Source: an uncultured Acidobacteriota bacterium (GTDB lineage Bacteria > Acidobacteriota > Thermoanaerobaculia > UBA5066 > Gp7-AA6). Taken from it: a stretch of DNA of 64,000 nucleotides. Position 1 is the stretch's first letter. Each line of letters begins with the position of its first letter. The notes beneath the pieces are model-generated. The model saw only the letters and a program-made list of their open reading frames with translations. It did not search any database and was not told the origin of the DNA. Both the position numbers and the translations under genes were made by a program. The stretch covers positions 586,178 to 650,177 of the forward strand of contig CAVXRK010000004.1 in the NCBI GenBank assembly GCA_963764025.1. Direction: 5' to 3'. Below are positions 1-64,000 of the stretch, in pieces.

Positions 1-680
1 GCGAGATAGACGAGCGCTCCGACGGAGCTCGGCGTCCAGCGCATCACGGCGCCGGGCTCGAAGGCCGCCGCCAGCGCGAGCAGGAGGGCCGAGCCCGCGA
101 GAGTCTGGAGCCAGACGTTCCAGACCGGCGGCACGGCCGAGAGGTACTTCTTGTTGTAGACGTTGGCGTACGCCGCGACGAGCGAGGACGCGAGGATGAG
201 CGCGCTGCCGAGAAGGAGCGGCCGCGTCTGCGCCGAGAAGAGCGTCGCCAGGGCCGGCGCCTCGATGACCGCGACGCCGCCGAGGCCGAGGATCGCCGAC
301 CCCGCCGTTCGCGCGGTCAGCGGCTCGGCGGCGAGCATGAAGTGCGCGAAGAGCCCGGCGAAGATCGGAAACGTCGCGAAGAGGACCGCCGCGAGGCCCG
401 AGTCGATCCACTGCTCCGCGAGGAAGATGCAGGCGTAGTTGACGCCGATCTGGAGGATGCCGCTCCAGACGATGCGCCGGCCCTTGCCCCGGGCGCCCTC
501 GCGGGCGCCGCGCGCGAACGCGAAGGGGGCGAGCAGCGCGCAGGCGAGCGCCATGCGGACGCCGCCGAACCACAGGGGCGACAGGTCCCGCAGGCCGATC
601 TTGATGACGAGCCACGTCGAGCCCCAGACCGCGCACAGCGCCATGTACATCGCGAGGCGACGGCCCGAGAGCGCGGACAT
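1..680 (-). CDS. EamA/DMT-family (drug/metabolite) transporter, 3' end runs off window
   Basis: Reverse-strand translation from ATG (cat at 678-680) gives MSALSGRRLAMYMALCAVWGSTWLVIKIGL... with repeated hydrophobic helices typical of a 10-TM EamA protein. No stop before position 1. Confidence 0.65.
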   Translation of the reverse strand, partial: MSALSGRRLAMYMALCAVWGSTWLVIKIGLRDLSPLWFGGVRMALACALLAPFAFARGAREGARGKGRRIVWSGILQIGVNYACIFLAEQWIDSGLAAVLFATFPIFAGLFAHFMLAAEPLTARTAGSAILGLGGVAVIEAPALATLFSAQTRPLLLGSALILASSLVAAYANVYNKKYLSAVPPVWNVWLQTLAGSALLLALAAAFEPGAVMRWTPSSVGALVYL

Positions 681-708
681 AGGACGCGCATCCTATAGAA
701 TTCGCGCG

Positions 709-1206
709 ATGTTCGAGGCTTCGATCGACCACAGCCAGGGCAAGCCCGCGCTCTATCGCGACCTCGCAGCGTCGCTCGCCGCCATGCTCGAGGGAGAGAC
801 GGACGCCGTGGCCAACCTGTCGAACGCCTCGGGTCTCCTGGCGCAGGCGCTCGACCGCATCAACTGGTGCGGCTTCTACCTGCTGCGCTCGGGCGGACTC
901 GTCCTGGGGCCCTTCCAGGGCAAGCCGGCCTGCGTGCGCATCGCCATCGGCCAGGGCGTCTGCGGCGCGGCCGCCGCGCGTCGCGAGACTCTCGTCGTGG
1001 CGGACGTGAACGCCTTTCCGGGCCACATCGCATGCGACGCGGCGTCGCGGTCGGAGATCGTCGTTCCGATCCTCGAGGGTGGGTCGCTCCGGGGAGTCCT
1101 CGACGTGGACGCACCCGAGCCCGACCGATTCGACGCGGAGGACCGCGCGGGACTCGAAGAATTCGTCCGCGTCCTCACGCCGCGTGTCGCCTGGACGAAA
1201 CTATAG
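709..1206 (+). CDS. GAF domain protein (free methionine-(R)-sulfoxide reductase / MsrC-like family)
   Basis: ATG at 709 gives MFEASIDHSQGKPALYRDLAASLAAMLEGETD...GFYLL...VLGPFQGKPACVRIAIGQGVCG, about 165 aa. Stop tag at 1204-1206. TATAGAAT lies 8 nt upstream. Confidence 0.75.
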   Translation: MFEASIDHSQGKPALYRDLAASLAAMLEGETDAVANLSNASGLLAQALDRINWCGFYLLRSGGLVLGPFQGKPACVRIAIGQGVCGAAAARRETLVVADVNAFPGHIACDAASRSEIVVPILEGGSLRGVLDVDAPEPDRFDAEDRAGLEEFVRVLTPRVAWTKL

Positions 1207-1226
1207 CTCTAGGAGGGGCTTTCCAA

Positions 1227-1316
1227 GGGGGTCAGGTCTTCATTTTTCGGATCTCGGTTCCCGCGTCGCGTGAGCAAGACGTTCCCGAGATCTCGAAAAA
1301 GTGAAGACCTGACCCC
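1227..1316. repeat. MITE-like hairpin element, repeat family A (GGGGTCAGGTCTnnATTTTTCGG arms)
   Basis: About 30-nt inverted arms at 1227-1258 and 1286-1316 are near-perfect reverse complements. The same arm sequence recurs at 18044, 52131 and 53102. Confidence 0.7.
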
Positions 1317-1345
1317 GACCTCGTCTCGACGACCGTTCCGACGGT

Positions 1346-2551
1346 CTAGGTCAGCGGGAGACGGCCCGCGAAGCCTTCCTCGTACGAGTGGAAGTGGTTG
1401 AGCCCGGCCTCGGGGTACTTCCAGCAGTAGTAGCCGCCGCCCGAGTCGAAGTCGACGAGCCAGACGCCCTTGATCTCGAGTCCCATTCCCTGGAGCTCTT
1501 GCGCCCAGGCTCGCACGACCTCCTGCCGCGCCTCCTCGAGATCGCCCGGCAGCTTCGAGAACTGGGCCACGGCCTCGGAGGTGATCTCCTGGACTCGCGG
1601 AAGAAGCTCCCGGGCTTCCTCCAGCGTGAAGATCCGGCGCTCCGGGGCGGGCGCCTCCGCCGTCTCTTCGTCTCGTCGTTTCGATCCGTCGACGTCGATG
1701 TCGACGTCGCCCGCCTCGCCGCGCAGACGGGCGCGCACGGCCTCGATGAGCCGGGCGATGCCTTCGGCGTCCTCGCCGCCGGCCGCGGCGGCGTACGCCT
1801 CGAGCACCGGGAGCGCCTCCTCCGGCCGGCCGCACTTGACGAGCAGGAGCCCGCGCTCGCGGACGATCTCGGGATCGTCGGGCTCGAGCGCCTCGGCGCA
1901 GGCGAGCACACCGAGGGCGTCCTCCCAGCGGTCGCGCTGCTCGTAGGAGCGCCGCAGGTTGAGCAGCACGCGCGCGAGGATCGCGCGGGGCGGGTCCGGC
2001 TGCAGGATCTCGGGTCCGACGGCGACCGGCTGGCCGAAGATCGCCGCGAGCCGGCGCGCCAATCCGCCCGCTTCATAGAGCTCCCCGCCGTCGAACGGAT
2101 CCAGATACATGCCGTCCGGCAGGTCCGGGCCGCCGACGACGAAGTGGCCGGGTAGCCCGACGCCCGTCAGCCGCAGGCCGGCGAGCCGGCCGACTTCGAT
2201 CGCGAGGATCGAGAGCGTGATGGGCAGGCCGCGGTGGCGGAAGAGCGCCCGCGCGACCGAGGAGTTCGAGGGCTGGTCGTAGTCCTCTTCGTCGCCGCGG
2301 AATCCTTCCTCCTCGAAGAGCACCTCGCCGAGCGCCGCGTGGGGCGCCGCGCCCGCGGCGATCTTCTCCTCGACGCGCAAGGCAAGGGCCGCGACGGCCT
2401 CGCGGGCCGCCCCGAGGTCCTCGCCCGGGTCGACGAGCTCGGCCACGAGCAGCGCCCCCTCGAAGAGGTCGAGCTCGGGCGATGCGGCGTACCGCCGGAA
2501 CCTCGACGCGAGAGAGTCCCGTTCGCCCGCCATCCGGCTGCCCGCTTCCAC
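1346..2551 (-). CDS. SirB1/transglutaminase-like TPR-family N-terminal domain fused to DUF2203-like C-terminal domain
   Basis: 401-aa ORF. N-terminal part has a ...ARALFRHRGLPITLSILAIEVGRLAGL..GVGLPGHFVV.. signature. C-terminal part has KGVWLVDFDSGGGYYCWKYPEAGLNHFHSYEEGFAGR. Confidence 0.55.
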   Translation of the reverse strand: MEAGSRMAGERDSLASRFRRYAASPELDLFEGALLVAELVDPGEDLGAAREAVAALALRVEEKIAAGAAPHAALGEVLFEEEGFRGDEEDYDQPSNSSVARALFRHRGLPITLSILAIEVGRLAGLRLTGVGLPGHFVVGGPDLPDGMYLDPFDGGELYEAGGLARRLAAIFGQPVAVGPEILQPDPPRAILARVLLNLRRSYEQRDRWEDALGVLACAEALEPDDPEIVRERGLLLVKCGRPEEALPVLEAYAAAAGGEDAEGIARLIEAVRARLRGEAGDVDIDVDGSKRRDEETAEAPAPERRIFTLEEARELLPRVQEITSEAVAQFSKLPGDLEEARQEVVRAWAQELQGMGLEIKGVWLVDFDSGGGYYCWKYPEAGLNHFHSYEEGFAGRLPLT

Positions 2552-3186
2552 TACCCCTCCCGCCGCGCGATGGCCACACCGTCGCGGAGCGGAACGATCG
2601 CCGTCTCGAACTCCTGCAGGGCGAAGAGGCGCCGGTTGAACTGGCGGATGCCTTCCGTCGCCGCGTCCTGGACCTTCGGATCGACGACCTTGCCGGACCA
2701 GAGCACGTTGTCGGCGATGAGGTACCCGCCCCGGCGCACCCGCGGCGCCGCCGCCTGGAGGGCCTGCGGGTAGCCGTCCTTGTCGACGTCGATGAAGATG
2801 ACGTCGTAGTACCCGGTCGTCGCCTCGAGCGACGTGACGGCGTCGCCGACGCGGATCGCGACGCGGTCGAGGTACCCCAGGCGCTCGAGGTACCCCTTCG
2901 CCCGCTCGGCGTTCTCGGCGTTGCCGTCGGTATACGTCACCTGGCCGCCCTTGCCGACCGCGCGCGCGAAGAAGGCCGTCGAGTAGCCGATCGCGCTGCC
3001 GAGCTCGAAGATCCGCTGGGCGCCGATCGAGCGCGCCAGGATCTCGAGCAGGGTGGCGACGGCGGGCCCCACGATCGGGACGTCGTGCCCGGCGGCGTAG
3101 GCCTCCATCTCCGCGATCACGGGGTCGCGCGGCGGCAGCAGGTCGAGCACGTAGCGGTCGAGCTCGGGGGCGATCAATCCGGCCAT
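2551..3186 (-). CDS. Class I SAM-dependent O-methyltransferase (caffeoyl-CoA OMT-like)
   Basis: MAGLIAPELDRYVLDLLPPRDPVIAEMEAYAAGHDVPIVGPAVATLLEILARSIGAQRIFELGSAIGYSTAFFARAV...VIFIDVDKDGYP...GGYLIADNVLW. The ATG corresponds to cat at 3184-3186. The 691-aa ORF-track extension upstream is GC-frame noise. Confidence 0.8.
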   Translation of the reverse strand: MAGLIAPELDRYVLDLLPPRDPVIAEMEAYAAGHDVPIVGPAVATLLEILARSIGAQRIFELGSAIGYSTAFFARAVGKGGQVTYTDGNAENAERAKGYLERLGYLDRVAIRVGDAVTSLEATTGYYDVIFIDVDKDGYPQALQAAAPRVRRGGYLIADNVLWSGKVVDPKVQDAATEGIRQFNRRLFALQEFETAIVPLRDGVAIARREG

Positions 3187-3419
3187 GAGCGGGATCTTAT
3201 CTCCGTCGCTTCGCTTGCTCGGGGGTCTGCACCGTCGCTTCGCTTGCGAGGAGGGTCTGCGCCTGCGGCGCACCGGCGAGCGGCTCGCCTGTGGGCTCGA
3301 CCGCTCGCCTGACCTCCTCGCTGCGCTTCGCTCCCGCGGCGCGGACCTCCTCCCTCCCTTCGGTCGGGAGACTATCCGCGCCGCGAACGACAGGGACAGC
3401 GTCCTTCTATAATCCGCGG

Positions 3420-4599
3420 GTGCCGAATCCGTCAGCTCGCGTCGACAAGCTCCTGGCCGAATTCCCGAAAGAGGAGCAGGCGCTCCTCGTCGCGACGCGG
3501 CGCGACTTCCACGCGCATCCCGAGCTCGCGTACGAAGAAATGCGCACGGGCCAGGTCGTCGCGGACCGGCTCGCGGCGCTCGGCCTGACGCCGCGGCGCG
3601 GGATCGGCCGGACCGGCGTCTTCGCGGACGCGGGGCCGGACGGTCCGCGGCTGCTGCTGCGCGCCGACATGGACGCCCTGCCCATCGAGGAGGAGTCGCG
3701 GCGAGCCCTACGTCTCGCGGAGCCCGGGGCGCATGCATGCCTGCGGGCACGACGGCCACGTCGCGATCGGCCTCGCCGTCGCCGAGCGCCTCGCGCGGCG
3801 GCCGCCCGCGCGCGGGCTGCGTTTTCTCTACCAGCCCGCCGAGGAGGGCGGAGGCGGCGCGGACTCCTGCGTTCGCGACGGCGCGCTCGACGGGGTCGCG
3901 GCGGCGCTCGGGCTGCACCTCTGGAGCCCGATGCCGGTCGGAAAGATCGGGATCAATCGCGGCGCCCTGATGGCGGCGGTCGACCAGTTCTCGATCGAGG
4001 TCGAGGGCCGCGGGGGTCACGGCGCGATGCCCCACGAGGCCGTGGACCCGATCCTCGCCGCGGCGCGCATCGTCGAGTCGCTGCAGTCGGTCGTCTCGCG
4101 GGAGATCTCGCCTCTCGATTCCGCGGTCGTGACGATCGGGTCGATCCACGGCGGCACCGCCTTCAACGTCATCCCCTCGAGCGTGACGCTCGCCGGCACG
4201 GCCCGCTCCTTCACGCCGGAGACGGGCCGCGCGCTTCCCGAGAAGATCCGCCGCGTCGTCGCCGGCACCGCCGCCGCGTGCGGGGTCTCGGCGACCGTGA
4301 AATACGAGCGGACCAACGCCGCGACGGTCAACGACCCCGGGATCGCCGACATCGTGATCGAAGCGGCGGCGCGGCTCCTCGGGGAGGAGAACGTCGAGAC
4401 CGACACGCGCACCCTCGCCGGCGAGGACATGTGCGTGTACCTCGAGCGCGTTCCGGGCGCCTTCTTCTTCGTCGGCTGCGCGCGGGAAGGCGAGCCGCGG
4501 CCGCACCACTCGCCCCGCTTCGACCTCGACGAGCGGGCGCTGGCGATCGGGACGCTCGTCCTGGAAGAAGCCGCACGGGAGGTCGCGCGGCGCCTCTGA
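3420..4599 (+). pseudogene. M20-family amidohydrolase (hippurate hydrolase / N-acyl-amino acid amidohydrolase-like) with +1 frameshift near 3699
   Basis: N-terminal half (GTG 3420; ...LLAEFPKEEQALLVATRRDFHAHPELAYEE...ADMDALPIEEES) is in one frame. The conserved GEPYVSRSPGRMHACGHDGH...GGHGAMPHEAVDPI... continues in the +1 frame from about 3700. TATAAT lies 7 nt upstream of the GTG. Confidence 0.7.
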
Positions 4600-4637
4600 C
4601 GCTGCGTCGGCCGGCGTCCAAGCCATAATGCCGCGCC

Positions 4638-6032
4638 GTGCCGACGCTCCCCCTCGCGGCCCTCGCCGTCTATCTCGTCGCGGTGCTCGCGATCGGCGTC
4701 GCGTACCGGCGCCGCGCCGGCCGTGACGAGGCGTCCTACTACCTGGCCGATCGCTCGCTCGGCACGTTCTGGGGATTCACGGGCCTCGCCTCGCTGACGA
4801 CGGGCGGGTCGACGACCATCGCCCTCGCGACCCTCGTCTACACCCACGGGATCTCGGGACTCTGGCTCGACCTCGCCGGAGCCCTCGGCCTCGTCGTGCT
4901 CGGCCTCTTTCTCGCCCGCCGCGTCCGCCGCGAGGCCGCCGTCACGCTGCCCGAGATCATCGGCCGCTACTACGGCGTCGCCGCGCGGCGGGTGGCGGCC
5001 CTCCTCGTCCTCGTCTCCGAGATCGTCTGGTTCGCCCTTCTGACGGAGACGACGCAGGTCGTCCTGACGGCCGCGCTCGGGATCTCTCCCCGGCCCGCGA
5101 TCATCCTGTCGACTGCCGTCTTCGTGGCCTACACGTCGCTCGGCGGCCAGTTCGCGGTCGTGCGGACGGACCTCCTGCAATACGGCCTGATGCTCGTCGG
5201 AATCCCCGGCATCGCGCTCGTCTGCGCGCTCTCGGGGGCCGGCGGGTTGTCGGGACTGCCGAAGGAGGTCTGGAGCTTCCCCACCTCGGCCTCCTTCCAC
5301 GCTTCCGACGTTGCGGCGATGCTCGTCCTGATCGGTCTTCCGCACCTCGTCGGCAGCGACGTGTACGCGAAGCTCCTCTCCTGCCGCGACGAGAACACAG
5401 CGCGGCGCTCCGCCCTCCTGGCGGCGGCCTCGAAAGTCCTCTTCGGTTTCTCGGTCGCGGCGATTGCCCTGGCGGCAAGGAAAACCCTGCCGCCGATGGA
5501 CGCCTCCGGCGCTCTGCCGGCGGCGGTCCTGGGCTTCGCCCCGCCGGCGCTCTCGGCCCTCGTCCTCGTGGCGCTCGTCGCGACCATGCAGACCTCCGCC
5601 GACGTCGTGCTGCTCTCGGCCACGGCCGTCACCGCGCGCGACCTCGCGCCCGCTGTCCTCGGGCGGACGCTGCCGCTTTCCGGCGCACGACTGCTCGCGC
5701 CGGCCTACGGGGCTCTCGGCCTCGCCGTCGCGCTCGCCCTCGACCGCAACGTGCTCTCGACCCTGAAGCTCGGCTACTCGATCTTCGCGGCGGGACTGAT
5801 CCTGCCGGTCCTCGCGGCTTTTCTCCCGGGCCGCCTCCGCGTCCCGACCGGCGGCGCCATCGCGGCCATGGTGGCGGGCGGTGCGATGGCGGCCGCCGGA
5901 CGGTTCGCGCCGGCTGTCGCCTTCGGGCGCGACCCGGTGCTCGTCGGCACCGCCGTCAACGCGGCCGTCCTCGCCGCGGCCTTCCTCGCCGGGCTCCGCC
6001 GCGGCGGCTCGCCGGAGCCCGCCCGCGCATGA
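4638..6032 (+). CDS. Sodium:solute symporter (SSS) family transporter
   Basis: GTG start. VPTLPLAALAVYLVAVLAIGVAYRRRAG...YYLADRSLGTFWGFTGLASLTTGGSTT..., multi-TM, 464 aa. CATAAT lies 8 nt upstream. Confidence 0.75.
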   Translation: MPTLPLAALAVYLVAVLAIGVAYRRRAGRDEASYYLADRSLGTFWGFTGLASLTTGGSTTIALATLVYTHGISGLWLDLAGALGLVVLGLFLARRVRREAAVTLPEIIGRYYGVAARRVAALLVLVSEIVWFALLTETTQVVLTAALGISPRPAIILSTAVFVAYTSLGGQFAVVRTDLLQYGLMLVGIPGIALVCALSGAGGLSGLPKEVWSFPTSASFHASDVAAMLVLIGLPHLVGSDVYAKLLSCRDENTARRSALLAAASKVLFGFSVAAIALAARKTLPPMDASGALPAAVLGFAPPALSALVLVALVATMQTSADVVLLSATAVTARDLAPAVLGRTLPLSGARLLAPAYGALGLAVALALDRNVLSTLKLGYSIFAAGLILPVLAAFLPGRLRVPTGGAIAAMVAGGAMAAAGRFAPAVAFGRDPVLVGTAVNAAVLAAAFLAGLRRGGSPEPARA

Positions 6033-7330
6033 AGTGGCGGCTGCGCCCCGAGGCGCATCCCGAGCTCGTCAAGCCCGCGGGCCCCAACCTCGGCGTCGCC
6101 CCTCCCCGCGGGGCCGAGGCGCCGCGCCGCGGGATGTTCGCCTCGCTCGCGCACACGCAGTACCGGCGCTACTGGACGGGGCTCTTCCTCTCGAACGTGG
6201 GCACGTGGATGCAGTCGGTCGCGCAGGGATGGCTCGTTCTGCGTCTCTCGAACTCGGCCTTTCTCCTCGGCCTCGTCGGCTTCGTCGGGTCGATCCCGAC
6301 GCTCCTGCTCGCGCCGCTCGCCGGCGTCGCCGCGGACCGGCTCGACCGCCGCCGCCTGCTCCTCGCGACCCAGGCGACGCAGATGGCCTGCGCGTTCACT
6401 CTCGCCGTCGCGGTCTACGAAGGGTTCGTCTCGGTCCCCCTCGTGGCGGGGGTCGCCGTCGTCAACGGCATCGCCAATGCCCTGACCACGCCGGCTCACC
6501 AGACGCTCTTTCTCGACCTCGTGGGGCCCGAGGACCTGACCAACGCCATCGCGCTGAACTCGATGCAGTTCAACCTCTCGCGGATCGTCGGCCCGGCGCT
6601 CGCCGGCCTCGCGATCGGCGCCCTCGGGGAAGCCGCCTGCTTCGCCCTGAACGGGATCTCGTTCGTCGCGATCCTCGTGCCGCTCGCGATCCTTCCGGCC
6701 ATGCCCCCGTCGCGGCGCCGGGCGCGGAGCGCGTGGATCGACCTGCGCGCGGGACTGCGCTTCGCCCGGCGACATCCGTTGATCCCGCAGCTTCTCTTCC
6801 TGATCGCCTCGCTCGCCATCTTCGGGACGCCCGCGGTCACGATGGCCCCGCTCTTCGCGAAGAACCTGCTCGGCGTCGGGCCCGAGGGCCTCGGCGGCAT
6901 GCTCTCGGCGGTCGGCGTCGGCGCGGTCGCGACCGCCCTGCTCATGGCTTCCGGCGGCGATTTCGGCCACAAGGGCGCCGGCGTCCTCGCGGCGTCCACC
7001 GGCTTCGCGCTGTCGCTCGCCGGCTTCGCCCTCTCCCGAAGCTACACGCTGTCGCTCGCGTGCCTGGTGGTCCTCGGCGGCTCGATGACCTCGACGGCCT
7101 CGCTCGTCAACACGCTCCTGCAGAAGAGCGCGCCGAACCGCATGCGCGGCCGCGTGATTTCGCTCTACGCCCTGGCCTGGCTGGGGTTCGTGCCGCTCGG
7201 CAACCTGCAGGCCGGGATCGTCGCGCAGCGCTTCGGCGCTGCCTCGACCCTCCTCGTCGGCGCCGCCGGCATCACGCTGACGCTGGTGCTCCTCCGCCTC
7301 TTCCGTCCGGTGCCTCTGGAAGCGGCGTAA
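6029..7330 (+). CDS. MFS transporter (EntS/MFS_3-like)
   Basis: ATGA overlap with the upstream gene. ...YRRYWTGLFLSNVGTWMQSVAQGWLVL...LAPLAGVAADRLDRRRLL.., 12 predicted TM helices. Confidence 0.75.
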   Translation: MKWRLRPEAHPELVKPAGPNLGVAPPRGAEAPRRGMFASLAHTQYRRYWTGLFLSNVGTWMQSVAQGWLVLRLSNSAFLLGLVGFVGSIPTLLLAPLAGVAADRLDRRRLLLATQATQMACAFTLAVAVYEGFVSVPLVAGVAVVNGIANALTTPAHQTLFLDLVGPEDLTNAIALNSMQFNLSRIVGPALAGLAIGALGEAACFALNGISFVAILVPLAILPAMPPSRRRARSAWIDLRAGLRFARRHPLIPQLLFLIASLAIFGTPAVTMAPLFAKNLLGVGPEGLGGMLSAVGVGAVATALLMASGGDFGHKGAGVLAASTGFALSLAGFALSRSYTLSLACLVVLGGSMTSTASLVNTLLQKSAPNRMRGRVISLYALAWLGFVPLGNLQAGIVAQRFGAASTLLVGAAGITLTLVLLRLFRPVPLEAA

Positions 7331-7335
7331 GGCCC

Positions 7336-7363
7336 CGCCGTCCGCCGTCCGCCGTCTGCCGTC
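7336..7363. repeat. Short tandem heptamer repeat (CCGTCCG x4) in convergent intergenic region
   Basis: ccgtccgccgtccgccgtctgccgtccg. A similar motif recurs at 47641-47670. Confidence 0.5.
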
Positions 7364-7369
7364 CGACTC

Positions 7370-8545
7370 CTACGGCTTCCCGGCGGCGGGCGCCTCGCCC
7401 AGGCACTCGTACGCCGGCTCCTCGGGCGAGCGGATCAGGGCGAAGTCCCAGAGGCTCTTGTCCCCCTCCCACTCGCGCAGCGGCTGGAAGACCACCATGT
7501 GAGCCGGGCAATTGACGCGGTCGAAGTTCACGACCGCGAGTCCCGGCTGCCGCACCGTCACGTGCACGTCGCGGGCGTCGGGGTAACGCTTCTTGACGAG
7601 CTCGGTCGGGTCGAGCGCCCACGGCGCCTCGGTCGCCACCTTCTTCTGGCGCTCCTGGAGCCTGGCGAGTTCTCCGGCGAAGGTCGACTGGTGGACGAGG
7701 CCCCAGTACGAGAGATCCAGCCCGCCGCCCTCCGACCATTCCGGCTCCAGCGTCTCGGACGCGATCCGGAATTTGCGTTCGCCGAAGACGTAGTTCGTCG
7801 TCAGCGTGAAGCTCCGGTAGCGCGGCGGCAGCTCCTTGTTGATGAACGTGTCGACGGCGATCCGGCGCGTGATCCCCTCGGGCCCGAACTCGACGTCGAC
7901 CGCCGTGCGCGGCAGCACGATCGAGAACGTCGGGTCGAAACGCCCCCGGTCGAGCCGGTACATGTGCGTCTCGGAGAGACGCGGATCGCCGGGGTGGATG
8001 ACCTGGAGCGCGACCTGCGGGCGGTCGTCGAAACGGAAGTCGACGCTGCGAAAGGCGACGAGCTCGTCGCACTTGGTCGGGTCGTCGCTCTGCGAGCAGA
8101 GAAGCGGAAGGTGCCCCGCGAGCAGGAGGTCCCACTCCGTGCCCTTGCCCTTCTTGAGGACGGCAAGGATCGGGTTCTCGAACGGCAGGCGCGTGCGAGA
8201 GACGAAGCCGACGGCGGGGACGTCCGGCGGCAGGCCGCGGAACGAGCCGACGCCCTCGACGAGCGCCTCGAAGACGCCGTCGTTGTCGAGGTCGACTTCC
8301 TCGACCCGCGTCAGCTTCGTGAAGCTCACGAAGCGGTTCTCGTACCGGGTCACGCGCGTTCCCGACGCCGCGCCACGGTTCTGGCGGACCACGCGCTCCG
8401 GGGGAACGGGTGTCGGGATCGGCGTCGGAGCCAACGTCGGGCGCGGGCGCGGCCGGGGCGTCTGCCCGGAAGCCGGCGAGGGAACGCATAGCGTCGCCGC
8501 CAGGGCGAGGACGCCGGCCAGGGGCGCTCGATTGTGACGATGCAT
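7370..8545 (-). CDS. Hypothetical secreted protein (signal peptide plus Pro-rich linker)
   Basis: MHRHNRAPLAGVLALAATLCVPSPASG signal peptide, then QTPRPRPRPTLAPTPIPTPVPP, then a 330-aa globular region. No family recognised. Confidence 0.6.
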   Translation of the reverse strand: MHRHNRAPLAGVLALAATLCVPSPASGQTPRPRPRPTLAPTPIPTPVPPERVVRQNRGAASGTRVTRYENRFVSFTKLTRVEEVDLDNDGVFEALVEGVGSFRGLPPDVPAVGFVSRTRLPFENPILAVLKKGKGTEWDLLLAGHLPLLCSQSDDPTKCDELVAFRSVDFRFDDRPQVALQVIHPGDPRLSETHMYRLDRGRFDPTFSIVLPRTAVDVEFGPEGITRRIAVDTFINKELPPRYRSFTLTTNYVFGERKFRIASETLEPEWSEGGGLDLSYWGLVHQSTFAGELARLQERQKKVATEAPWALDPTELVKKRYPDARDVHVTVRQPGLAVVNFDRVNCPAHMVVFQPLREWEGDKSLWDFALIRSPEEPAYECLGEAPAAGKP

Positions 8546-8602
8546 CGGTATCCCGGGATTTTACAGGAGACGGGGGGGCGTGGATTAGGCTAGCGGCCGC
8601 GC

Positions 8603-9457
8603 ATGCGTGTCTTCGACTGCCACGTCCACGTCCAGCCCTGGGAACAGATGAAGCCGGGCGCCCGCGCCCTCATGGCGGGGGGCCGCAAGGACCTCCCGGC
8701 CATCCAGGAAGCCCTCTCCGATCCCGCCGCGCTGCTGGCGCTGATGGACCGGGAAGGGGTCGAGAAGGCCGCCCTCATCAACTACGTCGCTCCCGAAGTG
8801 ATGGGCTTCACGCCGGAGGCCAACGACTGGATCGCCCGCTACGTGCGCGGCCACGAGGACCGGCTCTACGCGGTCGGATCGGTCCATCCCCGCCACACGC
8901 GGGACGCGGCGGGCGACACCCGCCGCCTCTTCGAGTCGCTCGGCATCCGGCTTCTCAAGATCCATCCGCCCCACCAGCTCTTCGCCGCCAACGCTTACCT
9001 CTCGGGCGAGCCGGGACTGGCCGAGATCTATCGCGTCGCCGAGGAGCTCGGCCGGCCCGTGACGGTCCACACCGGCACCTCGATTTTTCCGGGCGCCCGG
9101 AATCGCTTTGCCGATCCGATGCCGGTCGACGACGTCGCGGTGGACTTTCCGAAGCTCAAGATCCTGCTCGCCCACGCCGGCCGGCCCCTCTACATGGAGA
9201 CGGCCGCATTTCTCGTGCGGCGGCACCCCAACGTGCACCTCGACCTCTCGGGCATTCCGCCGAAGAAGCTCCTCGACTATCTCCCGCGCCTCGAGGACCT
9301 CTCGGACCGCTGCCTCTGGGGGACCGACTATCCGAGCCCCGGGGTGGCCTCGATGCGCCGGAACGTCGACGACTTCCTGGCACTGCCGCTGTCGGAGGAG
9401 GCGAAAGAGCGGATCCTCTGGAGCAACGCCGCCCGGGTCTTCGGCCACTCCATATAA
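8603..9457 (+). CDS. Amidohydrolase-2 family metal-dependent hydrolase (TIM barrel)
   Basis: MRVFDCHVHVQPWEQ...LINYVAPEVMGFTPEANDW...GSVHPRH..KIHPPHQ..VHTGTSIF..LAHAGRP.., 284 aa. Confidence 0.7.
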   Translation: MRVFDCHVHVQPWEQMKPGARALMAGGRKDLPAIQEALSDPAALLALMDREGVEKAALINYVAPEVMGFTPEANDWIARYVRGHEDRLYAVGSVHPRHTRDAAGDTRRLFESLGIRLLKIHPPHQLFAANAYLSGEPGLAEIYRVAEELGRPVTVHTGTSIFPGARNRFADPMPVDDVAVDFPKLKILLAHAGRPLYMETAAFLVRRHPNVHLDLSGIPPKKLLDYLPRLEDLSDRCLWGTDYPSPGVASMRRNVDDFLALPLSEEAKERILWSNAARVFGHSI

Positions 9458-9464
9458 TCCCGGC

Positions 9465-10364
9465 ATGGCCTCCGTCCTCGTCATCGGCGCGGGCACGATG
9501 GGCCGCGGGATCGCCGGGGCATGCGCCCTCGCGGGCCACGACACGCGGGTCTTCGACGCCGATCCCGACGCGCAGCGCGCCGTGCGCGGTCACGTGGAAT
9601 CGGCCTGGAGCCGCGCCGTCGACAAAGGCAAGCTGACGGCCGCCGCGGCGGAGGGAGCCCGCCACCGGCTGCGCATCATCGAGCGGCTGAAGGACGCGAC
9701 GGAGGTCGACATCGCGATCGAAGCCGTGCCCGAGGCGCTCGACCTCAAGCAGATGCTCTTCTCGGAGCTCGACGACCTTTGTCCGCCCCGCACGATTCTC
9801 GCCTCCAACACCTCCTCGCTCTCGATCACCCGCATCGGGAAGGCCACGGGCCGCCGCGACCGGGTCATCGGGATCCACTTCTTCAACCCGGTCGCCGCGA
9901 TGCCGCTCGTCGAGATCGTCCTGGGTCACGATACCTCGGCCGAGACCGAGAGCCGGGCGCTCGAGCTCGTCCGCTCGCTCGGCAAGGAGGCGGTCCGCGT
10001 CCGCGACTCCCCCGGCTTCGCCACGTCGCGCCTGGGCGTCGCGCTGGGCCTCGAGGCGATGCGGATGGTCGAGGAGGGGATCGCGAGCGCCGAAGACATC
10101 GACCGCGCCCTCGAGCTCGGCTACGGCCACCGGATGGGCCCTCTCAAGACGACCGACCTCGTCGGCCTCGACGTGCGGCTGGCGATCGCCGAGACGCTCG
10201 CCGCGGAGCTGCCCTCGGACCGGTTCGCGCCTCCGGAGATCCTCCGCACCCTCGTGGCCGAGGGGAAGATCGGCCGGAAGTCCGGCGAGGGCTTCTACCG
10301 CTGGGAGGGCGACAAGGCCGTCGGCCCCGGCGCCCGGGCGGCCGGGCTCGCGAAGAAGCGATGA
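9465..10364 (+). CDS. 3-hydroxyacyl-CoA (3-hydroxybutyryl-CoA) dehydrogenase
   Basis: MASVLVIGAGTMGRGIAGACALAGHDTRVFD...ILASNTSSLSIT...IGIHFFNPVAAMPLVEIV..GF.TSRL. TATAAT lies 9 nt upstream of the ATG. Confidence 0.85.
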   Translation: MASVLVIGAGTMGRGIAGACALAGHDTRVFDADPDAQRAVRGHVESAWSRAVDKGKLTAAAAEGARHRLRIIERLKDATEVDIAIEAVPEALDLKQMLFSELDDLCPPRTILASNTSSLSITRIGKATGRRDRVIGIHFFNPVAAMPLVEIVLGHDTSAETESRALELVRSLGKEAVRVRDSPGFATSRLGVALGLEAMRMVEEGIASAEDIDRALELGYGHRMGPLKTTDLVGLDVRLAIAETLAAELPSDRFAPPEILRTLVAEGKIGRKSGEGFYRWEGDKAVGPGARAAGLAKKR

Positions 10365-10921
10365 ACACCACGGACCGCCGGGGCCTGAATCTCGGGATCG
10401 CGCTGATGGCGCTGGGCGTCTTCTTCCTGGTGCGCCGCGAGCTGCACCTGACCGGGCCGGGCCCGATCCTGCTTCTGATCGGGACGGTGCTCTTCGCGAT
10501 CTCGGCGCTGCGCGGCTTCCGGGGGCCGGTGGTGGCGGCGGGGGTGCTCCTCGGACTGGGAACGGGATTTCTCCTCCGGGACCCGCTCGAGCCCTGGATG
10601 CCGTCGTGGGCGACGCTCCTCGCCTTTCTCGGGGGCGGCCTGCTCCTGGCCGCGGCCGTCGACCGCTACGCCGGCCGGGAGAGGCGGCCGTCCACGCTCG
10701 TCCCCGGCCTCGTGCTCGTCGCGATCGCGGCGCTGACCGCGGCGAGCCGGAACATCGACCTGCCCGAACGCCTCTTCGAGGTCGCGTGGAGGCTCTGGCC
10801 GTGGGCGCTCGTGGGTGCGGGAGTGCTCCTCGTCGTCCAGGGGATGCGGGGGCGCAAGTGGGCGCTTGTGGGTGCGGGAGTGTCCTCGTCGTCCAGGGGA
10901 TGCGGGGGCGCGAGAACGTAG
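10361..10921 (+). CDS. Hypothetical polytopic membrane protein whose 3' end carries a 57-bp tandem duplication
   Basis: ATGA overlap with the upstream gene. MNTTDRRGLNLGIALMALGVFFLV... The last about 115 nt are two near-identical 57-nt units; the second has a 1-nt deletion that shifts frame into ...SSSSRGCGGART. Confidence 0.55.
   Translation: MNTTDRRGLNLGIALMALGVFFLVRRELHLTGPGPILLLIGTVLFAISALRGFRGPVVAAGVLLGLGTGFLLRDPLEPWMPSWATLLAFLGGGLLLAAAVDRYAGRERRPSTLVPGLVLVAIAALTAASRNIDLPERLFEVAWRLWPWALVGAGVLLVVQGMRGRKWALVGAGVSSSSRGCGGART
10802..10915. repeat. 57-bp direct tandem duplication (2 copies, second with 1-bp deletion)
   Basis: tgggcgctcgtgggtgcgggagtgctcctcgtcgtccaggggatgcgggggcgc is followed by tgggcgcttgtgggtgcgggagtgtcctcgtcgtccaggggatgcgggggcgc. 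Confidence 0.85.
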
Positions 10922-10944
10922 CGCGGAAGGCGAATCTCAGAAAA

Positions 10945-11130
10945 AACCCTCTCCCCTGAGGGGAGAGGGAAGGGTGAGGGGTTCGAAGCAAGCGCCGTCC
11001 CGGATCATTTTCTTTCGCTAGACGCGTGGGGCGCCCCTCACCCCGACCCGATACCAGCGGCTGACGCCGCTGTTGCCTGACGCCGGGGGTTTGCCTCCGG
11101 TGGACGGCTCCCGCCGGGAGAGGGGGTAGG
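10945..11130 (-). repeat. Intergenic repeat element: hairpin CCCTCTCCCC..GGGGAGAGGG plus family-B 40-nt core; homologous to 60465-60650
   Basis: The reverse complement of 11036-11128 aligns to 60463-60555 (ccctctcccggcgggagccgtccaccagaggcagaccc.cggcg.taggcaaca..ggcgt.agccg.tggtatcgggtcgggg.gagggg). Confidence 0.7.
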
Positions 11131-11196
11131 TTAGAGGCTTCGGTTGCACCATCCGATGAAAGCGGCAGTCGCGAGAATCCGCAGTCAGTCCGCGGG

Positions 11197-11763
11197 TCAG
11201 TCCAGGTTCAGCACCCTCATCGCCTCTTTCGGCTTCTCCGCCGCCGCCGGCGGCGCGGCGCGGCGGGCGGCGAGCAGGCCCGCCGTCGCCACGAGCACCA
11301 GCGCGGCGGCGGCGATCTCGAGGGAGAAGAACCCCGTCGCCAGGCGGTGGTAGCGGTCGAGAAGGATGCGGGACGGGTCGGCCGCGGGCAGGCTGTCGAT
11401 CAGGCCCGGGGCCTCCTCGCGGATCCGGTCGATCGGCGGGATCAGGAGCTGCCGGATGACGAGCGCCGCGAAGAACCCGAGGACCGGCATCCGCGTCAGC
11501 AAGGCGCGCGTCGCCTTCGGAGCGTCGCGTCGGGTCAGCAGCCAGGACGTCACGAACAGGACGCCGAAGCTCGCCTCGGCGAGCACGCACATCTTCGCGA
11601 GGATCGGGCTCTGGACCGCCGCGGCGAGGTCGCGGGTCGGCAGGACGCGGAAGACCGAGGGCGCGATGACGGCCCCGAAGAAGACGGGCGGGGCGAGGGC
11701 GAGGGCGAGCGCCGCGAGGTGGACCGTGAGGACGAGCGTGTCGAGCCGGCCGTCGGTTCTCAA
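11197..11763 (-). CDS. 4-TM membrane protein (DUF4149/TMEM205-like, tentative)
   Basis: 188-aa ORF with four hydrophobic helices (LVLTVHLAALALALAPPVFFGAVIAP; ILAKMCVLAEASFGVLFV; MPVLGFFAALVIRQLL; FFSLEIAAAALVLVATAGLLA). Confidence 0.5.
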   Translation of the reverse strand: MRTDGRLDTLVLTVHLAALALALAPPVFFGAVIAPSVFRVLPTRDLAAAVQSPILAKMCVLAEASFGVLFVTSWLLTRRDAPKATRALLTRMPVLGFFAALVIRQLLIPPIDRIREEAPGLIDSLPAADPSRILLDRYHRLATGFFSLEIAAAALVLVATAGLLAARRAAPPAAAEKPKEAMRVLNLD

Positions 11764-11764
11764 A

Positions 11765-12607
11765 CTACGAGGCCCACTCGGCCCGCACCGCCGGGGTCAG
11801 GCCCGCGGCGTGCGCCCGATCGAGGAGGGTCTGGACCGCCGTGCGTCCCGCCTCGCCGTATCCCTGCGTCCAGGCGTTGACGTACATCCCGACGAACCGG
11901 TCGGCCTTCTCCCGCGGCAGGCCCCGCGCGTACTTCATGGCGTGATCGAGGGCCGCGCCGCGGTGCGCGAGGCCGTACTCGATCGAGCGGGAGAGGGCGC
12001 GTGAGATGCGGCCGATCCGCTCGGCGCCGAGATCCCGGCGGACGACGTTGCCCCCGAGGGGAAGCGGCAGCCCGGTCTCCTCCTTCCACCAGCGGCCGAG
12101 GTCGACGATTTCCGTCAGCCCCTCGTCGCGGAAGGTGAGCTGGCCCTCGTGGATCAGCAGGCCCGCCCGCTCCCCGCCCGACGCCACGGCCTCCTGGATC
12201 CGATCGAAGGAGAGCGGCCGCATGCGCACGCCCGGCGCCCAGAGCTGGAGAGCGAGCGCCGCGGTCGTCCAGGGGCCCGGCGACGCGACGACGACGTCGC
12301 CCGCGGCGATCGCCGCGCGCTCGATGGGCTCCCGCGCGACGACGACCGGCCCGTAACCGTCGCCGAACGACGCGCCGTGGGGAAGAAGGAGGTAGCGATC
12401 GGCAAGGCGCGTGTACGCGTGGAAGGACACGGCGGTGACGGCGAGCTCCCCCGCCATCGCGCGGCGGTTGAGCGACTCGATGTCGGAGAGCTCGTGCGTG
12501 AACGCGAGGCCCTCGGTGTCGACGCGCCCCTCGGCGAGGGCGTAGAACATGAACGCGTCGTCCGAGTCGGGGCTGTGCGCGACGGTGATGGTCTCGGCGG
12601 ATGTCAC
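11765..12607 (-). CDS. MqnA/MqnD-family protein (futalosine pathway of menaquinone biosynthesis; MqnD-like)
   Basis: ITVAHSPDSDDAFMFYALAEGRVDTEG... signature. 280 aa. Stop overlaps the start of the downstream membrane protein gene. Confidence 0.65.
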   Translation of the reverse strand: MTSAETITVAHSPDSDDAFMFYALAEGRVDTEGLAFTHELSDIESLNRRAMAGELAVTAVSFHAYTRLADRYLLLPHGASFGDGYGPVVVAREPIERAAIAAGDVVVASPGPWTTAALALQLWAPGVRMRPLSFDRIQEAVASGGERAGLLIHEGQLTFRDEGLTEIVDLGRWWKEETGLPLPLGGNVVRRDLGAERIGRISRALSRSIEYGLAHRGAALDHAMKYARGLPREKADRFVGMYVNAWTQGYGEAGRTAVQTLLDRAHAAGLTPAVRAEWAS

Positions 12608-12736
12608 GGTCGGATTCTAGTCGCAGCCGGCGGCGCGCGTGCGCGTCGAGGTCGGCGAGGGAGCCGATGCGAGGCCGCGTCGCGGGTCGCGGCGAGCCCC
12701 CCGTCGGGCTCGGGAGGCGCCGCGGACGTCGCGGCG

Positions 12737-12765
12737 ACTTGACTTGCGTCCCCGCGAACGCCACA
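12737..12765 (+). promoter_or_regulatory. Putative sigma70-like promoter (TTGACT-N17-CACAAT) for the small basic peptide transcript
   Basis: ttgact tgcgtccccgcgaacgc cacaat. Followed by an approximately 220-nt lower-GC leader containing a 10-bp GC stem (aaatcgccgg...ccggcgattt, about 12826-12861). Confidence 0.35.
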
Positions 12766-12991
12766 ATGAAGTCAAGAGCGATTGCAAGGAAAAATCTTGT
12801 ACCAATGCGAGGGATGCTTCTAAAATCAAATCGCCGGCTGGGTTGCGGCCCAACCGGCGATTTTGACGAGCGTATGACCCATCAATCATTCGGCAGCGAC
12901 AGACTGAAGGCGATACGCCCTTTGACGGGGGCGGAAAAACTAGCATCTCGCCCGAAGGCTGTCAATTGGCTGTCGGGAGGGAGGTGACGTA

Positions 12992-13051
12992 ATGGCGACG
13001 AAGAAGAAGGCTGCGAAGAAAGCGAAGAAGACCACCAAGAAGAAGAAGTAA
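12992..13051 (+). CDS. Small lysine-rich basic peptide (19 aa, MATKKKAAKKAKKTTKKKK)
   Basis: Strong SD gggagggagg 6 nt upstream of the ATG. Immediately followed by an intrinsic terminator. Confidence 0.5.
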   Translation: MATKKKAAKKAKKTTKKKK

Positions 13052-13080
13052 GTCAACGACTTACGCTTCGAACACGGTTT

Positions 13081-13109
13081 CTCGGGGGCCCGCGGGCCCC
13101 CTTTTTTTT
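13081..13109 (+). terminator. Rho-independent terminator
   Basis: gggggcccgcgggccccc followed by a T-run (tttttttt). Confidence 0.8.
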
Positions 13110-13160
13110 CGCCTTGATTTTCCCCGCGAGAGGACACACTCCGGCCGAAACCCGCGCCAG

Positions 13161-13182
13161 ACTATATCTATCTTGATATAGT
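13161..13182. promoter_or_regulatory. Palindromic putative PadR operator (ACTATATC-N6-GATATAGT) overlapping a -10-like TATAGT
   Basis: actatatctatcttgatatagt sits immediately upstream of the PadR GTG start. Confidence 0.4.
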
Positions 13183-13187
13183 TGGCC

Positions 13188-13763
13188 GTGTCCCTTCCCC
13201 ACCTCCTCCTCGGCTTGCTCCAGGCCGAGCCGCGCACCGGCTACGATCTGGCGCGCGCGGTCCGGGACGAGATCGAGCCGGCGTGGAGTGCGGGCTACTC
13301 CCAGATCTACCCCGCCCTGGCGACGCTGCGCCGCCGCGGATGGGTGCTCCTCCGGACGCTCGGCCCCCGCCGCGGCCCCCCGAGGCTCCTCTACCGGGCG
13401 ACCGCCGCGGGCCGGCGGGAGCTCCAGCGTTGGCTCGGGGATCCGCCCCCTCCTCCCCGCCGCAACGACGCCATCCTCGCCCGGATCGCGCTCCTCGACG
13501 CCCTGCCCCCCGCCGCCCGCGCCGGCATCCTGTCGGGACTCGCGTCGGTGCTCGAGGCCGAGGCCGCCCGGCTCGACGCGCTCGGCGCCGGCGAGGGGTC
13601 GCGCCGCCTGGCCCGGAAGGCGGCCGCGGCGGAGCGACGGGCCCTCGCGCTCTTTCTCGAAGGCGCGGCGGTTCCGGCCCCCGCCCTCCGCCGTTCGGCG
13701 CGCTCCCGCCCCGTCTCGCCGCAAAGTTCTCCCCGAGCCCGCCGTCGGAAGTATCATCGGTAG
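13188..13763 (+). CDS. PadR-family transcriptional regulator
   Basis: (GTG)SLPHLLLGLLQAEPRTGYDLARAVRDEIEPAWSAGYSQIYPALATLRRRGWV..., PadR winged-helix signature. Confidence 0.7.
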   Translation: MSLPHLLLGLLQAEPRTGYDLARAVRDEIEPAWSAGYSQIYPALATLRRRGWVLLRTLGPRRGPPRLLYRATAAGRRELQRWLGDPPPPPRRNDAILARIALLDALPPAARAGILSGLASVLEAEAARLDALGAGEGSRRLARKAAAAERRALALFLEGAAVPAPALRRSARSRPVSPQSSPRARRRKYHR

Positions 13764-13779
13764 CCCGAGGGGAGGAGCC

Positions 13780-14487
13780 ATGAGCGAAGAGCCGAAGGGC
13801 GGCTTCACGCGTCGAGACCTCGTCCGAGGCACACTCGTCGGAGCGATCGCCGCCGGAGCACCCGTCAAGCTGCGCGCGGCCGAGACCGGGACCGTCGGGC
13901 CCGGGCCCGCGCCGCTCGAGCTCAAGGTCAACGGCGAGGTCCACCAGCTCTCCGTCGAGCCCCGCGTCACGCTCGTCGACGCGCTGCGCGACCGGATCGG
14001 CCTGACCGGCACGAAGTCGGTCTGCGGGCGCGGCGCCTGCGGCGCCTGCACGGTGCTGCTCGACGGGATGGCCGTCTGCTCCTGCCTGACGCTCGCGCAC
14101 GAGGCGGCCGGGCGGTCGATCACGACGATCGAGGGTCTCTCCGCGAACGGCGCGCTGTCTTCCCTGCAGGAGGCCTTCGTCGCGGCCGACGCCCTGCAAT
14201 GCGGCTTCTGCACCTCCGGCATGGTCCTCTCCTGCAAGGTCCTGCTGGACCACAACCCCAAACCCTCCCGCGCCGAGATCCGCGCGGCCGTGGCCGGCAA
14301 TCTCTGCCGCTGCGGAACCTACCCGCACGTCTTCGACGCGGTCGAGCGCGCGGCGGGCTTGAAGACGGCGGCGGCCGACACGGCGCGGCCGGCGACCTCC
14401 ACGCTCGAGACCCCGGGGCGGGGATTCCACGACGACTCCCGCGTCGCGCTCGCGACCGCGGAAGCCCTCGAGTCCGAGGAGGCCTGA
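13780..14487 (+). CDS. Xanthine dehydrogenase-family [2Fe-2S] small subunit with Tat signal (PaoA/CoxS-like)
   Basis: SD gaggggagga. MSEEPKGGFTRRDLVRGTLVGAIAAGAPV (twin-arginine motif), then ..CGRGACGACTV..C.C... and ..QCGFCTSGMV..CRCGTY. Confidence 0.85.
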   Translation: MSEEPKGGFTRRDLVRGTLVGAIAAGAPVKLRAAETGTVGPGPAPLELKVNGEVHQLSVEPRVTLVDALRDRIGLTGTKSVCGRGACGACTVLLDGMAVCSCLTLAHEAAGRSITTIEGLSANGALSSLQEAFVAADALQCGFCTSGMVLSCKVLLDHNPKPSRAEIRAAVAGNLCRCGTYPHVFDAVERAAGLKTAAADTARPATSTLETPGRGFHDDSRVALATAEALESEEA

Positions 14488-14488
14488 C

Positions 14489-16786
14489 ATGACCGAGAAA
14501 CTTCGCGTCGGCTTCAACGGAGAGTTTCAGACCAAGGACGTCACGGTCTCGGCGGACGATCCCGCGCCCTGGGACCCCTCGACGAAGCTGGCGATCGTCG
14601 GAACGCGCGTTCCGCGTCTCGACGGCCCGGCCAAGGCGACCGGGGAGGCGCGCTACTCGATCGACGTCCGCCTTCCCGGACTCCTTTATGCCCGGATCCT
14701 GCGGAGCCCCTGGGCCGCCGCCACGGTCAAGTCGATCGACCTCGCCCCCGCGCTGAAGCTGCCGGGCGTCCGAGCCGCGGTCGCGCTCGCCGAGCCGGGC
14801 GAGAAGGTCCGCTTCGCGGGCCAGGAGGTCGCCGCCGTCGCCGCCGACACCCCGGAGAGGGTCGGCGACGCCCTCGCGGCGATCGTCGTGGCCTACGAGC
14901 AGCGCCCCTTCGTCGTCGGCATCGAGGCCGCATCGAAGCCCGGGGCGCCCCTCGTCTTCGAGGGCCAGGCGCAGCAACGGACCTCGGCCGGGGAGGTCGA
15001 GGAGCGCAAGTCGGGACTCCCGCGCAAGGGCAACGTCATGGGCCCCCGCCAGAGCGGCAAGGGCAGCGTCGAGGCGGGCTTCCGGCAGGCCGACGCCGTC
15101 GTCGAAGCCACCTACGTCACGCAGGTCCAGCTTCACACCGCGCTCGAGACCCACGGGCTCGTGGCGTACTGGGACGGCGGGGACCTCAAAGTCTGGGCCT
15201 CGACCCAGGGCATCTTCTCGGTCCGCGACGAGCTCGCCGAGGCCTTGAAGATCCCGGCCTCGCGCATCCAGGTCGTCACCGAGTACATGGGAGGCGGCTT
15301 CGGCGCCAAGTTCGGCGCCCGCATCGAGGGCGTCGCGGCCGCGAAGCTGGCGAAGCAGGCCGGCGCCCCGGTCAAGCTCTTCCTCGACCGCAAGGAGGAG
15401 CAGCTCGCGACGGGCAATCGCCCCTCCTCGATCCAGTGGATCAAGGCCGGCGCCACGAAGGACGGGAAGCTGACGGCAATGCATCTGATCGCCCGGGGCA
15501 CCGGCGGCACCAACGGGGGCACCGGCACCTCGGGACCGATCAAGAACGTCTACGCCTGCGAAAACCTCAAGGTCGAGGAGTACGACGTCTTCACCAACGC
15601 CGGACCGTCGGCCGCGATGCGGGCGCCCGGCCACCCGCAGGGCGCCTTCGCGCTCGAAGCGACGATGGACGAGCTCGCGGCGAAGCTCGGCATGGACCCC
15701 CTCGAGTTCCGGCTGAAGAACGACCCGTCGGAGGTCCGGCGGGAGGAGTTCCGGATCGGCGCCGAGAAGATCGGCTGGAAGACCCGCGACGCCCGCCGCA
15801 AGACGGACGACCCCGCGATCCGGCGAGGCGTCGGCGTCGGGGCCGCCGTCTGGTACGACACCGGCGGCACCGGACCGCGCGCGACCGTCGCGATCAACCG
15901 GGACGGCTCCGCGGAGGTCGAGCACGGCGTCCAGGACCTCGGCACGGGCTCGCGCACGATGGTCGCGATGGTCGCGGCCGAAGAGCTCGGCCTGCCGCTC
16001 GAGAAGATCTCCGTGCGCATCGGCAACACCCGGATGCCTTTCGGGCCCGCGTCGGGCGGATCGACGACGACGCCCTCGAGCGCGCCCACCATCCGGCGGG
16101 CGGCCTGGCAGGCCAAGCAGAAGATGGCCGCAGCCGTCGCGAAGGAGTGGAAGGTGCCCGCCGCCTCGGTCTCGATCGAGCGGGGCGCCGTCACGGCCTC
16201 GGGCGAGCCGGCGAAGAAGGCGAGCTGGGAGGAGGCCTGCAAGCTCCTGCCCGAGGAAGGCGTCTCCGCCACCGCCGACCGGGCGGAGAACAACGAGGGC
16301 GCCTGGAAGCGGTTCATTTGCGGCGCCCAGTTCGCGGAGGTCCTCGTCGACACGGAAACCGGCAAGGTCACCGTCGAGAAGGTCGTTGCCGTGCACGACT
16401 GCGGCCTCGCGATCAACACGCTGACGACCGAGAGCCAGATCCAGGGCGGCGTCATCCAGGGCCTCTCGTATGCCCTGTTCGAGAACCGGGTGCTCGACCG
16501 CGGAAGCGGCCGCGTGCTCAATCCCAACGTCGAGGAGTACAAGATCGCCGGCGCGCTCGATTGCCCCGAGATCGAGACGGTCATCCTCCCGGTCTGGGCC
16601 GGAGTCAACAACACCCAGTCGACGGGGATCGGCGAGCCCGCGACGGTGCCGACGGCGGCGGCCATCGCCAACGCCGTCTCGCACGCCATCGGCGTTCGGA
16701 TCACGAAGCTCCCGATCACGCCGGAGGTCGTTCTCGCCGCCGTGGACACGGCCGCGAAGACGAAGGCGAAAGGGGGTCGCGCATGA
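14489..16786 (+). CDS. Xanthine dehydrogenase-family molybdopterin-binding large subunit (aldehyde oxidoreductase-like)
   Basis: 765 aa. MTEKLRVGFNGEF...VGTRVPRLDGPAKATGEARYSIDVRLPGLLYARILRSPWAAA... ...GGGFG.K... motifs. Confidence 0.85.
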   Translation: MTEKLRVGFNGEFQTKDVTVSADDPAPWDPSTKLAIVGTRVPRLDGPAKATGEARYSIDVRLPGLLYARILRSPWAAATVKSIDLAPALKLPGVRAAVALAEPGEKVRFAGQEVAAVAADTPERVGDALAAIVVAYEQRPFVVGIEAASKPGAPLVFEGQAQQRTSAGEVEERKSGLPRKGNVMGPRQSGKGSVEAGFRQADAVVEATYVTQVQLHTALETHGLVAYWDGGDLKVWASTQGIFSVRDELAEALKIPASRIQVVTEYMGGGFGAKFGARIEGVAAAKLAKQAGAPVKLFLDRKEEQLATGNRPSSIQWIKAGATKDGKLTAMHLIARGTGGTNGGTGTSGPIKNVYACENLKVEEYDVFTNAGPSAAMRAPGHPQGAFALEATMDELAAKLGMDPLEFRLKNDPSEVRREEFRIGAEKIGWKTRDARRKTDDPAIRRGVGVGAAVWYDTGGTGPRATVAINRDGSAEVEHGVQDLGTGSRTMVAMVAAEELGLPLEKISVRIGNTRMPFGPASGGSTTTPSSAPTIRRAAWQAKQKMAAAVAKEWKVPAASVSIERGAVTASGEPAKKASWEEACKLLPEEGVSATADRAENNEGAWKRFICGAQFAEVLVDTETGKVTVEKVVAVHDCGLAINTLTTESQIQGGVIQGLSYALFENRVLDRGSGRVLNPNVEEYKIAGALDCPEIETVILPVWAGVNNTQSTGIGEPATVPTAAAIANAVSHAIGVRITKLPITPEVVLAAVDTAAKTKAKGGRA

Positions 16787-17754
16787 AGCCATTCACGCTG
16801 GTCCACGCGAAGTCGCTCGCCGAGGCCTCCCGAGCCGCCGAAAAGCCGGACGCCGAGCTGAAGGCCGGAGGGGTCGACCTGCTCGATCGGATGAAGGAGG
16901 GCTGCGACAGCCCGAGCACAGTGGTCTCGATCGCGGGGGTGTCGGGCCTCGACCGGATCGAGGCAGGCCCGCCCGGGAAGATCGGCGCCCTGGCGACGCT
17001 CGCGAAGATCGCCGCCGACCCGGGGCTCCGGAAGCACTACCCCGCCCTCGCGGCGGCGGCGGACGGGGCGGCGACGCCGCAGATCCGGAACATGGCGACC
17101 CTCGGCGGCAACCTCTGCCAGCGGCCGCGCTGCTGGTACTACCGCCTGGAGGAGTTCGACTGCCGCAAGAAGGGCGGCAACGACTGCTTCGCCCGCGACG
17201 GCGAGAACCGCTTCCACGCGATCTTCGACTCGAACCTCACCTGCTGCTGCGTCCACCCCTCGGCCACGGGCGCCGCCCTCTCCGCCTATGGCGCGAGCCT
17301 CGAAGTCGTGTCGTCGAAGGGACGGCGGATGCTTCCGATGGACAAGTTCTTCTTCCGGCCGGTCGACGACGCGACGCACGAGAACACCCTGTCGGCCGGT
17401 GAGATCGTCGAGACGGTCGTGCTGCCGGCGCCGGCGGAAGGCGCCCGCTCCGTCTACCGGAAGCTCAAGGAGAAGGAGTCGTTCGACTGGCCGATCGTCG
17501 AGGTCTGCGTGGCGTTGACGATGTCGGGGGGCACGATCCGCAACCCGCGCGTCGTGTTCGGCTCGGTGGCCCCGACCCCGTACCGCTCCCCCGAAGCCGA
17601 GGCGGTCTTGAACGGCGCGAAGCCGGGCCCCGAGATCGCCCGCAAGGCGGCCGAGGCCGCGGTCGCATCGGCGAAGCCGCTGTCCCAGAACGCGTACAAG
17701 GTCCGCCTCGCGAAAGTCGAGCTCGAGCGGGCGCTCAAGGAGGTCTTCGCCTGA
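16783..17754 (+). CDS. Xanthine dehydrogenase-family FAD-binding medium subunit (CoxM/PaoB-like)
   Basis: ATGA overlap with the upstream gene. MKPFTLVHAKSLAEA...AGGVDLLDRMKEG...LATLGGNLCQRPRCWYYR. Confidence 0.8.
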   Translation: MKPFTLVHAKSLAEASRAAEKPDAELKAGGVDLLDRMKEGCDSPSTVVSIAGVSGLDRIEAGPPGKIGALATLAKIAADPGLRKHYPALAAAADGAATPQIRNMATLGGNLCQRPRCWYYRLEEFDCRKKGGNDCFARDGENRFHAIFDSNLTCCCVHPSATGAALSAYGASLEVVSSKGRRMLPMDKFFFRPVDDATHENTLSAGEIVETVVLPAPAEGARSVYRKLKEKESFDWPIVEVCVALTMSGGTIRNPRVVFGSVAPTPYRSPEAEAVLNGAKPGPEIARKAAEAAVASAKPLSQNAYKVRLAKVELERALKEVFA

Positions 17755-17774
17755 CCGACGACCCTCTCGGGCCG

Positions 17775-18242
17775 ATGCGGCGCTTCGTCCGGAAGGGCGA
17801 GGCGCCGATCGAGCCCGACGCCCTTCTCTGCCGCCACCTGCGGACCAAGACCTGGTTCTCCCCCGACGCCTTCGGCGAGGGGGATCCGCGCCAGTCGCCG
17901 TCGACGGCCCAGTACTGGTGCCTCCGGACGATGCGCCCCAGCGGGCCCGACGGCGATCTCGCCCTGCCCGAGGAGTGCACGGACGAGCGCGTCTGCTTCG
18001 AGCCGCTCATCGCAAAGGGCGGGGACTCGAGCCGAAAAAGCCGGGGGTCAGGTCTGGAATTTTCGGTTGGGCATGGGGAAGGTCATGTTCGGCCGTCCGG
18101 GTGCAGGTCCCGATCCGAAAAATCGAGACCTGACCCTATCTCTTCTTCAGGTCCATCAGGACCTGGCGCGCCACGGCTTTCAGCGTGTCGAACACCCCGG
18201 CGCCGGTCGTCGCGACGGCCTCGAAGGTCGGCTCGCGCTTGA
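17775..18242 (+). CDS. Hypothetical Cys-rich small protein; ORF reads through a MITE-like element
   Basis: [79 protein letters not shown] with strong GC3 bias. No stop until 18242 because the repeat at 18044-18136 is in frame. Confidence 0.3.
18044..18136. repeat. MITE-like hairpin element, repeat family A
   Basis: gggggtcaggtctggaattttcggttggg ... cccgatccgaaaaatcgagacctgaccc (inverted arms). Confidence 0.7.
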
Positions 18243-18720
18243 TGTTCAGCCGCCGGTACATCTCGTCGGCCGCCATCGAGGTCGGCAGGTCCCGCTTGTT
18301 GAACTGCAGCACGTACGGCACGTTGCCGATGTCGTAGCCCTGGTCCTTGAGGTTCTTGTCGAGGTTGCGGATCGATTCGATGTTGGCCTCGAGGCGCGCC
18401 TCCTGCGAATCCGCCACGAAAACGACGCCGTCGACGCCCTTCAGGATCAGCTTGCGCGAGGCGTCGTAGAAGACCTGGCCGGGCACGGTGTAGAGGTGGA
18501 ACCGGGTCTTGAAGCCCTTGACCGTGCCGAGGTCGAGCGGCAGGAAGTCGAAGAAGAGCGTCCGGTCCGTCTCGGTCGCGAGCGAGATCAGCTTTCCCTT
18601 GGCGGACGGGTTCGTCCGGTCGTAGATGTACTGGAGGTTCGTCGTCTTCCCGCAGAGGCCGGGCCCGTAGTAGACGATCTTGCAGTTGATCTCCCGGGCC
18701 GCGTAATTGATGAAAGTCAT
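18136..18720 (-). CDS. mglA: Ras-like small GTPase MglA
   Basis: [33 protein letters not shown]...[11 protein letters not shown]...[15 protein letters not shown]...LQFNKRDLP. Confidence 0.9.
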
Positions 18721-18758
18721 GAGGGTGCCTTCGCCCGCCGATCCCGACCGTCCGCCGC

Positions 18759-19259
18759 CTACTCCGAGAAGAGACGGTCGATGTCCTCGTCCGTGATCTC
18801 GGCGAAGGGCGAGTCGAAGTCGGCCTGAAGGGCCTGCTTTTCCTTCTCGGCCTTGCGGGCGATGTCCTGGAAGATCGTCTCGAGCTCGGCCATGGCCCGC
18901 CGGACCCGCAGGCGCACGAGGCCGAGGGAGGTGCGCTCGTCGAAGATCACGACGAGGATGACGCGCTGCGCGACGATCGAGATGTGAATGTTGTCGCGCT
19001 CGCCCTCGTGGAACAGGATCGAGAACTCCTTCTCCCCGATCAGCCGGGCGAGGCCGTCGGTCGCGGCGACGTTGCCGGCCGTCAGCGAGGCGAGCGACGT
19101 CGTGTCGAGCGACTGGAGATCGCCGACGGCCGCGATCTGCTGGCCGTTCTTGTCCACCAGGAAGACCACGTTCGCGTTGGCGTCCGAGGCCAGGCGGTGG
19201 AGCGACTCCTTGATCTTCCGGAATTCCTCGTCGTAGAGGACGAGGTCAGGCAGCGTCAT
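18759..19259 (-). CDS. mglB: MglB (Roadblock/LC7 domain, MglA GAP)
   Basis: 166 aa. ...[68 protein letters not shown]..., immediately upstream of mglA. Confidence 0.8.
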
Positions 19260-19285
19260 GGATTAACTGATTCTCCTGTGAGGAC

Positions 19286-19915
19286 TTATTCTAACAGCAT
19301 TTCTCTGGCGGCCTTTCTTACAAGCTCGCGCCGGTTCTCCAGCGACCTCGCCATCGTCACCTCGTCGGCATATTCGATGTCTCCGCCGACCGGCAGGCCG
19401 AAGGCGATGCGGGTCACCCGCACGCCGGACGGCTTGAGGCGCCGGGCGAGATACAGGGCCGTCGCCTCGCCCTCGACGTTGGGGTTGGTCGCGATCACGA
19501 CCTCCCGGACCTCGGGGGTGACCCGCGACACCAGGCCGGCGACGTCGATCTCGTCGGGCCCGATTCCCTTCAGCGGCGAGAGGGCTCCCCAGAGGACGTG
19601 GTACCGGCCCCGGAACTCCCGCGTCTTCTCCACCGCCGCGAGATTGCCGGGCTCCTCGACGACGCAGAGCAGGGACGCGTCCCGCTGCGGGTCGGAGCAG
19701 ATGTCGCACGGGTCTTCCTCGGTCAGCGTGTTGCAGGTCGAGCAGCGCTTGACCGTGGAGCGCGCCTGCGCGATCGCGTGGGCGAGCCGTTCGGCGTCCT
19801 CGGCGGGCGACCGGAGCAGGTAGTAGGCCAGCCGCGCGGCGCTCTTGGCGCCGATCCCGGGCAGGCGCTGGAACTCGGCGGCCAGCCGCTCCAGCGATTT
19901 CGGGGTTCCGGGCAA
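19286..19915 (-). CDS. recR: Recombination protein RecR
   Basis: TTG start. ..LERLAAEFQRLPGIGAKSAARLAYYLL... C4 zinc finger CSTCNTLTEEDPCDIC. Toprim ..VVEEPGNLAAVEKT.. Confidence 0.9.
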   Translation of the reverse strand: MPGTPKSLERLAAEFQRLPGIGAKSAARLAYYLLRSPAEDAERLAHAIAQARSTVKRCSTCNTLTEEDPCDICSDPQRDASLLCVVEEPGNLAAVEKTREFRGRYHVLWGALSPLKGIGPDEIDVAGLVSRVTPEVREVVIATNPNVEGEATALYLARRLKPSGVRVTRIAFGLPVGGDIEYADEVTMARSLENRRELVRKAAREMLLE

Positions 19916-19919
19916 GGCC

Positions 19920-20216
19920 TTAGCGCATCCCCGGCATCATTCCGCCGAGCATCGACGCCGTCTTCTTCTGCACGGCCTCGTCGACGCGGCGCGAAGCCTC
20001 GCGCGCCGCGGCGAGGACCAGGTCCTGCAGCGTTTCGACGTCCTCGGGATCGACGGCGGCCTTCTCGATGTGGACCGCGAGGACCTCTTTCGTCCCCGAC
20101 ATCTCGATCTTGACCATCCCGCCGCCCGAGGTCGCCTCGACCCGCATGGCGGTGAGCTCTTCCTGCAGCCTGGTCTGCATGGCCTGGGCCTGCTGCATCA
20201 TCTTCTGGATGTTCAT
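19920..20216 (-). CDS. ybaB: Nucleoid-associated protein YbaB/EbfC
   Basis: MNIQKMMQQAQAMQTRLQEELTAMRVEATSGGGMVKIEMSGTKEVLAVHIEKAAVDPED... ATGA overlap with the dnaX stop. Confidence 0.85.
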   Translation of the reverse strand: MNIQKMMQQAQAMQTRLQEELTAMRVEATSGGGMVKIEMSGTKEVLAVHIEKAAVDPEDVETLQDLVLAAAREASRRVDEAVQKKTASMLGGMMPGMR

Positions 20217-21845
20217 TCCTCTTCCTTGATCTCCGTCAGCTCGCCGTGGAAGAGCTCCATGGCCGAGCGCACCATCGGGTCCGCTTCCGCGCGCGTGCTG
20301 GCCCGCTCGCGCGAGATCGTCGAGCGCGGCACCTCGCGCGCGGCCTTGCCGAGATCGCCGTCGGCCGGCGGGCCGGTCTTCAGCACGATCTTCAGAGGCC
20401 GGCCGAAGGCCTCCCGCGCGACCTCCGAGAGCAGCTTCTTCGCGGCGTGCTCCTCGAGGGCCTCCTTGGCGGCCGCGCGGTCGATTCCGAAGCGCAGGAC
20501 GAGGTCCTCGCCGGCCACACCGATCGACTCGGCCAGGCTGACCTGGGCGGCCGTCACCCGGCGGCGCGAGTCCAGGATCTCGTGAAACCGCTCGATCGGG
20601 TCGCCGGCCACGGGGGCTGCCGCGACCTCGCGGGGCTCCGGCTCGGGCTCGACCGGCACGAGGGAGACGATCCGGGGTCCGGCGTCTGCCGCACGGCGCG
20701 GGGCGCGGCGGCGGCGGGACGCTGCGGGCCGGAGTCGCCCCGCCGATCGACGCCTCGATGTCGCGCAGCCGCGGCAGCTCGGCGAGCTTCAGGACGAGCA
20801 TCTGCACGACGAGGCCCGGGTCGTCGACGCGGCGCACCTGTTCCTCGGCCTGCAGCGTCAGCGAGACGGCGCGCAGCAGGTTCTCGTACGGCATCGCCCG
20901 CGCGAGCGCCGCCATCCGCGCCTGCTCTTCCTTCGGGAGGTCGCTCGCGGCGCCGGCCGCCGAGAGCAGCGCCCGGCGCAGGAAGACGACGAACTCGCGG
21001 AGCACGTGCCGCGGGTCGGCGCCGCCCTCGGTCAGGCGCGCCAGGCTCGCGATCGCCGCGGCCCGGTCGCCGCCCGCGACCGCCGAGTACATGGCCTCGA
21101 GCAGCGTCGAATCGACGAGCGCGAGGATCTCGGCGCAGCGCGCCTCGTCGACCCTGCCCGCGGCGAGGGTCGCCGCCTGGTCGAGAAGCGAGAGCGCGTC
21201 GCGCATGCTGCCTTCGGCCGCGCCCGCCAGGAGACGCAAAGCCCCCGGCGTCACGTCGATCTTTTCGGCCTTCGCCACCTTCGCCAGTTGCGCCGTGATC
21301 TCGGGGACCGTCAGCGCGCGGAAGGCGAACCGCTGGCAGCGCGAAATGATCGTCGCGGGGATCTTGTGGAGCTCGGTCGACGCGAGGATGAACCGCGCGT
21401 GGGGCGGCGGCTCCTCGAGGGTCTTCAGGAGCGCGTTGAAGGCCTCGGTCGTGAGCATGTGGACTTCGTCGATGATCGCGATCCGGTAGCGGTCGCGCTG
21501 CGGGGCGTAGCGCACCGTCTCGATCAGCTCCCGGGCGTTCTCGATCTTGCGATTCGAGGCGCCGTCCATCTCGTGGACGTCGAGCGACTCGCCCCGATCC
21601 AGGATCTCGCGGCAGGATGCGCACTCTCCGCACGGGCGGATCGTCGGCCCCTTGTCGCAGTTGAGCGCCCGGGCGAGCATCCGCGCGGTCGAGGTCTTCC
21701 CGACGCCGCGAGGTCCCGTCAGCAGGTAGGCCTGCGCCACGCGCCCGTCGGCGATCGCGTTGGAGAGCGTGCGCGCGACGGCCTCCTGGCCGACCAGGTC
21801 TTCGAAGATGCGGGGCCGCCATTTGCGGGGAAGCGCGAGGTGCAT
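20213..21845 (-). pseudogene. dnaX: DNA polymerase III subunit gamma/tau DnaX, frameshifted in the Pro-rich linker near 20700
   Basis: N-terminal AAA+ domain in one frame (MHLALPRKWRP..LLTGPRGVGKTSTARMLARALNC..CGECASC...IIDEVHML...). C-terminal domain (..VEPEPEPREVAAAP...LKIVLKTG...ELFHGELTEIKEEE*) in another frame. The two frames coincide through PARSVPPPPRP and then diverge. Confidence 0.8.
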
Positions 21846-22068
21846 CGGGGGTATCTTAATCGGTCGCTCGACGCGACCGGACGGGAGCGGAGAGCAAGTT
21901 CGGCAAGATCGAGTGCCTCTGAGGTACCCGGCGGCCGAAGATGAGCTCAGGTTGACCTGCGGCGCACGGTGGCGCCTCCTGATCGCTGCTTCCTTCCGGA
22001 CCTGACGAGGTTCGGAGACTTCCGTCGCACAGGGCCCGAACTCATCTTCCGCCGCCGGACGGACGATT

Positions 22069-22271
22069 CTATCCCACGGGAGAACGTCGGCGCGGACGCA
22101 GGAACGCCGCGAGGAGCACGGCGCCGAAGAGCAGGCCCGCGGCGAGATCCGAGCCGTGCAGGAATCCTTCCGGCGGAAGGCCCCACGCGCCGAAGGCGGA
22201 GCCCGCCGAAAAGACCAGCGCGAACGCGGCCAGCCATCCCGCGCTCACGGCCGCGACGCGGGCGGGCGTCA
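22069..22271 (-). CDS. Putative small 2-TM membrane protein, GTGA-coupled downstream of the anti-sigma factor
   Basis: GTG overlapping the anti-sigma TGA. VTPARVAAVSAGWLAAFALVFSAGSAFGAWGLPPEGFLHGSDLAAGLLFGAVLLAAFLRPRRR. Confidence 0.3.
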
Positions 22272-22523
22272 CTCCTTGTCCCGACACCGCGTGCGCACGA
22301 ACTCCATGACGACCTGGGCGAGGTTTCGAGGGATCTCGCGCGGTTTGAGCATCCGGAGCGTCCGGCCCGTCGCCCGATACGTCTTGAGGAAGACCACACA
22401 CGGCGGGCAGTGCGAGAGGTGCTTCTCGAGGTCCAGGCGGACGGCCTCGGGCATCGAGCCGTCCTCGTAGTCCGCGAGGTAGTCGACGATGATCTTCCGG
22501 CAGGACATCTCGTCGTGGCTCAT
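22269..22523 (-). CDS. Zinc-finger anti-sigma factor (ChrR/RsrA-like HxxxCxxC)
   Basis: MSHDEMSCRKIIVDYLADYEDGSMPEAVRLDLEKHLSHCPPCVVFLKTYRAT... 4-bp overlap with the sigma-factor stop. Confidence 0.7.
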   Translation of the reverse strand: MSHDEMSCRKIIVDYLADYEDGSMPEAVRLDLEKHLSHCPPCVVFLKTYRATGRTLRMLKPREIPRNLAQVVMEFVRTRCRDKE

Positions 22524-23158
22524 GGCGCCACCCTCCGCTCCGCCGCCCGGCGGTCCGGGGGCGCCGAGGCGACTTCCGTCAGCCTCTGGCGCACGTAGAG
22601 ACGGGCGCGGTGCAGGCGCGACTTCAGGGCCGGGAGCGAGATCTCGAGGGTCTCGGCCACGTCCGCCGGCTTCATCTCTTCGACGTCGACCATCCAGATC
22701 GCGTCCCGATACGTCGGGGACAGCTCGGCGATGAAGCCCTCGGCGCGCTCGGCCAGATCGCGGGCGATCGCCTCGTTCTCGGTGCCGTCGACCCAGGCCG
22801 CGAACTCCGAGGAGGGCGCCTGCCCGTCGCCGCCGAACCGCGGCATGTAGTCCTCGAGCGAAACCGTCGAGCCGGCCGACTTGCGCCGCCGTGCGCGCGT
22901 GTAGGCCGAGTTCAGGGCGACGCGGTAGAACCAGGAAAAGAACTTCTTCGACTCGTCGAAGGTCCCGATCTTCCGGTAGAGCGTCAGGAACGTGTCCTGG
23001 GTCGCCTCCTCCGCGTCTTCCGGGTTTCGGAGGACGCCGTAGGAGAGCGAGTAGACGCGAGCGTTGTATCGGTCGACCATGTCTCGAAAGGCTTGATCGT
23101 CGCCCCTCTTGATCCGCTGGACGAGCTCGAGGTCGGAGGCGTTGGGATCGTCTGCCAT
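22520..23158 (-). CDS. RNA polymerase sigma-70 factor, ECF subfamily
   Basis: ...LVQRIKRGDDQAFRDMVDRYNARVYSLSYGVLRNPEDAEEATQDTFLTLYRK (region 2) ... DVAETLEISLPALKSRLHRARLYV (region 4 HTH). Confidence 0.85.
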   Translation of the reverse strand: MADDPNASDLELVQRIKRGDDQAFRDMVDRYNARVYSLSYGVLRNPEDAEEATQDTFLTLYRKIGTFDESKKFFSWFYRVALNSAYTRARRRKSAGSTVSLEDYMPRFGGDGQAPSSEFAAWVDGTENEAIARDLAERAEGFIAELSPTYRDAIWMVDVEEMKPADVAETLEISLPALKSRLHRARLYVRQRLTEVASAPPDRRAAERRVAP

Positions 23159-23350
23159 CGGGAAATACGCTATCGCGGCGGGGGGTGGTTCGGGAAATGA
23201 GATGGGCGGGTTGGGCGATTTGGACGCGGAATGGCCGGATTTGGGCGCTGATCACGCTCGTGAGACCCTGGGTCGGAACCTGACCGTCGATCGATGGCCT
23301 ACGTTTCGAACTTGGCGGTACGATGGGGGGATTACCGCCGTCCGTCGGTC

Positions 23351-23537
23351 CAAGCGTGCTCCTTAAGCCACTCGGACACCTCTCCGGGGCGGGGAATCCT
23401 ACAACACCGGCGGCAGTCCCATGCGAGTGAACGCCGCGCTCCGCGCGGCGTTGCCTACTGCCGGGGTTTGCCTCTGGTGGTCGGCTCCAAGCGTGCTCCT
23501 TAAGCCACTCGGACACCTCTCCGGGGCGCGGAATCCT
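23351..23537. repeat. Two direct 57-bp repeats (tccaagcgtgctccttaagccactcggacacctctccggggcg.ggaatcctaaca) flanking a family-B core copy
   Basis: Copies at 23351-23407 and 23481-23537. Between them, gcgttgcctactgccggggtttgcctctggtggtcggctcc is the reverse complement of the family-B motif. Confidence 0.75.
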
Positions 23538-23625
23538 AACAGGGTCCTGCGACTTAACGAAGAGTCGGCTCAGCGCATTCGACCTCGCCCCGGCGTTTTG
23601 GGGTTAGGAGGGTTACACTGCCGGG

Positions 23626-24258
23626 GTGACGGGAGAGCGGGCGGAGAAGAGCCGGACCGACTTCGTGTTCGTGGCCGGGCATCCCTGCCTCGACTTCCTC
23701 AACACGCGGCCGTTCGTCCGAGGACAGGCGGTCGAGTTGCTGCCGGATCTGGAGGCCTTCGTCCGCTGGCTCGGACGGGCCGGCCGGCTCGACGCCCGAC
23801 TGGCGACCGACTCGCTCAAGCGGTGGGGCGAAGGGCCCGAAGGCGTCCGCATCGCGGAGCGCGCCCGGGTCTTCCGCGAGACGCTCCGGCACACGATCGA
23901 CGGCCTGACGCGGGGACGCGGCGTTTCGACGGAGGGGTTCGCCGCGATCAACTTCATCCTGGCCGAGAACGACGGGAACTTGCGCCTCGAACGCACCGCC
24001 GGTGGGTTCCGGACGCGGTTCACAGCGCGCCCCACGCACCCGATCTCGCTCCTCGGCAACGTGGCCGAGGCGGCGGCGGATCTCCTCGGCGCAAGGAAGC
24101 CGGAGCTCATCCGCCGCTGCGGCAATCCGGACTGCGTCCTCTTCTTCTACGACGCGACGCGCAATCACCGCCGCCAGTGGTGCGCGATGGGAACCTGCGG
24201 GAACCTGATGAAGGTGCGGGCCTTCCGGCGGCGGCACCGCCGGCGACCCCAGGCTTAG
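23626..24258 (+). CDS. CGNR zinc-finger (ABATE domain) putative stress-responsive regulator
   Basis: GTG start. ...FVFVAGHPCLDFLNT... C-terminal CGNPDCVLFFYDATRNHRRQWCAMGTCGN. Confidence 0.75.
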   Translation: MTGERAEKSRTDFVFVAGHPCLDFLNTRPFVRGQAVELLPDLEAFVRWLGRAGRLDARLATDSLKRWGEGPEGVRIAERARVFRETLRHTIDGLTRGRGVSTEGFAAINFILAENDGNLRLERTAGGFRTRFTARPTHPISLLGNVAEAAADLLGARKPELIRRCGNPDCVLFFYDATRNHRRQWCAMGTCGNLMKVRAFRRRHRRRPQA

Positions 24259-24262
24259 GAAC

Positions 24263-24571
24263 TCAGGTCACCGAGCCCATCCGCCGCAGCGACTCGAAGG
24301 AATAGATCCCGTCGTTGTGGCCGTCGGCCCAGTCGATCTGCAGGGCGTAGGAGCCGACCCAGCGGTGGGCCGCCGCCTGGACCGAGAGTGGCGTGAGTGG
24401 TCGGTCCGGCCCGCGGTAGACCTTGCCGAAGAGGTCGGGCTCCCCCTTGCACATGGCGCACGGGCAGGCGCGGCGGAGCTTCTCGAGCGAGAGGTAGTCC
24501 TCGCGTCCGTCGTCCCAGACGATCACGAGCTCCTGGCCCAGAACCATGACCTGCTTCGGGACCGAGATCAC
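24263..24571 (-). CDS. DUF971-family small protein, GTGA-coupled to the kinase K1 stop
   Basis: (GTG)ISVPKQVMVLGQELVIVWDDGREDYLSLEKLRRACPCAMCKGEP...SYALQIDWADGHNDGIYSFESLRR. The kinase TGA and this GTG overlap in cgGTGAtc. Confidence 0.6.
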   Translation of the reverse strand: MISVPKQVMVLGQELVIVWDDGREDYLSLEKLRRACPCAMCKGEPDLFGKVYRGPDRPLTPLSVQAAAHRWVGSYALQIDWADGHNDGIYSFESLRRMGSVT

Positions 24572-27171
24572 CGAATGCCCTCGGCGAGGAAGAGGTCCGA
24601 GAGGATGCGGTTGTAGGAGTAGACGTACGCCTTCCCGTCGGGCGTCAGCGCGGGCGGCGAGAGCGTGCTGATCCCGGCGGGGTCGAGCGGAACCAGTTCC
24701 CTCCAGAGCTCGCGCTTGCCCGTGGCGAGATCGATCCGGTAGACCCGGCCCGGCAGGGCTCCCCGGTCGAAGGCGAACAGCGCGCGATCGCCGGCCCAGC
24801 CCGTCGGATCTTCCTGCGCCTCGAGGCCCGGGATCGGCGCCGGCTCGCCGCCGTCGAGCGGATACAGATAGCGCCGTCGATCGGGCCCCTGGACGGCCGC
24901 CAGTCGGCCATCGGGCGAAATGGCGCGCAGGAAGGCCCGGTAACCCGCCGGCGAGACGGCCCGCGGTTTTCCTTCGGCGCCATCGAGAAGGAACAGGCGA
25001 CTGCCCTTGCCCGGCTCGCGGGCGGTCAGGAGGATCCGCTTTCCGTCGGGAAACCACTCCGCACCCGATGCAACGAGATCCCCGGTCGGGACGGTCCTCG
25101 CTTCTCCCGCTCCGGCCGGCAGGACGACGACCTTCGGACCGGTCCCAACGTTGGTGACGCCGAGGACCCAGCGGCCGTCCGGAGAGATCGACATGGGGAC
25201 GCCCTCTCCCAACCGCACCGGGGGCGACCCGTCCATGCGCCTCAGGTAGGCCGAATAGCCGGCGCCTCCGCCCTCTCCGGACTCGACGAACACGAACGAC
25301 TTCCCGTCCGGCGAGATGTCCCGGACGCCGGACCAGTCGAGCCATGAAAGGTCCTTCTCCCGCGAGTCTCCCGGCGAGAATCCGAGGATTCCGGAGCGCA
25401 GCGTGTCGTGGGCGATGAGCACCCGCCCGTCCTTCGCGACGTCGTGCAGCGTAAGATTTCCGGTGACCCGCGCGACGACACGGTGGGCGCCGGCCCGGTT
25501 GACGGCATGGAGCGCGCGGTTTCCGCCGACATCTGCTGCCGTGAACCAGACCTCCCGGCCCCGAGGCCCCCACGCCAGACCGCCGGCCGTGGAGAATCCC
25601 GTCGCGAGCGTCTTCAACTTTCCGGAGGCGTCGACGACCGCGATCGAGCCGCCGTCGTCGCCAATGGTCGGGTGGTCGATGAAGGCGACAAGGTCCCCCG
25701 TCGGCGACACGCGCACGTTGCTGACCCAGCCCGTGGTCTCGTAAAGGACCTTGCCGACGGGATACTCGATCCGGTTCCTCGCCCCGACGAGGCGGACGAT
25801 CGCGAGGGTCTGTCCGTCCGGCGCCCAGTCCGCGAAGAGCACGTCGTCCTGGATCTCCCGGGGGGTCCCGCCGCCCGTCATCCCGATCCGCGCGAGCATC
25901 CCGCCGTACTCGAAGGGCCCGACAAAGTGGCGGTTGAGATTCACGGCCATCTCGCCCGAGGCCGAAATGGAGAGAAGGTCCGCCCCCGCCAGCCCGAAGG
26001 GCCGCGCTTCCGGGCTGTCCAGGCGGCTGACGAAGATCTCGATCGGACGGCCCTCCCAGCCCGCGGCATAGATCACTGTCTGGCCGTCGGGCGCGAACCG
26101 GGCATTCATGATCTCGCCGCGCTGGAACGTCAGCTCGCGGAAAGACGGCGGCGTAACGGTCCCCGCTTTTCTTCCGACCGCGAACGCGGCCACGCCGACC
26201 ATCGCCGCCAGAACGGCCGCGCCGAGGAGCCAGGGCCAGCGGCGCCGGCCCGAGCGCACCGCCGCCGCGGCCGCGGCCGTCTGGTCCGTCGTCGTCGAGA
26301 ACGAGGCTTCCGAGAGGTGGTCGCGCACGTCGGCGAGGTCGCGCGCCAGATCCTTCGTCGTTCCGAACCGGTCCTCGGGGTCCTTCGCGAGACAGCGCTC
26401 GACGAGCCACCGCACGGGCGACGGCACTTTCGGGTTGACCTGTCCGACGGGGTCCGGCTCTTCCCGGATGATCGCCGTCAGCGTCTCGGCGGTCGTCGAT
26501 CGCTCGAAAGCGCGCTTGCCCGTCGCGAGCTCGTAGACGATCGAGCCGAAGGAGAACTGGTCGGAGCGAAAGTCGACGACCCGTCCCGCGGCCTGCTCGG
26601 GCGACATGTAGCCGACCGTTCCCATGACCATGCCCGGCCGCGTCGGATCTCCGACCGCCGTCCTCAGGGCCGAGACCTCCTGGTCCTCCGGCGTCACGAG
26701 CTTGGCGAGGCCGAAGTCCAGGATCTTCGCGAACCCGTGCTTGGAGACCATGACGTTCTGCGGTTTGAGGTCGCGGTGCACGATTCCGGCGGCGTGGGCC
26801 GCCGCGAGGCCCTCGGCGATCTGCACCGAGATTTCGAGAAGCTTCTTGACGGGCACCGGACCGGAGGCCGAAAGGTCCTTCAGCGTCCCGCCCTCGACGA
26901 GCTCCATGGCGATGTAGATGGTCGAATCGTGGGAGCCGATGTCGTAGACGGTCAGGATGTTCGGATGCGAGAGGCCCGAAGCCGCGCGCGCCTCCCGCTC
27001 GAAGCGGGAACGCCGCTCGGGATCAGACGCGAGCTCGGGAGGCAGCACCTTGATCGCGACGTCGCGCTTGAGACGCTCGTCGCGCGCGCGGTACACCTCC
27101 CCCATCCCTCCCGCACCGATTGGCACGAGGATCTCGTAGGGGCCGAGCTTCGTTCCGGCGGCGAGCGTCAT
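24568..27171 (-). CDS. Ser/Thr protein kinase with TM helix and C-terminal TolB/PD40-like beta-propeller (K1, intact, divergent subtype)
   Basis: 867 aa. [43 protein letters not shown]...HRDLKPQNVMV..DFGLAK...GTVGYMSPEQ; TM WPWLLGAAVLAAMVGVAAFAV; then repeated ..SPDG../..PDGK.. blades. Confidence 0.9.
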   Translation of the reverse strand: MTLAAGTKLGPYEILVPIGAGGMGEVYRARDERLKRDVAIKVLPPELASDPERRSRFEREARAASGLSHPNILTVYDIGSHDSTIYIAMELVEGGTLKDLSASGPVPVKKLLEISVQIAEGLAAAHAAGIVHRDLKPQNVMVSKHGFAKILDFGLAKLVTPEDQEVSALRTAVGDPTRPGMVMGTVGYMSPEQAAGRVVDFRSDQFSFGSIVYELATGKRAFERSTTAETLTAIIREEPDPVGQVNPKVPSPVRWLVERCLAKDPEDRFGTTKDLARDLADVRDHLSEASFSTTTDQTAAAAAAVRSGRRRWPWLLGAAVLAAMVGVAAFAVGRKAGTVTPPSFRELTFQRGEIMNARFAPDGQTVIYAAGWEGRPIEIFVSRLDSPEARPFGLAGADLLSISASGEMAVNLNRHFVGPFEYGGMLARIGMTGGGTPREIQDDVLFADWAPDGQTLAIVRLVGARNRIEYPVGKVLYETTGWVSNVRVSPTGDLVAFIDHPTIGDDGGSIAVVDASGKLKTLATGFSTAGGLAWGPRGREVWFTAADVGGNRALHAVNRAGAHRVVARVTGNLTLHDVAKDGRVLIAHDTLRSGILGFSPGDSREKDLSWLDWSGVRDISPDGKSFVFVESGEGGGAGYSAYLRRMDGSPPVRLGEGVPMSISPDGRWVLGVTNVGTGPKVVVLPAGAGEARTVPTGDLVASGAEWFPDGKRILLTAREPGKGSRLFLLDGAEGKPRAVSPAGYRAFLRAISPDGRLAAVQGPDRRRYLYPLDGGEPAPIPGLEAQEDPTGWAGDRALFAFDRGALPGRVYRIDLATGKRELWRELVPLDPAGISTLSPPALTPDGKAYVYSYNRILSDLFLAEGIR

Positions 27172-27182
27172 TGGGAGCGGGG

Positions 27183-27192
27183 GGATTCTACC
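27183..27192 (-). promoter_or_regulatory. GGTAGAATCC motif (TAGAAT -10-like) 12 nt upstream of K1 ATG
   Basis: Coding-strand ggtagaatccccccgctcccaATG. The same motif recurs 10-14 nt upstream of the K3 and K7 start codons. Confidence 0.3.
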
Positions 27193-27198
27193 GGAGGC

Positions 27199-29780
27199 CT
27201 ACTTCAGGCCTTCGACGAGCTGGAGGTAGGACAGCACCCGCAGATAGCTGTACGCGTAGAAGCGGCCGTCGGGGGTGGTGACGAAGCGGCTGGCGCCGGC
27301 CAGACCCGCAGCATCGGCTGGCGAGACTTCCTTCCAAAGGTCGAGCCGGCCAGTGGCCGGGTCGTACCTGGAGACCTGCATCGGGAGCCGGTTGGCGTCC
27401 TGCACGAAGAGACTCCGCCCGTCCGGCGTCCAACGGATCGGGCGATGGATGGAGGTGAGGCCCGGGAGGGCCGTGGGCTCGCCGCCCCCGACGGCGTAGA
27501 GATAGATCCGCTGATCCGGGCCGCTCACGACGACGGACTTTCCGTCGGGCGTCACGGTCCCCCGGAACAGCGAGTAGCCCTCTGGAGATATCGCACGGGC
27601 CTTCGCTCCCGCGATGTCTCGCACGTACAGCCGTGTTCCGCGGCCGGCCTCGGACGCGGTGAAGATCAGGCTCTTCCCGTCCGGAAGAAAGTCGGCGTTG
27701 AACACGTCGAGGCCATCGTGCGAAAGCGCCCGGGGCTCCCCCACGCTCGTGGGGAGCATGTGAATCTGCGGTGTGGCCGTGTGGGTGATCGCAATCGCCC
27801 ACGCGCCGTCGGGCGAGAACGCCTCGGTCGAGCCATCGCCGAGCCGCACCGCCGGCGAGCCGTCGAAGCCCCGCAGGTACGCGGAGTAAGAGGGACCTCC
27901 CCCTCTCCCGACTCCGTGATGAGGATCTTGCTGCCGTCGGAGCGGATGTCGGTCACGAGCGAGTAGTCGAGCCACGACAGCTCCCGTTCCTTCGCCTCTC
28001 CCGGCCCGAGCGCAAGAATTCCGAGACGGGCGCTCTCGTTGGTCATCAGCACCCGCCCCTGCTGTGAGATGTCACGAATCGTGCTGATCCCGGGCACGCG
28101 CCCGACCAGGCGCACTTTTCCGGAAAGCGTGACGCCGTGCACGGCCCGATTGAAGCCGCCCACCGCCGCGGTGTACCAGATCTCGCCGCCGTCCGGCCTC
28201 CAGACGAGGCCCTGGGCCGTCGCATAGAGGGGCGACACGTCCCGCTTCTTCCCGGCCCGATCCACGACTGAGACAACCCCCCCGTCGTCGTTGGGGACCT
28301 GATGGTCGAGGAAGGCGACGAGCCCTCCGTCCGGGGAGACCCGAGGGTGGCTGATCCAGCCCGAGGTCTCGTAGAGAACCTTCCCGATCGGAAACTCGAC
28401 GCGACACTTCGGACCGACGTCCCGGACGATCGCCAGGTCCTTCCCGTCCGGCGACCAGTCCGCGAACTGGACGTCGTCGAGGATGTCGCGCGGTGCGCCG
28501 CCCGCGATCGAGATTCGCGCGAGCCGACCCGTCGTCACGAACGCCTTCGTGCGACGGGGAGCCAGCTTGATCGCCATCTCACCGGACCTCGAGATGGCGA
28601 GAACCTCGGCTGGGGGCAGGCCGAAGGGCCGGGATTCCGGGCTCTCCGGCCGGTTGATGAAGATCTCGAAGGGTGCCCCTTCCCAGGCGGCGGAATAAAC
28701 GACCGTCTGGCCGTCCGGCGCGAAGAGCGAACCGGCAACCTCGCCGCGCGAGAAGGTTATCTGGTGAAACTCCGGCGGTTCGACGACGCCGGCCTTCTTG
28801 CCGGCGGAGTAGATGAACGGCGATGCGATGGCCGCGCCGAGGACCGCCGCGAGCGCCAGCGCGGCCCAGGGCCGTTTCTTCCCGGCCGCCGGCAGGGCGC
28901 GCACGCCGGTCGTCGTCGCTCCGGAGAGGCTCGACAGCGCCTCGAGGTCGAACGCGACGTCGCGGGCCGACTCGAAGCGTTCTTCGGGGTTCTTTTCCAG
29001 GCAGTGGCGAACGATCCGGTCGAGGCCCGGGTGGACGTCCTTGTTCGTCGTCGAGAGATCCGGCGGCTCTTTCGTCAGGATCGCCGTGATCGTGTCCGCC
29101 GCCGTGTCCCCGCGGAAGGCGCGCTGGCCCGAGAGCATCTCGTACAGGATCGTCCCGAAGGCGAAGAGGTCCGACCGCTTGTCCGCGGCCTTCCCGCGCA
29201 CCTGCTCGGGCGCCATGTAGCCCATCGTCCCGAGCACGACGCCGGGCTGCGTGCCGCCGGAGACGGTGCCCATGTCCGTCTGTCCGCTCTCGTCCTGCTG
29301 GGTCTTGAGCTTCGCGAGCCCGAAGTCGAGAATCTTGACCCGGCCGTCCTTCGTCAGGAAAAGGTTCTCGGGCTTCAGGTCCCGGTGGACGATCCCCTTC
29401 TCGTGCGCCGCCGCGAGCCCGCGGGCAATCTGGACGGCGTAGTCGATTGACTTGCGCACCGGGAGCGAACCCGTCAGCAGCCGCGCACGCAGGGTCTCCC
29501 CTTCGAGGAGCTCCGTGACGATGTACGGGGCGCCGTCGTGCGTGCCGAAGTCGTAGACCGCGGTGATGCCGGGATGGTTCAGGACCCCCGCCGCCCTCGC
29601 TTCCTGCTCGAACCGCTTGAGGCGATCCGGGTCCTGCGAGAAGGTTGCGGGCAGGACCTTGATCGCGACCTCGCGGCCGAGACGCGGATCCTTGGCCCGG
29701 TAGACCTCTCCCATCCCCCCCGCCCCGATCGGCGCGAGGACCTCGTACGGCCCGAGCTTCGAGCCCGCAACGAGCGTCAT
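27199..29780 (-). pseudogene. STK-TolB propeller kinase paralog K2 (subtype A), single -1 frameshift in a G-run near 27895
   Basis: N-terminal 704-aa [47 protein letters not shown]...[16 protein letters not shown].. reads to ..ILITESGEGE and then shifts. The C-terminal 258-aa ORF continues GGGPSYSAYLRGFDGSPAVRLG...LQLVEGLK in another frame. Confidence 0.75.
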
Positions 29781-32361
29781 TTCAAACCGTCGACCAGGTA
29801 GAGGTCCGAGAGCGTCCGCTGGAAGCCGTAGACGTAGGAAGCGCCATCGGGAGTGGTGATGATGGGTGCGATGTCCACGATTCCCGACCCGTCGGCTGGC
29901 ATGACTTCGCGAACGAGCTCCTTCTTTCCGCTGGCGAGGTCCAGCCGATACAGGCGCCCGGGGAGGTCGCGGCGGCGGTAGACGTAGAGGGACTTACCGT
30001 CCGCGCCCCACCCGCCCGGCGACTCGTCGTCGGCGAGTCCCGGGACCGGCGCGGGCTCCCCGCCGGCGAGCGGATAGAAGTAGCGTTTTCGGTCGGGCCC
30101 GCTGACCAGGACCCGGGCGCCGTCCGGCGTCACGCCGCGGGAGAACGATCGGTAGCCCTCCGGGGTCAGCGCCCGCGGTTTTCCGCCGTCGATCGCGATG
30201 ACATAGATGCGCGGTCCCCGATCCGGCTCGTTCGCCGTGAAGACGATGCTCTTTCCGTCGGGCGTGAACGAGCTCCCGCCCTGGGTCTCGAGATCACCCG
30301 TCGCCAGGACCTTTTTCTCGCCGGCCCCCGTCGGATAGAGCGTGATCGTGCGCTTCGGGCGTCCGACCTGGACCGCGGCCCACTGGCCGTCGGGCGACAG
30401 CGCCTGGCCGCCGCCCTCGCCGAGGCGGACCGGAGGCGCGCCATCCGTGCTGCGAATGAAGGTCGAGTACGCCGGGCCGGAGCCCTCGCCGGTCTCGGAA
30501 AAGAGAATCGTCTTCCCGTCATTCGAAAGGTCGAAGAGCGACGACCAGTCGAGCCAGGCGAGCTCCTTCTCCTTGGGCTGGCCTCCTTTTCCGGCGAGGA
30601 TCCCGATGCGGATCGAGTCGTGCGCGACGAGAACGCGCCCGTCCCGCGACACATCCTGCAGCGTGAGGCTCTGCGTCACACGGGCGAGAAGGCGCTCTCC
30701 GCCGTCCAATGAGAAGGCGTGAATGGCCCGATTGCCGCCGACCTTCGCCCCGGTGACCCAGATCTCCTTCCCGCTCGGCGACCATGCGAGGCCGTATTCC
30801 GACGAGAACTCTCCGGCGAGCGAGGTCTTTTTTCCCGACCGGTCGACGACCGCGACCACCCCGCCGTCGTCCCCGCGCTGCGGGTGATCGAGAAAGGCGA
30901 CGTGATTCCCGTCGGGCGAGACCCGCGGATGGCTGATCCAGCCGGCGGTCTGGTAGAGCATCTTGCCCGCGGGAAATTCGAGCTGGTTGCGCAGGTTCAC
31001 GTCCCGGACAATCGCCAGGTCCTTGCCGCCCGGCCCCCAGTCCGCCCACTGCACTTCCTTGTGGATCTCGCGGGGAGCGACGCCACCGCTGACCCCGACT
31101 TCTGCGAGCGTCCCGCTCCGGGTGAACGGTCCGTCGTTGTGGCGATCGAGCGAAACCGCCATTTCCCCGCTCTCCGAGATCGCCAGCAGGTCCGCGCCGA
31201 CGAGGCCGAAGACTCGCGACTCGGGGCGATCCGTCCGGGTCGAGAAGAGCTCGACCGGCCTTCCGTCCCATGCGGCCGCGTAAACCACCGTTTGCCCGTC
31301 AGGCGCGAACCTCGCGGAGTAGACCTCGCCGCGCCGGAAAGTCAGCTGCTGGTAGTTCGGCGGTGGGACGTAGCCCGCCTTCTTGCCGTACCGAAATCCG
31401 GCCGCCAGGCCCGCGGCGATGCCGACCGACGCGGCCAGAAGGGCCGGCCCGATCCAGCGCGACCTCTTCGACACCACGGGCGTCGAAACCGCACCCGTCT
31501 GCGTCGAGATGCTCGAGAGCGACTCCAGGTCGAACGCGACGTCGCGCGCCGACTCGAACCGCTCCTCCGGGTTCTTCTCGAGGCAGTGGCGAACGATCCG
31601 GTCGAGCCCCGGGTGGATTTCCTTGTTGGTCTGCGACAGGTCCGGCGGCTCCTTCGTCAGAATCGCCGTGATCGTGTCCGCCGCCGTGTCGCCCCGGAAC
31701 GCGCGCTGACCGGCCAGCATCTCGTAGAGGATCGTCCCGAAAGCGAAGATGTCCGACCGCCGGTCGGCCGGCTTGCCGCGCACCTGCTCCGGCGCCATGT
31801 AGCCCATCGTCCCGAGCACGACGCCCGGCTGCGTGCCGCCCGAGACCGTTCCCGCATCCGTCTGGCCGGTCTCGCCGCCCTCGATCTTCAGCTTCGCGAG
31901 GCCGAAGTCGAGGATCTTGACCCGCCCGTCCTTCGTCAGGAACAGGTTCTCGGGCTTCAGGTCCCGGTGGACGATCCCCTTCTCGTGCGCCGCGGCGAGT
32001 CCCTTCGCGATCTGGACGGCGTAGTCGATGGCCTTGCGCACCGGGAGCGACCCGGAGAGGAGTCGCGCCCGGAGCGTCTCGCCCTCGAGAAGCTCCGTGA
32101 CGATGTACGGAGCGTCGTCGTGCGTCCCGAAGTCGTGGACCGCCGTGATGTTGGGGTGGTTCAGGACCCCGCGGCCCGCGCCTCCTGCTCGAAGCGCTTC
32201 AGCCGGTCCGGATCCTGCGAGAACGACGCCGGCAGCACCTTGATCGCCACCTCGCGGCCGAGGCGCGGGTCCTTCGCCCGGTAGACCTCTCCCATCCCTC
32301 CGGCGCCCAGCGGCGCGAGGATCTCGTAGGGACCGAGCTTGTTTCCGGCGGAGAGCGTCAT
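29777..32361 (-). pseudogene. STK-TolB propeller kinase paralog K3 (subtype A), 1-bp deletion in a G-run near 32165
   Basis: 66-aa N-terminal [47 protein letters not shown]...EQEARAAGS*; the correct continuation [15 protein letters not shown]... is in the next frame. The 754-aa ORF then carries the rest of the kinase, the TM helix and the propeller (...LYLVDGLK). ATGA overlap with K2. Confidence 0.75.
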
Positions 32362-32387
32362 TAAGGCGGCAGGATTCTAACCGCGAA

Positions 32388-34962
32388 TCACTTGACGCCG
32401 TCGACGAGGTAGAGGTCGGACAGCAGCCGGAAGTAGCCGTAGACGTAGGACTGGCCGTCGCTCGCCGGTCCAGGATTGATGTTCGAGACGCCTGCGGCGT
32501 CGGCCGGCATCAGCGTTCGCCAGAGCTCCTTCTTCCCCGTGGCGAGCTCCAGGCGGTAGGTCTTCGCCGGCACTTCGCTGCGTCGGTGAACATAGAGAAA
32601 GCGGCCGTCGGCGCTGCGCTGGTCGACCGAGTCGTCGTCGTCGAGCCCCGGTATGGGAGCAGGTTCTCCGCCCGCGAGCGGATAGAGGTAACGCCGTCGA
32701 TCCGGGCCGCCGACCACGGTCCACTTTCCGTCGGGAGCGGTGACTCCGGCCAGCGAGTAGCCCTCCGGAGTCAGGGCCCGAGGCTTGCCGCCCGCCACGT
32801 CGAGCCGGAAGACCCGCGAGCCGCGGCCCGGTTCGGCCGCCTCGATGAGAACGCTCTTCCCGTCGGGAACCCAGCCGGCTCCGAAAACCCTGAGACCGTC
32901 GGTCTTGAAGACCTTCATCTCTCCCGCCCGGGTCGGATACGCAACGAGGCGCGGATCGGAGGACGGTGCGCTGGATCGCCAGCGCCCACTCCCCGTCCAG
33001 CGACAGGTCCCGGGCTCCGCCCTCGCCCAGCCTCACGGCCGGCGAGCCGTCCGTCTTCCGTATGTAGACGGAGTACCCGGCGCCTCCTCCCTCCCCGGTC
33101 TCGGAGAAGAGGATCGTCCGGCCGTCGGCGGCGATGGCGGCGCCGAGCGTCCAGTCGAGCCAGGTCATGTCGCGCTCCTTCGTCTCGCCCGGAGCCAGGC
33201 CGACCATCTCGGAACGAAGCGTGTCGCGCGTGACGAGCATGCGGCCTTCCCGCGAGATGTCCTGGAGCGTGAGGCACCCCGGCACCGCGGCGCGGAGCGC
33301 CGCCTTCCCCGAAAGGGTGGTCACGTAGAGAGCGCGGTTGCCCCCGACCTCCGTCGGCCGTGAACCAGATCCGCCCGTCGGCGCCCCACGCGAGCCCCTG
33401 CGCCGACGCAAACGACTGCGAGGCTGTCCGCTTCTTCCCGGAGCGGTCGACCACGGCGATCGACCCGCCGTCGTCCCCGGGCGTGGGATGGTCGTCGAAG
33501 GCCACGAGCTCGCCGTCGGGCGAAACGCGCAGGTGGCTGACCCATCCGCTCGTCTCGTAAACGGTCTTGCCGACCGGGTACTCGATTCGGCTCTTTCCGG
33601 CTCCTCGGAGAGAGACGGCGAGGGCCTTGCCGTCGGGCGCCCAGTCCGCCCACTCCACCCGTTCGAGGATCTCGCGCGGCGCCGCGCCCCCGGCGACGGA
33701 GATCTGCGCGAGCGTTCCCTGGCGGCGGAACCCACTCGACGGATCTCCGGTTGAGCGACACGGCCATGTCGCCCGTTCGCGAGATCGCGAGGACCTCCGC
33801 ACCGACGAGGCCGAACGGCCGCGATTCCGGGCTCTCGGGACGGCCCACGAAGATCTCCATGGGGCCGCCGTCCCAGGCGGAGGAGTAGACGACGGTCTGG
33901 CCGTCCGGTGCGAAGCGCGCGGCATAGATCGTGCCGCGGCGGAAGGTGAGCTGACGGAACGACGGCGTGTCGAACTTCACCGTTCGGCGTCCGAGAAAGA
34001 AGGTCGCCGCCATCCCCGCGAGCGCCAGCGCGGCGGCGAGGAGGAGCGCCCGGCGCGGCCGCGACATCGCCACACCCTTCGCCGCCGCGGCGGCCGCCGC
34101 CGGGGTCGACCCGGACAGCGCCTGGAGGTCGAACGCCAGGTCGTGCGCCGAGTGGAAGCGCTCCTCGGGGTTCTTCTCGAGGCAGTGGCGAACGACGCGC
34201 TCGAGGCCCGGCGCCACGTTCTTGTTCGTCGCCGAGAGGTCGGGCGGCTCCTCGCGCAGGATCGCCGACATGGTCTCGGCGGCCGTGTCGCGGTGGAACG
34301 CGCGCGACCCCGACAGCATCTCGTACAGCACGGCCCCGAACGCGAAAATGTCGGAGCGCGCGTCGGCTGACTTCCCCTTGACCTGCTCGGGCGCCATGTA
34401 GCCGAGCGTCCCGAGGACGACCCCGGGCTCCGTCCCGTCCGCGGTCGGCAGGTTGGTTTGCGGGTTCGGCTGCCCTTCCGGCTGCGTCAGCTTCGCCAGC
34501 CCGAAGTCGAGGATCTTGACCCGCCCGTCCTTCGTCAGGAAGAGGTTCTCGGGCTTCAGGTCGCGGTGGACGATCCCCTTCTCGTGCGCCGCCGCGAGGC
34601 CGCGCGCGATCTGGGTCGCGTAGTCGGTGGCCTTGCGGACCGGCAGGGCGCCGCCCGAGAGCCGCGCCCGGAGCGTCTCGCCCTCGAGGAGCTCCGTGAC
34701 GATGTACGGCGCGCCGTCGTGCGTGCCGAGATCGTGGACCGCCGTGATGTTCGGGTGGTTGAGCCCGCCCGCCGTCTGGGCTTCCTGCTCGAAGCGCCGC
34801 AGGCGCTCGGGATCTCCCGAGTAAGACGCGGGCAGGACCTTGACCGCGACCTCGCGCTTCAAGCCGCTCGTCGCGCGCCCGGTAGACCTCTCCCATCCCT
34901 CCGGCGCCGATCGGCGCGAGGACTTCGTAGGGTCCGAGCTTCGTTCCGGCAGCGAGGCTCAC
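32388..34962 (-). pseudogene. STK-TolB propeller kinase paralog K4 (subtype B), at least 3 frameshifts
   Basis: Four ORF fragments: 34962-34860 [34 protein letters not shown], broken by an extra base in cttGaag; 34862-33321 kinase plus TM; 33925-32915 mid-propeller; 32918-32388 C-terminus ...LYLVDGVK. Confidence 0.7.
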
Positions 34963-37553
34963 TTCAATCCTTCGACCAGGTACAAGTTCGAGAGGTTCCG
35001 GAAGTAGCTGTAGGCATAGGCGCCGTTCGGCGCGTTGACCGGAAGGCGATCAGACTGTTGATCCCGGTCGCGTCGGACGGAAAGAACTCGCGCCAGAGCT
35101 CCTCCCGGCCGGTGTCCGGGATCGAGCGCGAAAAGCCGCATCGGCATCTCGGTCGAGGTCCCCTTGCGCACGAGGATTCGACCGTCCGGGGTCCAGCCCG
35201 CGAGCGAAGACGTCGTCTCGTATCCCGGCACCGGCTTCGGCTCTCCTCCGTCGACCGAGACGACGAATGCCTCGCCCTTCGGTCCCCTTAAGGCGACACG
35301 CTTTCCGTCCGGCGAGACCAGGATCCCCCGGTAGCCCTCCGCGGTCAGCGGCCGCGGTGCGCCGCCCTCGGCGTCGAAGACGTACGTTCGCGCGCCGCGT
35401 GCCCTTTCTCGACGGCGACGCGCGAGAAAGTGCCGCCCGTCGGGCAGCCATCGGGCGATCCGAACGGCGAGATCCGCCGTCCGGGACCTTCTTCGCTTCG
35501 CCGGCGCCCGTCGGATACACGACGATCTCGGGCGCGTCGGGCGCGCCCACGAACGCCAGCACGCGCTTGCCGTCGGCCGAAATGGATTGGGCGTTGCCCT
35601 CTCCCAACCGCACCGCCGGCGAACCGTCGATCGCGCGCAGGTAGACCGAATAGCCCTTTCCTCCGCCCTCGCCCGCTTCGCTGAAAAGCACGGATCGCGC
35701 CGTCGGCGGAGATGTCCGGCATAAGGCTCCAGTCGAGCCAGCTCAGGTCGATTTCCTTCGCGTCGGCCGGCGCCGCGGGCGAGGATGCCGATCTGTCCGG
35801 TGTCGTGCGAGATCAGGACGCGGCCGTCCCGCGATGACGTCCTCGAGCGTCAGCGATCCCGCGACGCGGGCGAGCGTGCGAGTCCGGCCCGAAAGCGTGG
35901 CGGAATGGAGAACACGGTTGCTGCCGACCTCCGCCGCCGTGAACCAGACCTCCGAGCCGTGCGGGCGACCAGGCGAGCCCGTTCGACGACGCGTAGACCG
36001 GGCGAGATGGTCGTCTTTCTTCCCGGCGCGGTCGACCACGGCGACGGATCCGCCGTCATCGTTGACGGCGGGATGGTCCAGGAAAGCGATCCGGGCGCCG
36101 TCGGGCGAGAACCGGGGGTTGCCGATCCAGCCCGCGGTCTCGTACAGGACCTTTCCCGTCGGGAACTCGAGCCGGCACTTGCGGTTCAGGATCCGCACGA
36201 TCGCGAGGTCCTTGCCGTCGGGGGACCAGTCGGCGTACTCGACGTTCTCGAGGAGCTCGCGCGGCGCGCCGCCGGTCGCGCTGACCCGCGCGAGCGTGCC
36301 GGTACGCGTGAAGGCCGTGTCGAAGTCGGCTTTGAGGATGACGGCCACCTCTCCCGATGCGGAGACGGCGGCGACGTCGGCGCCGGGAAGGCCGAACGGC
36401 CGCGACTCGGGGCTGTCGGGCCGGCTGACGTAGATCTCGGCCGGCTTTCCGTCCCAGGCCGCCGTCGTCAGGATCGTTTTTCCGTCGGAGCCGAAGCGCG
36501 CGCCCCAGATGGCGCCCTTGCGGAAGGTGAGCTGGCGGAAGGTCGGGGGCTCGGCTCGTTCCCTTCCCGTGGCCGAGGAAGTAGCCCAGGGCGACGGCCG
36601 CCGCGAGAGCGGCGGCGCCGACGGCGTACGGAACGACGCGCGCCCGGGCCGGCCGATCGGGCACCGCCGAAACCGCCGTCGACGCCGGTCGTGCCCGACA
36701 GCGCCTCGAGATCGAACGCCAGGTCGTGCGCCGAGTGGAAGCGCTCCTCGGGATTCTTTTCGAGGCAGTGCCGCACGACGCGGTCGAGCCCCGGCGCGAC
36801 GTTCTTGTTCGTCGCCGAGAGGTCCGGCGGGTCCTCCCGCAGGATCGCCGACATCGTCTCCGCCGCCGAGTCGCGGTGGAAGGCGCGCGAGCCCGAGATC
36901 ATCTCGTAGAGGACGGCGCCGAACGAGAAGATGTCCGAGCGCGCGTCGGCCTTCTTTCCCTTGACCTGCTCGGGCGCCATGTAGCCGAGCGTGCCGAGGA
37001 CGACGCCGGGCTCGGTGCCGTCGGCGGTCGGCAGGTTCGTCTGCGGCCCGGCCGCGCCGTCGGCCTGCGTCAGCTTGGCGAGACCGAAGTCGAGGATCTT
37101 GACCCGGCCGTCGTTCGTGACGAAGAGGTTCTCGGGCTTCAGGTCCCGGTGAACGATCCCCTTCTCGTGCGCCGCGGCGAGCCCGCGGGCGACCTGGATC
37201 GCGTAGTCGGTGGCCTTGCGCACGGGCAGCGCGCCGCCCGAGAGCCTCGCCCGCAGCGTCTCGCCCTCGAGGAGCTCCGTGACGATGTACGGCGAACCCT
37301 CGAACGCGCCGAGCTCGTAGACCGAGGTGATGTTCGGGTGGTTGAGCCCGCCGGCCGACTGCGCCTCCTGCTCGAACCGGCGCAGGCGCTCGGGGTCCTG
37401 CGCGAACGACGAGGGCAGCACCTTGACCGCGACGTCCCGCTTCAGCCGCTCGTCGCGCGCCCGGTAAACCTCGCCCATCCCTCCGGCGCCGAGGAGGCCG
37501 AGGACCTCGTAAGGACCCAACTTCGTCCCGGCGGCGAGACTCAAAGGGACCAC
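34959..37553 (-). pseudogene. STK-TolB propeller kinase paralog K5 (subtype B), multiple frameshifts
   Basis: N-terminal 361-aa kinase ORF (..[53 protein letters not shown]..). Propeller pieces in two other frames (..[24 protein letters not shown]..; ..MLFSEAGEGGGKGYSVYLRAIDGSPAVRLG..; ..LYLVEGLK). ATGA overlap with K4. Confidence 0.7.
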
Positions 37554-37698
37554 CGCACTTTCTGCCCGTCATTCCGAGGAGCGAAGCGACGAGGAATCCC
37601 GCGCTCGACGCGCCGCCGGGTGGTCCGAGCCCGGGATGCCTCGCTGCGCTCGGCATGACGGCGAGTGTCGAGAATCAATTTCAACCCTTCTAACCGAC

Positions 37699-40270
37699 TC
37701 ATTTGAGGTTCTTCACCTGATACAGCGTCGAGAGAACCCGAACGACCCCGACGATCACCGTCCGACCGTCCGGCGTCACGCGCACCGGTCCGAAGGAGGT
37801 CACACCCCCGGAATCGCCGCCGGAGAGCTCCCGGACTCGGGTCCGACGGCCGGAAGCGATGTCGATCAGGTCGAGCTTGCACGGGATCCCCTGCTGGGAG
37901 ACGTACAGGCCCTTCCCGTCCGCCGTCCATCCCGCCGGCGAGTCCGCGGGCAGGGAGGCCGCCAGATCGGTCGCGGACCCTCCGCCGAGCGGGTAGAGGT
38001 GCACCCGCGTATCCGGGCCGATGGCGGCGATCCAGCGCGAGTCCGGAGAGACGAAGTGACGCGCCGAGGAGATTCCCTCCTGGCTGATCGCTTTCGGCGC
38101 GCCTCCGGCGAGGTCCTGCACGTAGAGGCGGCTCCCCCGCCCCGGGGCGTTCGCCACGAATACGAACTTCGTTCCGTCTGGAACGAAGGCCCCATACGAC
38201 GTTCGTCCGAGGTCGTCGGGCGGAAAAGACTTCGGCTGTCCGATCTTCACCGGCACGAGCACGAAGTGCTGCGGATTCGAAAACACCCGGGTCAGCGCCC
38301 ACGCGGAATCGGGCGACAGGGCGATTCCGACGCCGTCACCCAGCCGAACGGCGGGAGCGCCGTCCGTCGGCCGCAGGTACACTCCGCCCGCCGGCCCTCC
38401 GCCTTCCCCCGACTCGTCGAACAGCATGAGCTTGCCGTCCACCGAGAGGGCGCGGTCGCTCGACCAGTCGAACCAGGTCAGATCCTTCCCGGCCGGCTCC
38501 CCGGGCCCGAAGACGGCCACGCTCGACCGGTAATCGTCCTCCGTGATCAGAGCGCCTCCGTCCTTCCTCACGTCGAGAAGCGCCGGAGTTCCCTGCATCG
38601 TCCGGATCAGCCGGAGCTTGCCCGCCGGAGTGACGCCGTAGACCATGCGCTCGATGCCTTCCCGCGCCGCCGTGAACCAGATTTCGCGACCGTCCGGCGA
38701 CCACGCCAGGCCCTGCACCGTGGCCCATCCTTCGGAGAGATCGGTCTTCTTGCCGGCGAGATCGACGATCGCGATCGCGCCGTCGTCTCCCGCCGAAGAG
38801 TGGTCGATGAACGCGATCCTGCGTCCGTCCGGAGCAAAGCGCGGATTCTGCATCCAGCCCGCCGTCTCGTAGAGAACCTTGCCGATCGGATATTCCAGTC
38901 GATCCTTGCCTCCCGTGCGGCGCATCACGGCGAGCTCGGACCCTCCCGGCGCCCATTCGGCGTAGCCGACGTCGGCCAGCACTTCCTTGGGAGCTGCGCC
39001 CGACAGCGGCACTCGGGCGAGCGTCCCGTGGAGCGCGAAGCCGTTCACGTTGTAATTCGGCTCGAGCAGGACCGCCATCTCGCCGGAGGACGAGATCGAC
39101 AACAGTTCCGCCGCCGGCAGCGGAAGCGTGGAGGATTCCGGGTTCCCGGGTCGCAGCGAGTAGATCCGGGGAGCAGCCCCGCTCCAGGCGGCCGTGTAGT
39201 AGACCGTGCTGCCGTCGGGCCCGAATCGCGCCGTGCTGACGGTGCCGCGCTGAAACGTCAGGCGCTGAAAGGTCGGCTGTGTCGACGATCCGGTGCGGCG
39301 GCCGCGCGTACAGCCCCAGGAGGGCGCCCACGACGGCCGCCAACCCCAGAAGAGCCCAGGGCCGTCGCGCGCGTTTCGCGGGGAGCGCCCGCACGCCCGT
39401 GATCGCCGGTGACGACAGACCCGAAAGCGCTTCGAGATCGAAGGCGACGTCCCTCGCCGACTCGAACCGCTCCTCCGGATTCTTCTCGAGACAGTGCCGC
39501 ACGATCCGGTCCAGCCCGGGTGGCACGTCCTTGTTCGTCTGCGAAAGATCCGGCGGCTCCTTCGACAGGATCGCCGTGATCGTGTCCGCCGCGGTGTCGC
39601 CGCGAAACGCCCTCTGCCCCGAGAGCATCTCGTACAGGATCGTCCCGAAGGCGAAGAGATCGGACCGCTTGTCGGCCGACTTCCCGCGCACCTGCTCGGG
39701 CGCCATGTAACCCATCGTCCCGAGCACGACTCCCGGCTGAGTCCCGCCCGAGACCGTTCCGGCGTCCGTCTGACCGCTCTCCGCGCCGTCCAGCTTCAGC
39801 TTCGCGAGGCCGAAGTCGAGGATCTTGACCCGCCCATCCTTCGTCAGGAACACATTCTCGGGCTTCAGGTCGCGGTGGACGATCCCCTTCTCGTGCGCGG
39901 CCGCGAGACCCTTCGCGATCTGCACGGCATAGTCGATCGCTTTGCGCGGCGAGATGGCGCCGGGCCCGAGCCGGCTGCGCAGAGTCTCGCCTTCGAGGAG
40001 CTCCGTGACGATGTACGGCGCGTCGTCGTGCTCGCCGAAGTCATAGACCGCCGTGATGTTCGGATGGTTCAGCGCCCCGGCCGCCTGGGCCTCCTGCTCG
40101 AAGCGCTTCAGGCGATCCGCGTCCTGCGAAAACGACGCCGGCAGCACCTTGATCGCCACGTCGCGCTTGAGCCGCTCGTCCCGCGCGCGGTAGACCTCCC
40201 CCATCCCGCCCGCCCCGATCGGCGAGAGGATCTGGTAGGGACCGAGCTTCGTGCCGGCGGCCAGGGTCAT
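37699..40270 (-). pseudogene. STK-TolB propeller kinase paralog K6 (subtype A), single +1 insertion near 39270
   Basis: 644-aa N-terminal ORF ([44 protein letters not shown]...TM..TADL) and 467-aa C-terminal ORF (..[16 protein letters not shown]...VLSTLYQVKNLK). An extra T in gaccTTTcag separates them; correcting it gives [27 protein letters not shown]. Confidence 0.75.
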
Positions 40271-40271
40271 T

Positions 40272-40480
40272 TCAGATTCCGGGTCCAGTAAAGAGTCGAG
40301 AGAACAGAGTGAACCCCAACGTCATCGTTTTCCCGTCGGGCGTGACGCGTGCCGAACCACGGGCTGTCATGCCGGCGAGGTCAGTGGCAGACAGGTCGCG
40401 AACGTGCGTTCGAGCTCCGGAGACGATGTCGAACGAGTGAACGAGCGACTTGCCTTCCCATTTGCCGCCGAGGCAAACGC
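40272..40480 (-). pseudogene. 3' remnant (last ~70 codons) of a further kinase-propeller paralog
   Basis: ..[56 protein letters not shown] resembles the K6 C-terminus (..LIDIASGRRTRVRELSG..VRVTPDGRTVIVG..LSTLYQVKNLK). Its stop lies 1 nt before the K6 ATG. Confidence 0.55.
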
Positions 40481-40585
40481 CGGTCTGACGACCGGCGTCA
40501 AGCTCGGCGTCGCCTCCGGCAGGCGGTCTGCCTTCGGTGGCCGGCTCCACGGTCCGCGAAGCGGACCGCTAGAGGTCCGTGCCAT

Positions 40586-43165
40586 CTACCGGAGACCATC
40601 CACGACGTAGAGATCCGCGAGACTGCGCGCGAAGGAGTAGGCGTAGTACTTCTCGTCGGGCGTGATCCAGACTGGCGAGATCAGCCAGATGCCGGCCGGG
40701 TCGGGAGGCATGAGCTCTTTCCAGAGCTCCTTGCGACCCGTGGCGACATCGAGCTTCATGACGCGCTGCGGCACTTCTCCGCGGACGCGCACGAACAGGA
40801 AGCGGCCGTCGGCAGTCCAACCGCTCGGAATGTCTCCCTTCACGAGCCCCGGGATCGGCGCTGGCTCTCCGCCCGCGACCGGATAGAGATAGAAGCGCTG
40901 GTCCGGGCCGACCACCGTCAGAGCCTTGCCATCGCGAGAGCCTCCCCTCGCGAACATCCGGTAGCCCTCCGGTGAGACGGGCTTCGGTTTCGCGTCGTCC
41001 AACCCCTGCACCCAGAGGCGCGACCCGCGATCCGGCTCGCTTCCGGAGAAGACGATCCGGCGGCCGTCCGGCAGCCAGTCCGCCTGCTCGATCCGGATCG
41101 CCGTCGCCGGCAGCATCTTCGGCTCGCCCGCGCCTATCGGATAGATCGCGAAGCGATAGAGCGCGCCCTGCTTGACGATCCCGAGCGCCACGCGGCCATC
41201 CGGAGAAAATTCCGCGGCCACGCCGCCCCCGAGTCGCACCGCGGGCGACCCATCCGCCTTCCGAACGTAGACGGTGTTACCGCCCGAGCCTTCGCCGCTC
41301 TCGTCGAAGAGCAGCGTCTGGCCGTCGGGAGTGACGTCGCGAATGAGCGACCAGTCGAGCCAGGCGAAGTCGCGTTCCTTCTCTCCACCGGGGAGCAACC
41401 CGGAGATCCCCTGGCGGGCTTTCTCCTGCGTGACGAGCACTCGCCCGCTCTTTGCGACGTCCTGGATCGTGAAACCGCCGGTCCCCTGGGCGAGGATTCG
41501 GACTCGGCCGGAGCGGGAGGCGGCGCAGAGCGCCCGCGTGAAGCCCTCCTTCGCCCCCGTGAACCAGACCTCGGAGCCGTCCGGCGACCACGCGAGCCCC
41601 TGTGCGCTGACGAAGAGGCCGGAGATCACGACTCGCTTACCCGAGCGGTCGACGATCATTGCCGTTCCCGCGTCGTCGCCCTGAGCCGGGTGGTCGAGAA
41701 ACGCCACCTCGTCGCCCTTCGGCGAGACCCGCGGATGGGAGATCCAACCGGCGGTCTCGTACAGGACCTTGCCGACGGGATACTCGAGCCGGACCTTTCC
41801 GCCCTGCTGCCGAACGATGGCGAGACTCTGGCCGTCCGGGGCCCAATCGGCCCACAGCACGTCCTCGAGGACCTCCTTCGGCGTGCCGCCGCCCGTCATG
41901 CCGAGGCGCGCGAGCGTGCCGGTACGAGTGAACGGGATCGAGCCGTGGCGATTCAGCGACACCGCCATCTCTCCGGAAGGCGAGACCGCCAGCACCTCCG
42001 CGTTCGCCAGGCCGAACAGGCGCGACTCCGGATTGTCCAGCCGCGAGACGAACACCTCCATGGGGCGGCCGTCCCAGTTCGCCGAGTACAGGATCGTCTG
42101 TCCGTCCGGAGCGAAGCGCGCGGAGGCCATCACGCCCCGCCGGAACGTGAGCTGGTGAAACGTCGGCGGCGGCACGTATCCGGCGCGCTTCCCGACCCAG
42201 TAGGCCGCCGCGATTGCCGCGAGCGCAACGCCGACGCCGACCAGAAGCGGCAGGCGGCGGCCTCCGACCGGCACGCGCAACTTTTCGAGAGTGGGCTTTG
42301 AAGCGGAGGACCCGGAGAGCGCCTCGAGATCGAAGGCGAGGTCGTGTGCCGAGTGGAACCGCTCCTCGGGGTTCTTCTCCAGGCAATGGCGCACGACGCG
42401 CTCGAGGCCCGGCTGCACGCTCTTGTTCGTCGCCGACAGATCCGGCGGCTCCTCCCGCAGAATGGCCGACATCGTCTCGGCCGCGGTGTCCCGATGGAAA
42501 GCGCGAGCGCCCGAGAGCATCTCGTAGAGCACCGCCCCGAACGCAAAAATGTCGGAGCGCGCGTCGGCGGTCTTGCCCTTGACTTGCTCCGGCGACATGT
42601 AGCCGAGCGTCCCCATCACGACGCCCGGCTCCGTCGCCGGAGGCGCGGTCGGGAAATTCGTCTGCGGACCCACCGCGCCGTCGGCCTGCGTCAGCTTGGC
42701 GAGACCGAAGTCCAGGATCTTGATCCTCCCGTCGTTGGTCACGAACACGTTCTCGGGCTTGAAGTCCCGGTGAACGATTCCTTTCTCGTGCGCCGCGGCG
42801 AGGCCCCGGGCCATCTGGATCGCGTAGTCCGTGGCCTTCCGCACGGGAAGGGCTCCCCCGGAGACGCGGGCGCGCAGCGTCTCCCCCTCGAGAAGCTCGC
42901 TGACGATGTATGGAGAGCCCTCGTAGGAACCCAGCTCGAACACCGCGGTGATGTTGGGATGGTTGAGCGACCCTGCGGCCTGCGCCTCCTGCTCGAACCG
43001 CTTGAGGCGATCGGTGTCCTGCGTGAACGACGGTGGGAGGACCTTGACCGCGACGCTGCGTTTCAAACGCTCGTCCCTGGCGCGGTAAACCTCGCCCATT
43101 CCCCCGGCGCCGATCGGCGCGAGGATCTCGTAGGGGCCGAGCCTTGTTCCCGAGGACAGCGTCAT
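40586..43165 (-). CDS. Ser/Thr protein kinase with TM helix and C-terminal TolB/PD40-like beta-propeller (K7, intact, subtype B)
   Basis: 859 aa from ATG (cat at 43163-43165). [44 protein letters not shown]...HRDFKPENVF..DFGLAK..; TM LPLLVGVGVALAAIAAAYWV; propeller to ..LYVVDGLR. GGGTAGAATCG lies 14 nt upstream. Confidence 0.9.
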   Translation of the reverse strand: MTLSSGTRLGPYEILAPIGAGGMGEVYRARDERLKRSVAVKVLPPSFTQDTDRLKRFEQEAQAAGSLNHPNITAVFELGSYEGSPYIVSELLEGETLRARVSGGALPVRKATDYAIQMARGLAAAHEKGIVHRDFKPENVFVTNDGRIKILDFGLAKLTQADGAVGPQTNFPTAPPATEPGVVMGTLGYMSPEQVKGKTADARSDIFAFGAVLYEMLSGARAFHRDTAAETMSAILREEPPDLSATNKSVQPGLERVVRHCLEKNPEERFHSAHDLAFDLEALSGSSASKPTLEKLRVPVGGRRLPLLVGVGVALAAIAAAYWVGKRAGYVPPPTFHQLTFRRGVMASARFAPDGQTILYSANWDGRPMEVFVSRLDNPESRLFGLANAEVLAVSPSGEMAVSLNRHGSIPFTRTGTLARLGMTGGGTPKEVLEDVLWADWAPDGQSLAIVRQQGGKVRLEYPVGKVLYETAGWISHPRVSPKGDEVAFLDHPAQGDDAGTAMIVDRSGKRVVISGLFVSAQGLAWSPDGSEVWFTGAKEGFTRALCAASRSGRVRILAQGTGGFTIQDVAKSGRVLVTQEKARQGISGLLPGGEKERDFAWLDWSLIRDVTPDGQTLLFDESGEGSGGNTVYVRKADGSPAVRLGGGVAAEFSPDGRVALGIVKQGALYRFAIYPIGAGEPKMLPATAIRIEQADWLPDGRRIVFSGSEPDRGSRLWVQGLDDAKPKPVSPEGYRMFARGGSRDGKALTVVGPDQRFYLYPVAGGEPAPIPGLVKGDIPSGWTADGRFLFVRVRGEVPQRVMKLDVATGRKELWKELMPPDPAGIWLISPVWITPDEKYYAYSFARSLADLYVVDGLR

Positions 43166-43230
43166 GAAAGCTGGCGCGATTCTACCCGCAGTCGTGGCGT
43201 ATTCTTGCGCCGCTTCCAAGAGAGGTGAAC

Positions 43231-45438
43231 ATGCTGCGTCGAGGAACTTCGAGCCATGCCGCGATCCTCCTGCTCGCCGCGCTCCCGGCGCTGGCCCAGA
43301 CGCCCCGCGATCTGACCGTCGACTGGATCTACGGCGAGGAAGCGACCTCGGCTGCGAAGGTCCCGAAGTTCGCCTGGACGAGCGGAGGCGAGCTGCTCCT
43401 CCTCGACGAAACCGCACCGCCGGCGACGCGCACGATCGAGCGGGTGACGCCAAAGACGGGGCAGCGGACGGCGGCCGTCGATGCGGCGGCGGCCCTGGCG
43501 AGCCTGAAGGCCATCTCGCCGAAGTCGGTGCCCGAGACCCTGCCCTGGCCCGAGGCGCTCGATCCCGCCGGGAGGACGGCCATCTACGTGATCGGCGACG
43601 ATCTCTATTCGCTCGATCTGGCGGCATCTCGTTTCGAGCGCCTGACGCGGACCGACGCGGCCGAGTCGCTCCCGCGTGTCTCCCCGGATGGACGAAGGGT
43701 CGCCTTCGTGCGCGCCAACGACCTGTGGGTCCTCGACCTCGCGACGAAAGCCGAGACCCGGCTGACCTCTGACGGCAGCGACACGATCCTGAACGGCACG
43801 TTGTCCTGGGTCTACTGGGAGGAAATCTTCGACCGCGGGGACACGGGGTTCTGGTGGTCTCCCGACTCCTCCGCGATCACGTTCCTGCGGACCGACGAGT
43901 CCGCGGTCGACGTCTCGCTGTTCACCGACTTCTCGCCCGCGGTTCCGCGCGTCATCAAGCAGCGCTATCCGCGGACCGGCGGCGCCAACCCCACAGTCCG
44001 CCTCGGCATCGCCGACGTCTCCGGCCGGAAGACGGCGTGGATGGATTCCTCGGAAGTCCCGTACGAGTACGTCCTCGGCGTCGATTGGCTGCCGGACAGC
44101 CGCTCGGTCGCCGTTCAGACGACCAACCGCGCCCAGACGAAGCTCGACGTCTGGCGGTTCGACCGCGCGACGGGCAAGACGGCGCTGGTGCTCTCCGAGG
44201 CCGACCCGGCCTTCGTCTACCAGAAAGAGATCCAGTTCTCCGACGGCGGAAAGACCTGGATCGTGACTTTCGAGAGCGGCGGCCACACGCACCTTTTCCG
44301 CTACGGCGCCGATGGTGTCCGCCGGAACGCCGTGACGCAGGGCCCCTGGTCGGTCCGCGGGCCGGGCACGTTCTACGGCGCGCCCAAGGGCTCGGCCTTC
44401 GTCGACGACGCCGCGGGCCTCGTCTACTTCACCTCGATCGAGAAGTCGCCCCTCGAGCGCCACCTCTACCGGATCCGGCCGGACGGAACGGGGATGGCGC
44501 GCATCACCCGCGAGGACGGCATGCACCGGGTCGCCCTCTCACCCGACCGCCGCTACTACGTCGACACGTATTCGAACCGCGACACCCTGCCGTCGCTTTC
44601 CCTCCACGACATCTCGGGCAAGAGCGTCGCGACCCTGTCCCCGAGCCGGATGGAGGTCCTCGCGCCGTACGCCCTCGCGAAACGGGAGCTCATCACGATC
44701 CCCGCGCCCGACGGGTTCGCCATTCCGGCGAGCCTGTTGAAGCCCGCGTCCCTCGACTCCTCGAAGAAGTACCCCGTCCTCATCCACGTTTACGGCGGCC
44801 CCGGCGCGCCGATCGTCCAGAACCGATGGGAACGCGACGGCCTGTTCGACCAGCTTCTCGTCTCGCAGGGCTACGTCGTGGCCTCGTTCGATCCGCGGAG
44901 CGCGACCGGGCAGAGCAAGGCCCTCGAGGATCTGGTCGTCCGCCGGATGATGAGCGACGTCGAGCTCGGCGATCTCCAGACGGCGGTCAAGTGGCTCAAG
45001 GCTCAGTCCTGGGCCGACCCGGCGCGGTTCGGCATCTGGGGCTGGAGCGGCGGCGGCTCGTACACGCTCCTCGCGATGACGCGCACGCAGGAGTTCAAGG
45101 CCGGCATCTCCGGCGCACCCGTCACCGACTGGCACTTCTACGATTCCAAGTTCGGCGAGGCCTACATGAAGACCGCCGAGGACAACCCCGAGGGGTACGC
45201 GCTGACGTCGTTCGTCAAGCGTGCGAAGGACCTGTCGGGGCGCCTGCTCCTCGTCTTCGGGTCCTATGACGACAACGTCCACCCGCAGAACGAGTGGGCC
45301 TTCGCCGACGCCCTGATCGCGGCAGGAAAGCCGTTCGACATCATGGTCTACCCGATGCGCAAGCACGGCTTCGTCGACAAGCCGGCGATCCGCCACCGGG
45401 CCGCAAAGATGCTGGAGTTCTGGAAGCTGTACCTGTAG
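43231..45438 (+). CDS. Dipeptidyl-peptidase IV (S9B prolyl oligopeptidase family: N-terminal propeller plus alpha/beta hydrolase), secreted
   Basis: SD aagagagg. MLRRGTSSHAAILLLAALPALAQ signal. ..WSPDGRRVAFVR.. propeller. C-terminal ..GIWGWSGGGSYTLLAM... (GWSGG nucleophile elbow). Confidence 0.85.
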   Translation: MLRRGTSSHAAILLLAALPALAQTPRDLTVDWIYGEEATSAAKVPKFAWTSGGELLLLDETAPPATRTIERVTPKTGQRTAAVDAAAALASLKAISPKSVPETLPWPEALDPAGRTAIYVIGDDLYSLDLAASRFERLTRTDAAESLPRVSPDGRRVAFVRANDLWVLDLATKAETRLTSDGSDTILNGTLSWVYWEEIFDRGDTGFWWSPDSSAITFLRTDESAVDVSLFTDFSPAVPRVIKQRYPRTGGANPTVRLGIADVSGRKTAWMDSSEVPYEYVLGVDWLPDSRSVAVQTTNRAQTKLDVWRFDRATGKTALVLSEADPAFVYQKEIQFSDGGKTWIVTFESGGHTHLFRYGADGVRRNAVTQGPWSVRGPGTFYGAPKGSAFVDDAAGLVYFTSIEKSPLERHLYRIRPDGTGMARITREDGMHRVALSPDRRYYVDTYSNRDTLPSLSLHDISGKSVATLSPSRMEVLAPYALAKRELITIPAPDGFAIPASLLKPASLDSSKKYPVLIHVYGGPGAPIVQNRWERDGLFDQLLVSQGYVVASFDPRSATGQSKALEDLVVRRMMSDVELGDLQTAVKWLKAQSWADPARFGIWGWSGGGSYTLLAMTRTQEFKAGISGAPVTDWHFYDSKFGEAYMKTAEDNPEGYALTSFVKRAKDLSGRLLLVFGSYDDNVHPQNEWAFADALIAAGKPFDIMVYPMRKHGFVDKPAIRHRAAKMLEFWKLYL

Positions 45439-45459
45439 CCGGATCGCCGGCGATCAGGT

Positions 45460-46293
45460 CTAGCCCCGCATCGCCAGAAGCCGACGGATCCTCTCTTCGA
45501 GCGGCGGGTGGGTCGAAAAGAGCGCCATGAGCCCACCGCCCGCGAGGGGATTGACGATGCAGAGGTGGGCGTTCGTCGGGCTCGCGCCCTCGAGCGGAAT
45601 GCGCCCCGAAGCGGCCCCGAGCTTCTCGAGCGCGCTCGCGAGCGGGCGCGGGTCGCCCATGAGCGTCGCTCCCGACGCGTCGGCGCCGTATTCCCGGCTC
45701 CGGCTGACGGCGAACTGGATGAGCATCGCGGCGATCGGAGCGAGGATGATGAACAGCAAGGCCAGCGGGTTCCCGCCGCCGCGGCGGTCGTCGCCGCTCC
45801 TCGGCGTCATGTAGGCAAAGCGCGTCAGAAACGTCAGCGCGCCGGCGAGAGTCGCGGCGATCGACGAGGTCAGAATGTCGCGATTCAGGACATGGGAGAT
45901 CTCGTGGGCGAGAACGCCTTCGAGCTCGGCCTCGTTCATCGCCTGGAGGATGCCCTCCGTCGCGGCGACCGCGGCGTGCTGCGGATTCCGTCCGGTCGCG
46001 AAGGCGTTCAAGGCGGGGCTCGGCACGACGTAGAGCCGCGGCATCGGAATGCCGGCCTTGCTCGCCAGGCGCTGGACGATCGCATGCAGCTTCGGCGCCT
46101 CGGCCTCGGTGACGGGCTGCGCCCGATACGCCGCGAGCGCCAGCTTGTCGCTGAAAAAGTACGAGACGAAGTTCATCACCGCCGAGAACGCGAGGGCGAG
46201 GAGCATCCCCTGGTCGCCGCCGAGGGCGTACCCGACGAAAAGGAAGAGCCCGGTCAGGAGGCCGAGCAGGATCGTCGTCTTCATCATGTTCAT
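45460..46293 (-). CDS. htpX: Protease HtpX (M48 zinc metalloprotease)
   Basis: MNMMKTTILLGLLTGLFLFVGYALGG...HEISHVLNRD (HExxH) ...EYGADASGATL. Confidence 0.9.
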   Translation of the reverse strand: MNMMKTTILLGLLTGLFLFVGYALGGDQGMLLALAFSAVMNFVSYFFSDKLALAAYRAQPVTEAEAPKLHAIVQRLASKAGIPMPRLYVVPSPALNAFATGRNPQHAAVAATEGILQAMNEAELEGVLAHEISHVLNRDILTSSIAATLAGALTFLTRFAYMTPRSGDDRRGGGNPLALLFIILAPIAAMLIQFAVSRSREYGADASGATLMGDPRPLASALEKLGAASGRIPLEGASPTNAHLCIVNPLAGGGLMALFSTHPPLEERIRRLLAMRG

Positions 46294-46344
46294 CGCCGCA
46301 CCTCCGCCGCGCGAACGACGATACCGCTCTCCCGGCGGGACGGG

Positions 46345-47622
46345 CTACTCGTACCGGAGCGCCTCGATCGGGTCCAGCCGGGACGCCTTCACGGCCGGGT
46401 AGAGGCCGAAGAAGATCCCGACCGACAGCGAGACGGCGAGGCCGAGGATCACGGACCACAAGGGCGTCTCCGCCGGCAGCGCGTCGAAGACCGCCTTGAT
46501 CGCCGCCGGGACCGCGACGCCGACGGCGACGCCGATGATGCCGCCGAGGACCGAAAGGGTCGTGGCCTCCGTCAGGAACTGCAGCACGATGTCCCGGCGA
46601 AAGGCGCCCACGGCCTTGCGCACGCCGATCTCCCGCGTCCGCTCCGTCACCGACACGAGCATGATGTTCATCACCCCCACGCCGCCGATCACGAGCGACA
46701 CGAACGCGATGAAGATCATGGCCAGGGTGATGCCCTGGGTGATCCCGCGGAAGCTCTCGATCATCTTGTCCGGCGTGACGATACCGAAGTCGTTCGGCTG
46801 GTCGAAACGGACGTGGCGCCGGGTCCGCAGGACCTGCTGCACCTTGTCGATCAGCTCCGGGACCTGGTCCGGCCGGTGCGGCACCATGGCGATCCGGAGT
46901 GCGTCGCCTTCCATCCCGCCGACCCTGATCCAGGGGAAGCGCCGGTCGAACGTCGTCAGCGGGATCGTGACGAAGTTGTCCTGCGACTCGCCGAACATCT
47001 TCCCCTTCTTCTCGAAGACCCCGATCACCGTGTAGGCGTCGTGACCCAGCGTCAGCCGCTTCTGCAGGGGATCCTCCCGAGGGAAGAGCTTCTCCGCGAT
47101 CTCCGCGCCGAGCACGATGACGTCGGCCGAGTGCTCCACGTCGAGCTCGTTCAGGAAACGTCCCTGCGACACGAAGCGGCTCAGGGCGACGGCGTAGGGC
47201 TCCATGACGCCGAAGACCCTCGGCGACTGGACCTCGTTGTCGCGGTACTTCAGGTGGAAGTTCGAGTTGTCCCAGAGGTAGCGCTGCGGCGAGACGGCCC
47301 GCGCCTCCGGCACCTGCTCCCGGATCGCGTCGGCGTCGGCGAGGGTCAGGTCCTTCCTCCGGAGCTCGCCTTCCGGGCGCGGGCCGCCGGGCCCGAAGCG
47401 CGGCTCGTACTTCTGGATCATGACGAGGCTCGCGCCGAAGCTCTGGAAGTTGCGGACCATGTTGTTGTTGAAACCGGTGACGATCGAGACCATCGCGATG
47501 ACCGTCGCCACCCCGACGACGATCCCGAGAACCGTCAACCCGGCGCGCAGCTTGTGCAGGCGCACGGCGAGCATCGCAAACCGCAGGTTCTCCCCGAACC
47601 CGCGACGGAGGTGCTGAAACAC
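46345..47622 (-). CDS. ABC transporter permease, MacB/FtsX-like (copy 3, intact)
   Basis: 425 aa. N-terminal TM, large periplasmic domain, C-terminal FtsX fold ..GGVGVMNIMLVSVTERTREIGVRKAVGAFRRDIVLQFLTEA...ALRYE. Confidence 0.8.
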   Translation of the reverse strand: MFQHLRRGFGENLRFAMLAVRLHKLRAGLTVLGIVVGVATVIAMVSIVTGFNNNMVRNFQSFGASLVMIQKYEPRFGPGGPRPEGELRRKDLTLADADAIREQVPEARAVSPQRYLWDNSNFHLKYRDNEVQSPRVFGVMEPYAVALSRFVSQGRFLNELDVEHSADVIVLGAEIAEKLFPREDPLQKRLTLGHDAYTVIGVFEKKGKMFGESQDNFVTIPLTTFDRRFPWIRVGGMEGDALRIAMVPHRPDQVPELIDKVQQVLRTRRHVRFDQPNDFGIVTPDKMIESFRGITQGITLAMIFIAFVSLVIGGVGVMNIMLVSVTERTREIGVRKAVGAFRRDIVLQFLTEATTLSVLGGIIGVAVGVAVPAAIKAVFDALPAETPLWSVILGLAVSLSVGIFFGLYPAVKASRLDPIEALRYE

Positions 47623-47640
47623 GGGCGGAAACTATCAGCA

Positions 47641-47670
47641 GTCTGCGGCGTCTGCCGTCCGCCGTCCAGT
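47641..47670. repeat. Short heptamer-like tandem repeat (gtctgccgtccgccgtcc) in intergenic region
   Basis: Resembles the repeat at 7336-7363. Confidence 0.4.
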
Positions 47671-47675
47671 TCCGT

Positions 47676-48955
47676 CTACTCGTACCGGAGCGCTTCGATC
47701 GGGTCGAGCCGCGAGGCCTTCACGGCCGGGTAGAGCCCGAAGAAGATGCCGACCGACATCGACACGAGGAGGCCGACGAGGATCGCCCAGAAGGGCGTCT
47801 CCGCGGGAAGGGCCGCGAAGGCCGCCTTGATCCCGGCCGGGACGGCGACCCCGACGACGACGCCGATGACGCCGCCGAGCAGCGACAGCGTCGTGGCCTC
47901 GGTCAGGAACTGGAGGACGATGTCGCGGCGGAAGGCGCCGACGGCCTTGCGCACGCCGATCTCCCGCGTCCGCTCCGTCACCGAGACGAGCATGATGTTC
48001 ATCACGCCGACTCCGCCGATCAGGAGCGAGATGAAGGCGATGAAGATCATCGCGCCCGTGACGCCGTTGGTGATGCCGCGGAAGCTACTCGATCATCTTG
48101 TCGGGCGTCAGGATGTAGAAGTCGTCCTCGGCGTTGAACGGCACGCCCCGGCGCGCGCGCAGGAGGGCCCGTCCCTTCTCGATCGACCGCGTCGACCTGG
48201 TCCGGCCGGTACGGGACCGTGGCGATGTGGATCGTGTCGCCCCGGCTGCTCTTGATCTGCGGGAACTGGTGGTCGAAGGTCGAGAAGGGAATGAAGAACC
48301 AGTGGTTGCTGGAACCGCCCCCGAAGTCGCCCTTCTCCTCCATGATCCCGATGACCGTGTACTTCCAGCCGTTCAGCTCGACCGTCTTGTTGAGCGGGCT
48401 CTCGTTGGGGAAGAGCGCCTTCTGGACGTCCGTGCCGATGACGCAGACTTCGGACGAGTGCGCGATGTCCGTCTCCGTGAAGAAGCGGCCATGCTCGACG
48501 AAGTGATTGTTCGCGAGCGTGTAGTCGGGATAGACGCCTGCGACGGTCGGCGACGTTGACTCGTTGCCGCGGTACTTGACCGTGACGTTGGTGCCGTCGA
48601 AGAGGTACCGCTCGGGCGACACCCCGCGGATCTCGGGGATCTGGGCCTTCAACGCCAGCGCGTCCTCGAGCGTCAGGTCCTTGCGGTTGCGCTCGGTGTC
48701 GGAGCGGTGACCGGGCCCGAACCGCATCGAGAACTTCTGGAACTGCACGAGGGTCGCGCCGAAGCTCTGGAACTGGCGCGCCATGCTGTTGTTGAAGCCG
48801 TTGACGATCGAAACCATCGCGATGACCGTCGACACGCCCACGACGATGCCGAGCACCGTCAGCGAGGCCCGCAGCTTGTGGGCGCGGACCGCGAGCATCG
48901 CGAAGCGCATGTTCTCGCCGAAGCCGCGACGCAGGTGGGAGATCAGGGAGGACAT
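47676..48955 (-). pseudogene. MacB/FtsX-like ABC permease paralog (copy 2) with several frameshifts around 48060-48250
   Basis: 302-aa N-terminal ORF (MSSLISHLRRGFGENMRFAMLAVRAHKLRASLTVLGIVVGVSTVIAM...) and 124-aa C-terminal ORF (MIFIAFISLLIGGVGVMNIMLVSVTERTREIGVRKAVGAFRR...ALRYE) in different frames. Compared with copy 3, there is an extra a in ggaagctActcgatcat and further indels. Confidence 0.7.
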
Positions 48956-48967
48956 GGCAACGGGCCC

Positions 48968-50182
48968 CTATTCGTAGCGAAGCGCTTCGACCGGCGGCAG
49001 CTTGCTCGCCTGCGAGGAGGGGATCCAGCCGGCCAGGATGCCCGTCACCGTGGCGACGCCGACCCCGAGCAGGATGAAGGAGAGCCGCACCTGCGCCGGG
49101 AAGACCTGCCTGACCGCGAGCGCGATGAGGGTGCCGAGGATCACGCCGATGACGCCGCCGATCGACGACAGGAGGGCCGCTTCGAGGAGGAACTGAAGGC
49201 GGATGTCCTTGCGCCGCGCGCCGAGGGCCCGCCGCACGCCGATCTCCTTGGTCCGCTCGACGACCGAGACGAACATGATGTTCGCGACGACGATCGCGCC
49301 GACGACGAGCGAGATCCCCGAGATGAGGACCATCAGCAGGAACATCCCCGCCGAGATGCCGCGCCACAGGGTCTGGAGGAGCTCCGCCGTGACGAGGCCG
49401 AACGGATCGTCCTTCTCGAAGCCCGTCTTGCGCAGCGCCCGCAGGATCGTGCGCACCTCGTCGGTCGCGGCCGTCACGCCCTCGACGCCGCCCTTGGGCT
49501 TGAGGAAGATCCCGATGTCCTCGCTCGGCGCGATGTGCTTGTGGAAGAGCGTCAGCGGGATGTAGATCACGTTGTCCTGGCTCTGACCCAGGACCGAGCC
49601 CTGCTTGGCGAGCGTCCCGATGACCTTGACCGGATAGCCGTCGATCTTCATCACCCGGCCGATCGGGTCGATGTTCGGGAAGAGCTCGTCCTGCACGTCC
49701 CAGCCGATGACGGCGACGGGGAACGACTGGTTGTACTCGGTCTCGGTGAAGTAGCGCCCGTTGACGATGTCGAACTTCATCGCCTCGCCCATGTTCGGCG
49801 TGTGGCCCTGGATCTCGACCTGCGGGAGCTTCCGGTCCTCGTATTTGACGGGACGGTTGCGTTCGCCGCGCGCGCCGATCGACGCACAGAGCTTGCACTC
49901 GCGGCGCACGACCTCCATGTCGGTCAGCGTGAGGTCCTTGCGCTTGCGGGCCATGAGCCACTCTTCGCGGCTCGTGATGATCCCGTACTTCGTGAAGATC
50001 ACGATGTCGGGATTGAGGCCGATTACCTTGTCCTTGACGTAGGCGTTCAGCCCCGAGATGACCGAGACGACGCCGACGACCGTGGCGACCCCGATGATGA
50101 CGCCGAGCAGCGTCAGGAACGCGCGGAGCTTGTGACGCGTGAGCGCCGACCCCGAGACGCGGAAGAGCTCGGCGGTCGTCAT
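48968..50182 (-). CDS. MacB/FtsX-like ABC permease (copy 1), in frame with the upstream MFP with no intervening stop
   Basis: MTTAELFRVSGSALTRHKLRAFLTLLGVIIGVATVVG...ERTKEIGVRRALGARRKDIRLQFLLEA...ALRYE. ATG (cat 50180-50182) overlaps a TGA in the -1 frame (gggATGAcg). Confidence 0.7.
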   Translation of the reverse strand: MTTAELFRVSGSALTRHKLRAFLTLLGVIIGVATVVGVVSVISGLNAYVKDKVIGLNPDIVIFTKYGIITSREEWLMARKRKDLTLTDMEVVRRECKLCASIGARGERNRPVKYEDRKLPQVEIQGHTPNMGEAMKFDIVNGRYFTETEYNQSFPVAVIGWDVQDELFPNIDPIGRVMKIDGYPVKVIGTLAKQGSVLGQSQDNVIYIPLTLFHKHIAPSEDIGIFLKPKGGVEGVTAATDEVRTILRALRKTGFEKDDPFGLVTAELLQTLWRGISAGMFLLMVLISGISLVVGAIVVANIMFVSVVERTKEIGVRRALGARRKDIRLQFLLEAALLSSIGGVIGVILGTLIALAVRQVFPAQVRLSFILLGVGVATVTGILAGWIPSSQASKLPPVEALRYE

Positions 50183-51331
50183 CCCTTCTTCGGTCCGTCC
50201 TTGCCGGGGCCTCTCCTTCTCGATGATGACCCGGTCGCCTTCCTTGATCTGCCGCAGCACCTTGAAGGGCCCCGTCACGATCTCCTGGCCGACGGCCGGG
50301 CCCGACTTGACCTCGATCATGAGCTCGCCGGCGATTCCCGGCTCGACCTTCGTGAAGGCGATCTTGCCGTCCTTGATGGTGTACACGCCTTCCTCGGTCT
50401 CGGGGCGGCCGGTCGACGGCGCCTTGCCCTTCTTGTCGACGTCGCGGACGATGAGCGCCTGGATCGGGATCGTCGTCGCGCCGTCGCGGCGGCCGGTGAC
50501 GATGTCGGCCGTCACCGAGAAGCCGGGGCGAATCGTGTCCGGCGGGTTGTCGATCTTGATCTTGACCTTGAAGTTGATCGCCTCCGAATTGGCGGTCAGC
50601 GCGAGCAGGTCCGGGTCGTTCTTGGGGATCGGCGAGGAGCCGACTTCGGTGACCGTGCCGACGAACTTGGTGTTCGGGTAGGCGTCGATCGAGAGGGTCG
50701 CCTTCTGGCCGATCTTGACCTGCGGCACGGAGGTCTCGTCGACCATCATGACCGCCTCGACCGTCGCCATGTCGGAAATCGTCATGAGCTGCGTGCCCGC
50801 GTTGTTCATGGTGCCGATGACCGTGACCTCGCCCTCCTTGATCGGAAGCGCCGTCACGACGCCTTCGAGCGGCGCCGTCACGGTGGTCTTCGACAGCGAG
50901 TCGCGGCTCGCCACGAGGCTCGCCGAGGTGGAGCGCATGCGCTGCTCGGTGGCCGCGAGCGTCGCCTCCGCCGTGTCGAGGTTCGACTTGGCCTTCTGCA
51001 GGTCGGCCTCGGCGAGGATGTTGCCCTTGAAGTTCGCGGCGGCGCGTTCGTAGTCGAACTTCGCCTGCGCCGCGGTCGCCTTGGCCGCGTCGAGGTCGTG
51101 GCGCATCGCCTCGAGATTCGACTCCGCCCCCTGGGCCTGGGCGGCGAGCTGCGCGCGGTCGATCTGGAGAAGGAGCTGGCCTTTCTTGACGTGGTCGCCT
51201 TCCTTGACGGCGAGGTTCACGATCTGCCCCATGACCAGGGCGGACATGTCGACCTTGCGCTGGGCCTGGATCTTGCCGTTGGCCGTGACTTTGGAAACGA
51301 GGTCCAGCTTCTCGACCTTGGCGGTCGTCAC
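50183..51331 (-). CDS. HlyD/MacA-like periplasmic adaptor (membrane fusion protein), translationally fused to the downstream permease in this sequence
   Basis: MTTAKVEKLDLVSKVTANGKIQAQRKVDMSALVMGQIVNLAVKEGDHVKKGQLLLQIDRAQLAAQAQ..(coiled coil)..VTAPLEGVV..beta-barrel..KEGDRVIIEKERPRQGRTEEG. Reads straight into the permease as one 787-aa ORF. Confidence 0.65.
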
Positions 51332-51561
51332 GCGCGGGACGTCCTTGTCCCGGCCTGCGGATGAAGGCGGTCAGGGCGCCGATGACGGCGACCCCCAGGA
51401 TGGCCCCCCCGATGATTTTGGTCCTCTTCGACATGGCCCTCAATCCTCCGGTCTAACGCGGTTTTCCTGCGTATTCCTTTCTACGGAACGGCTCCGGGAA
51501 AGTTCAATTCCCCGGAGCCCATTGAAAAGACTGGGGCTTTTCGCTAGCCTTCCGCTCCCCT

Positions 51562-51638
51562 GCGCCCATAGCTCAATTGGATAGAGCGTCTGACTACGGA
51601 TCAGGAGGTTGGGGGTTCGACTCCCTCTGGGCGCACCA
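51562..51638 (+). tRNA. tRNA-Arg (anticodon ACG)
   Basis: gcgcccatagctcaattggatagagcgtctgaCTACGGAtcaggaggttgggggttcgactccctctgggcgcacca. Acceptor gcgccca/tgggcgc. Anticodon loop ctACGga. CCA encoded. Confidence 0.9.
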
Positions 51639-51693
51639 CTTCGAACTGGAGTAGCCTCCCCGCGATGTCTTTCACGACCAGGACCGCCGTTTC

Positions 51694-52122
51694 ATGGCCG
51701 AGGCCCTGGCCTTCGCCCGGATCGCCTACGCCGAGCAGGAGGTCCCGATCGGGGCAGTCGTCGTCCGGGGCGGCCGGATGATCGGCCGGGGGCGCAACCG
51801 GCGCGAACGGCTGGCCGACCCGACCCACCACGCCGAGATCGAGGCCATCCGGGAGGCCGCCCGGGAAGTCGGCCACTGGCGCCTCGAGGATTGCACTCTC
51901 TACGCCACCCTGGAGCCCTGCCCGATGTGCGCCGGCGCCGCGGTCAACGCCCGGATCCGCCGGATCGTCTTCGGTTGCACGGACCCCAAGGCCGGATACT
52001 GCGGGACCCTCGGCAACATCCCGGGAGACGCGCGGCTGAACCACCGACCCCAGGTCGAGGGAGGACTGCTGGCCGAAGAGTCGGCCGACATGCTCAAACA
52101 GTTCTTCCAGGCGAAACGCTGA
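51694..52122 (+). CDS. tadA: tRNA-specific adenosine deaminase TadA
   Basis: MAEALAFARIAYAEQEVPIGAVVVRGGRMIGRGRNRRE...HAEIEAIREAAR...TLYATLEPCPMCAGA (HAE and PCxxC zinc motifs). Confidence 0.85.
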   Translation: MAEALAFARIAYAEQEVPIGAVVVRGGRMIGRGRNRRERLADPTHHAEIEAIREAAREVGHWRLEDCTLYATLEPCPMCAGAAVNARIRRIVFGCTDPKAGYCGTLGNIPGDARLNHRPQVEGGLLAEESADMLKQFFQAKR

Positions 52123-52130
52123 GGGCTGAC

Positions 52131-52153
52131 GGGGTCAGGTCTTCATTTTTCGG
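52131..52153 (+). repeat. Solo arm of repeat family A (ggggtcaggtcttcatttttcgg)
   Basis: Identical to the left arm at 1229-1251. Confidence 0.6.
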
Positions 52154-52175
52154 TTCCCGATCGAAGCCCGCCGGG

Positions 52176-52562
52176 TCAGGCCCGCTGGTAGATCTGGATC
52201 AGGTTGCCGCAGGTGTCGGCGAAGACCGCCATCGTGACGGGCCCGGCCGGAGTCGGCTCCATGGTGAACGCCACGCCCTTCTCCTTGAGCTTCGCGCACT
52301 CGCCCCGGATGTCGGACGACTCGAATGCCGCGAGCGGGATCCCCTGGGCGAACATCGCCTCCTGGAACTTTTTCGCCGCCGGGTTCGCGTTGGGCTCCAG
52401 CGCGAGCTGCACGTCGTCGCCCCCCTCCGGCGAGACGACGGTGATCCACCGGTACTCGCCGACGGGAAAGTCGAGCTTCGTCTTGAATCCCAGGACCTCC
52501 GTGTAGAACTTCTGCGCCCGGGCTTGGTCCTGGACCATGACGCTCGTCAGCTTGATCTTCAT
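52176..52562 (-). CDS. VOC-family (glyoxalase/bleomycin-resistance fold) protein
   Basis: MKIKLTSVMVQDQARAQKFYTEVLGFKTKLDFPVGEYRWITVVSPEGGDDVQLALEPN...FESSDIRGECAKLKEKGVAFTMEP...IQIYQRA, 128 aa. Confidence 0.75.
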   Translation of the reverse strand: MKIKLTSVMVQDQARAQKFYTEVLGFKTKLDFPVGEYRWITVVSPEGGDDVQLALEPNANPAAKKFQEAMFAQGIPLAAFESSDIRGECAKLKEKGVAFTMEPTPAGPVTMAVFADTCGNLIQIYQRA

Positions 52563-52615
52563 CGTCTCGCCCCTTTCTGCTCCGACCGGGCGGGAGTCTG
52601 CCCGAAGGCCGGGAG

Positions 52616-53101
52616 TCAGGCTTCTCGAAAACTGCGAAACGCCGACCGGGGCAGGCGGCCCATGAGCGACAAGCAGCCCGGGAAGAGCTCCTTCGGCAAC
52701 CCGCCGGGCACGCGGACCATCGACCGGGCCCGCCGCCGGAAGCCCGACGGCGTCTCGCCGACGCGGCGCGTGAAGAGATCGCTGAAGCTGCCGAGGCTCG
52801 AGAAGCCGACCTCCATGCAAACTTCCGTGACGGAAAGTTCGCCAATGGCCAGCAGACGCCGGGCCCGATCGAGCCGCGCCTCGATTCGGTACTGATGCGG
52901 CGTCGAGCCGAACAGGGCATCGAACTGGCGGATGAGGTGGAAAGGCGAGATCCCGACCAGCCGAGCCACTTCCTCGACCGACGGGGATCGGTCGGAGATC
53001 CGCTGCAGGACCTCCCGGCGGCGCGGCAAAGTGCCCGGAAGGACTCGGGCGAGAGCCTCATCGAAGACAAAGTCTAGCCGCAGACCAATCCGAAAGATCA
53101 C
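52616..53101 (-). CDS. AraC-family HTH regulator, apparently lacking the usual N-terminal sensor domain
   Basis: Possible GTG start at 53099-53101. ..EEVARLVGISPFHLIRQFDALFGSTPHQYRIEARLDRARRLLAIGELSVTEVCMEVGFSSLGSFSDLFTRRVGETP (tandem AraC HTH). The longer ORF-track N-terminus is translation of a family-A repeat arm. Confidence 0.5.
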   Translation of the reverse strand: MIFRIGLRLDFVFDEALARVLPGTLPRRREVLQRISDRSPSVEEVARLVGISPFHLIRQFDALFGSTPHQYRIEARLDRARRLLAIGELSVTEVCMEVGFSSLGSFSDLFTRRVGETPSGFRRRARSMVRVPGGLPKELFPGCLSLMGRLPRSAFRSFREA

Positions 53102-53127
53102 GGGGTCAGGTCTCGATTTTTCGGTCT
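53102..53127 (+). repeat. Solo arm of repeat family A (ggggtcaggtctcgatttttcggtc)
   Basis: Adjacent to the tRNA-Ser repeat complex and to the 5' end of the AraC-like gene. Confidence 0.6.
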
Positions 53128-53174
53128 TCGGACCTGGGTGGGGTCGGCACCTGACTTCACGCTCGGTTTCCGCG

Positions 53175-53619
53175 CTAGGATGCGCCCCTTCCACCCGAGC
53201 GGAGAGGTGCTGGAGTGGTTGATCAAGCCGGTCTCGAGCCGACCACCGACCCGACCACCGAAGGCAGGCCCCCGGCAGTAGGGAACGCCGTGCGAAGCAC
53301 GGCGGTTTCGGCAGACCCCCAGCAGTAGGCAGCGTCGCGCGAAGCGCGGCGCTTACGCGGTAGGCCCGACCGGGCTGCCACTTTCAGCGCACCTGACATC
53401 GCGCCCCGATTCCGCTAGGATTCGCCGTCCCACCCGCGCGGAGAGGTGCTGGAGTGGTTGATCAGGCCGGTCTCGAGCCGACCACCAGAGGCAGACCCCC
53501 GGCAGTAGGCAGCGTCGCGCGAAGCGCGGCGCTTACCCGGTAGGCCCGACCGGGCTGCCACTTTCAGCGCACCTGACATCGCGCCCGGATTCCGCTAGGA
53601 TTCGCCGTCCCACCCGCGC
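53175..53619 (+). repeat. Tandem repeat (units of about 239 and 180 bp) duplicating the upstream region plus the first 37 nt of tRNA-Ser, each fused at the anticodon loop to a family-B-containing ~100-bp element
   Basis: cgctagga...ccacccg.gcGGAGAGGTGCTGGAGTGGTTGATCA.GCCGGTCTCGA|gccgaccacc..cagtaggcagcgtcgcgcgaagcgcggcgcttac.cggtaggcccgaccgggctgccactttcagcgcacctgacatcgcgccc.gattc occurs twice (5' halves begin at 53201 and 53440) before the complete tRNA at 53620. Confidence 0.85.
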
Positions 53620-53709
53620 GGAGAGGTGCTGGAGTGGTTGATCAGGCCGGTCTCGAAAACCGGTAGGCCCGAAAGGGTCTCGTGGGTTCAAATCCCACCC
53701 TCTCCGCCA
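53620..53709 (+). tRNA. tRNA-Ser (anticodon CGA), class II with long variable arm
   Basis: ggagaggtgctggagtggttgatcaggccggtCTCGAaaaccggtaggcccgaaagggtctcgtgggttcaaatcccaccctctccgcca. Confidence 0.9.
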
Positions 53710-53881
53710 TTAATGCTGCCTCGAGACAGTCGTGGGTTCACCCGACCACCAGCGGCAGACCCCCGGCCGTAGGGAGCCGACCAGCGGAGATCCACCCCCC
53801 GGCCGTAGGCAACGCTGGTCCGAAGGCCAGCGGTAACCCACGCTGCGCGCAGCGCAGCGGTAAATCCCACCCTCTCCGCCA
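53710..53881 (+). repeat. Downstream repeat block: two family-B cores and a duplicated 3' end of tRNA-Ser (att-like)
   Basis: ..gaccaccagcggcagacccccggccgtaggg.. and ..caccccccggccgtaggcaac.. followed by aaatcccaccctctccgcca (53862-53881), identical to the last 20 nt of the tRNA. Confidence 0.75.
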
Positions 53882-53967
53882 CTTCGATCCACCTGCCGAA
53901 GGTCACCGGATCGGATCGATCGGCGTGCGCTTGGGCTCCTTGCCGAAGCGGATCCGGGACTTCTCGA

Positions 53968-54207
53968 TCATGCTTGCGGATCTCGACATCGCGATCCTTC
54001 GGCGGGGCGCTGCGTCACCCACCCATGGACCAGGCGCTCGGCCGCCGCAGCGACCTCGTCCACCGTGCGATGGAACAACGCTTCATTGGCGCGCGAGGGT
54101 TTGTTGGCCCCGCTCAGCTTGCGGACGAACTGAAGCGAGGAGGCTCGGATCTCGGCCGCGGTGGCCGGGGGCGCGAAGTTGGCCAGGGTACGGATGTTGC
54201 GGCACAT
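53968..54207 (-). CDS. DUF2277-family small protein
   Basis: MCRNIRTLANFAPPATAAEIRASSLQFVRKLSGANKPSRANEALFHRTVDEVAAAAERLV... (MCRNI.TL.NF.PPAT signature). Confidence 0.7.
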   Translation of the reverse strand: MCRNIRTLANFAPPATAAEIRASSLQFVRKLSGANKPSRANEALFHRTVDEVAAAAERLVHGWVTQRPAEGSRCRDPQA

Positions 54208-54299
54208 GCGTCCAGACTAACCCAGCCCCCCGGGGACGGCTGGTGTCCGACTTTCCTTAAACCCCGCCCCAAGGAATCCGTAATAATCCGCGAGCCCCC

Positions 54300-55226
<927 letters not shown>

Positions 55227-55233
55227 GGCCCGA

Positions 55234-56558
55234 ATGAACTGGAAGAAGACCTTCGCGATCGTCCGGCGGGAGTACATCGAGCGTGTCCGCACGAAGTCGT
55301 TCTGGATCGCGACGCTCCTCATCCCCTTCCTCTTCCTCGCGTACATCGCGTTCCAGATCTCCTCGTCCCGCAAGACCGGCGGCGAGCGGACGATCGTCGT
55401 CGTCGACCAGACCGGCACGCTCTACGCCCCGCTCGAGAAGGAGCTCGCGGCGACCGAAGCCGAACAACAGGCGAAGGGCTCCGGAAACAAGGGGCCGCAC
55501 TGGAACCTGAAGCCCGCAGCGGCCGGCGGAGATCTCGAGGCGACGAAGGAAGGCTTCGCCAGCAGGTGCTCGCGAAGAAGATCAACGGCTACCTGGTCCT
55601 CGAGCCGCAGAAGATCAAGAACGACGAGGTCGAGTACTACTCGACGACGGTCTCGGACTTCATCGCCTTGAACCAGCTCGAACGCTCCCTCAACCGCGTG
55701 CGGATGCGCGAGAAGATGCAGGACCGCGGTCTGCCGACGGATCTCGCCGGCGAGCTCGAGAAGCGCGTCGACTTCAAGGCGTTCAAGGTGACCGAGAAGG
55801 GCACCTCCGAGGAGAAGGGAGCCGGCATCATCGCCGCGATCATTTTCATGGTCCTGATGTACACGACCTTCTTCGTGTACGGCGGCCAGGTCATGCGCGG
55901 CGTCATCGAGGAGAAGTCGAGCCGGATCGTCGAGATCATCATCGCTTCCGTGCGGCCGACCGAGCTCATGCTCGGCAAGATCATCGGCATCGGTCTCGTC
56001 GGCCTGACGCAGTACCTGGTCTGGTCGATTCTCGCGATGAACCTGTCGCTCCCCGGAATCGCCACCGTCCTCTCGTCGAGCGACATGGGCGTTCCCCGGA
56101 TCCCGGTCGCGATGCTCGGCTACTTCATCCTGTTCTTCGTGCTCGGCTACTTCGTCTACGCCAGCGTCTACACGACGATCGCGGCGCCGTTCAACAGCGA
56201 GCAGGAAGCCACGCAGTTCATGATGATCCCGATCGTCCTCATCCTCGCCGGCTTCATGGTGTACCCGGCCGTGATGAACAACCCCAACGGCAACGTGGCG
56301 CTCTTCTTCTCCCTCTTCCCCTTCACGTCCTCGCTCGTCATGTTCCTGCGAACGGCCGTCTCCGAGCCCCCCGCCTGGCAGGTCCTGCTGTCGATCTTTC
56401 TTCTGATCGCGACGACGGTCGGCCTCGCCTGGTTCGCCGGCCGCGTCTACCGCGTCGGCATCCTCATGTACGGCAAGAAGCCCACGATCCCCGAGATCCT
56501 CCGGTGGGTGCGGTACACCCCCGGCAAGGTCGCCCAGCCGGCGGCGAAGGCGCCGTAG
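55234..56558 (+). pseudogene. ABC-2 family (NatB-like) transporter permease with a 1-bp frameshift near 55558
   Basis: 145-aa N-terminal ORF (MNWKKTFAIVRREYIERVRTKSFWIATLLIPFLFLAYIAF...EATKEGFAS) then a frame change to ..QVLAKKINGYLVLEPQKI..(6 TM)..VGILMYGKKPTIPEILRW. Confidence 0.75.
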
Positions 56559-56626
56559 GAAGGGCACGGGGGGGGGCACCGGGTTGCCCCTTTCGCCTTG
56601 CCTGTGCTAACTTCCGCGCCCCGTTC

Positions 56627-56701
56627 GGCCCATTCGTCTAACGGTTAGGACGCGGCCCTCTCAAGGCCGAAATACGGGTTCGATTCCCGTATGGGCTACC
56701 A
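56627..56701 (+). tRNA. tRNA-Glu (anticodon CTC)
   Basis: ggcccattcgtctaacggttaggacgcggccctCTCaaggccgaaatacgggttcgattcccgtatgggctacca. Confidence 0.85.
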
Positions 56702-56729
56702 CGATCTCCCGGCGCGATAAGTTGGGCGC

Positions 56730-56823
56730 CGCGTCCTACGGACGCAGCCCTCTCAAGGCGGCATCCTCTGTACCGCGCGCCCTTCCGGGCGCGACACGGG
56801 TTCGACTCCCGTGGGGGCTACCA
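56730..56823 (+). pseudogene. tRNA-like sequence / pseudo-tRNA: tRNA-Glu anticodon and 3' portion with an inserted GC hairpin, no matching 5' acceptor strand
   Basis: ggacgcagccctctcaaggc matches the tRNA-Glu D/anticodon region. A hairpin ccgcgcgcccttccgggcgcg follows, then acacgggttcgactcccgtgggggctacca (T-arm, 3' acceptor, CCA). Upstream lacks the complementary agccccc. Confidence 0.45.
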
Positions 56824-56875
56824 CTCAAATCAAAGGCCTTAGCCTCGCGCTCGGCCTCCCCTTGCATGTTGGCAA

Positions 56876-56901
56876 TCCGTGCGCTATATACTGAACTATA
56901 T
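56876..56901. promoter_or_regulatory. 26-bp near-perfect palindrome (tatactgaactatatggttcagtata) overlapping the ArsR start, putative autoregulatory operator; TATACT -10-like
   Basis: ArsR/SmtB regulators bind 12-2-12 inverted repeats at their own promoters. Confidence 0.45.
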
Positions 56902-57265
56902 GGTTCAGTATACGCGGGCCTGCCTCGATGCCTCGTTCGCCGCGCTCTCGGACGCCACCCGACGCGGCGTTCTGGAGCAGCTCGGCCGTTCCGACGCTTC
57001 GATCACGGACCTTGCCGAGAGGTTCCACATGACCCTCACGGGCATGAAGAAGCACGTCGGCGTCTTGGAGCAGGCCGGGCTCGTCGCCACGGAAAAGGTC
57101 GGGCGCGTGCGGACCTGCAAGATCGGCCCGCGCCGATTGGAGGAAGAGACGGCCTGGATCGAGAGGTATCGCCAGCTTTGGGACGCACGCTTCGACGAGT
57201 TGGACAAGGTTGTCGAGGAATTGAAACGGAAGGAGAAGGTCGATGGACGCAAGAAGAGAGAGTGA
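56900..57265 (+). CDS. ArsR/SmtB-family transcriptional regulator
   Basis: MVQYTRACLDASFAALSDATRRGVLEQLGRSDASITDLAERFHMTLTGMKKHVGVLEQAGLVATEKVGRVRTCKI (HTH). Confidence 0.8.
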   Translation: MVQYTRACLDASFAALSDATRRGVLEQLGRSDASITDLAERFHMTLTGMKKHVGVLEQAGLVATEKVGRVRTCKIGPRRLEEETAWIERYRQLWDARFDELDKVVEELKRKEKVDGRKKRE

Positions 57266-57275
57266 GGTTGCCCCC

Positions 57276-57758
57276 ATGAAGAACCGTACGACGGTGGAGC
57301 GGAAGTCCGAGCGTGAGCTCGTCGTCACGCGAACTTTCAACGGCCCGGCGCGCCTCGTGTTCGAGGCGTGGACCAAGCCCGAGCTGTTCAGGCAGTGGTG
57401 GGTGCCGAAGTCGATGGGAATGTCCCTGCTTTCCTGCGAAATGGATGTTCGTGTCGGGGGCAGGTACCGTTTGGAGTTCGCACACGGGGACTCACAGTCG
57501 GCGTTCTTCGGCACGTACAAGGAAGTAACACCGCACTCGCGCCTCGTCTGGACCAATGAGGAAAGTGACGAGGGTTCCGTCACGACGGTGACCTTCGCGG
57601 AAAAAGGCGGCAAGACGTTGCTGGTCATGCACGAGCTTTATCCCTCGAAGGAAGCTCTCGACGCCGCCGGCACCGGGGCGGCGGATGCGATGGGAGAGAC
57701 GTTCGAGCAACTGGACGAGCTTCTCGTCACCCTGGGCGCGAGCGTGGGACGGTCATGA
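57276..57758 (+). CDS. SRPBCC/AHSA1-family protein (activator of Hsp90 ATPase homolog-like)
   Basis: SD agagagagtgagg. MKNRTTVERKSERELVVTRTFNGPARLVFEAWTKPELFRQWWVP......HGDSQSAFFGTYKEVTPHSRLVWT. Confidence 0.75.
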   Translation: MKNRTTVERKSERELVVTRTFNGPARLVFEAWTKPELFRQWWVPKSMGMSLLSCEMDVRVGGRYRLEFAHGDSQSAFFGTYKEVTPHSRLVWTNEESDEGSVTTVTFAEKGGKTLLVMHELYPSKEALDAAGTGAADAMGETFEQLDELLVTLGASVGRS

Positions 57759-58165
57759 AGTCGTCGACTTCCGGTCCGCCGCCTGGCTCATTCGTTCTAA
57801 CTTCGGTCCCTCGTGGCACACCCATAAGCGAGTGGGCAATCGGTCCTCATGGCTGACCTCGCGCGCTGCTTGCCCCGGCCGGCATGGCTCACATGCAGGC
57901 CGGGGCTACCGGGCCGCGCCGTGAAAATTCGACGATGACGTTCTCGATCGGGGCGCCCTCGACGTGGGCCGTCTTGACTCGCCTCCTTGGTCCCACGACC
58001 CTGCTTCGGCAACGACCTGCTCCGGTTCTCGGTCCGTCCGGCGCCCCCCGAAGTCACGGGGGGCGCCGGCATCACCATCCGCGCACGCGTAGCAAGACTT
58101 GGGATCAAGCGGCGCGAAGCGACTCGAGATCCCGCAGGAACTGGGCCAGCTGGTTCCATGTAGGG

Positions 58166-58180
58166 CCCGTATGGGCTACC
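58166..58180 (+). other. 15-nt direct repeat of the tRNA-Glu 3' end (cccgtatgggctacc), att-like island boundary
   Basis: Identical to 56686-56700 within tRNA-Glu. Lies 1.46 kb downstream of it. Confidence 0.55.
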
Positions 58181-58249
58181 GCTTCCAGCCGGCTTTGTCA
58201 GCGATCGCTGCGTCCTGGGACGCGCCGAGCATTAGCGTCGTGAGCGCGG

Positions 58250-59608
58250 TCAGAACTCGCGTGGCAGGTCCATTTTTTTCAGGCGATCGTCAAATCGCGG
58301 ATCATCGCGCAGGCCGTCCCAATCCGGTGCGACCGCCAGGTGAACCAGTGCCGGGTCGCGCTGCGCGATGGCCTGATCAAGGCAGTCGAACGCTTCATCG
58401 AGCCGGCCTGCTGCCCCATAAATTCTGGCGCGGAAGAATGGCATCTTGAGCAACACGTCGAAGTCCAGCTGCGGGTTCGGGATTTGTTCCACCCAGAATC
58501 GGTTCACTCCGGAGAGGCCGGCAGTCGCGTACACCTGCTGCGCGTCCGCGGTGACCTGCTTCAACACCGCCACCATCTCTTCGGGTAATCCGAACTCGAT
58601 AGCCACGCTGACGGCCCAGGCGGCGAATCGATTGATGTCCCCGATCTTCAAATAGACGTAACTAATGAATTGGCACGCCTGCGCATGCTTTGGGTTGACG
58701 TCAATCGCTCGCTGGGCCCAGACAAGCGCGTCGGCGTACTTCCGCTGATTCCAATACGAGATGGCGATCTGCAGCAGAACGCCGGGCGATCGCGGATCGC
58801 GCGCGAGCGCCTGTTGCTTCGAACGCAGCCCATCGTCGAGCCGCCCAAGCGCTTCCTGGAGCGACCCATACTGCAGGAGCGCCTCGGTGTGATCCGGATT
58901 GATTTCGAGCGCATGGCGCAGGCTGCGCTCCGCCGCCGTCCAGTCCCACTCGCTGAGAAAAAGGACCGTGCCAAGGGCTACCTGCGCGTCCGCCGAGGCG
59001 CTGTCCATCGCCAGCGCGCGTAAGGCAGACGCCTTCGCCTCTGCAAACGCTTCCTGGTGCGGCACCGCGTGAGACGCTGCGAGCACGCACCGTGCGCGCG
59101 CCAGCCCGGCGTGCGCCGGCGCATAGGTCGGATCGATCTCGATCGCGGAACGAAAGGCGTCCACGGCGGCCGGCAGTTCGAAAAACGAGTCAGACAACAG
59201 GTGAGAGCGGCCGCGGCCGACAAGCTCGTAAAGTTCGACGGGTCGCGCCACGGCGCTCGATGCGAATGGCTTCTCGTCGTCCGAATCAAACCTGACTGCA
59301 GCGATGAAGCGGTACCCGGACCCCGCCACCGTTTCGATATAGATCGGCCGGTGGGCGTCCTCGTGAAGCGCCTTGCGCAGCGCCGACATGTGAACCGTGA
59401 GACCGCCTTCTTCGACGAATGACTCGGGCCAGATGCGCTTCAGCAATTCGTCCTTCGTGACCAGGCGGCCCCGCTGCTGCACCAACGCAACCAGCACATC
59501 GTAGGCCTTCGGTGACACGCGGACGACTTCCGCGCCGCGCAGGAGACGCCGCTCTCGCACGTCGAGCGTGAACTCGTCGAAATGAAATACCTCACTGCTG
59601 GTGGCCAT
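58250..59608 (-). CDS. Winged-helix (OmpR/CadC-type trans_reg_C) DNA-binding domain plus TPR-repeat regulator; lower-GC gene
   Basis: MATSSEVFHFDEFTLDVRERRLLRGAEVVRVSPKAYDVLVALVQQRGRLVTKDELLKRIWPESFVEEGGLTVHMSALRKAL.. then multiple TPR-like helices. Visibly more AT-rich than its surroundings. Confidence 0.7.
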   Translation of the reverse strand: MATSSEVFHFDEFTLDVRERRLLRGAEVVRVSPKAYDVLVALVQQRGRLVTKDELLKRIWPESFVEEGGLTVHMSALRKALHEDAHRPIYIETVAGSGYRFIAAVRFDSDDEKPFASSAVARPVELYELVGRGRSHLLSDSFFELPAAVDAFRSAIEIDPTYAPAHAGLARARCVLAASHAVPHQEAFAEAKASALRALAMDSASADAQVALGTVLFLSEWDWTAAERSLRHALEINPDHTEALLQYGSLQEALGRLDDGLRSKQQALARDPRSPGVLLQIAISYWNQRKYADALVWAQRAIDVNPKHAQACQFISYVYLKIGDINRFAAWAVSVAIEFGLPEEMVAVLKQVTADAQQVYATAGLSGVNRFWVEQIPNPQLDFDVLLKMPFFRARIYGAAGRLDEAFDCLDQAIAQRDPALVHLAVAPDWDGLRDDPRFDDRLKKMDLPREF

Positions 59609-59693
59609 CAGATTTCGGCGAATCTTAGCAAATCCTTAAGGACGCGTCACGGCCGGGACAGCTGTCATGAACGCGCTTTCAAAGGAGAAGAAA

Positions 59694-60229
59694 ATGAGCA
59701 TCCGATCGTCAGCCGCCGTCATTCTGATCTGCGGATTCACAGCACTCTCACTCGCACAAGCCCCACCAGAGCCCCCGAAGCCCGGCCCCGAGCACAAGAA
59801 GTTGGAGTACTTCGTTGGCACTTGGAGAATGGAAGGCGAGATTAAAGCCGAACGACGTATATGCCGGCCGGTAAGAGTGTCATCACCCCAACATATACAT
59901 TGGGTCCGGGGGGATTCTTTGTCGAGTTCCGCGGTGAAGGGGAAAATTACCCGACGACCCACGGAATCATGGCCTACGACAGCCAGGCGAAGCTCTACAC
60001 ACAATTTTACGCGAGCAGTGCCGGACTCATGGGTGGCGGCACAGCAACGGTTGACGGAAACACCTGGACGTGGATGCTTGAAGACAAGTGGGTTGGCAAA
60101 GCATTCAAAGGAAGAACGACAGTCACCGTCAAATCGGCCTCTCAGTTCACGGCCAAGTATGAATATCTCGACCCGAACGGCAGTTATGTAACGCTCGCAG
60201 AAGGCACCGCCACCAAAGTCGCGCCTTAG
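59694..60229 (+). pseudogene. DUF1579-family secreted protein, 1-bp deletion near 59853
   Basis: SD aaaggagaag. MSIRSSAAVILICGFTALSLAQA signal. ..KLEYFVGTWRMEGEIKAE then frame change to ..TTYMPAGKSVITPTYTLGPGGFFVEFRGEGEN... Confidence 0.6.
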
Positions 60230-60392
60230 AGACGCAGGCACCGCCGTTCGAAGTGGAGCAGAACCTGGTCCTCGCCCTCGACGCGAAGCGGGCTCGCCTC
60301 CCGGATCCGGACTTGGCGTCGATCCGAACCAGCTTCTCGACGCCTGCAGCGAGGTCTAGCAGGGGTTCACGGCGCTCCTGGAGCACGGCTTT

Positions 60393-60688
60393 CTAGGTGT
60401 GATTTCTCAACACGTTGTTCACGGCCACGGATCGCGGCTGGGCGGCCTTTTTCCCCCTCTCCCGGCGGGAGCCGTCCACCAGAGGCAGACCCACGGCGGT
60501 AGGCAACACCGGCGTGAGCCGGTGGTATCGGGTCGGGGCGAGGGGAACTCCTCGCTCGATCTGCCCACAACGCTCCTCATCTGGCCCGAGGTCCCAACCC
60601 CCTCACCCTGCCCTCTCCCCCTTTCGGGGGGAAGGGTTCTCCTATTTGACGTTCACCGGTGAACAACGTCCTGAGAAACGACACCTAG
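60393..60688. mobile_element. 296-bp non-autonomous MITE-like element bounded by ~30-bp imperfect terminal inverted repeats, carrying a family-B core and a CCCTCTCCCC hairpin
   Basis: Left ctaggtgtgatttctcaacacgttgttcac versus reverse complement of right ctaggtgtcgtttctcaggacgttgttcac (26/30). Interior 60463-60650 is homologous to 10945-11130 (reverse complement). Confidence 0.5.
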
Positions 60689-60742
60689 GTCAACCTTCAG
60701 TCTTCCCAGCTGCGTGAGCCAGTCTTGGATCTGGTTCCAACC

Positions 60743-60757
60743 GGGTTCGATTCCCGT
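60743..60757 (+). other. 15-nt fragment identical to the tRNA-Glu T-arm (gggttcgattcccgt), second att-like remnant
   Basis: Matches 56677-56691 of tRNA-Glu. Confidence 0.4.
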
Positions 60758-60882
60758 TCGGTCGAAACGACCGTCTCCTGATTTCTCGGCAATTTCCTAC
60801 GCGTCATTCACGACTGAACCGGGTTGCCGCGAGGCGCGACTTTACTCAGGAGCAACGCGAAAGAAGAAGGGACAATCGGGGG

Positions 60883-61428
60883 ATGACTCGCAGAACCGCC
60901 CGTCTTTTCGACGAGTATCTCGCCGCCGCCGCGCGAGCCGGCGACCGCGCCGCCTTCGGCCGTCTCGCCGAACGCTGGCAGCCGAAGCTCCTCTCCCACG
61001 CCTGGCGGTTGATGGGCGAGGCGGAGGCGGCGCGCGATGTCGTGCAGGACGCGTGGGCCGACATCGTGCGCGGGCTTGCGCGTCTCGACGATGCCGCCCT
61101 CTTTCCGGCCTGGGCTTATCGCATCGTATCGCGCCGCGCCGCGGATGCGATCCGGAAGCGCGGCCGCGCGCGACGGATCGGAACGACCTATGCCGCACAA
61201 GCTCCGCAAGCGGACGATAGGGCACGACGGATGGAGGCGGCAGCGGATGCGGGACCGCTCGCGAGAGCGATCGCAGGCCTTCCGCCGGATCAGCGTGCAA
61301 CAGTCGCGCTGTTCTACATCGAGGATTTTAGCGTCGCGGAAATCGCCGCGGCGACGGGCGTTCCGGCGGGCACCGTGAAGACCCGCCTGATGCATGCGCG
61401 GGCGAAATTGCGCGCCGCGCTTACTTAA
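60883..61428 (+). CDS. RNA polymerase sigma-70 factor, ECF subfamily
   Basis: ..LSHAWRLMGEAEAARDVVQDAWADIVRGLARLDD...FPAWAYRIVSRRAADAIRKR (region 2) ... VAEIAAATGVPAGTVKTRLMHARAKLR (region 4). Confidence 0.85.
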   Translation: MTRRTARLFDEYLAAAARAGDRAAFGRLAERWQPKLLSHAWRLMGEAEAARDVVQDAWADIVRGLARLDDAALFPAWAYRIVSRRAADAIRKRGRARRIGTTYAAQAPQADDRARRMEAAADAGPLARAIAGLPPDQRATVALFYIEDFSVAEIAAATGVPAGTVKTRLMHARAKLRAALT

Positions 61429-61439
61429 AGGAGAAGGCC

Positions 61440-61889
61440 ATGGATGATCTTGATCGGAAGATTGAAGAAGCCCTGAGCGTGGAAGACCGCGCCATCCTCG
61501 AGAAGTTCGGCGAGCAGGGCGTGTTTGGCTTGTGGTCCGGCGTCTATTCCGGCGCCATGGGCGGCCTTGCGGCTCTTGCGACGGTCGTCACATTTGCATT
61601 GTTTCTGGGCGCGGTTTACTGCGGCTGGAAGTTCTTCGGCGCGAGTGAGGCCATCGACGCCGCGCGCTGGGGCGTCGGCGCGGTCATGCTCATGGTGATG
61701 GTCGGCTTTCTGAAGTTGTGGTTCTGGCTTCGAATGGAATCGAACCGCGTCTTGCGCGAGGTAAAGCGTCTCGAATTGCAGATTCGCGCGCGCGAATGCT
61801 CGGTGAGAACACGCGGCGGCGCCAAAACAACGATGCGCGCGTCCGCTGCGTTCGTGTTGGCGTCGCCACGTTGCAGGCATGCTCCATGA
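61440..61889 (+). CDS. Small membrane protein downstream of the ECF sigma (possible anti-sigma or accessory factor)
   Basis: MDDLDRKIEEALSVEDRAILEKFGEQGVFGLWSGVYSGAMGGLAALATVVTFALFLGAVYCGWKFFG..AVMLMVMVGFLKLWFWL... C-terminal about 40 aa is of doubtful frame. Confidence 0.5.
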   Translation: MDDLDRKIEEALSVEDRAILEKFGEQGVFGLWSGVYSGAMGGLAALATVVTFALFLGAVYCGWKFFGASEAIDAARWGVGAVMLMVMVGFLKLWFWLRMESNRVLREVKRLELQIRARECSVRTRGGAKTTMRASAAFVLASPRCRHAP

Positions 61890-61922
61890 GAAGATTCAGA
61901 CCGCTGAGTAACGGAGCACGGC

Positions 61923-62264
61923 ATGACATGTCCTCCGAGGTTTGGCGGATGGCTGCTTGGCGCCGCTGCGCTGCTTCTCACCGCTGGCACAGGGGCTGGC
62001 CGAGGCCCCGGACCGAAGACGGACTCGCCAAAAGCCGACTGCGCTTTCAGCAACCGCAATTGGTCCGGCTGGTGCAGAGTGACTGTTTCATTGCCGCGGG
62101 ACCAAACGCCCCTGCAAGCCTGCGCCGTGGTCCTGAGTTGTCTCAACGGCAACAGCTCTGTCTGCCAGGGAAACATCATCCCTTGCCACGCATACGATGT
62201 TCGCAGTGGCTGGAAGATGGAAGAAGCTGTTCCAGCGCGACCGCAACCGACGCCAACTCGCTGA
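61923..62264 (+). CDS. Hypothetical small secreted Cys-rich protein (8 Cys), lower-GC
   Basis: MTCPPRFGGWLLGAAALLLTAG signal-like N-terminus. ..CAFSNRNWSGWCRVTVS..CAVVLSCLNGNSSVCQGNIIPCHAY.. Confidence 0.35.
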   Translation: MTCPPRFGGWLLGAAALLLTAGTGAGRGPGPKTDSPKADCAFSNRNWSGWCRVTVSLPRDQTPLQACAVVLSCLNGNSSVCQGNIIPCHAYDVRSGWKMEEAVPARPQPTPTR

Positions 62265-62400
62265 CCGATCCAATCAGCCGTAACGGCTACCGCGACTCCG
62301 CGGCTTCGCCAATTCAAGCCGCGTCCTCCGGACGCGACCCTCTCCAGGCGACGTCCATCGATAGAATCCTCCCTGCATCCGGATCCCAGATGCCTCGTGC

Positions 62401-63600
62401 GTGCTGCAAGATGGGGGAAGCTTGAGAGTCGCGATCAACGGAATCGGAGTCGGGGGTCCGACGCTGGCCTACTGGTTGCGCCGGTACGGCCACGATCCCG
62501 TGCTTTTCGAGAAGGCGCCGGCTCTGCGCTCGGAAGGCTACCTCATCGACTTCTGGGGCCTCGGCTACGCCATCGCCGAGCGCATGGGCCTTCTTCCGAC
62601 ACTGCACCAGAGCTGCTACCTGATGGAACGGCTGCGCATGGTGGACGCCGCCGGTCGCGATGACGCGACGCTCGACCTCGCCCCGATGCGCGAGATGCTC
62701 CGGGGGCGCTTCATCAGCCTCGCGCGGGCCGATCTCGCGAAGGCGCTCTTCGAAGCCTGTGGCGCGGTCCCGGCGCACTTCGGCGTATCGGTCACGGCGA
62801 TCGATCAGGATCACGACGAGGTCCTCGCCACCCTCTCCGACGGTCGGCAGGAGCGCTTCGATCTCGTGGTCGGCGCCGACGGGCTGCACTCGCGCGTGCG
62901 GGAGCTCGTGTTCGGCCCGGAAGCTCGCTTCGAGAAGTCGCTGGGCTGCTACGTCGCCGCCTTCCGGATCCGCGGATATCCCCGCCGCGACGAGCTCAGC
63001 TACGTCTCGCATACCGTCCCCAAGCGCCAGGTTGCTCGCGTCGCGCTCCGCAACGACGAGACCCTGGCCTTGCTCGTGTGCCGTGCGGAGCTCATCGACG
63101 GCGGTCTTCCCGAGGTGCCGCCGAAGGAGGCTCTTCGGCGGGCGTTCGGCGGAATGCGCTGGGAGGTGCCCGAGATCCTGGATGCCATGGATCGGTCCGA
63201 CGATTTTTATTTCGATCGCGTGAGCCAGATCCATTTGCCGAGGTGGTCCTCGGGGCGCGTCGGCCTGCTCGGCGACGCCGCCGCCTGCGCATCCCTTCTC
63301 GCCGGGGAAGGAACGGGGCTGGCGATGCTCGAAGCGTACGTGCTCGCCGGCGAGCTGCATCGGGCCGACGGCGATTTCGCGCGAGCTTTTGAGTCCTACG
63401 ACGCGCGACTGCGCTCGTTCATAACGGCCAAGCAGAAGGCCGCCCTGGGCTTCCGCGGATTCTTCGCTCCGCAGACCGCGCTGGGCCTGAAGGCGAGAAA
63501 CGCTCTCGTCAACGCCCTGTCCATCGGGTTCCTCGCGAAGCGCTTTCTCGCAACTCAACTGCGCGACGATTTCGAGCTGCCCGAGTATTCGGCGCCGTGA
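62401..63600 (+). CDS. FAD-dependent monooxygenase (FAD_binding_3, aromatic-ring hydroxylase family)
   Basis: GTG 62401, or TTG 62422 giving (M)RVAINGIGVGGPTLAYWLRRYGHDPVLFEKAP (GxGxxG) ...DLVVGADGLHSRVRE... ..GRVGLLGDAAA.. Confidence 0.8.
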   Translation: MLQDGGSLRVAINGIGVGGPTLAYWLRRYGHDPVLFEKAPALRSEGYLIDFWGLGYAIAERMGLLPTLHQSCYLMERLRMVDAAGRDDATLDLAPMREMLRGRFISLARADLAKALFEACGAVPAHFGVSVTAIDQDHDEVLATLSDGRQERFDLVVGADGLHSRVRELVFGPEARFEKSLGCYVAAFRIRGYPRRDELSYVSHTVPKRQVARVALRNDETLALLVCRAELIDGGLPEVPPKEALRRAFGGMRWEVPEILDAMDRSDDFYFDRVSQIHLPRWSSGRVGLLGDAAACASLLAGEGTGLAMLEAYVLAGELHRADGDFARAFESYDARLRSFITAKQKAALGFRGFFAPQTALGLKARNALVNALSIGFLAKRFLATQLRDDFELPEYSAP

Positions 63601-63801
63601 ACGAGCCGATTTCGGATTCGGCTGGCGAAACATGCTGGAGGATCGCGCGTTCCTCCCGCGCCGCGCTCCCCGGCGGACGCTCGCCCTCGACAACGTCCGG
63701 TCGTGCGACGACGACCTCGCCGGCCGCGTCGCGGTCGAGCTGACGAGACGCAGCCCGTGTGACAACGCTCGATGCAACCCGAACCGGTTCGACGCGATAT
63801 T

Positions 63802-64000
63802 TCACCCCAGCTTGATGAAACCCCCCGGATCCGTCCATTGACCGCGCTCGTAAAGGAAGCGGACGGCCTTATCCACGACGATCTGCCCGTCCTCGGGAGA
63901 AATCTCGATCTCTGCGCGCTCGAGCGGCCTTGGTGTCGGGCCCTCGAAGTTGATTCCCGAGACGTAGTAACCCGAACCGTGGCAGGGACACTTGAATTTG
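63802..64000 (-). CDS. Rieske [2Fe-2S] domain protein, C-terminal part (5' end beyond window)
   Basis: Reverse-strand translation ..KFKCPCHGSGYYVSGINFEGPTPRPLERAEIEISPEDGQIVVDKAVRFLYERGQWTDPGGFIKLG* contains the second Rieske box CPCHGS.Y. Confidence 0.6.
   Translation of the reverse strand, partial: KFKCPCHGSGYYVSGINFEGPTPRPLERAEIEISPEDGQIVVDKAVRFLYERGQWTDPGGFIKLG

Follow-up and report, generated by a model that had tools for sequence, protein, structure and literature searches.

Dispersed hairpin repeats at gene ends in Acidobacteriota as a probable non-autonomous repeat population of a TIRtron

Introduction

The described systems closest to the repeats reported here are TIRYTs and their TIRtrons, whose TIRs, according to the passages of Di Nocera et al. 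2013 (PMC3733652) that deal with them, start with GGGGWSAS, extend into the gene at its 3' end, and occur as singles, dimers, and groups. The same passages place a sharply defined acidobacterial group among the TIRYTs. In the relevant parts of Quentin et al. 2018 (PMC6006769), TIRYTs correspond to subclass 2.1 of TnpA-Y1, which has a DnaA_C-like C-terminus, and this subclass corresponds to RAYT Group 1 in those of Bertels et al. 2017 (PMC5581495). According to the literature, the transposition of RAYT or TIRYT elements in vivo has never been demonstrated in any system. Here, we describe a repeat family, family A, that is present in a 64-kb stretch of DNA (the window, meaning the whole stretch analysed) and in related genomes.

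Results

Arms and elements in the window

The window contains six arms of the form GGGGTCAGGTCT-NN-ATTTTTCGG, arranged as two inverted doublets of about 90 nt and two solo arms. A search of the whole window with GGGGTCAGGTCTNNATTTTTCGG, in which up to 3 mismatches were allowed, gave matches at 1228+, 1316- (with 3 mismatches), 18044+, 18137-, 52131+, and 53102+. The chance expectation for such matches in the window is 0.01, six were reached in 0 of 100 shuffles, and a looser 18-mer search returned the identical six arm sites. The two hairpin copies and two solo arms of the first-pass annotation were thus all recovered, with coordinates right within 1 nt. Matches of 9 nt at 6533 and 47344 were rejected as family members, because the rest of the arm was not matched there. 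The features are as follows:

1228..1316, no strand assigned: doublet element 1, complete, 89 nt; left arm 1228-1250, right arm 1294-1316
17775..18242, + strand: small Cys-rich ORF, which continues across element 2 and enters the 3' end of the oppositely oriented mglA
18032..18043, + strand: CCGAAAAAGCCG, in which CCGAAA stands 12 nt ahead of the GGGG opening element 2
18044..18136, no strand assigned: doublet element 2, complete, 93 nt; left arm 18044-18066, right arm 18115-18136/7
52131..52153, + strand: solo arm, TC subtype, between a tadA-like deaminase gene and a convergent glyoxalase/VOC gene
52154..53101, no strand assigned: two-gene segment (glyoxalase/VOC and HTH-only AraC) between the two direct-repeat arms
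52176-52562, - strand: glyoxalase/VOC gene
52616 to about 53099, - strand: HTH-only AraC gene
53102..53124, + strand: solo arm, CG subtype; CCGAAA precedes it at offset 12 (53090-53095)

Both arms of element 1 are of the TC subtype and enclose an interior of 43 nt; the element lies between a GAF-domain gene (stop 1204-1206) and a transglutaminase-like/DUF2203 gene (stop 1346-1348), which are convergent. Element 2 has a GG left arm and a CG right arm, and is located between the conserved small Cys-rich ORF (+ strand) and mglA (- strand), of which the 3' end faces it; the mglA stop (18136-18138) shares the last C of the right arm. The tadA-like deaminase gene stops at 52120-52122, 8 nt before the solo arm at 52131, and an arm is kept at the equivalent site in a related genome (L024). 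The solo arm at 53102, which is in direct orientation to that at 52131, is located upstream of the AraC gene and ahead of a truncated tRNA-Ser copy. It had been proposed to supply the N-terminus of the AraC protein, but this proposal, which relies on the maximal ORF from GTG 53194, was not borne out: GTG and TTG starts are available downstream of the arm, and the L024 orthologue, which is HTH-only too, has an ATG start and no upstream arm.

The family in related genomes

A scan of one genome per species revealed at least 103 loci, nearly all of them in about 10 Acidobacteriota/Thermoanaerobaculia MAGs. The 8-kb samples of these approximately 10 related MAG species contained more than 200 arms, and the arms lie outside longer conserved genes. 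This removes the concern, raised with the first description of the repeats, that only the copies in the window exist or that they are parts of such genes. Six arms lie in the 64-kb window, and 43 or more were counted in 160 kb sampled from a single MAG. Among the loci listed, there were 169-208 arm matches and 45 strict inverted pairs; 151 of 186 arms were paired and 35 were solo, the latter conserved as well as the former.

The arms are 23-30 nt long, GGGGTCAGGTCT-NN-ATTTTTCGG(ATTTCAG), and the edge of conservation is sharp, exactly at the GGGG. Their start-to-start distances peak at 65 and 83-87 nt, corresponding to whole elements of 69 and 87-91 nt, and inverted doublets of these sizes make up the majority of the copies among the loci listed. 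In the same loci, the -/+ arrangement of arms was not found; tandem and nested groups were found in three (L101, L013, and L017). A spacer starting with GCYGTCGCGAACTGC is common to several non-orthologous loci of the 69-nt subfamily within MFD05942, which indicates the copying of a whole doublet. Outside this subfamily, the paralogous spacers of a small sample had no similarity, and spacer matches were almost all between orthologues, so that whole-unit copying of the 87-91-nt class is no more than possible.

The arm subtype is a property of the genome. The two variable nucleotides are TC in MFD05942 (43/45), MFD06435 (22/23), MFD04944, and Lejia, and CG in MFD09730 (27/32), MFD05442, MFD01916, and MFD00822. 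Family A is a population of dispersed, hairpin-forming, non-coding repeats, which are almost certainly non-autonomous.

A Y1 transposase gene bounded by the arms

In six loci, each from a different related genome (L034, L007, L064, L097, L076, and L054), inverted arms about 1010 nt apart surround an ORF of 320 aa, the TGA stop of which is inside the right arm in 6/6 cases. This gene, referred to below as the TIRYT gene, keeps its neighbours across six genomes, and the arm subtype that flanks it is that of the genome's other arms in 6/6 genomes. Inverted doublets thus flank and co-vary with a RAYT gene, as in REPIN systems. Each cluster at 90% identity occurs on 1-4 of the contigs sampled; MFD00822 has a second paralogue (P0105, 54% identity). 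The TIRYT of L054 looks frameshifted, and MAGs may hold indel errors. The TIRYT gene is absent from the 64-kb window, as determined by tblastn; from three relatives at about 90% identity, we infer a cognate TIRYT in the source organism.

The protein matches Pfam Y1_Tnp (E 2e-10) and passes the threshold of NCBIfam NF047646, 'REP-associated tyrosine transposase' (83.5 bits, cutoff 80), whereas it fails that of the IS200 equivalog NF033573 (16 bits only, cutoff 55). Its best PDB match by sequence is 4ER8, E. coli TnpA-REP. The motifs N59-H60-Y61-H62 and Y119-V-V-L-N123-P124 (Y-x3-NP) are invariant in 36 homologues and align with the catalytic HMH and Y-INP of 4ER8. Judged by these similarities, the 320-aa protein is a HUH/Y1 tyrosine transposase of the RAYT lineage. 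The N-terminal domain of its AlphaFold model also matches 4ER8 best (TM 0.74), and the Foldseek matches of the model include IS608 and ISDra2 TnpA. Pfam assigned no domain to the C-terminal 171 aa, but this part is predicted to adopt a fold that resembles DnaA domain IV (3PVP, TM 0.84, rmsd 1.6 A; 1J1V, TM 0.77), with a pLDDT of 88-95 for residues 230-310.

In these features, family A matches the published TIRYT/TIRtron class, i.e., RAYT Group 1 or subclass 2.1. As in the TIRtrons covered by the passages of Di Nocera et al. 2013 (PMC3733652), a RAYT-lineage Y1 gene lies inside long TIRs of the GGGGWSAS type, the arm start GGGGTCAG fitting this consensus. The overlap of a TIR with the gene 3' end, the dispersal of TIRs as singles, dimers, and groups, and the inclusion of an acidobacterial lineage are likewise shared with the class as outlined there. 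The length of the protein and its C-terminal HTH, which by predicted fold resembles DnaA domain IV, are shared with subclass 2.1 as far as it is characterized in the passages cited. The abundance of family A looks higher than the Group 1 average given in such a passage (12 genome-wide occurrences of the flanking 16-mer). The arm sequence of family A and hosts of the Thermoanaerobaculia type were not found in the searchable literature, and the passages concerned in PMC3733652, PMC6006769, and PMC5581495 do not describe subtypes that differ by genome, replacement at orthologous sites, or a phase-locked CCGAAA.

Position of the arms relative to genes

A likely gene stop was present within 40 nt upstream of 38% of arms compared to 1.3% of random positions (about 29-fold), with the peak at a distance of 0. 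The stop next to arms was TAG in 65% of cases, as opposed to 31% in controls. Upstream of the arms, CGAAA was found in 29% of cases versus 1.6% in controls, and CCGAAA accompanied 49% of CG arms versus 5% of TC arms. Throughout the family, CCGAAA was at an offset of 12-13 from the arm in 35/41 cases. It is a phase-locked accessory feature of the CG/GG-type arms.

The 8-nt flanks of the 45 doublets contained no direct repeats, and hence no target-site duplication, which is expected for Y1/HUH transposition, unlike for DDE-type MITEs. No clean empty site was recovered: the near-empty sites (L074, L035, and L004) hold decayed or replaced sequence, so that insertion as such was not observed at them.

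Turnover at orthologous sites

The position of element 1 is occupied in four relatives (L073, L080, L013, and L092), and so is that of element 2 (L042, L017, L100, and L072), where the interiors are unrelated. Five species retain elements in shared intergenic positions, even where flank identity falls to 70-80%. At the site of element 2, the flanks of the window and L042 are 90% identical, while the spacers are unrelated and of different lengths, and L017 has a member of the 69-nt subfamily instead. Replacement was observed at three orthologous sites, namely site 2 of the window, part of site 1, and the site shared by L008 and L014; in all three, the flanks are 80-90% identical, the spacers and lengths are unrelated, and the subtype is the host genome's own. 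Extra, nested, and tandem arms adjoin the elements at turnover sites.

Two consequences are visible in the window: the direct-repeat arms bracket a segment that a sister species has lost by deletion, and an ORF deprived of its stop crosses an element. In L099 (MFD06435), the whole segment 52154-53101 is missing, and a single arm joins the tadA flank to the sequence that borders the 53102 arm. The initial description of a dispersed hairpin repeat family that is found at gene ends and marks structural variation is supported. As regards the Cys-rich ORF, which the first-pass annotation described as extended by element 2, the read-through (17775-18242) is real. However, in four orthologues a stop (TAG or TGA) directly precedes the element, and only in the window is it missing. 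It is the loss of this stop that extends the ORF through element 2, so the read-through goes back either to a stop lost in this lineage or to an error of assembly, and is no general property of the element.

Folding of the elements

Elements 1 and 2 are predicted to fold into long hairpins, with energies of -59/-61 kcal/mol (z -8.7/-7.7) and -54/-41 kcal/mol (z -4.5/-3.7), respectively. The mean folding energy of the 45 doublets is -54 kcal/mol, and their spacers are essentially without structure (mean z -0.6). For the solo arms at 52131 and 53102, which lack a partner, self-folding was not significant (z +0.7 and -1.2). No T-run or U-tract follows the stem of elements 1 and 2; their T- and A-runs are inside the stem. 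A terminator scan of the window did not call the elements, but called canonical terminators at 10969- and 13084+, and with the Rfam covariance models only SRP RNA and three tRNAs exceeded the gathering threshold in the window, leaving the elements unmatched.

Discussion

We propose, with a probability of roughly 0.8, that family A is the non-autonomous repeat population of a TIRtron, and that its arms are the TIRs of the TIRYT gene. As single-stranded DNA or RNA, a doublet would form a stem of about 30 bp. On single-stranded DNA, TIRYT would recognise either the arms or the doublet in its folded form, cut at the sharp GGGG/CCCC boundary, and copy or move the element without making a target duplication. 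Insertions would survive, or be targeted, directly past stop codons, often as TA|GGGG, and often beside or within existing copies; those of CG-type arms would occur 12 nt downstream of CCGAAA, which could pair with TTTTCGG of the arm. The catalysis, cleavage site, and mode of target recognition supposed here are modelled on IS200/IS605 TnpA and E. coli TnpA-REP.

The conservation of the arms could also be due to their function for the host, as bidirectional attenuators, 3'-end mRNA stabilisers, or protein-binding sites between convergent genes, in which case TIRYT would either be a domesticated enzyme that maintains them or a mere neighbour. The great stability of the hairpins (z down to -8.7), the strong enrichment directly past stops and between convergent genes, the occupation of the same sites in five species, and the constant neighbours of the TIRYT gene would all fit such a function. 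Moreover, passages of PMC3733652 and PMC5581495 report such roles for REPs and call RAYTs housekeeping-like and vertically inherited. However, the stems lack a U-tract, and the elements were missed by a scan that found canonical terminators elsewhere. The spacer is essentially unstructured, and the solo arms, although unfolded, are as well conserved as the paired ones. Genome-wide TC/CG switching and the replacement of whole elements are hard to obtain by selection at each site. We regard host selection as an improbable explanation; it is compatible with a TIRtron origin and does not exclude it.

Concerted evolution by short-tract gene conversion among dispersed copies, which would be ancient relics with drifted spacers and no current transposition, could account for arms that are near-identical within a genome next to unique spacers, for genome-specific subtypes, and for similar spacers being retained almost only between orthologous copies. 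We consider it less probable still. At site 2, unrelated spacers of another length between flanks of 90% identity, and the 69-nt member in L017, indicate replacement rather than drift. The spacer common to non-orthologous loci and the nested and tandem arms, which indicate new insertions, also argue against it, and at 23-30 nt the arms offer only a short substrate for homologous conversion. A classical MITE, i.e., an internally deleted derivative of a DDE-type IS moved in trans by its transposase, would resemble family A in having TIRs of about 25-30 nt, a length of 69-94 nt, no coding capacity, hairpin potential, and many copies. Yet a target-site duplication was found at 0 of the 45 doublets listed, the sole coding element inside the arms is the Y1/HUH gene, in six genomes, and no DDE gene lies between arms in the loci listed (at least 103), where every arm pair spaced by less than 1200 nt is either a doublet or the TIRYT unit. 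The MITE label of the first-pass annotation, taken in its usual sense of TIRs, target duplication, and a DDE transposase, is thus not supported, and such an origin is very improbable.

Family A also shares features with other mobile elements. As in the REPIN-RAYT systems of Pseudomonas fluorescens and the REP/BIME of E. coli with TnpA-REP (4ER8), inverted doublets form hairpins, the copies are extragenic, mainly downstream of genes, and lack target-site duplications, their populations are lineage-specific, and a Y1 gene, apparently vertically inherited and of single or low copy number, is flanked by the same repeats. Unlike in REP/REPIN, the arm by itself lacks a 5' GTAG or CGTC tag and does not form a GC-rich imperfect palindrome, and TIRYT is twice as long, with a predicted extra DNA-binding domain. 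The HUH/Y1 catalytic fold and the lack of target duplication are shared with IS200/IS605 and PATEs, and the recognition of a single-stranded hairpin, as in IS200/IS605, is the likely mechanism of TIRYT by analogy. However, IS200/IS605 are multi-copy autonomous units, the ends of which are asymmetric subterminal hairpins and not TIRs. DDE-type MITEs, such as the Correia elements of Neisseria, are of similar size, have TIRs, can form hairpins, lie between genes, and may affect the 3' ends of the genes next to them, but family A has neither a TA or other target duplication nor a DDE parent; its parent gene encodes a Y1 transposase.

Group 1 RAYTs are usually regarded as repeat-poor. A bolder proposal, which we put forward tentatively and consider unlikely in its full form, is that TIRYT picks its sites by base pairing, and that a Group 1 RAYT here sustains REPIN-like repeats in large numbers, which co-evolve with its own ends. 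The inner TTTTCGG of the arm would pair with CCGAAA(A) in a single-stranded target; joining of the arm would take place exactly 12-13 nt downstream and create a small hairpin with GGGGTCAGGTCT in its loop. If true, an enzyme of the RAYT family would follow a long-range, guide-like rule of target choice, which would also account for the accumulation and mutual replacement of copies at the same gene ends.

In one related MAG (L070), a classical short RAYT and GTAG REPs coexist as a separate system.

Arms and Hairpins in the Window

The pattern GGGGTCAGGTCTNNATTTTTCGG matched six times in the window (1228+, 1316-, 18044+, 18137-, 52131+ and 53102+; 0.01 matches expected by chance), and a looser 18-mer search returned the identical six sites. 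This bears out the hairpin repeat family proposed in the first-pass annotation. These arms, conserved units of about 23-30 nt, occur in the window as two doublets (two inverted arms around a spacer) and two unpaired, solo arms, and all four sites are intergenic:

1228-1316, inverted arms: doublet, element 1, between a GAF-domain gene and a convergent transglutaminase-like/DUF2203 gene
18044-18136, inverted arms: doublet, element 2, between a small Cys-rich ORF and a convergent mglA/mglB pair
52131, + strand: solo arm, between a tadA-like deaminase gene and a convergent glyoxalase gene
53102, + strand: solo arm, upstream of an HTH-only AraC gene

The single strands of element 1 (-59/-61 kcal/mol, z -8.7/-7.7) and element 2 (-54/-41 kcal/mol, z -4.5/-3.7) folded into long hairpins, and the folding test gave no significant structure for the solo arms at 52131 and 53102. 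The G+C content of the window is about 70%. An Rfam scan of the window matched only the SRP RNA and three tRNAs, with nothing at the elements, and a terminator scan found two canonical terminators (GC-stem followed by a T-tract):

21942-22041, - strand: SRP RNA (Rfam)
51562: tRNA-Arg(ACG)
53620: tRNA-Ser(CGA)
56627: tRNA-Glu(CTC)
10947-10969, - strand: canonical terminator
13084-13101, + strand: canonical terminator

The Family in Related Genomes

When a collection with a single genome for each species was scanned with the exact arm pattern, at least 103 loci matched, nearly all of them in about 10 MAG species of Acidobacteriota/Thermoanaerobaculia; among the matches listed, those from other phyla were few, single and mostly chance-looking. 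The window shares 88-93% identity over kilobases with three of these MAGs and therefore represents a further species of the same group. The sampled loci (about 8 kb each, L-numbers below), chosen because they bear arms and coming from MAGs of uncertain sequence quality, contained at least 169-208 arm matches and at least 45 strict inverted pairs, without exception in the order + then -. When partners were sought under relaxed criteria, 151 of 186 arms were paired. Start-to-start distances between arms clustered at 65 and 83-87 nt, which corresponds to whole elements of 69 and 87-91 nt.

The family consensus is GGGGTCAGGTCT-(TC|CG)-ATTTTTCGG-ATTTCAG, a spacer and the reverse complement, and the conservation of the arm ends sharply at GGGG. 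Whole doublets folded with a mean of -54 kcal/mol. The spacers, tested for a conserved extension of the hairpin, were essentially unstructured (mean z -0.6), and thus gave no sign of selection for structure outside the roughly 30-bp stem. Target-site duplications were not visible at any of the listed doublets. In viral contigs a scan gave a single chance-level match, in low-GC coding DNA, and therefore no phage link.

L057, from a MAG labelled Planctomycetales, has an identical arm of the TC type, with a degenerate partner, at about 6700-6813, and three related arms (GGGGTCAGGTCTTTACTTTTCG) were seen at 2389-2927 of L062, a Coprothermobacterota contig of low GC. Possible explanations are mis-binning, horizontal transfer or related TIR families; neither locus contained a gene for the transposase described below.

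A Transposase Gene Bounded by the Same Arms

In six loci from six genomes, inverted arms about 1010 nt apart enclose one 320-aa ORF. This gene, seen in the relatives only, encodes a TIRYT, a RAYT-lineage HUH/Y1 transposase bounded by terminal inverted repeats (TIRs), and together with its flanking TIRs forms a TIRtron. Its neighbours are constant: upstream lies an acetamidase-like gene, downstream a thioredoxin-like one. The right arm contains the TGA stop of the ORF, as in ...TCC GAA ATC CGA AAA ATG AAG ACC TGA (...SEIRKMKT-stop).

The ORF matches Pfam Y1_Tnp (E 2e-10) and passes the NCBIfam equivalog for REP-associated tyrosine transposases (83.5 bits, cutoff 80); with the IS200 model it scored below the cutoff. 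In sequence comparison with the PDB, E. coli TnpA-REP (4ER8) was the only meaningful relative; the HUH and Y-x3-NP motifs of the two align, and these motifs are invariant in 36 homologues. In the AlphaFold model (mean pLDDT 78), the N-terminal domain has 4ER8 as its best match, followed by the IS608 and ISDra2 TnpA structures, and the confident C-terminal domain matches DnaA domain IV (3PVP, TM 0.84, rmsd 1.6 A). Pfam detected no domain in the C-terminus, and its assignment as DnaA domain IV-like was settled by the predicted structure and fold search. At least 7,879 homologues are present in public data, several of them under the JGI name RayT.

In the genome MFD09730, which carries many intact CG-type arms, the TIRYT ORF (L054, 6702-7690) is split by apparent frameshifts, which reflect either a pseudogene or long-read assembly indels.

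Arm Subtypes and Turnover

The two variable central nucleotides of the arm define a genome-specific subtype, TC in six genomes and CG in four, and in all six genomes with a captured TIRtron the dominant subtype is that of the TIRtron's own arms. Since MFD05942 (TC) and MFD05442 (CG) are about equally close to the window and differ in subtype, the switch must be recent relative to the nucleotide divergence of about 10%.

At orthologous sites an element was kept across five species and its subtype follows the host genome, with spacers and lengths that can be unrelated. At the site of element 2 the flanks of the window and L042 are 90% identical and the spacers unrelated, and L017 has a member of the 69-nt subfamily with an additional right arm there. 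Nested or tandem arms occupy the site of element 1 in MFD09730, and L008/L014 is a third case of replacement. The nesting is seen at 1713-1827 of L013 (MFD09730), orthologous to 1228-1316, where CG-type outer arms directly enclose a complete orthologue of element 1, which suggests insertion into or around a pre-existing hairpin. In a single example, an intact CG-type arm of a CG genome has a decayed counterpart at the orthologous site in a TC genome.

In MFD05942, several unrelated loci of the 69-nt subfamily have a common spacer, the clearest sign that whole doublets are copied. Spacer-sharing paralogues sought in the 87-91-nt class of this sparse sample gave almost only orthologous pairs. 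When both flanks of 133 repeat blocks were mapped to other genomes, no clean empty site was found; the candidates (L090/L074, L016/L035, L047/L004 and L008/L014) proved to be decayed arms or replaced intergenic DNA. Taken together, the genome-specific subtypes, the replacement at orthologous sites and the shared spacer of the 69-nt subfamily argue for continuing enzyme-linked turnover and not static relics.

At L025 4290-4330, L096 3790-3824, L017 ~3120-3160, L101 43-108 and L047 7470-7660, arms are adjoined by tandem whole arms or by short tandem duplications of a few flank bases and GGGGTCA(G), and one tandem duplication of 99 nt comprises a whole element with its flank. They may be footprints of aborted or repeated cleavage and joining at the arm end, or of replication slippage.

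Position at Gene Ends and the CCGAAA Motif

As GC3-based gene calling mis-assigned strands in this 70% GC DNA, we used a stop-codon test with random-position controls. A probable gene stop within 40 nt upstream, reading toward the arm, was present at 38% of arms versus 1.3% of random positions, and the stop-to-arm distance peaked at 0. This stop was TAG in 65% of cases versus 31% in controls, its TA|G being often completed by the terminal G of the arm; the dinucleotide directly 5' of the G-run was TA or AT in 32% of arms.

CGAAA lay within 22 nt upstream of 29% of arms versus 1.6% of controls. The offset of CCGAAA was fixed at 12-13 nt (35/41 cases), and the motif accompanied 49% of CG-type arms versus 5% of TC-type arms. 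In several cases it falls within conserved coding sequence at the 3' end of the preceding gene (acetamidase-like, GAF and tadA), which suggests that it could be a feature of the target site. It is also symmetric on both sides of a CG-type doublet in L008, and in some cases missing at the same site in TC-type genomes, which suggests that it may travel with the element.

Consequences for Genes of the Window

The small Cys-rich ORF is conserved and a real gene; its extension by the element had been proposed earlier. Four orthologues stop (TAG or TGA) immediately before the element; because the window lacks that stop, its ORF reads through element 2 to 18242, so that the extension holds for the window and not for these orthologues. 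Either a true loss of the stop or an error in the assembly may explain this.

The AraC gene encodes a bona fide HTH-only regulator (HTH_18), but the arm at 53102 does not provide its N-terminus, as had been thought, since the candidate GTG and TTG starts are downstream of the arm and the orthologue in L024 has an ATG start and no arm upstream. The solo arms at 52131 and 53102 are direct repeats around the glyoxalase-AraC pair. In L099 (MFD06435) a single arm connects the tadA flank with that of the 53102 arm, and the intervening 971-bp segment is missing; this arm is of the CG subtype, like the distal arm, as would be expected if recombination took place in the first 12 nt. In L024 both genes and the proximal arm are present, and the distal arm is absent. 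Arms thus mark breakpoints of gene-content variation, with a gene pair between direct arms missing in a sister species. Masking is advisable when Thermoanaerobaculia-type Acidobacteriota are annotated, because the elements extend ORFs (the Cys-rich ORF and an over-long AraC call).

Nature of the Repeats

Di Nocera et al. 2013 (PMC3733652) described TIRtrons as RAYT-like TIRYT genes with long TIRs in place of GTAG REPs, a class that includes a sharply defined acidobacterial subgroup. The motif GGGGWSAS is common to many of the TIRs, some TIRs overlap the gene at its 3' end, and the TIR families, present as singles, dimers or groups, reach moderate abundance. The arrangement here is the same, and GGGGTCAG of the present arms fits GGGGWSAS. 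TIRYTs correspond to TnpA-Y1 subclass 2.1, equal to RAYT Group 1 of Bertels, whose proteins are long with a Bac_DnaA_C-like or other HTH C-terminus (Quentin et al. 2018, PMC6006769). The repeats thus belong to the already known TIRtron/TIRYT, RAYT Group 1 type, and an anonymous hairpin repeat is assigned to a defined enzyme-repeat system. A full-text literature search for the arm sequence gave no description of it, only unrelated primers and nuclear-receptor response elements.

According to Bertels et al. 2017 (PMC5581495), flanking 16-mers of Group 1 average about 12 occurrences per replicon, versus 57-140 for the REPIN-associated Groups 2 and 3. With 6 arms in the 64-kb window and at least 43 in 160 kb sampled of one MAG, the present family looks unusually abundant for Group 1, in a sample chosen for arm content.

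We estimate at about 0.8 the probability that the repeats are a non-autonomous population of TIR doublets serviced by the TIRYT; the figure is for their identity, and the mechanism is held with less confidence. On the model of TnpA-REP and IS608, the substrate of the enzyme would be folded single-stranded DNA, and no target duplication would arise. The absence of target duplications and the Y1 type of the parent gene contradict a DDE-type MITE, so that of the first-pass reading the mobile-type gene-end hairpin repeat and marker of genome plasticity stands, and the MITE class falls. Pure gene conversion among copies is likewise contradicted, by whole-element replacement and by the subfamily with a shared spacer. 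A host function as attenuator, stabiliser or binding site, which is compatible with service by the TIRYT, fits the location and persistence of the elements, but they are not canonical terminators and subtype switching would be left unexplained.

Neither activity nor direct mobilisation of repeats is known to have been demonstrated for any enzyme of this class. The roughly 10 related species, with a Group 1/TIRYT enzyme linked to abundant doublets of two subtypes tracking the enzyme ends, form a natural series useful for testing whether RAYT-type enzymes truly mobilise their own repeats. Features that deserve specialist attention are the abundance, the co-variation of subtype with the ends of the transposase gene, the replacement of elements at orthologous sites and the CCGAAA motif at its fixed phase.

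Other Repeats and Genes

Large paralogous genes, spaced about 2.6 kb apart, form a tandem array on the minus strand of the window at about 24500-43600; one segment of L097 matches it at six places. Scanned with Pfam, one of three array ORFs had no match and two were Ser/Thr protein kinases with PD40 beta-propeller repeats.

A second repeat of the window is of the classical GTAG-tagged, REP-like kind, GGCAGTAGG followed by a GC-rich palindrome, e.g., CAGCGTCGCGCGAAGCGCGGCGCT. It matched at 23449, 53274, 53321, 53501 and 53801 (5 matches versus 0.24 expected) and probably belongs to a separate REP/RAYT system. In MFD05942, a short classical RAYT (155 aa; L070, 340-1170) has GTAG REPs (CGTAGGGGCGGGGCTCGTCCCCGCCC) on both sides, and therefore a REPtron and a TIRtron coexist in one genome; this REP was absent from the window.

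The 5' half of tRNA-Ser(CGA) with its upstream block occurs three times at 53175-53709 (53175-53236, 53400-53476 and the intact gene at 53620-53709), the truncated copies having an insert of about 65 nt, GCCGACCACC...GGCAGTAGGCAGCGTCGCGCGAAGCGCGGCGCTTAC, in the anticodon-loop region. L099 has two such 5'-half copies and L024 one, and in L024 fragments of the tRNA-Ser 3' end are repeated downstream. The pattern suggests a hot spot for recurrent rearrangement or integration.

Follow-up and report, generated by a model that had tools for sequence, protein, structure and literature searches.

The window analysed here, a 64,000-nt stretch of DNA from an uncultured Acidobacteriota bacterium, carries dispersed copies of a short repeat, family B. 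The preliminary description counted at least eight copies, and a profile made from the copies of relatives recovers nine. The earlier consensus matches three sites at three or fewer mismatches (0 expected from shuffles), and its core matches seven (0.02 expected). The sites first given are correct, but their coordinates are offset by approximately 8 nt at 23.4 kb and approximately 17 nt at 60.5 kb, where the true box is 60469-60507. All copies are intergenic, as had been proposed, each lying outside ORFs with coding-like GC3:

11050-11110, minus strand (profile match 11066-11110): B module with box 11110-11072, hairpin AGCGGC-GTCA-GCCGCT and tail GGTATC
23421-23487, minus strand (profile match 23421-23488): B module directly 3' of the anticodon of a tRNA-Ser(GGA) 5' fragment
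40462-40547, minus strand (profile match 40493-40548): B module absent from the preliminary list, with a second hairpin nested in its hairpin loop
53248-53309, plus strand: full B module in the array of tRNA-Ser(CGA) fragment no. 1
53310-53357, plus strand (profile match 53310-53362): partial, 5'-truncated B module in the same array
53474-53536, plus strand (profile match 53474-53543): B module after the anticodon of tRNA-Ser(CGA) fragment no. 2
53738-53785, plus strand: B module in the T loop of the 3' unit at tRNA-Ser(CGA)
53775-53838, plus strand: B module in the T loop of the same 3' unit
60469-60529, plus strand: B module inside host repeat (b), within a composite unit at 60453-60640

The B module is 65-70 nt long and consists of a 39-nt box (GAGCCGACCACCRRAGGCARACCCCCGGCAGTAGGCAAC), a hairpin and a short tail. 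The GC-rich hairpin that had been described as a neighbour of the repeat is present, but it is part of the repeat itself, the final three bases of the box already opening it. The layout is a conserved unstructured box (GAGCCGACCACC-RRA-GGCARACCCCCGGCA), GTAG-GC, a 10-bp GC hairpin and a tail GKTMAY. The hairpin covaries strongly (changes on both sides in 8 of 10 pairs, 92.6% of cells paired, a result reached by 0 of 500 shuffles) and is under selection. All 16 T-G wobbles in it run the same way, which suggests that a single strand is the functional one. No covariation was found in the candidate helix of the box, and the box shows no covarying structure; its 28-nt unstructured part is almost invariant across approximately 38 species, including positions outside the search pattern (CCG before the box, GTAGG after it). 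G31 T32 A33 G34 precede the stem by 2 nt and are each invariant or conserved to at least 90%, a degree of conservation that partly reflects the choice of seeds, filtered for [AT]AGG. Terminal inverted repeats are lacking in B, whose ends (GAGCCGACC and GGTAAC) do not complement each other, and neither filled and empty copies of host repeat (a) nor the tRNA loop junctions show a short target-site duplication. The bases 5' of B vary, and apart from loop context and GA/A microhomology the target is not fixed. Copies stand alone or, commonly, in head-to-tail arrays; of 146 copies, a single pair (L047) is inverted. The 40.5-kb module, which lies just past the stop of a Ser/Thr kinase gene (40586-43627), has a DNA fold of -30.7 kcal/mol (z -4.8).

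Five copies cluster at a tRNA-Ser locus, as first reported, and the gene is tRNA-Ser(CGA). What had not been recognised is that these five, like the copy at 23.4 kb, interrupt partial copies of tRNA-Ser genes, entering right after the anticodon or within the T loop. The tRNA-Ser(CGA) locus comprises:

53201-53237, plus strand: 5' fragment no. 1 (tRNA nt 1-37, one mismatch), with the ancestral upstream flank kept
53236-53357, plus strand: B array at the anticodon-loop position of fragment no. 1 (duplicated head GCCGACCACC, one full and one 5'-truncated module), followed by tRNA nt 42-53 at 53358-53369
53440-53476, plus strand: 5' fragment no. 2 (nt 1-37, identical), with a promoter-like site upstream (53393-53421) and tRNA nt 41-53 (53537-53549) after its B module
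53310-53656, plus strand: 180-bp tandem duplication (53310-53476 = 53490-53656, 98% identical), one unit being B, hairpin, tRNA nt 41-53, approximately 20 nt, promoter and tRNA nt 1-37
53620-53709, plus strand: the only intact tRNA-Ser(CGA), with a promoter-like site upstream (53573-53601)
53730-53881, plus strand: 3' unit, consisting of the T-arm 5' part (53730-53740, tRNA nt 61-71), two B modules and two hairpins in the T loop (53741-53861), and the T-arm 3' part, acceptor and CCA (53862-53881, tRNA nt 71-90)

An ortholog of the 3' unit occurs twice in the related locus L038, and the numbers of units at orthologous tRNA-Ser(CGA) loci differ among the window, L044 and L038. A tRNA intron was considered and rejected, because the interrupted copies of the window retain just a part of the tRNA (nt 1-37 with nt 41-53, or else nt 61-90) and never offer two complete exons; there was also no match to a group I intron.

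The tRNA-Ser(GGA) locus at 23.4 kb contains two further partial copies:

23486-23522, minus strand: 5' fragment running through the anticodon (nt 1-37) and preceded by a TAGGAT-type region of its own, identical at 37 of 37 positions to the intact gene of the syntenic locus L081
23313-23385, minus strand: dead third copy, consisting of nt 1-37 (23385-23349), a 15-nt B remnant CCGACGGACGGCGGT (23348-23334), and the T-loop 3' part with a degenerate acceptor (23333-23313)

L081 has its intact tRNA-Ser(GGA) at the position of the dead copy, and ARAGORN and Rfam find no tRNA at 23313-23385. The intact tRNA-Ser(GGA) has evidently been lost from this site in the window.

Outside tRNA genes, B is hosted by other palindromic repeats. 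The non-tRNA units of the window are:

10945-11126, minus strand: composite unit of approximately 190 nt, host repeat (b) CCCCCTCTCCCGGCGG ... GGGGTGAGGGG ... CCCCTCACCC around the 11-kb B module
37567-37660, plus strand: empty copy of host palindromic repeat (a), GTCATTCCGAGGAGCGAAGCGACGAG / GAATCCCG...CTCGGCATGAC, the slash marking the point at which relatives have a B module
60393-60422 and 60659-60688: 30-nt inverted repeats around the 60-kb composite unit, 87% complementary and unique to that site

The conservation of about 190 bp noted between the 11-kb and 60-kb copies stands as to extent (approximately 200 nt, 85% column identity), but not for the middle 50 nt, which are poorly conserved; the alignment runs for 93 nt at 90%, through the weak middle, into a CCCTCACCC/CCCTCTCCCC hairpin region. 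The 11-kb unit, between the stop of a DUF4149 gene (11197) and the end of a convergent gene (10921), ends in a terminator-like hairpin (CCCTCTCCCC-TCA-GGGGAGAGGG) followed by T6. Filled and empty versions of host repeat (a) place the insertion between GCGAG and GGATCCC, with no duplication. B has been seen in the D, anticodon and T loops of tRNA gene copies and at their 3' end, in the middle of the palindromes of at least three further repeat families, and in the loop of its own hairpin. Generic tests of whether flanks pair across B are barely above controls, so a hairpin-loop rule holds for these named host classes and not for each copy.

The idea that the motif might be missing from relatives, and thus a local duplication only, does not apply: family B occurs in related genomes of at least approximately 38 species, with at least 137 copies in at least 103 loci from at least approximately 38 Acidobacteriota/Thermoanaerobaculia MAGs, and also in soil metagenomes. 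Matches in other phyla (12-13 among the matches listed) are to the box pattern only, without the remainder of the module, and phage, plasmid and viral collections gave no B module. By these sequence comparisons, family B is a lineage-wide DNA repeat of the class Thermoanaerobaculia, soil Acidobacteria. The 11-kb unit is absent from the same spacer of L117, where a neighbouring protein is 98% identical, which argues for a recent gain; the spacer without B is 71 nt in L117, 19 nt in L118 and 3 nt in L120. B lies beside gene 3' ends more than 5' ends (approximately 95 : 46). Its orientation relative to genes, raised as a question by the preliminary description, is not fixed and is more often antisense to the gene whose 3' end adjoins. 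The strand of B shows no significant association with local GC skew (odds ratio 1.9, p 0.15).

Among relatives, B-interrupted partial copies are found at all four tRNA-Ser genes and also at Arg(TCT), Met and Ala, with an intact tRNA gene nearly always alongside. A 5' flank of at least 10 nt is shared with a predicted tRNA by 24 of 132 B modules versus 24 of 660 control positions, and 23 of these tRNA-flanked modules are in sense orientation and 1 in antisense; approximately 80% of modules lie outside tRNA contexts. Junctions fall at tRNA nt 36-37, 70-71, 57-61 and 19-21 and at the 3' end, and 26 of 29 metagenome matches to TCGA+B are in tRNA loops. The first two bases of B (GA) coincide with the last two anticodon bases of NGA (Ser) anticodons; in L127 and L144 an intact T loop reads TTCAAAT and the fragment TTC-GAGCCG, so that GA belongs to B. 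B is bracketed by direct repeats of tRNA-gene segments (38-90 nt), inverted 3' tRNA fragments were counted 18 times upstream of the gene and never downstream, and in L025 an intact tRNA gene is nested within a B hairpin loop.

No match to E. coli RayT or IS608 TnpA was found in 7889 ORFs from the window and approximately 0.95 Mb of B-bearing loci, a sample in which only one or two RAYT/IS200 genes are expected. Y1_Tnp was not among the recurrent Pfam families of 150 ORFs near B, and an integrase turned up neither in the window ORFs tested nor in the families that recur near B. Since no mobility gene recurs near B, the module is regarded as non-autonomous. In the window, only SRP RNA and three tRNAs pass Rfam gathering thresholds; an Rfam search gave no match to B and nothing relevant at E up to 10 around the copies.

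Of the three suggestions in the preliminary description, "REP/MITE-like element" comes closest, B being a GTAG-headed GC palindrome with a conserved 5' box that is dispersed, intergenic, lineage-wide and polymorphic among near-identical genomes, but B is not a classical MITE, since it has neither terminal inverted repeats nor a short target duplication, and with a single inverted pair it is not a REPIN. Our preferred reading, held tentatively and at somewhat less than even confidence, takes B for a REP-like element with a GTAG head, non-autonomous and strand-specific, whose targets are single-stranded hairpin loops, those of tRNAs included. An enzyme with its gene at another place in the genome, most plausibly an HUH/Y1 transposase of the RAYT/IS200 kind, would copy B as single-stranded DNA and insert it, with no terminal inverted repeats and no short target duplication, where other hairpin-forming DNA has unpaired loops. 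Only insertions in dispensable partial tRNA gene copies would persist. Direct repeats of B and tRNA segments would then drive unequal recombination, which would make unit numbers differ between genomes and may have deleted the intact tRNA-Ser(GGA) at 23.4 kb. Simple insertion of B does not account for the long direct repeats of tRNA segments, the 18:0 bias of inverted fragments or the nesting in L025, and further points against the REP-like reading are that B has one hairpin only and a 28-nt 5' box without counterpart in described REPs, that inverted pairs are all but absent, that the searched ORFs gave no RAYT/IS200 homologue, that the strand does not follow GC skew significantly, and that the generic flank-pairing tests barely exceed controls.

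The "recombination site" of the preliminary description stays a rival because the junctions at the anticodon loop, T loop and 3' end are exactly the three tRNA sublocations of integrases. B would then be the footprint of a tyrosine recombinase acting at tRNA loops and 3' ends, in miniature integrase-less (CIME-like) units of B plus a tRNA-segment copy, with the intact gene regenerated and tandem units formed by accretion. The long S-B-S direct repeats, as at att sites, and the almost invariable retention of an intact gene suit this, as does tRNA-Ser(CGA), where the first interrupted unit has the ancestral upstream flank and the intact gene a variant promoter, as though the 5' part had been brought in. 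We nevertheless consider it unlikely, given the large majority of modules outside tRNA contexts, tRNA sequence on either side of B without a duplicated core, units of 130-180 bp that are far below the size of any known integrative element, the lack of a recurrent integrase gene near B, and no copy found in phage, plasmid or viral collections. Replication that stalls at stable hairpins (tRNA arms, palindromic repeats), with a microhomology-guided nascent strand switching template to B and back, would need no dedicated enzyme, in keeping with none having been found, and would make B a templated insertion at junctions of tandem or inverted duplications. It would explain why each junction shows microhomology of 1-3 nt (GA at the left one, the A/AA of the tail with the loop at the right one), as well as the position of B exactly at tandem duplication junctions, hairpins nested inside hairpin loops and inverted partial copies adjoining tRNA genes; yet passive filler should decay, whereas the 28-nt box is almost invariant, the orientation is nearly always sense and many copies lack duplicated flanks, so that this account seems improbable.

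Equally hard to favour is a function of B's own, as an RNA or a protein-binding DNA site (for example a 3'-end stabiliser, a terminator, or a site for a nucleoid or stable-RNA regulatory protein), with the 5' units giving small transcripts that fuse a tRNA half to B. Strong conservation of the box between species, wobble pairs confined to one strand, the majority of copies adjoining gene 3' ends, promoter-like sites upstream of the 5' units, and the terminator-like hairpin with its T run at 11 kb are all compatible with such a role; the failure to match Rfam, the mixed, more often antisense gene orientation and the lack of covarying structure in the box speak against it, and with it against the small RNA family suggested earlier. 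Differences in the presence of B between near-identical genomes, and in its copy number at orthologous loci, also count against such a role. There is, lastly, a small chance that B marks an undescribed mobility mechanism aimed at single-stranded tRNA gene loops, with an enzyme distinct from the known RAYTs and integrases. Every event would deposit B together with a copy of the adjoining tRNA segment (promoter and 5' half, or T arm and acceptor) and always regenerate the intact gene, which would account for direct upstream, direct downstream and inverted upstream copies, the consistent absence of inverted downstream copies, and a whole tRNA gene nested in a B hairpin loop.

The REP-like reading places B with the GTAG superfamily of REPs, which it fits because GTAG stands 5' of the stem and because some GTAG families are themselves found within palindromes (T. 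roseum GTAG-23, A. variabilis GTAG-15; PMC3733652). No GTAG REPs were reported from Acidobacteriota in that survey (PMC3733652). Like B, GTAG REP/RAYT elements (REPtrons, REPINs) are built on a short (20-40 bp) GC-rich palindrome; an unpaired GTAG (GTRG) head, set off from the stem by two bases, precedes it, and a short tail follows. They are also alike in being dispersed and extragenic and in having G-T pairs on one strand, and the position near gene 3' ends that is usual for these high-copy REPs is the commoner one among the sampled copies of B. B differs in its additional, nearly invariant 28-nt 5' box, in its singletons and head-to-tail arrays versus the inverted dimers of classical REPs, among which head-to-tail order is rare, and, unlike REPtrons, in having no flanked RAYT gene in the window or the B-bearing loci. 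Insertion into tRNA gene loops has not been described for REPs.

The BIMEs (bacterial interspersed mosaic elements) of enterobacteria (PMC2817692) are mosaics of a REP-type hairpin with other conserved motifs and repeats, and the 190-nt units of the window at 11 and 60 kb have the same mosaic character. BIMEs have alternating REP orientations, and their motif set and organisation are unlike B. IS200/IS605 elements and their miniature derivatives (PATEs) are like B in that they lack terminal inverted repeats, do not duplicate their target, carry a sub-terminal hairpin, insert in a strand-specific way and prefer single-stranded targets. They differ in carrying hairpins at both ends and in requiring a fixed tetra- or pentanucleotide on the 5' side of the insertion, whereas B has one hairpin, in its 3' part, no fixed target, and no TnpA found in the window or B-bearing loci.

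Next to an intact gene, integrative elements leave partial tRNA copies that break off in the anticodon loop, in the T loop or at the 3' end and can form tandem arrays (PMC9897764), and three tRNA sublocations used by integrases are given there after Williams 2002 (as cited in PMC9897764). Such att remnants, accretion arrays and CIMEs have the break points and the tRNA-segment direct repeats in common with B. The units of B, in contrast, are 130-180 bp with no island and no integrase found, include 5' fragments with their own promoters besides 3' fragments, and have tRNA sequence on both sides of an insert that also occurs at many non-tRNA sites. In Thermoproteales (archaea), work by Fujishima et al. 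in 2010 reportedly described similar short inserts, mobile tRNA introns, at several tRNA gene loop positions. Those introns sit in genes that are complete and functional, and their splicing takes place at bulge-helix-bulge motifs, whereas B, in a bacterial host, interrupts truncated copies that stand beside an intact one.

The dispersed repeat family B is confirmed. The 39-nt consensus of the preliminary description matches three sites in the window at <=3 mismatches (0 in 100 shuffles) and its 22-nt core matches seven (0.02 expected), and a profile built from relatives identifies nine copies, including one at 40.5 kb that had been overlooked. The sites first reported are real, with positions slightly off at 23.4 kb and 60.5 kb, and every copy is located outside ORFs with coding-like GC3, in agreement with the claim that the family is intergenic.

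Copies of family B in the window, located by the profile
11066-11110, minus strand, B copy
23421-23488, minus strand, B copy
40493-40548, minus strand, B copy, previously overlooked
53248-53309, B copy
53310-53362, B copy, 5'-truncated
53474-53543, B copy
53738-53785, B copy
53775-53838, B copy
60469-60529, plus strand, B copy

In an alignment of 67 modules from the window and its relatives, B has four elements: the conserved box GAGCCGACCACC-RRA-GGCARACCCCCGGCA; GTAG plus two bases; a 10-bp stem, whose first bases are the last three of the earlier consensus (AAC...GTT); and the tail GKTMAY. The 28-nt 5' box is nearly invariant and mostly open in folds, and a candidate 4-bp helix within it has no covariation at all. 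The stem is clearly under selection: 92.6% of its cells are paired and both-sided changes occur at 8 of the 10 pairs, values reached by none of 500 shuffles, and slid controls fall to 27-54% paired. One pair shows 16 T-G wobbles, all in a single direction, and thus one strand of B is the functional strand. In the 40.5-kb copy, as in relatives, a second hairpin is nested within the loop of the first. Integron attC sites, dif/Xer sites and domain V of group II introns, compared by inspection through their consensus sequences, do not fit.

A core-pattern scan of one genome per species returned at least 116 stretches, 103 of them with the whole module. Among the matches listed, these 103 loci come from ~38 assemblies and are labelled Acidobacteriota or Thermoanaerobaculia, with the sole exception of a 2.4-kb contig binned as Elusimicrobiota; the 12-13 listed matches in other phyla consist of the box only, and several are clearly within coding sequence. 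Large contigs with B include CAWCPN010000002.1 (4.1 Mb), CAVTEW010000003.1 (3.2 Mb) and CAVZNW010000002.1 (2.7 Mb), and the family also occurs in soil metagenomes (MFD and Ga0 samples). Viral contigs, phages and plasmids gave no match to B. Because the distribution is lineage-wide, the family is not a local duplication only, a reading that the preliminary description had tied to absence from relatives.

The copies near 53 kb are arranged around a tRNA-Ser(CGA) gene.

Features of the tRNA-Ser(CGA) locus
53201-53237 and 53440-53476, copies of tRNA-Ser(CGA) nt 1-37, upstream of the intact gene
53620-53709, tRNA-Ser(CGA), the only intact copy at the locus
53730-53740 and 53862-53881, T arm of tRNA-Ser(CGA), repeated 3' of the intact gene, with two B modules and two hairpins in its loop

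In both copies of nt 1-37, B starts directly after the third anticodon base, and is followed by tRNA nt 41-53 and then, ~20 nt further on, by another copy of the promoter region; the last two units are a 180-bp tandem duplication (98% identity). The first interrupted unit has kept the ancestral upstream flank, and a variant promoter is found at the intact gene. The 23.4-kb locus (minus strand) has two copies of nt 1-37 of tRNA-Ser(GGA), the first followed by B and the second by a remnant of B (15 nt), then the 3' portion of the T arm and a degenerate acceptor; tRNA prediction at this locus found none. The syntenic locus L081 of a relative has the same two 5' units (copies of nt 1-37 with B) and then an intact tRNA-Ser(GGA) gene, from which we conclude that the gene has been lost in the window genome, most simply by recombination between flanking B copies. 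The interrupted tRNA copies are truncated, which rules out a split tRNA or a tRNA intron.

The window also has other features. A bacterial small SRP RNA (Rfam RF00169, 68 bits) is located at 21942-22041 on the minus strand, and a tandem array at 24500-43650 consists of genes for Ser/Thr protein kinase paralogues (Pkinase; PD40 repeats in some), with ~800-bp blocks 80-88% identical between neighbours. At 51562-52122, a tadA-like gene for a tRNA adenosine deaminase (MafB19-deam/dCMP_cyt_deam_1) comes directly after tRNA-Arg(ACG), a pairing also present in L044 and L071. At 56627-56823, an incomplete second copy stands after tRNA-Glu(CTC). It comprises the anticodon arm, T arm, acceptor and CCA, and has the same design as the tRNA-Ser fragments with a different insert: 36 nt without the B box, at the variable-loop position, with the GC hairpin GCGCGCCC-TTCC-GGGCGCGC. 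Over 16 nt, the T arm of tRNA-Glu is repeated at 60741-60756, and a similar motif occurs at ~61736 on the minus strand. From 54000 to 62000 the GC content drops from ~0.70 to 0.62-0.64; this region may be a decayed island at tRNA-Glu, and no integrase was seen among its tested ORFs.

The association with tRNA genes recurs in relatives: with Ser(CGA) in L044, L038 and L071, with Ser(GGA) in L081, L025, L083 and L089, with Ser(GCT) in L051 (no anticodon-loop copy of B was seen at this tRNA), with Met in L018 and L063, inside the D loop of Ser(TGA) in L012 and L072, and after the CCA of Ala in L043. A metagenome scan for TCGA followed by B gave 29 matches, of which 26 are in tRNA T or anticodon loops, Arg(TCT) included; a tRNA is predicted on 22 of the 27 contigs, and it is mostly the intact cognate of the fragment. 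The 5' flank shares 10 nt or more with a predicted tRNA in 24 of 132 modules, versus 24 of 660 random positions drawn from those loci; 23 modules are sense and one antisense, and the junctions cluster at nt 36-37, 70-71, 57-61, 19-21 and the 3' end. A predicted tRNA is no more than 600 nt away from 62 of 183 modules, which lie downstream on the same strand (25), upstream on the same strand (19) or inverted upstream (18); none of the 62 is inverted downstream. The leading GA belongs to B, as L127 and L144 show, where the T loop is TTCAAAT in the intact gene and TTC-GAGCCG in the fragment; in NGA anticodon loops this GA overlaps the anticodon. L025 has a double nesting: the loop of a B hairpin contains an intact tRNA-Ser(GGA) together with its promoter, and this B in turn occupies the T loop of an outer copy that is interrupted twice.

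Approximately a quarter of the modules are inserted at a constant position in the long palindromic repeat GTCATCCCGAG...CTCGGGATGAC, between GCGAG and GGATCCC, with no duplication and 0-2 nt lost (34 filled arms versus ~70 without B). The window contains an empty copy of this repeat:

37567-37660, empty copy of the palindromic repeat GTCATYCCGAG...CTCGGSATGAC, which is abundant in related genomes and often hosts B there

In L039 (7149-7400), a tandem 21-nt unit (GTCATCCCGAGCCCAACAGCC) is derived from an arm of the same repeat. Further hosts are the hairpin GGGCGGCC-GCAA-GGGCCGCCC and a C-rich/G-rich repeat at 11 and 60 kb. The extended conservation reported for the 11-kb and 60-kb units holds over a ~200-nt alignment with 85% column identity, except in a poorly conserved 50-nt middle. 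The 60-kb unit is bracketed by 30-nt inverted repeats (60393-60422 and 60659-60688, 87% complementary) with no other copy in the window or fetched loci. Flank pairing across B (longest complementary word 6.97 nt versus 6.37 in controls) and enclosing pairs in folds around B (13.5 versus 11.0) are weak tests in 70% GC DNA; as both are barely above controls, the loop rule is claimed for the named host classes only. In L028 and L129 (similarly L032, L070, L100, L101 and L113), B lies between tandem duplicated gene starts or ends, for example recurring ATGGCCGCCCGGCTTCGCGACGAGATCCGCGG starts and ends of the ...CTGCAGTAA type, and is thus tied to local duplications outside tRNA loci too.

Filled and empty sites can be compared directly. 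Behind the DUF4149 gene, the window has a 275-nt spacer with the composite unit (the repeat enclosing B). The spacer at this site measures 71 nt, without B, in L117 (98%-identical protein), 19 nt in L118 and 3 nt in L120. Orthologous Ser(CGA) loci differ in their units: 5' units and 3' units (T-arm/acceptor copies interrupted by B) are both present in the window, only the former in L044 and only the latter in L038. No gene family recurs next to B, nor does a transposase or integrase; ORF clustering (116 loci) and Pfam annotation of the 150 ORFs nearest B returned housekeeping genes only, so that B is not the end of an insertion sequence or island. Searches with phmmer of 7889 ORFs with E. coli RayT (NC_000913) and IS608 TnpA gave nothing below E = 6. 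Since no mobility gene recurs near B, the module is non-autonomous, and its enzyme, if any, is encoded elsewhere.

The best explanation, advanced tentatively, is that B may have spread by REP-like single-strand (HUH/Y1) transposition, which would give its lack of terminal inverted repeats and target duplication, as well as its strand specificity and liking for unpaired loops. The strand of B has no significant relation to local GC skew, a measure of replication-strand bias. Simple insertion gives no account of the 38-90-nt direct repeats of tRNA-gene segments that flank B while the intact gene is kept, or of the recurrent inverted 3' fragment upstream of the promoter, and the nesting of an intact tRNA gene in a B hairpin loop in L025 goes beyond it. 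These features, with the flank and promoter pattern at Ser(CGA), keep three rivals alive.

That the modules are integrase-type miniature units is unlikely; Pfam found neither transposase nor integrase in the 20 window ORFs near B copies. Replication template switching at hairpins with microhomology is still less probable. A functional RNA or protein-binding site is an equally doubtful proposition: Rfam has no family for B, at gathering thresholds over the whole window or at E up to 10 around the copies, and orientation relative to genes is not fixed, results that also tell against the earlier suggestion of an sRNA family and a role as RNA in fixed orientation to genes.

Small palindromic repeats are common, and the spread and host-genome effects of very few families are settled. 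Family B is an unusually readable record: its fixed 5' box makes copies easily recognised, comparison with tRNA sequences fixes its insertion points to the exact base, and filled and empty sites are available in related repeats and near-identical genomes. Across an abundant, uncultured soil class, it appears to reshape the loci of tRNA genes; it multiplies promoter-bearing tRNA halves and, in this window, has destroyed one tRNA-Ser gene. If duplication of the tRNA segment is part of the insertion event, this would be a novel means for an element to exploit tRNA genes and yet leave them intact. In Acidobacteriota MAGs, the tRNA fragments with B will mislead both tRNA annotation and genome binning.

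The preliminary reading of B as REP/MITE-like is partly right, in that its REP-like features match the GTAG REP superfamily: a GTAG head, a GC palindrome, two spacer bases and a tail, one-strand wobble, and perhaps location near gene 3' ends. Some described REP families are likewise found inside other palindromes (PMC3733652). Unlike described REPs, B has a nearly invariant 28-nt 5' box, forms head-to-tail arrays instead of inverted dimers, has no RAYT located in the window or fetched loci, and sits in tRNA gene loops. The literature on REP/MITE insertion in tRNA genes and on Thermoanaerobaculia repeats, as far as searched, does not describe the family. B is REP-like, and its association with the loops of tRNA genes throughout an entire bacterial class is unusual and hitherto undescribed.

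What the first reader, a model, noticed from the sequence alone, without database searches (positions are those of the whole stretch)
24568..43165. 18.6-kb head-to-tail array of seven paralogous Ser/Thr kinase-TolB-propeller genes plus a remnant
Eight consecutive minus-strand units share one architecture. Each has a Hanks kinase domain (GxGxx[19 protein letters not shown] all present), a single TM helix and a periplasmic PD40/TolB-like beta-propeller. Junctions are 4-bp ATGA overlaps or gaps of about 26 nt. Three sequence subtypes are interleaved: K2, K3 and K6 are subtype A; K4, K5 and K7 are subtype B; K1 is more divergent. Within a subtype, N-terminal identity is roughly 85-90%, which implies recent duplication or gene conversion. 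Such transmembrane receptor kinases with propeller ectodomains are expanded in Acidobacteria. A contiguous seven-member array could act as a hypervariable sensing locus, but this is an interpretation, not something shown by the sequence.
Basis: partly seen in the sequence, partly recalled or inferred. Interest (0 to 1): 0.85.

Follow-up and report, generated by a model that had tools for sequence, protein, structure and literature searches.

The report
Seven tandem receptor kinase genes
A soil-type Acidobacteriota genome carries seven neighbouring genes for membrane sensor kinases with a double-propeller outer domain; this is an ordinary, widespread gene family, the broken reading frames are probably sequencing errors, and the mildly interesting point is that related strains swap the outer sensor part between otherwise near-identical genes.

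Summary
The array is real, but it has seven units, not eight (24568-43165, minus strand). The 'remnant' is the C-terminus of unit U2 after a frameshift. Each unit encodes about 860 aa: a Hanks kinase with all catalytic motifs, one TM helix, and a roughly 525-aa ectodomain modelled as two TolB/PknD-like propellers.

As assembled, only U1 and U7 are intact. U2-U6 carry 17 frameshifts, which are most likely long-read assembly errors:
- Each coincides with an indel against near-identical sister contigs, and the sisters carry different indels.
- Substitutions sit mainly at third codon positions.
- Syntenic arrays in relatives are intact.
- Genes outside the array are also split.

The kinase subtypes are confirmed (A = U2, U3, U6; B = U4, U5, U7; U1 divergent). 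'Recent duplication or conversion' is not supported: dS is 0.43-0.84, no 300-nt stretch exceeds 89% identity, and individual units have orthologues elsewhere.

The locus is an old cluster between the same flanking genes, with 4, 6, at least 5, or 7 copies in relatives. Kinase and ectodomain modules reassort. A strain with a 99% identical U1 kinase and flanks carries a TM-plus-ectodomain cassette only about 73% identical.

The family and its tandem arrays are common in Acidobacteriota, so this is a new member of a known kind, of moderate interest.

The parts
40586..43165 (-). U7: intact receptor Ser/Thr kinase gene, 859 aa. Kinase is aa 1-282 (subtype B, HRDFKPEN variant), TM helix about aa 307-325, double-propeller ectodomain aa 336-859.
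37699..40270 (-). U6: kinase (subtype A) plus the most divergent ectodomain. One frameshift at about 39304, a 1-nt insertion in the juxtamembrane/TM region.
   Evidence: The extra base is absent from sister contig L001, where the gene is an intact 856-aa ORF.
34959..37544 (-). U5: kinase (subtype B, TTG or upstream GTG start) plus ectodomain. About 10 frameshifts as assembled. Its stop overlaps the U4 start by 4 bp.
   Evidence: The indels are window-specific relative to L001, which has its own different indels. Substitutions by codon position are 35/19/80 in the ectodomain and 7/2/30 in the kinase.
32388..34962 (-). U4: kinase (subtype B, GTG start here, ATG in L001) plus ectodomain. Four 1-nt insertions at 34863, 33740, 33355 and 32967.
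   Evidence: All four are absent from L001. Substitutions are 2/1/35 in the kinase and 2/4/19 in the ectodomain. The orthologue in L087 is intact at 96%/82% aa for kinase/ectodomain.
29777..32361 (-). U3: kinase (subtype A) plus ectodomain. One missing base at about 32166-32172 near the N-terminus. Its stop overlaps the U2 start (ATGA).
   Evidence: Both sister contigs L001 and L082 have the extra base.
27199..29780 (-). U2: kinase (subtype A) plus ectodomain. One missing base at about 27902-27904.
   Evidence: L082 has the extra base, and its ectodomain is 99% aa identical.
24568..27171 (-). U1: intact gene, 867 aa. Divergent kinase (HRDLKPQN, SPE), TM about aa 315-333, ectodomain aa 337-867. 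The block from about 24600 to 26280 (TM plus ectodomain) is the cassette replaced in strain L082.
   Evidence: Mosaic pattern shown.
24263..24571 (-). GBBH-like_N (DUF971) gene, 102 aa. Its GTG start overlaps the U1 stop (GTGA). It is the conserved downstream partner of the array.
   Evidence: The same gene follows the last kinase in L082, L086 and L087.
43178..43186 (-). GGTAGAATC motif 12 nt upstream of the U7 ATG, a possible -10-like element.
   Evidence: Inference only.
32373..32381 (-). GTTAGAATC motif 11 nt upstream of the U3 ATG, in the 26-nt spacer.
27184..27192 (-). GGTAGAATC motif 12 nt upstream of the U1 ATG, in the 27-nt spacer.

Best explanation
The locus is a bank of seven functional single-pass receptor Ser/Thr kinases of an Acidobacteriota bacterium, probably of class Thermoanaerobaculia.

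Architecture. Each protein has a cytoplasmic Hanks-type kinase, a juxtamembrane linker, one TM helix, and a periplasmic sensor built from two tandem propellers. Each propeller aligns to six-bladed TolB/PknD-like folds.

Mechanism (inferred). By analogy with PknD and PknB, binding of a periplasmic ligand to the propellers drives dimerisation and trans-autophosphorylation. The active kinase then phosphorylates unknown cytoplasmic targets. Seven different ectodomains (41-55% identical) would give seven ligand specificities feeding into three kinase types.

Frameshifts. The 17 frameshifts in U2-U6 are errors of a long-read metagenome assembly, concentrated where co-occurring strains differ. They are not pseudogenisation.

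Evolution. The cluster is old and sits at a fixed chromosomal position (S9 peptidase | array | GBBH-like_N, CGNR, ECF sigma/anti-sigma, SRP RNA, dnaX). It evolves by gain and loss of units and by recombination at the kinase/juxtamembrane boundary. This reassorts kinase and TM-ectodomain modules within and between genomes.

Shown: the anatomy, intact motifs, purifying selection, synteny, copy-number variation and the mosaic breakpoints. Inferred: ligand sensing, dimerisation-driven activation, the downstream targets, and that the frameshifts are errors.
For: Anatomy
- Pfam Pkinase plus PD40.
- Motifs and a single TM helix in all seven units.
- AF2 ectodomain model with pLDDT 89.9 and pTM 0.82, all-beta with about 40 strands.
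- Foldseek best hits are double-propeller proteins.

Frameshifts are errors
- 16-17 of the 17 coincide with 1-2-nt indels against sister contigs L001 (96% nt) and L082. The sisters carry their own different indels where the window is in frame.
- U6 is an intact 856-aa gene in L001.
- Substitutions between strains are dominated by the third codon position even in U4 (2/1/35 and 2/4/19) and U5 (7/2/30 and 35/19/80).
- No in-frame stops remain after correction.
- Syntenic arrays in L085, L086 and L087 consist of intact 846-867-aa genes.
- Genes outside the array are split too: a MacB-like permease, an M20 peptidase and dnaX, which is an intact 548 aa in L087.
- The sister assemblies come from a series that yields 4.1-4.3-Mb metagenome contigs, which implies long reads.

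Old cluster
- dS is 0.43-1.2 between copies.
- Orthologues of individual units exist at 60-92% identity.
- The same flanks enclose 4, 6 or 7 copies.

Module exchange
- Kinase and ectodomain trees are incongruent.
- U7-type ectodomains are joined to A, B or U1-like kinases among 120 homologues.
- The U1 cassette 26280-24600 is about 73% nt identical between >=97% flanks. The two ectodomain classes are each 92% identical to a class in another genome.

Mechanistic analogy
- Dimerisation-driven activation of PknD and PknB is described in PMC6213207.
Against: - No read data were available, so the frameshifts cannot be proven to be errors.
- U5 has by far the most indels in both assemblies. It also has a somewhat relaxed substitution pattern: (pos1+pos2)/pos3 is 0.68, against about 0.15-0.3 in U7, U4 and U2 but 0.83 in U6. 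U5 could therefore be a genuine decaying copy.
- No ligand, substrate, FHA protein or PP2C phosphatase was identified in the window.
- No family member has been characterised experimentally.
- No promoter or terminator signal was found above chance.
- The sister contigs are metagenome consensus sequences and could themselves blend strains.
Confidence: 0.7

Rival explanations
1. Partly dead array. U1 and U7, and perhaps U2, U3 and U6, are functional. U4 and especially U5 are true pseudogenes decaying by indels in this lineage.
For: - 14 of the 17 frameshifts lie in U4 and U5.
- U5 is also the region with the most indels in the independent L001 assembly (24 indel events) and the highest divergence (92.5% against 97-98% elsewhere).
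- Its first- and second-position substitutions are relatively more frequent.
- A genuine small kinase remnant exists in the related array L086.
Against: - All four U4 frameshifts and nearly all U5 frameshifts are absent from the sister strain, which has different ones.
- Substitutions remain biased to the third position. U4 shows 2/1/35 and 2/4/19.
- There are no in-frame stops, and all catalytic motifs are intact in U4 and U5.
- The U4 orthologue is intact in L087.
- Genes outside the array, including a likely split in dnaX, show the same kind of damage.
Confidence: 0.17
2. Recently amplified, concerted-evolution or contingency locus. The copies arose by recent tandem duplication or are being homogenised by ongoing gene conversion, giving a hypervariable sensor locus.
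For: - Kinase domains within a subtype are 84-91% identical while the ectodomains are about 50% identical.
- Between strains, synonymous divergence is higher in kinase domains than in most ectodomains. For example, U4 kinase has 35/284 third-position differences against 19/519 in its ectodomain. This is compatible with occasional non-allelic conversion.
- Kinase and ectodomain trees are incongruent.
Against: - Kinase dS within subtypes is 0.43-0.84 and dN is 0.06-0.10, which points to old copies under purifying selection.
- The best nt identity is 89% over 300 nt and there are no long identical tracts.
- Each unit has closer orthologues in other species than any paralogue in the array.
- There are no near-identical repeat pairs of the kind a diversity-generating retroelement would need.
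Confidence: 0.08
3. Assembly artefact. One or two genes were expanded into a false tandem array, or the copies are not adjacent in the real genome.
For: The window clearly has base-level errors, and repeats are hard to assemble.
Against: - The copies differ by 11-40% at the nucleotide level and about 50% in ectodomain protein, so they cannot be expanded duplicates.
- Two independent contigs recover the same order: U7-U6-U5-U4-U3 kinase in L001, and U3-U2-U1-flank in L082.
- Intact arrays lie at the same syntenic position in contigs of 99 kb, 4.1 Mb and 4.28 Mb.
Confidence: 0.02

Closest known systems
Mycobacterium tuberculosis PknD (receptor Ser/Thr kinase with an extracellular six-bladed NHL beta-propeller; PDB 1rwi)
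   Same: - Same architecture: N-terminal Hanks kinase, juxtamembrane linker, single TM helix, extracytoplasmic propeller sensor.
- The activation logic is presumed the same, by dimerisation (PMC6213207).
   Different: - Here there are two tandem propellers (524 aa) rather than one.
- The repeats match PD40 and Tricorn_N profiles, not NHL. No NHL hit appeared.
- Sequence identity is 14%.
- The host is an acidobacterium, which by general knowledge is diderm, so the sensor would face the periplasm.
- The gene sits in a multi-copy tandem array.
- No ligand or substrate is known for either sensor.
TolB (Tol-Pal system periplasmic protein) and PD40 repeat proteins
   Same: - Pfam PD40 repeats are present.
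- JGI annotators label homologues 'Tol biopolymer transport system component'.
   Different: - It is not a TolB orthologue.
- It lacks TolB's N-terminal alpha/beta domain, since the model is all-beta.
- It is fused to a kinase and a TM helix.
- It has a double propeller.
- No Tol-Pal genes were identified among the window genes examined.
Expanded Ser/Thr kinase repertoires with tandem duplicates in Myxococcota, Planctomycetota and 'Ca. Solibacter usitatus'
   Same: - Large paralogous STK families in soil bacteria with complex lifestyles.
- Some duplicates lie next to each other.
- Many are membrane kinases with periplasmic repeat domains (WD40, TPR, PD40).
- Sources: PMC11032199, PMC3174227, PMC2877116.
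- Other Acidobacteriota loci fetched here hold 4-7 kinase genes within 22 kb.
   Different: - Those papers describe genome-wide counts and kinase trees.
- In the papers read here I found no description of this syntenic seven-gene locus, its copy-number variation, or cassette exchange at the juxtamembrane boundary.
- The library searched is limited.
Plant receptor-like kinase (RLK) tandem clusters (an analogy from general knowledge, not tested here)
   Same: Tandem arrays of single-pass receptor kinases with a conserved kinase domain, divergent ectodomains, birth-and-death evolution and unequal recombination.
   Different: Unrelated lineage and unrelated ectodomain folds. The resemblance concerns only the mode of evolution.

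Membership tests
Hanks-type (eukaryotic-like) Ser/Thr protein kinase, Pfam PF00069 | Pkinase profile match above the gathering score | tested here: met
   U1, U6 and U7 score 169-180 bits against a cut-off of 31.7. All seven units align over the whole domain.
Hanks-type (eukaryotic-like) Ser/Thr protein kinase, Pfam PF00069 | Catalytic motifs: Gly-rich loop, VAxK lysine, HRDxKxxN catalytic loop, DFG, APE/SPE | tested here: met
   All are present in U1-U7. Variants are HRDLKPQN in U1 and HRDFKPEN in U7, the latter also in sister P0001.
Hanks-type (eukaryotic-like) Ser/Thr protein kinase, Pfam PF00069 | Phosphotransfer activity or autophosphorylation | not testable with these tools
   Needs biochemistry.
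Receptor-type STK (PknD-like: kinase, TM helix, extracytoplasmic propeller) | Single TM helix between the kinase and the sensor domain | tested here: met
   One Kyte-Doolittle peak of 1.75-2.33 at aa 304-333 in every unit.
Receptor-type STK (PknD-like: kinase, TM helix, extracytoplasmic propeller) | Beta-propeller sensor fold | tested here: met
   [not shown]
Receptor-type STK (PknD-like: kinase, TM helix, extracytoplasmic propeller) | NHL-repeat sequence family of the PknD sensor | tested here: not met
   Pfam reports PD40, Tricorn_N and DPPIV_N and never NHL. Identity to 1rwi is 14%.
TolB (Tol-Pal system) | Six-bladed PD40 propeller | tested here: met
   [not shown]
TolB (Tol-Pal system) | N-terminal alpha/beta TolA-binding domain, soluble periplasmic protein, tol-pal operon context | tested here: not met
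   The ectodomain model has no helices. The protein is membrane-anchored and fused to a kinase. The neighbours examined are an S9 peptidase, GBBH-like_N, CGNR and an ECF sigma factor, with no tol-pal genes among them.
Tricorn-type double propeller (Pfam Tricorn_N PF26549 / Tricorn_2nd PF26550) | Profile matches to both propeller families | tested here: inconclusive
   Precomputed hits on homologues are mostly flagged weak or faint. The Pfam copy used returned neither family. Foldseek lists tricorn 1k32 at E 1e-10 with TM 0.34.
Diversity-generating or contingency (hypermutable) locus | Near-identical template/variable repeat pairs, or simple-sequence tracts, driving targeted variation | tested here: not met
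   No direct repeat exceeds 89% identity over 300 nt and no long identical tracts exist. A reverse transcriptase was not specifically searched for.
Tandem paralogue cluster evolving by birth-and-death and module recombination | Variable copy number between conserved flanks, and incongruent domain phylogenies | tested here: met
   4, 6 and 7 copies lie between the same conserved flanks in L087, L086 and the window. L085 has at least 5 copies, but only its upstream side was seen. Kinase and ectodomain trees are incongruent. Mosaic breakpoints were mapped.

The most novel reading that the evidence does not exclude
The TM-plus-ectodomain part of these receptor kinases behaves as an exchangeable cassette in natural populations.
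- Near-identical strains (99% identical kinase and flanks) carry ectodomain alleles only about 75% identical.
- These allele classes are shared across species.
- The breakpoints fall repeatedly at the kinase/juxtamembrane boundary, in U1, U3 and U5.

This would mean that the sensor repertoire of these Acidobacteriota is kept polymorphic by recombination, possibly under frequency-dependent or niche-specific selection. It would be a bacterial counterpart of plant receptor-kinase clusters.
Probability: 0.4. Interest if true: 0.55.

Novelty: new member of a known kind. Interest (0 to 1): 0.35.

Why it matters
Acidobacteriota are among the most abundant soil bacteria, and what they sense is largely unknown. 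This locus shows that a widespread, uncharacterised class of receptor kinase (kinase, TM helix, double TolB-like propeller) is organised in a conserved but copy-number-variable cluster, and that its sensor cassettes are exchanged between strains. That offers a concrete handle for asking which periplasmic signals differ between co-occurring strains.

There is also a practical lesson. Five of the seven genes look like pseudogenes only because of indel errors in a long-read metagenome assembly, concentrated where strains differ. Pseudogene counts in such MAGs should not be taken at face value.

Tried and rejected
Look-ups that failed
- Exact-sequence look-ups of U7, of the 94-aa version of the GBBH-like_N protein, and of P0003 found nothing.
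- The anti-sigma factor and P0001, P0013, P0024 and P0121 did work.

Scans that found nothing useful
- The sigma-70 promoter scan found 0 sites in the array. Terminator-like sites were at chance level, 9 against 7.9 expected. No transcription-unit structure could be derived.
- Rfam and tRNA scans found nothing inside the array.
- Pfam on the N-terminal piece of the split M20 peptidase and on the C-terminal piece of dnaX gave no hits. Those two frameshifts rest on the codon-usage segmentation, on reading the sequence, and on the intact 548-aa dnaX in L087.
- Literature searches for ectodomain recombination or diversifying selection in bacterial Hanks kinases returned nothing specific.

Ideas rejected
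- An eighth unit or remnant.
- Recent duplication or ongoing gene conversion.
- Assembly expansion.
- A DGR-like mechanism.
- A link to the neighbouring ECF sigma factor as the kinase target. It has its own zf-HC2 anti-sigma factor, and nothing ties it to the kinases except conserved proximity.
- The GGTAGAATC motif as a statistically enriched element. There are 10 matches at <=1 mismatch against 7.9 expected. Only its fixed position upstream of U7, U3 and U1 is notable.
Full report
**1. What is in the sequence**

The window is about 64-73% G+C. tblastn with the two open copies maps seven, and only seven, co-linear full-length matches on the minus strand between 24568 and 43165:

| Unit | Coordinates |
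|---|---|
| U1 | 24568-27171 |
| U2 | 27199-29780 |
| U3 | 29777-32361 |
| U4 | 32388-34962 |
| U5 | 34959-37544 |
| U6 | 37699-40270 |
| U7 | 40586-43165 |

- U1 (867 aa) and U7 (859 aa) are open reading frames.
- In the other five units the match jumps between frames. A frameshift-aware protein-to-DNA alignment places 1 shift in U2, 1 in U3, 4 in U4, about 10 in U5 and 1 in U6. That is 17 in all: 13 are one extra base and 4 are two extra bases (equivalent to one missing base). The corrected proteins are 857-867 aa with no in-frame stop.
There is no eighth unit.
- The junctions, from U1/U2 to U6/U7, are 27 nt, a 4-bp overlap (ATGA), 26 nt, a 4-bp overlap (GTGA), 154 nt and 315 nt.
- A 102-aa GBBH-like_N (DUF971) gene overlaps the U1 stop by 4 bp.

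**2. Protein anatomy**

- Pfam finds Pkinase (E 1e-49 to 1e-52) and PD40 repeats (E 1e-11 to 1e-14).
- All seven units keep the Gly-rich loop, VA[IV]K, HRDxKxxN, DFG and [AS]PE. Each has one strongly hydrophobic 19-mer at aa 304-333.
- U7 has HRDFKPEN. So does its 99%-identical sister protein, while 117 of 119 homologues have HRDLKPEN. This is therefore a real substitution.
- An AlphaFold2 model of the U7 ectodomain (aa 336-859, 19-sequence alignment) is confident (pLDDT 89.9, pTM 0.82) and all-beta, with about 40 strands.
- Foldseek ranks double-propeller proteins first: 2ymu, LRP6 E3E4, tricorn, and ribosome-biogenesis and ciliary WD proteins. TM-scores are low because of inter-propeller geometry.
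- I conclude that the ectodomain is two tandem propellers, each aligning to six-bladed TolB-like folds. The blade count per propeller is inferred from these alignments and the strand count, not measured.

**3. Are the frameshifts real?**

Three independent lines say probably not.

*(a) Sister contigs.* P0001 is 99% identical to U7. It led to ENA contig L001, which aligns to window 44530-31514 at 96% nt. The anti-sigma factor downstream led to ENA contig L082, which aligns to 32367-21003.
- Every window frameshift that is covered coincides, within 15 nt or less, with a 1-2-nt indel against the sister: U6 39305; U4 34863, 33740, 33357 and 32966; U5 36683, 36560, 36018, 35961, 35834, 35768, 35698, 35476, 35114 and 35039; U3 32172 and 32168 (both sisters); U2 27904.
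- The sisters carry their own, different indels where the window is in frame.
- U6 is an intact 856-aa gene in L001.

*(b) Selection.* Substitutions between window and sisters fall mainly on third codon positions of the reconstructed frames, including in the damaged units.

| Region | Substitutions at codon positions 1/2/3 |
|---|---|
| U4 kinase | 2/1/35 |
| U4 ectodomain | 2/4/19 |
| U5 kinase | 7/2/30 |
| U5 ectodomain | 35/19/80 |
| U2 ectodomain | 2/3/42 |

*(c) Assembly quality.*
- Genes outside the array are split in the same way. A MacB-like permease has its MacB_PCD and FtsX domains in two overlapping frames. An M20 peptidase is split at about 3696. The dnaX C-terminus is split at about 20700, whereas a syntenic relative has an intact 548-aa dnaX.
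- Syntenic arrays in relatives are made of intact genes.
- The sister assemblies belong to a series that yields 4.1-4.3-Mb metagenome contigs, which implies long reads.

The indels cluster in U4-U5, and in L082 in U3. These are the places where strains differ by about 10%. My inference is that mixed-strain read pile-ups degrade the consensus there. At 73% identity (the U1 cassette) reads no longer cross-map, and both assemblies are clean.

A residual possibility that U5 is a true decaying copy remains. I give the pseudogene rival as a whole 0.17.

**4. Age and relationships of the copies**

Ectodomains are equidistant at 41-55%, including U1's.
- Nei-Gojobori estimates give kinase dS of 0.43-0.84 within subtypes (dN 0.06-0.10) and ectodomain dS of about 0.8-1.25 (dN 0.38-0.63).
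- The best DNA identity between copies is 89% over 300 nt.
- The best 120 database hits to U7 and to U1 are full-length proteins at 60-99% identity. That is closer than any paralogue in the array, which reach 52-61%.
- The copies are therefore old. High kinase identity reflects constraint, not recent duplication.

**5. The locus in relatives**

Names attached to homologues and loci point to Acidobacteriota, mostly class Thermoanaerobaculia. Three related genomes carry the cluster at the same chromosomal position.

| Locus | Source | Upstream | Array | Downstream |
|---|---|---|---|---|
| L087 | 4.1-Mb contig; flanks 83-88% nt to the window | S9 peptidase | kinase-TPR; U4 orthologue (96/82% aa for kinase/ectodomain); U2 orthologue (92/76); U1 orthologue (92/92) | GBBH-like_N, CGNR, ECF sigma, dnaX, ybaB, recR, Roadblock |
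| L086 | 4.28-Mb contig | S9 peptidase | six intact kinase-PD40 genes plus a small kinase fragment | GBBH-like_N, ECF sigma |
| L085 | 99-kb contig | MacB/HlyD/deaminase genes, as in the window | at least five intact genes with 4-bp overlaps | runs off the locus |

- Copy number between the same flanks is thus 4, 6 or 7, with at least 5 in L085.
- Tandem groups of 4-7 kinase genes within 22 kb, many with PD40 ectodomains, also occur in other Acidobacteriota MAGs.

**6. Module exchange**

Neighbour-joining trees of kinase and ectodomain for the 18 genes of the window, L085 and L086 are incongruent.

| Ectodomain type | Kinase attached |
|---|---|
| E4 | B kinase in the window; A kinase in L085_g4 (94% identical to the U3 kinase) and in L086_g2 |
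| E6 | A kinase in the window; U1-like kinase in L086_g1 |
| E7 | B kinase in the window and L085_g1; A kinase in L086_g3 |
| not E1 (54% to U1's ectodomain) | L086_g6, which has the U1-type kinase (82%) and lies next to GBBH-like_N |

- Among the 120 best homologues of U7, U7-type ectodomains (64-90% identical) are attached to B-type, A-type (up to 94% to the U6 kinase) or U1-like kinases.
- Identities are non-monotonic: P0003 is 98% in the kinase and 82% in the ectodomain, whereas P0002 is 88% and 90%.

Between near-identical strains the exchange is sharp.
- Window against L082 is 97-100% identical through the U1 kinase. It drops at about 26280-26250 (aa about 300, just before the TM helix) to 55-83% per 60-nt window, about 73% overall. 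It returns to 92-100% at about 24600, which is the U1 stop.
- Third-position differences are 249 of 530, and both alleles are open reading frames.
- The L082 ectodomain is 92% identical to that of P0122. The window's is 92% identical to that of P0121 (L087_g4). The two classes are therefore shared across species.
- In L001 the unit with the U3 kinase (94-99% aa) continues, after window position 31514 (aa about 282), into an ectodomain not present in the window. Its best match is 66%, to U4.
- The U5 ectodomain is 88-91% identical against 94-97% for its kinase, with the change at about 36733 (aa about 270).
- So in three units the divergence changes, sharply in U1 and U3, at the kinase/juxtamembrane boundary.
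- A chimeric consensus would need two switches at domain boundaries in each case. I consider real recombination more likely but not proven.

**7. Function**

Nothing in the window identifies a ligand or a substrate. By architecture and fold, the closest characterised system is PknD, a receptor kinase with a propeller sensor. For PknD and PknB, activation by dimerisation and trans-autophosphorylation is established (PMC6213207).

I therefore propose seven ligand-specific periplasmic sensors signalling through three kinase types. The 4-bp overlaps and short spacers suggest partial co-transcription (U5-U4, U3-U2, U1-GBBH-like_N).

A GGTAGAATC or GTTAGAATC motif lies 11-12 nt upstream of the ATG of U7, U3 and U1. 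It may be a -10-like element giving nearly leaderless mRNAs. This is speculation: the motif is not enriched overall, and the consensus promoter scan found nothing.

**8. Comparison with what is known, and verdict**

- PD40 is among the domains most often tethered to prokaryotic Ser/Thr kinases (PMC2877116).
- Kinase paralogue expansion is documented in 'Ca. Solibacter usitatus' (PMC3174227).
- Adjacent duplicated kinases are reported in myxobacteria, and membrane kinases with periplasmic repeat arrays in Planctomycetota (PMC11032199).
- The family here has thousands of database members, and the same cluster exists in public genomes.

The finding is therefore a new member of a known kind.

The part that might interest a specialist is the cassette-like exchange of TM-ectodomain modules between strains and species. 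It rests on a handful of metagenome contigs and needs read-level confirmation.

Scores: interest 0.35. Novel reading: probability 0.4, interest if true 0.55.

Noticed in passing
window 47679-48967 (-): A MacB-like ABC permease is split into two overlapping ORFs in different frames: MacB_PCD in 48050-48967 and FtsX in 47679-48092. Its neighbour at 46345-47631 has both domains in one 428-aa protein. This is probably another assembly indel.
   Followed up: partly
window ~3397-4599 (+): An M20/M25/M40 amidohydrolase changes frame at about 3696, inside the conserved '...RADMDALP...MHACGHDGH' region. The C-terminal piece matches Peptidase_M20 from profile position 18 onwards.
   Followed up: partly
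window 19920-22073 (-): This is the classical SRP RNA (21942-22041), dnaX, ybaB, recR cluster. The dnaX coding frame switches at about 20690-20790, and the zero frame runs on without a stop into ybaB. The syntenic relative L087 has an intact 548-aa dnaX. It is either an assembly indel or, less likely, a programmed frameshift site.
   Followed up: partly
window 43178-43186, 32373-32381, 27184-27192 (-); also 22065-22073 (-) and 62360-62368 (+): A G[GT]TAGAATC motif lies at a fixed 11-12 nt upstream of the start codons of U7, U3 and U1. Related GATAGAATC sites lie about 25 nt upstream of the SRP RNA and at the 5' end of the ORF that holds the FAD-binding monooxygenase gene. It may be the -10 element of this organism with very short leaders. 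It is not statistically enriched.
   Followed up: partly
window 44530 / L001 1-8415: Synteny with sister contig L001 ends inside the S9 (DPP-IV-like) peptidase gene at window 44530. In L001 the peptidase is a 371-aa fragment followed by unrelated genes (sigma-70, DPBB, a glpX fragment). This is a rearrangement or a chimeric contig.
   Followed up: no
window 23121-23401: The intergenic region between the ECF sigma factor gene and the CGNR zinc-finger gene is only 74% identical to L082, with 38 gap columns. The genes on both sides are 97-99% identical.
   Followed up: no
L086 12612-13165: The related six-gene array contains a genuine short kinase fragment (95-aa and 90-aa ORFs) between its third and fourth genes. 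Real remnants therefore do occur in this cluster in other genomes.
   Followed up: no
L087 2073-4763: In the four-gene version of the cluster, the first kinase carries a TPR ectodomain instead of propellers. Different sensor classes can therefore occupy the same array.
   Followed up: no
window 40586-43165 (U7), catalytic loop: U7 has HRDFKPEN (Phe instead of the near-universal Leu), shared with its sister-strain orthologue. 117 of 119 homologues have HRDLKPEN.
   Followed up: partly
window 13720-17754 (+): A CoxS/CoxL/CoxM-like molybdenum hydroxylase operon (2Fe-2S subunit, molybdopterin subunit, FAD subunit), identified by reading the translations. The same genes lie beyond recR and Roadblock in L087.
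   Followed up: no
window 18028-19262 (-): A Roadblock/LC7 (MglB-like) gene lies next to a gene that in L087 is an Arf/MglA-like small GTPase, directly downstream of recR.
   Followed up: no
window 51562-51638, 53620-53709, 56627-56701 (+): Three tRNA genes (Arg-ACG, Ser-CGA, Glu-CTC). A MafB19-like/dCMP deaminase gene at 51655-52119 follows tRNA-Arg.
   Followed up: no
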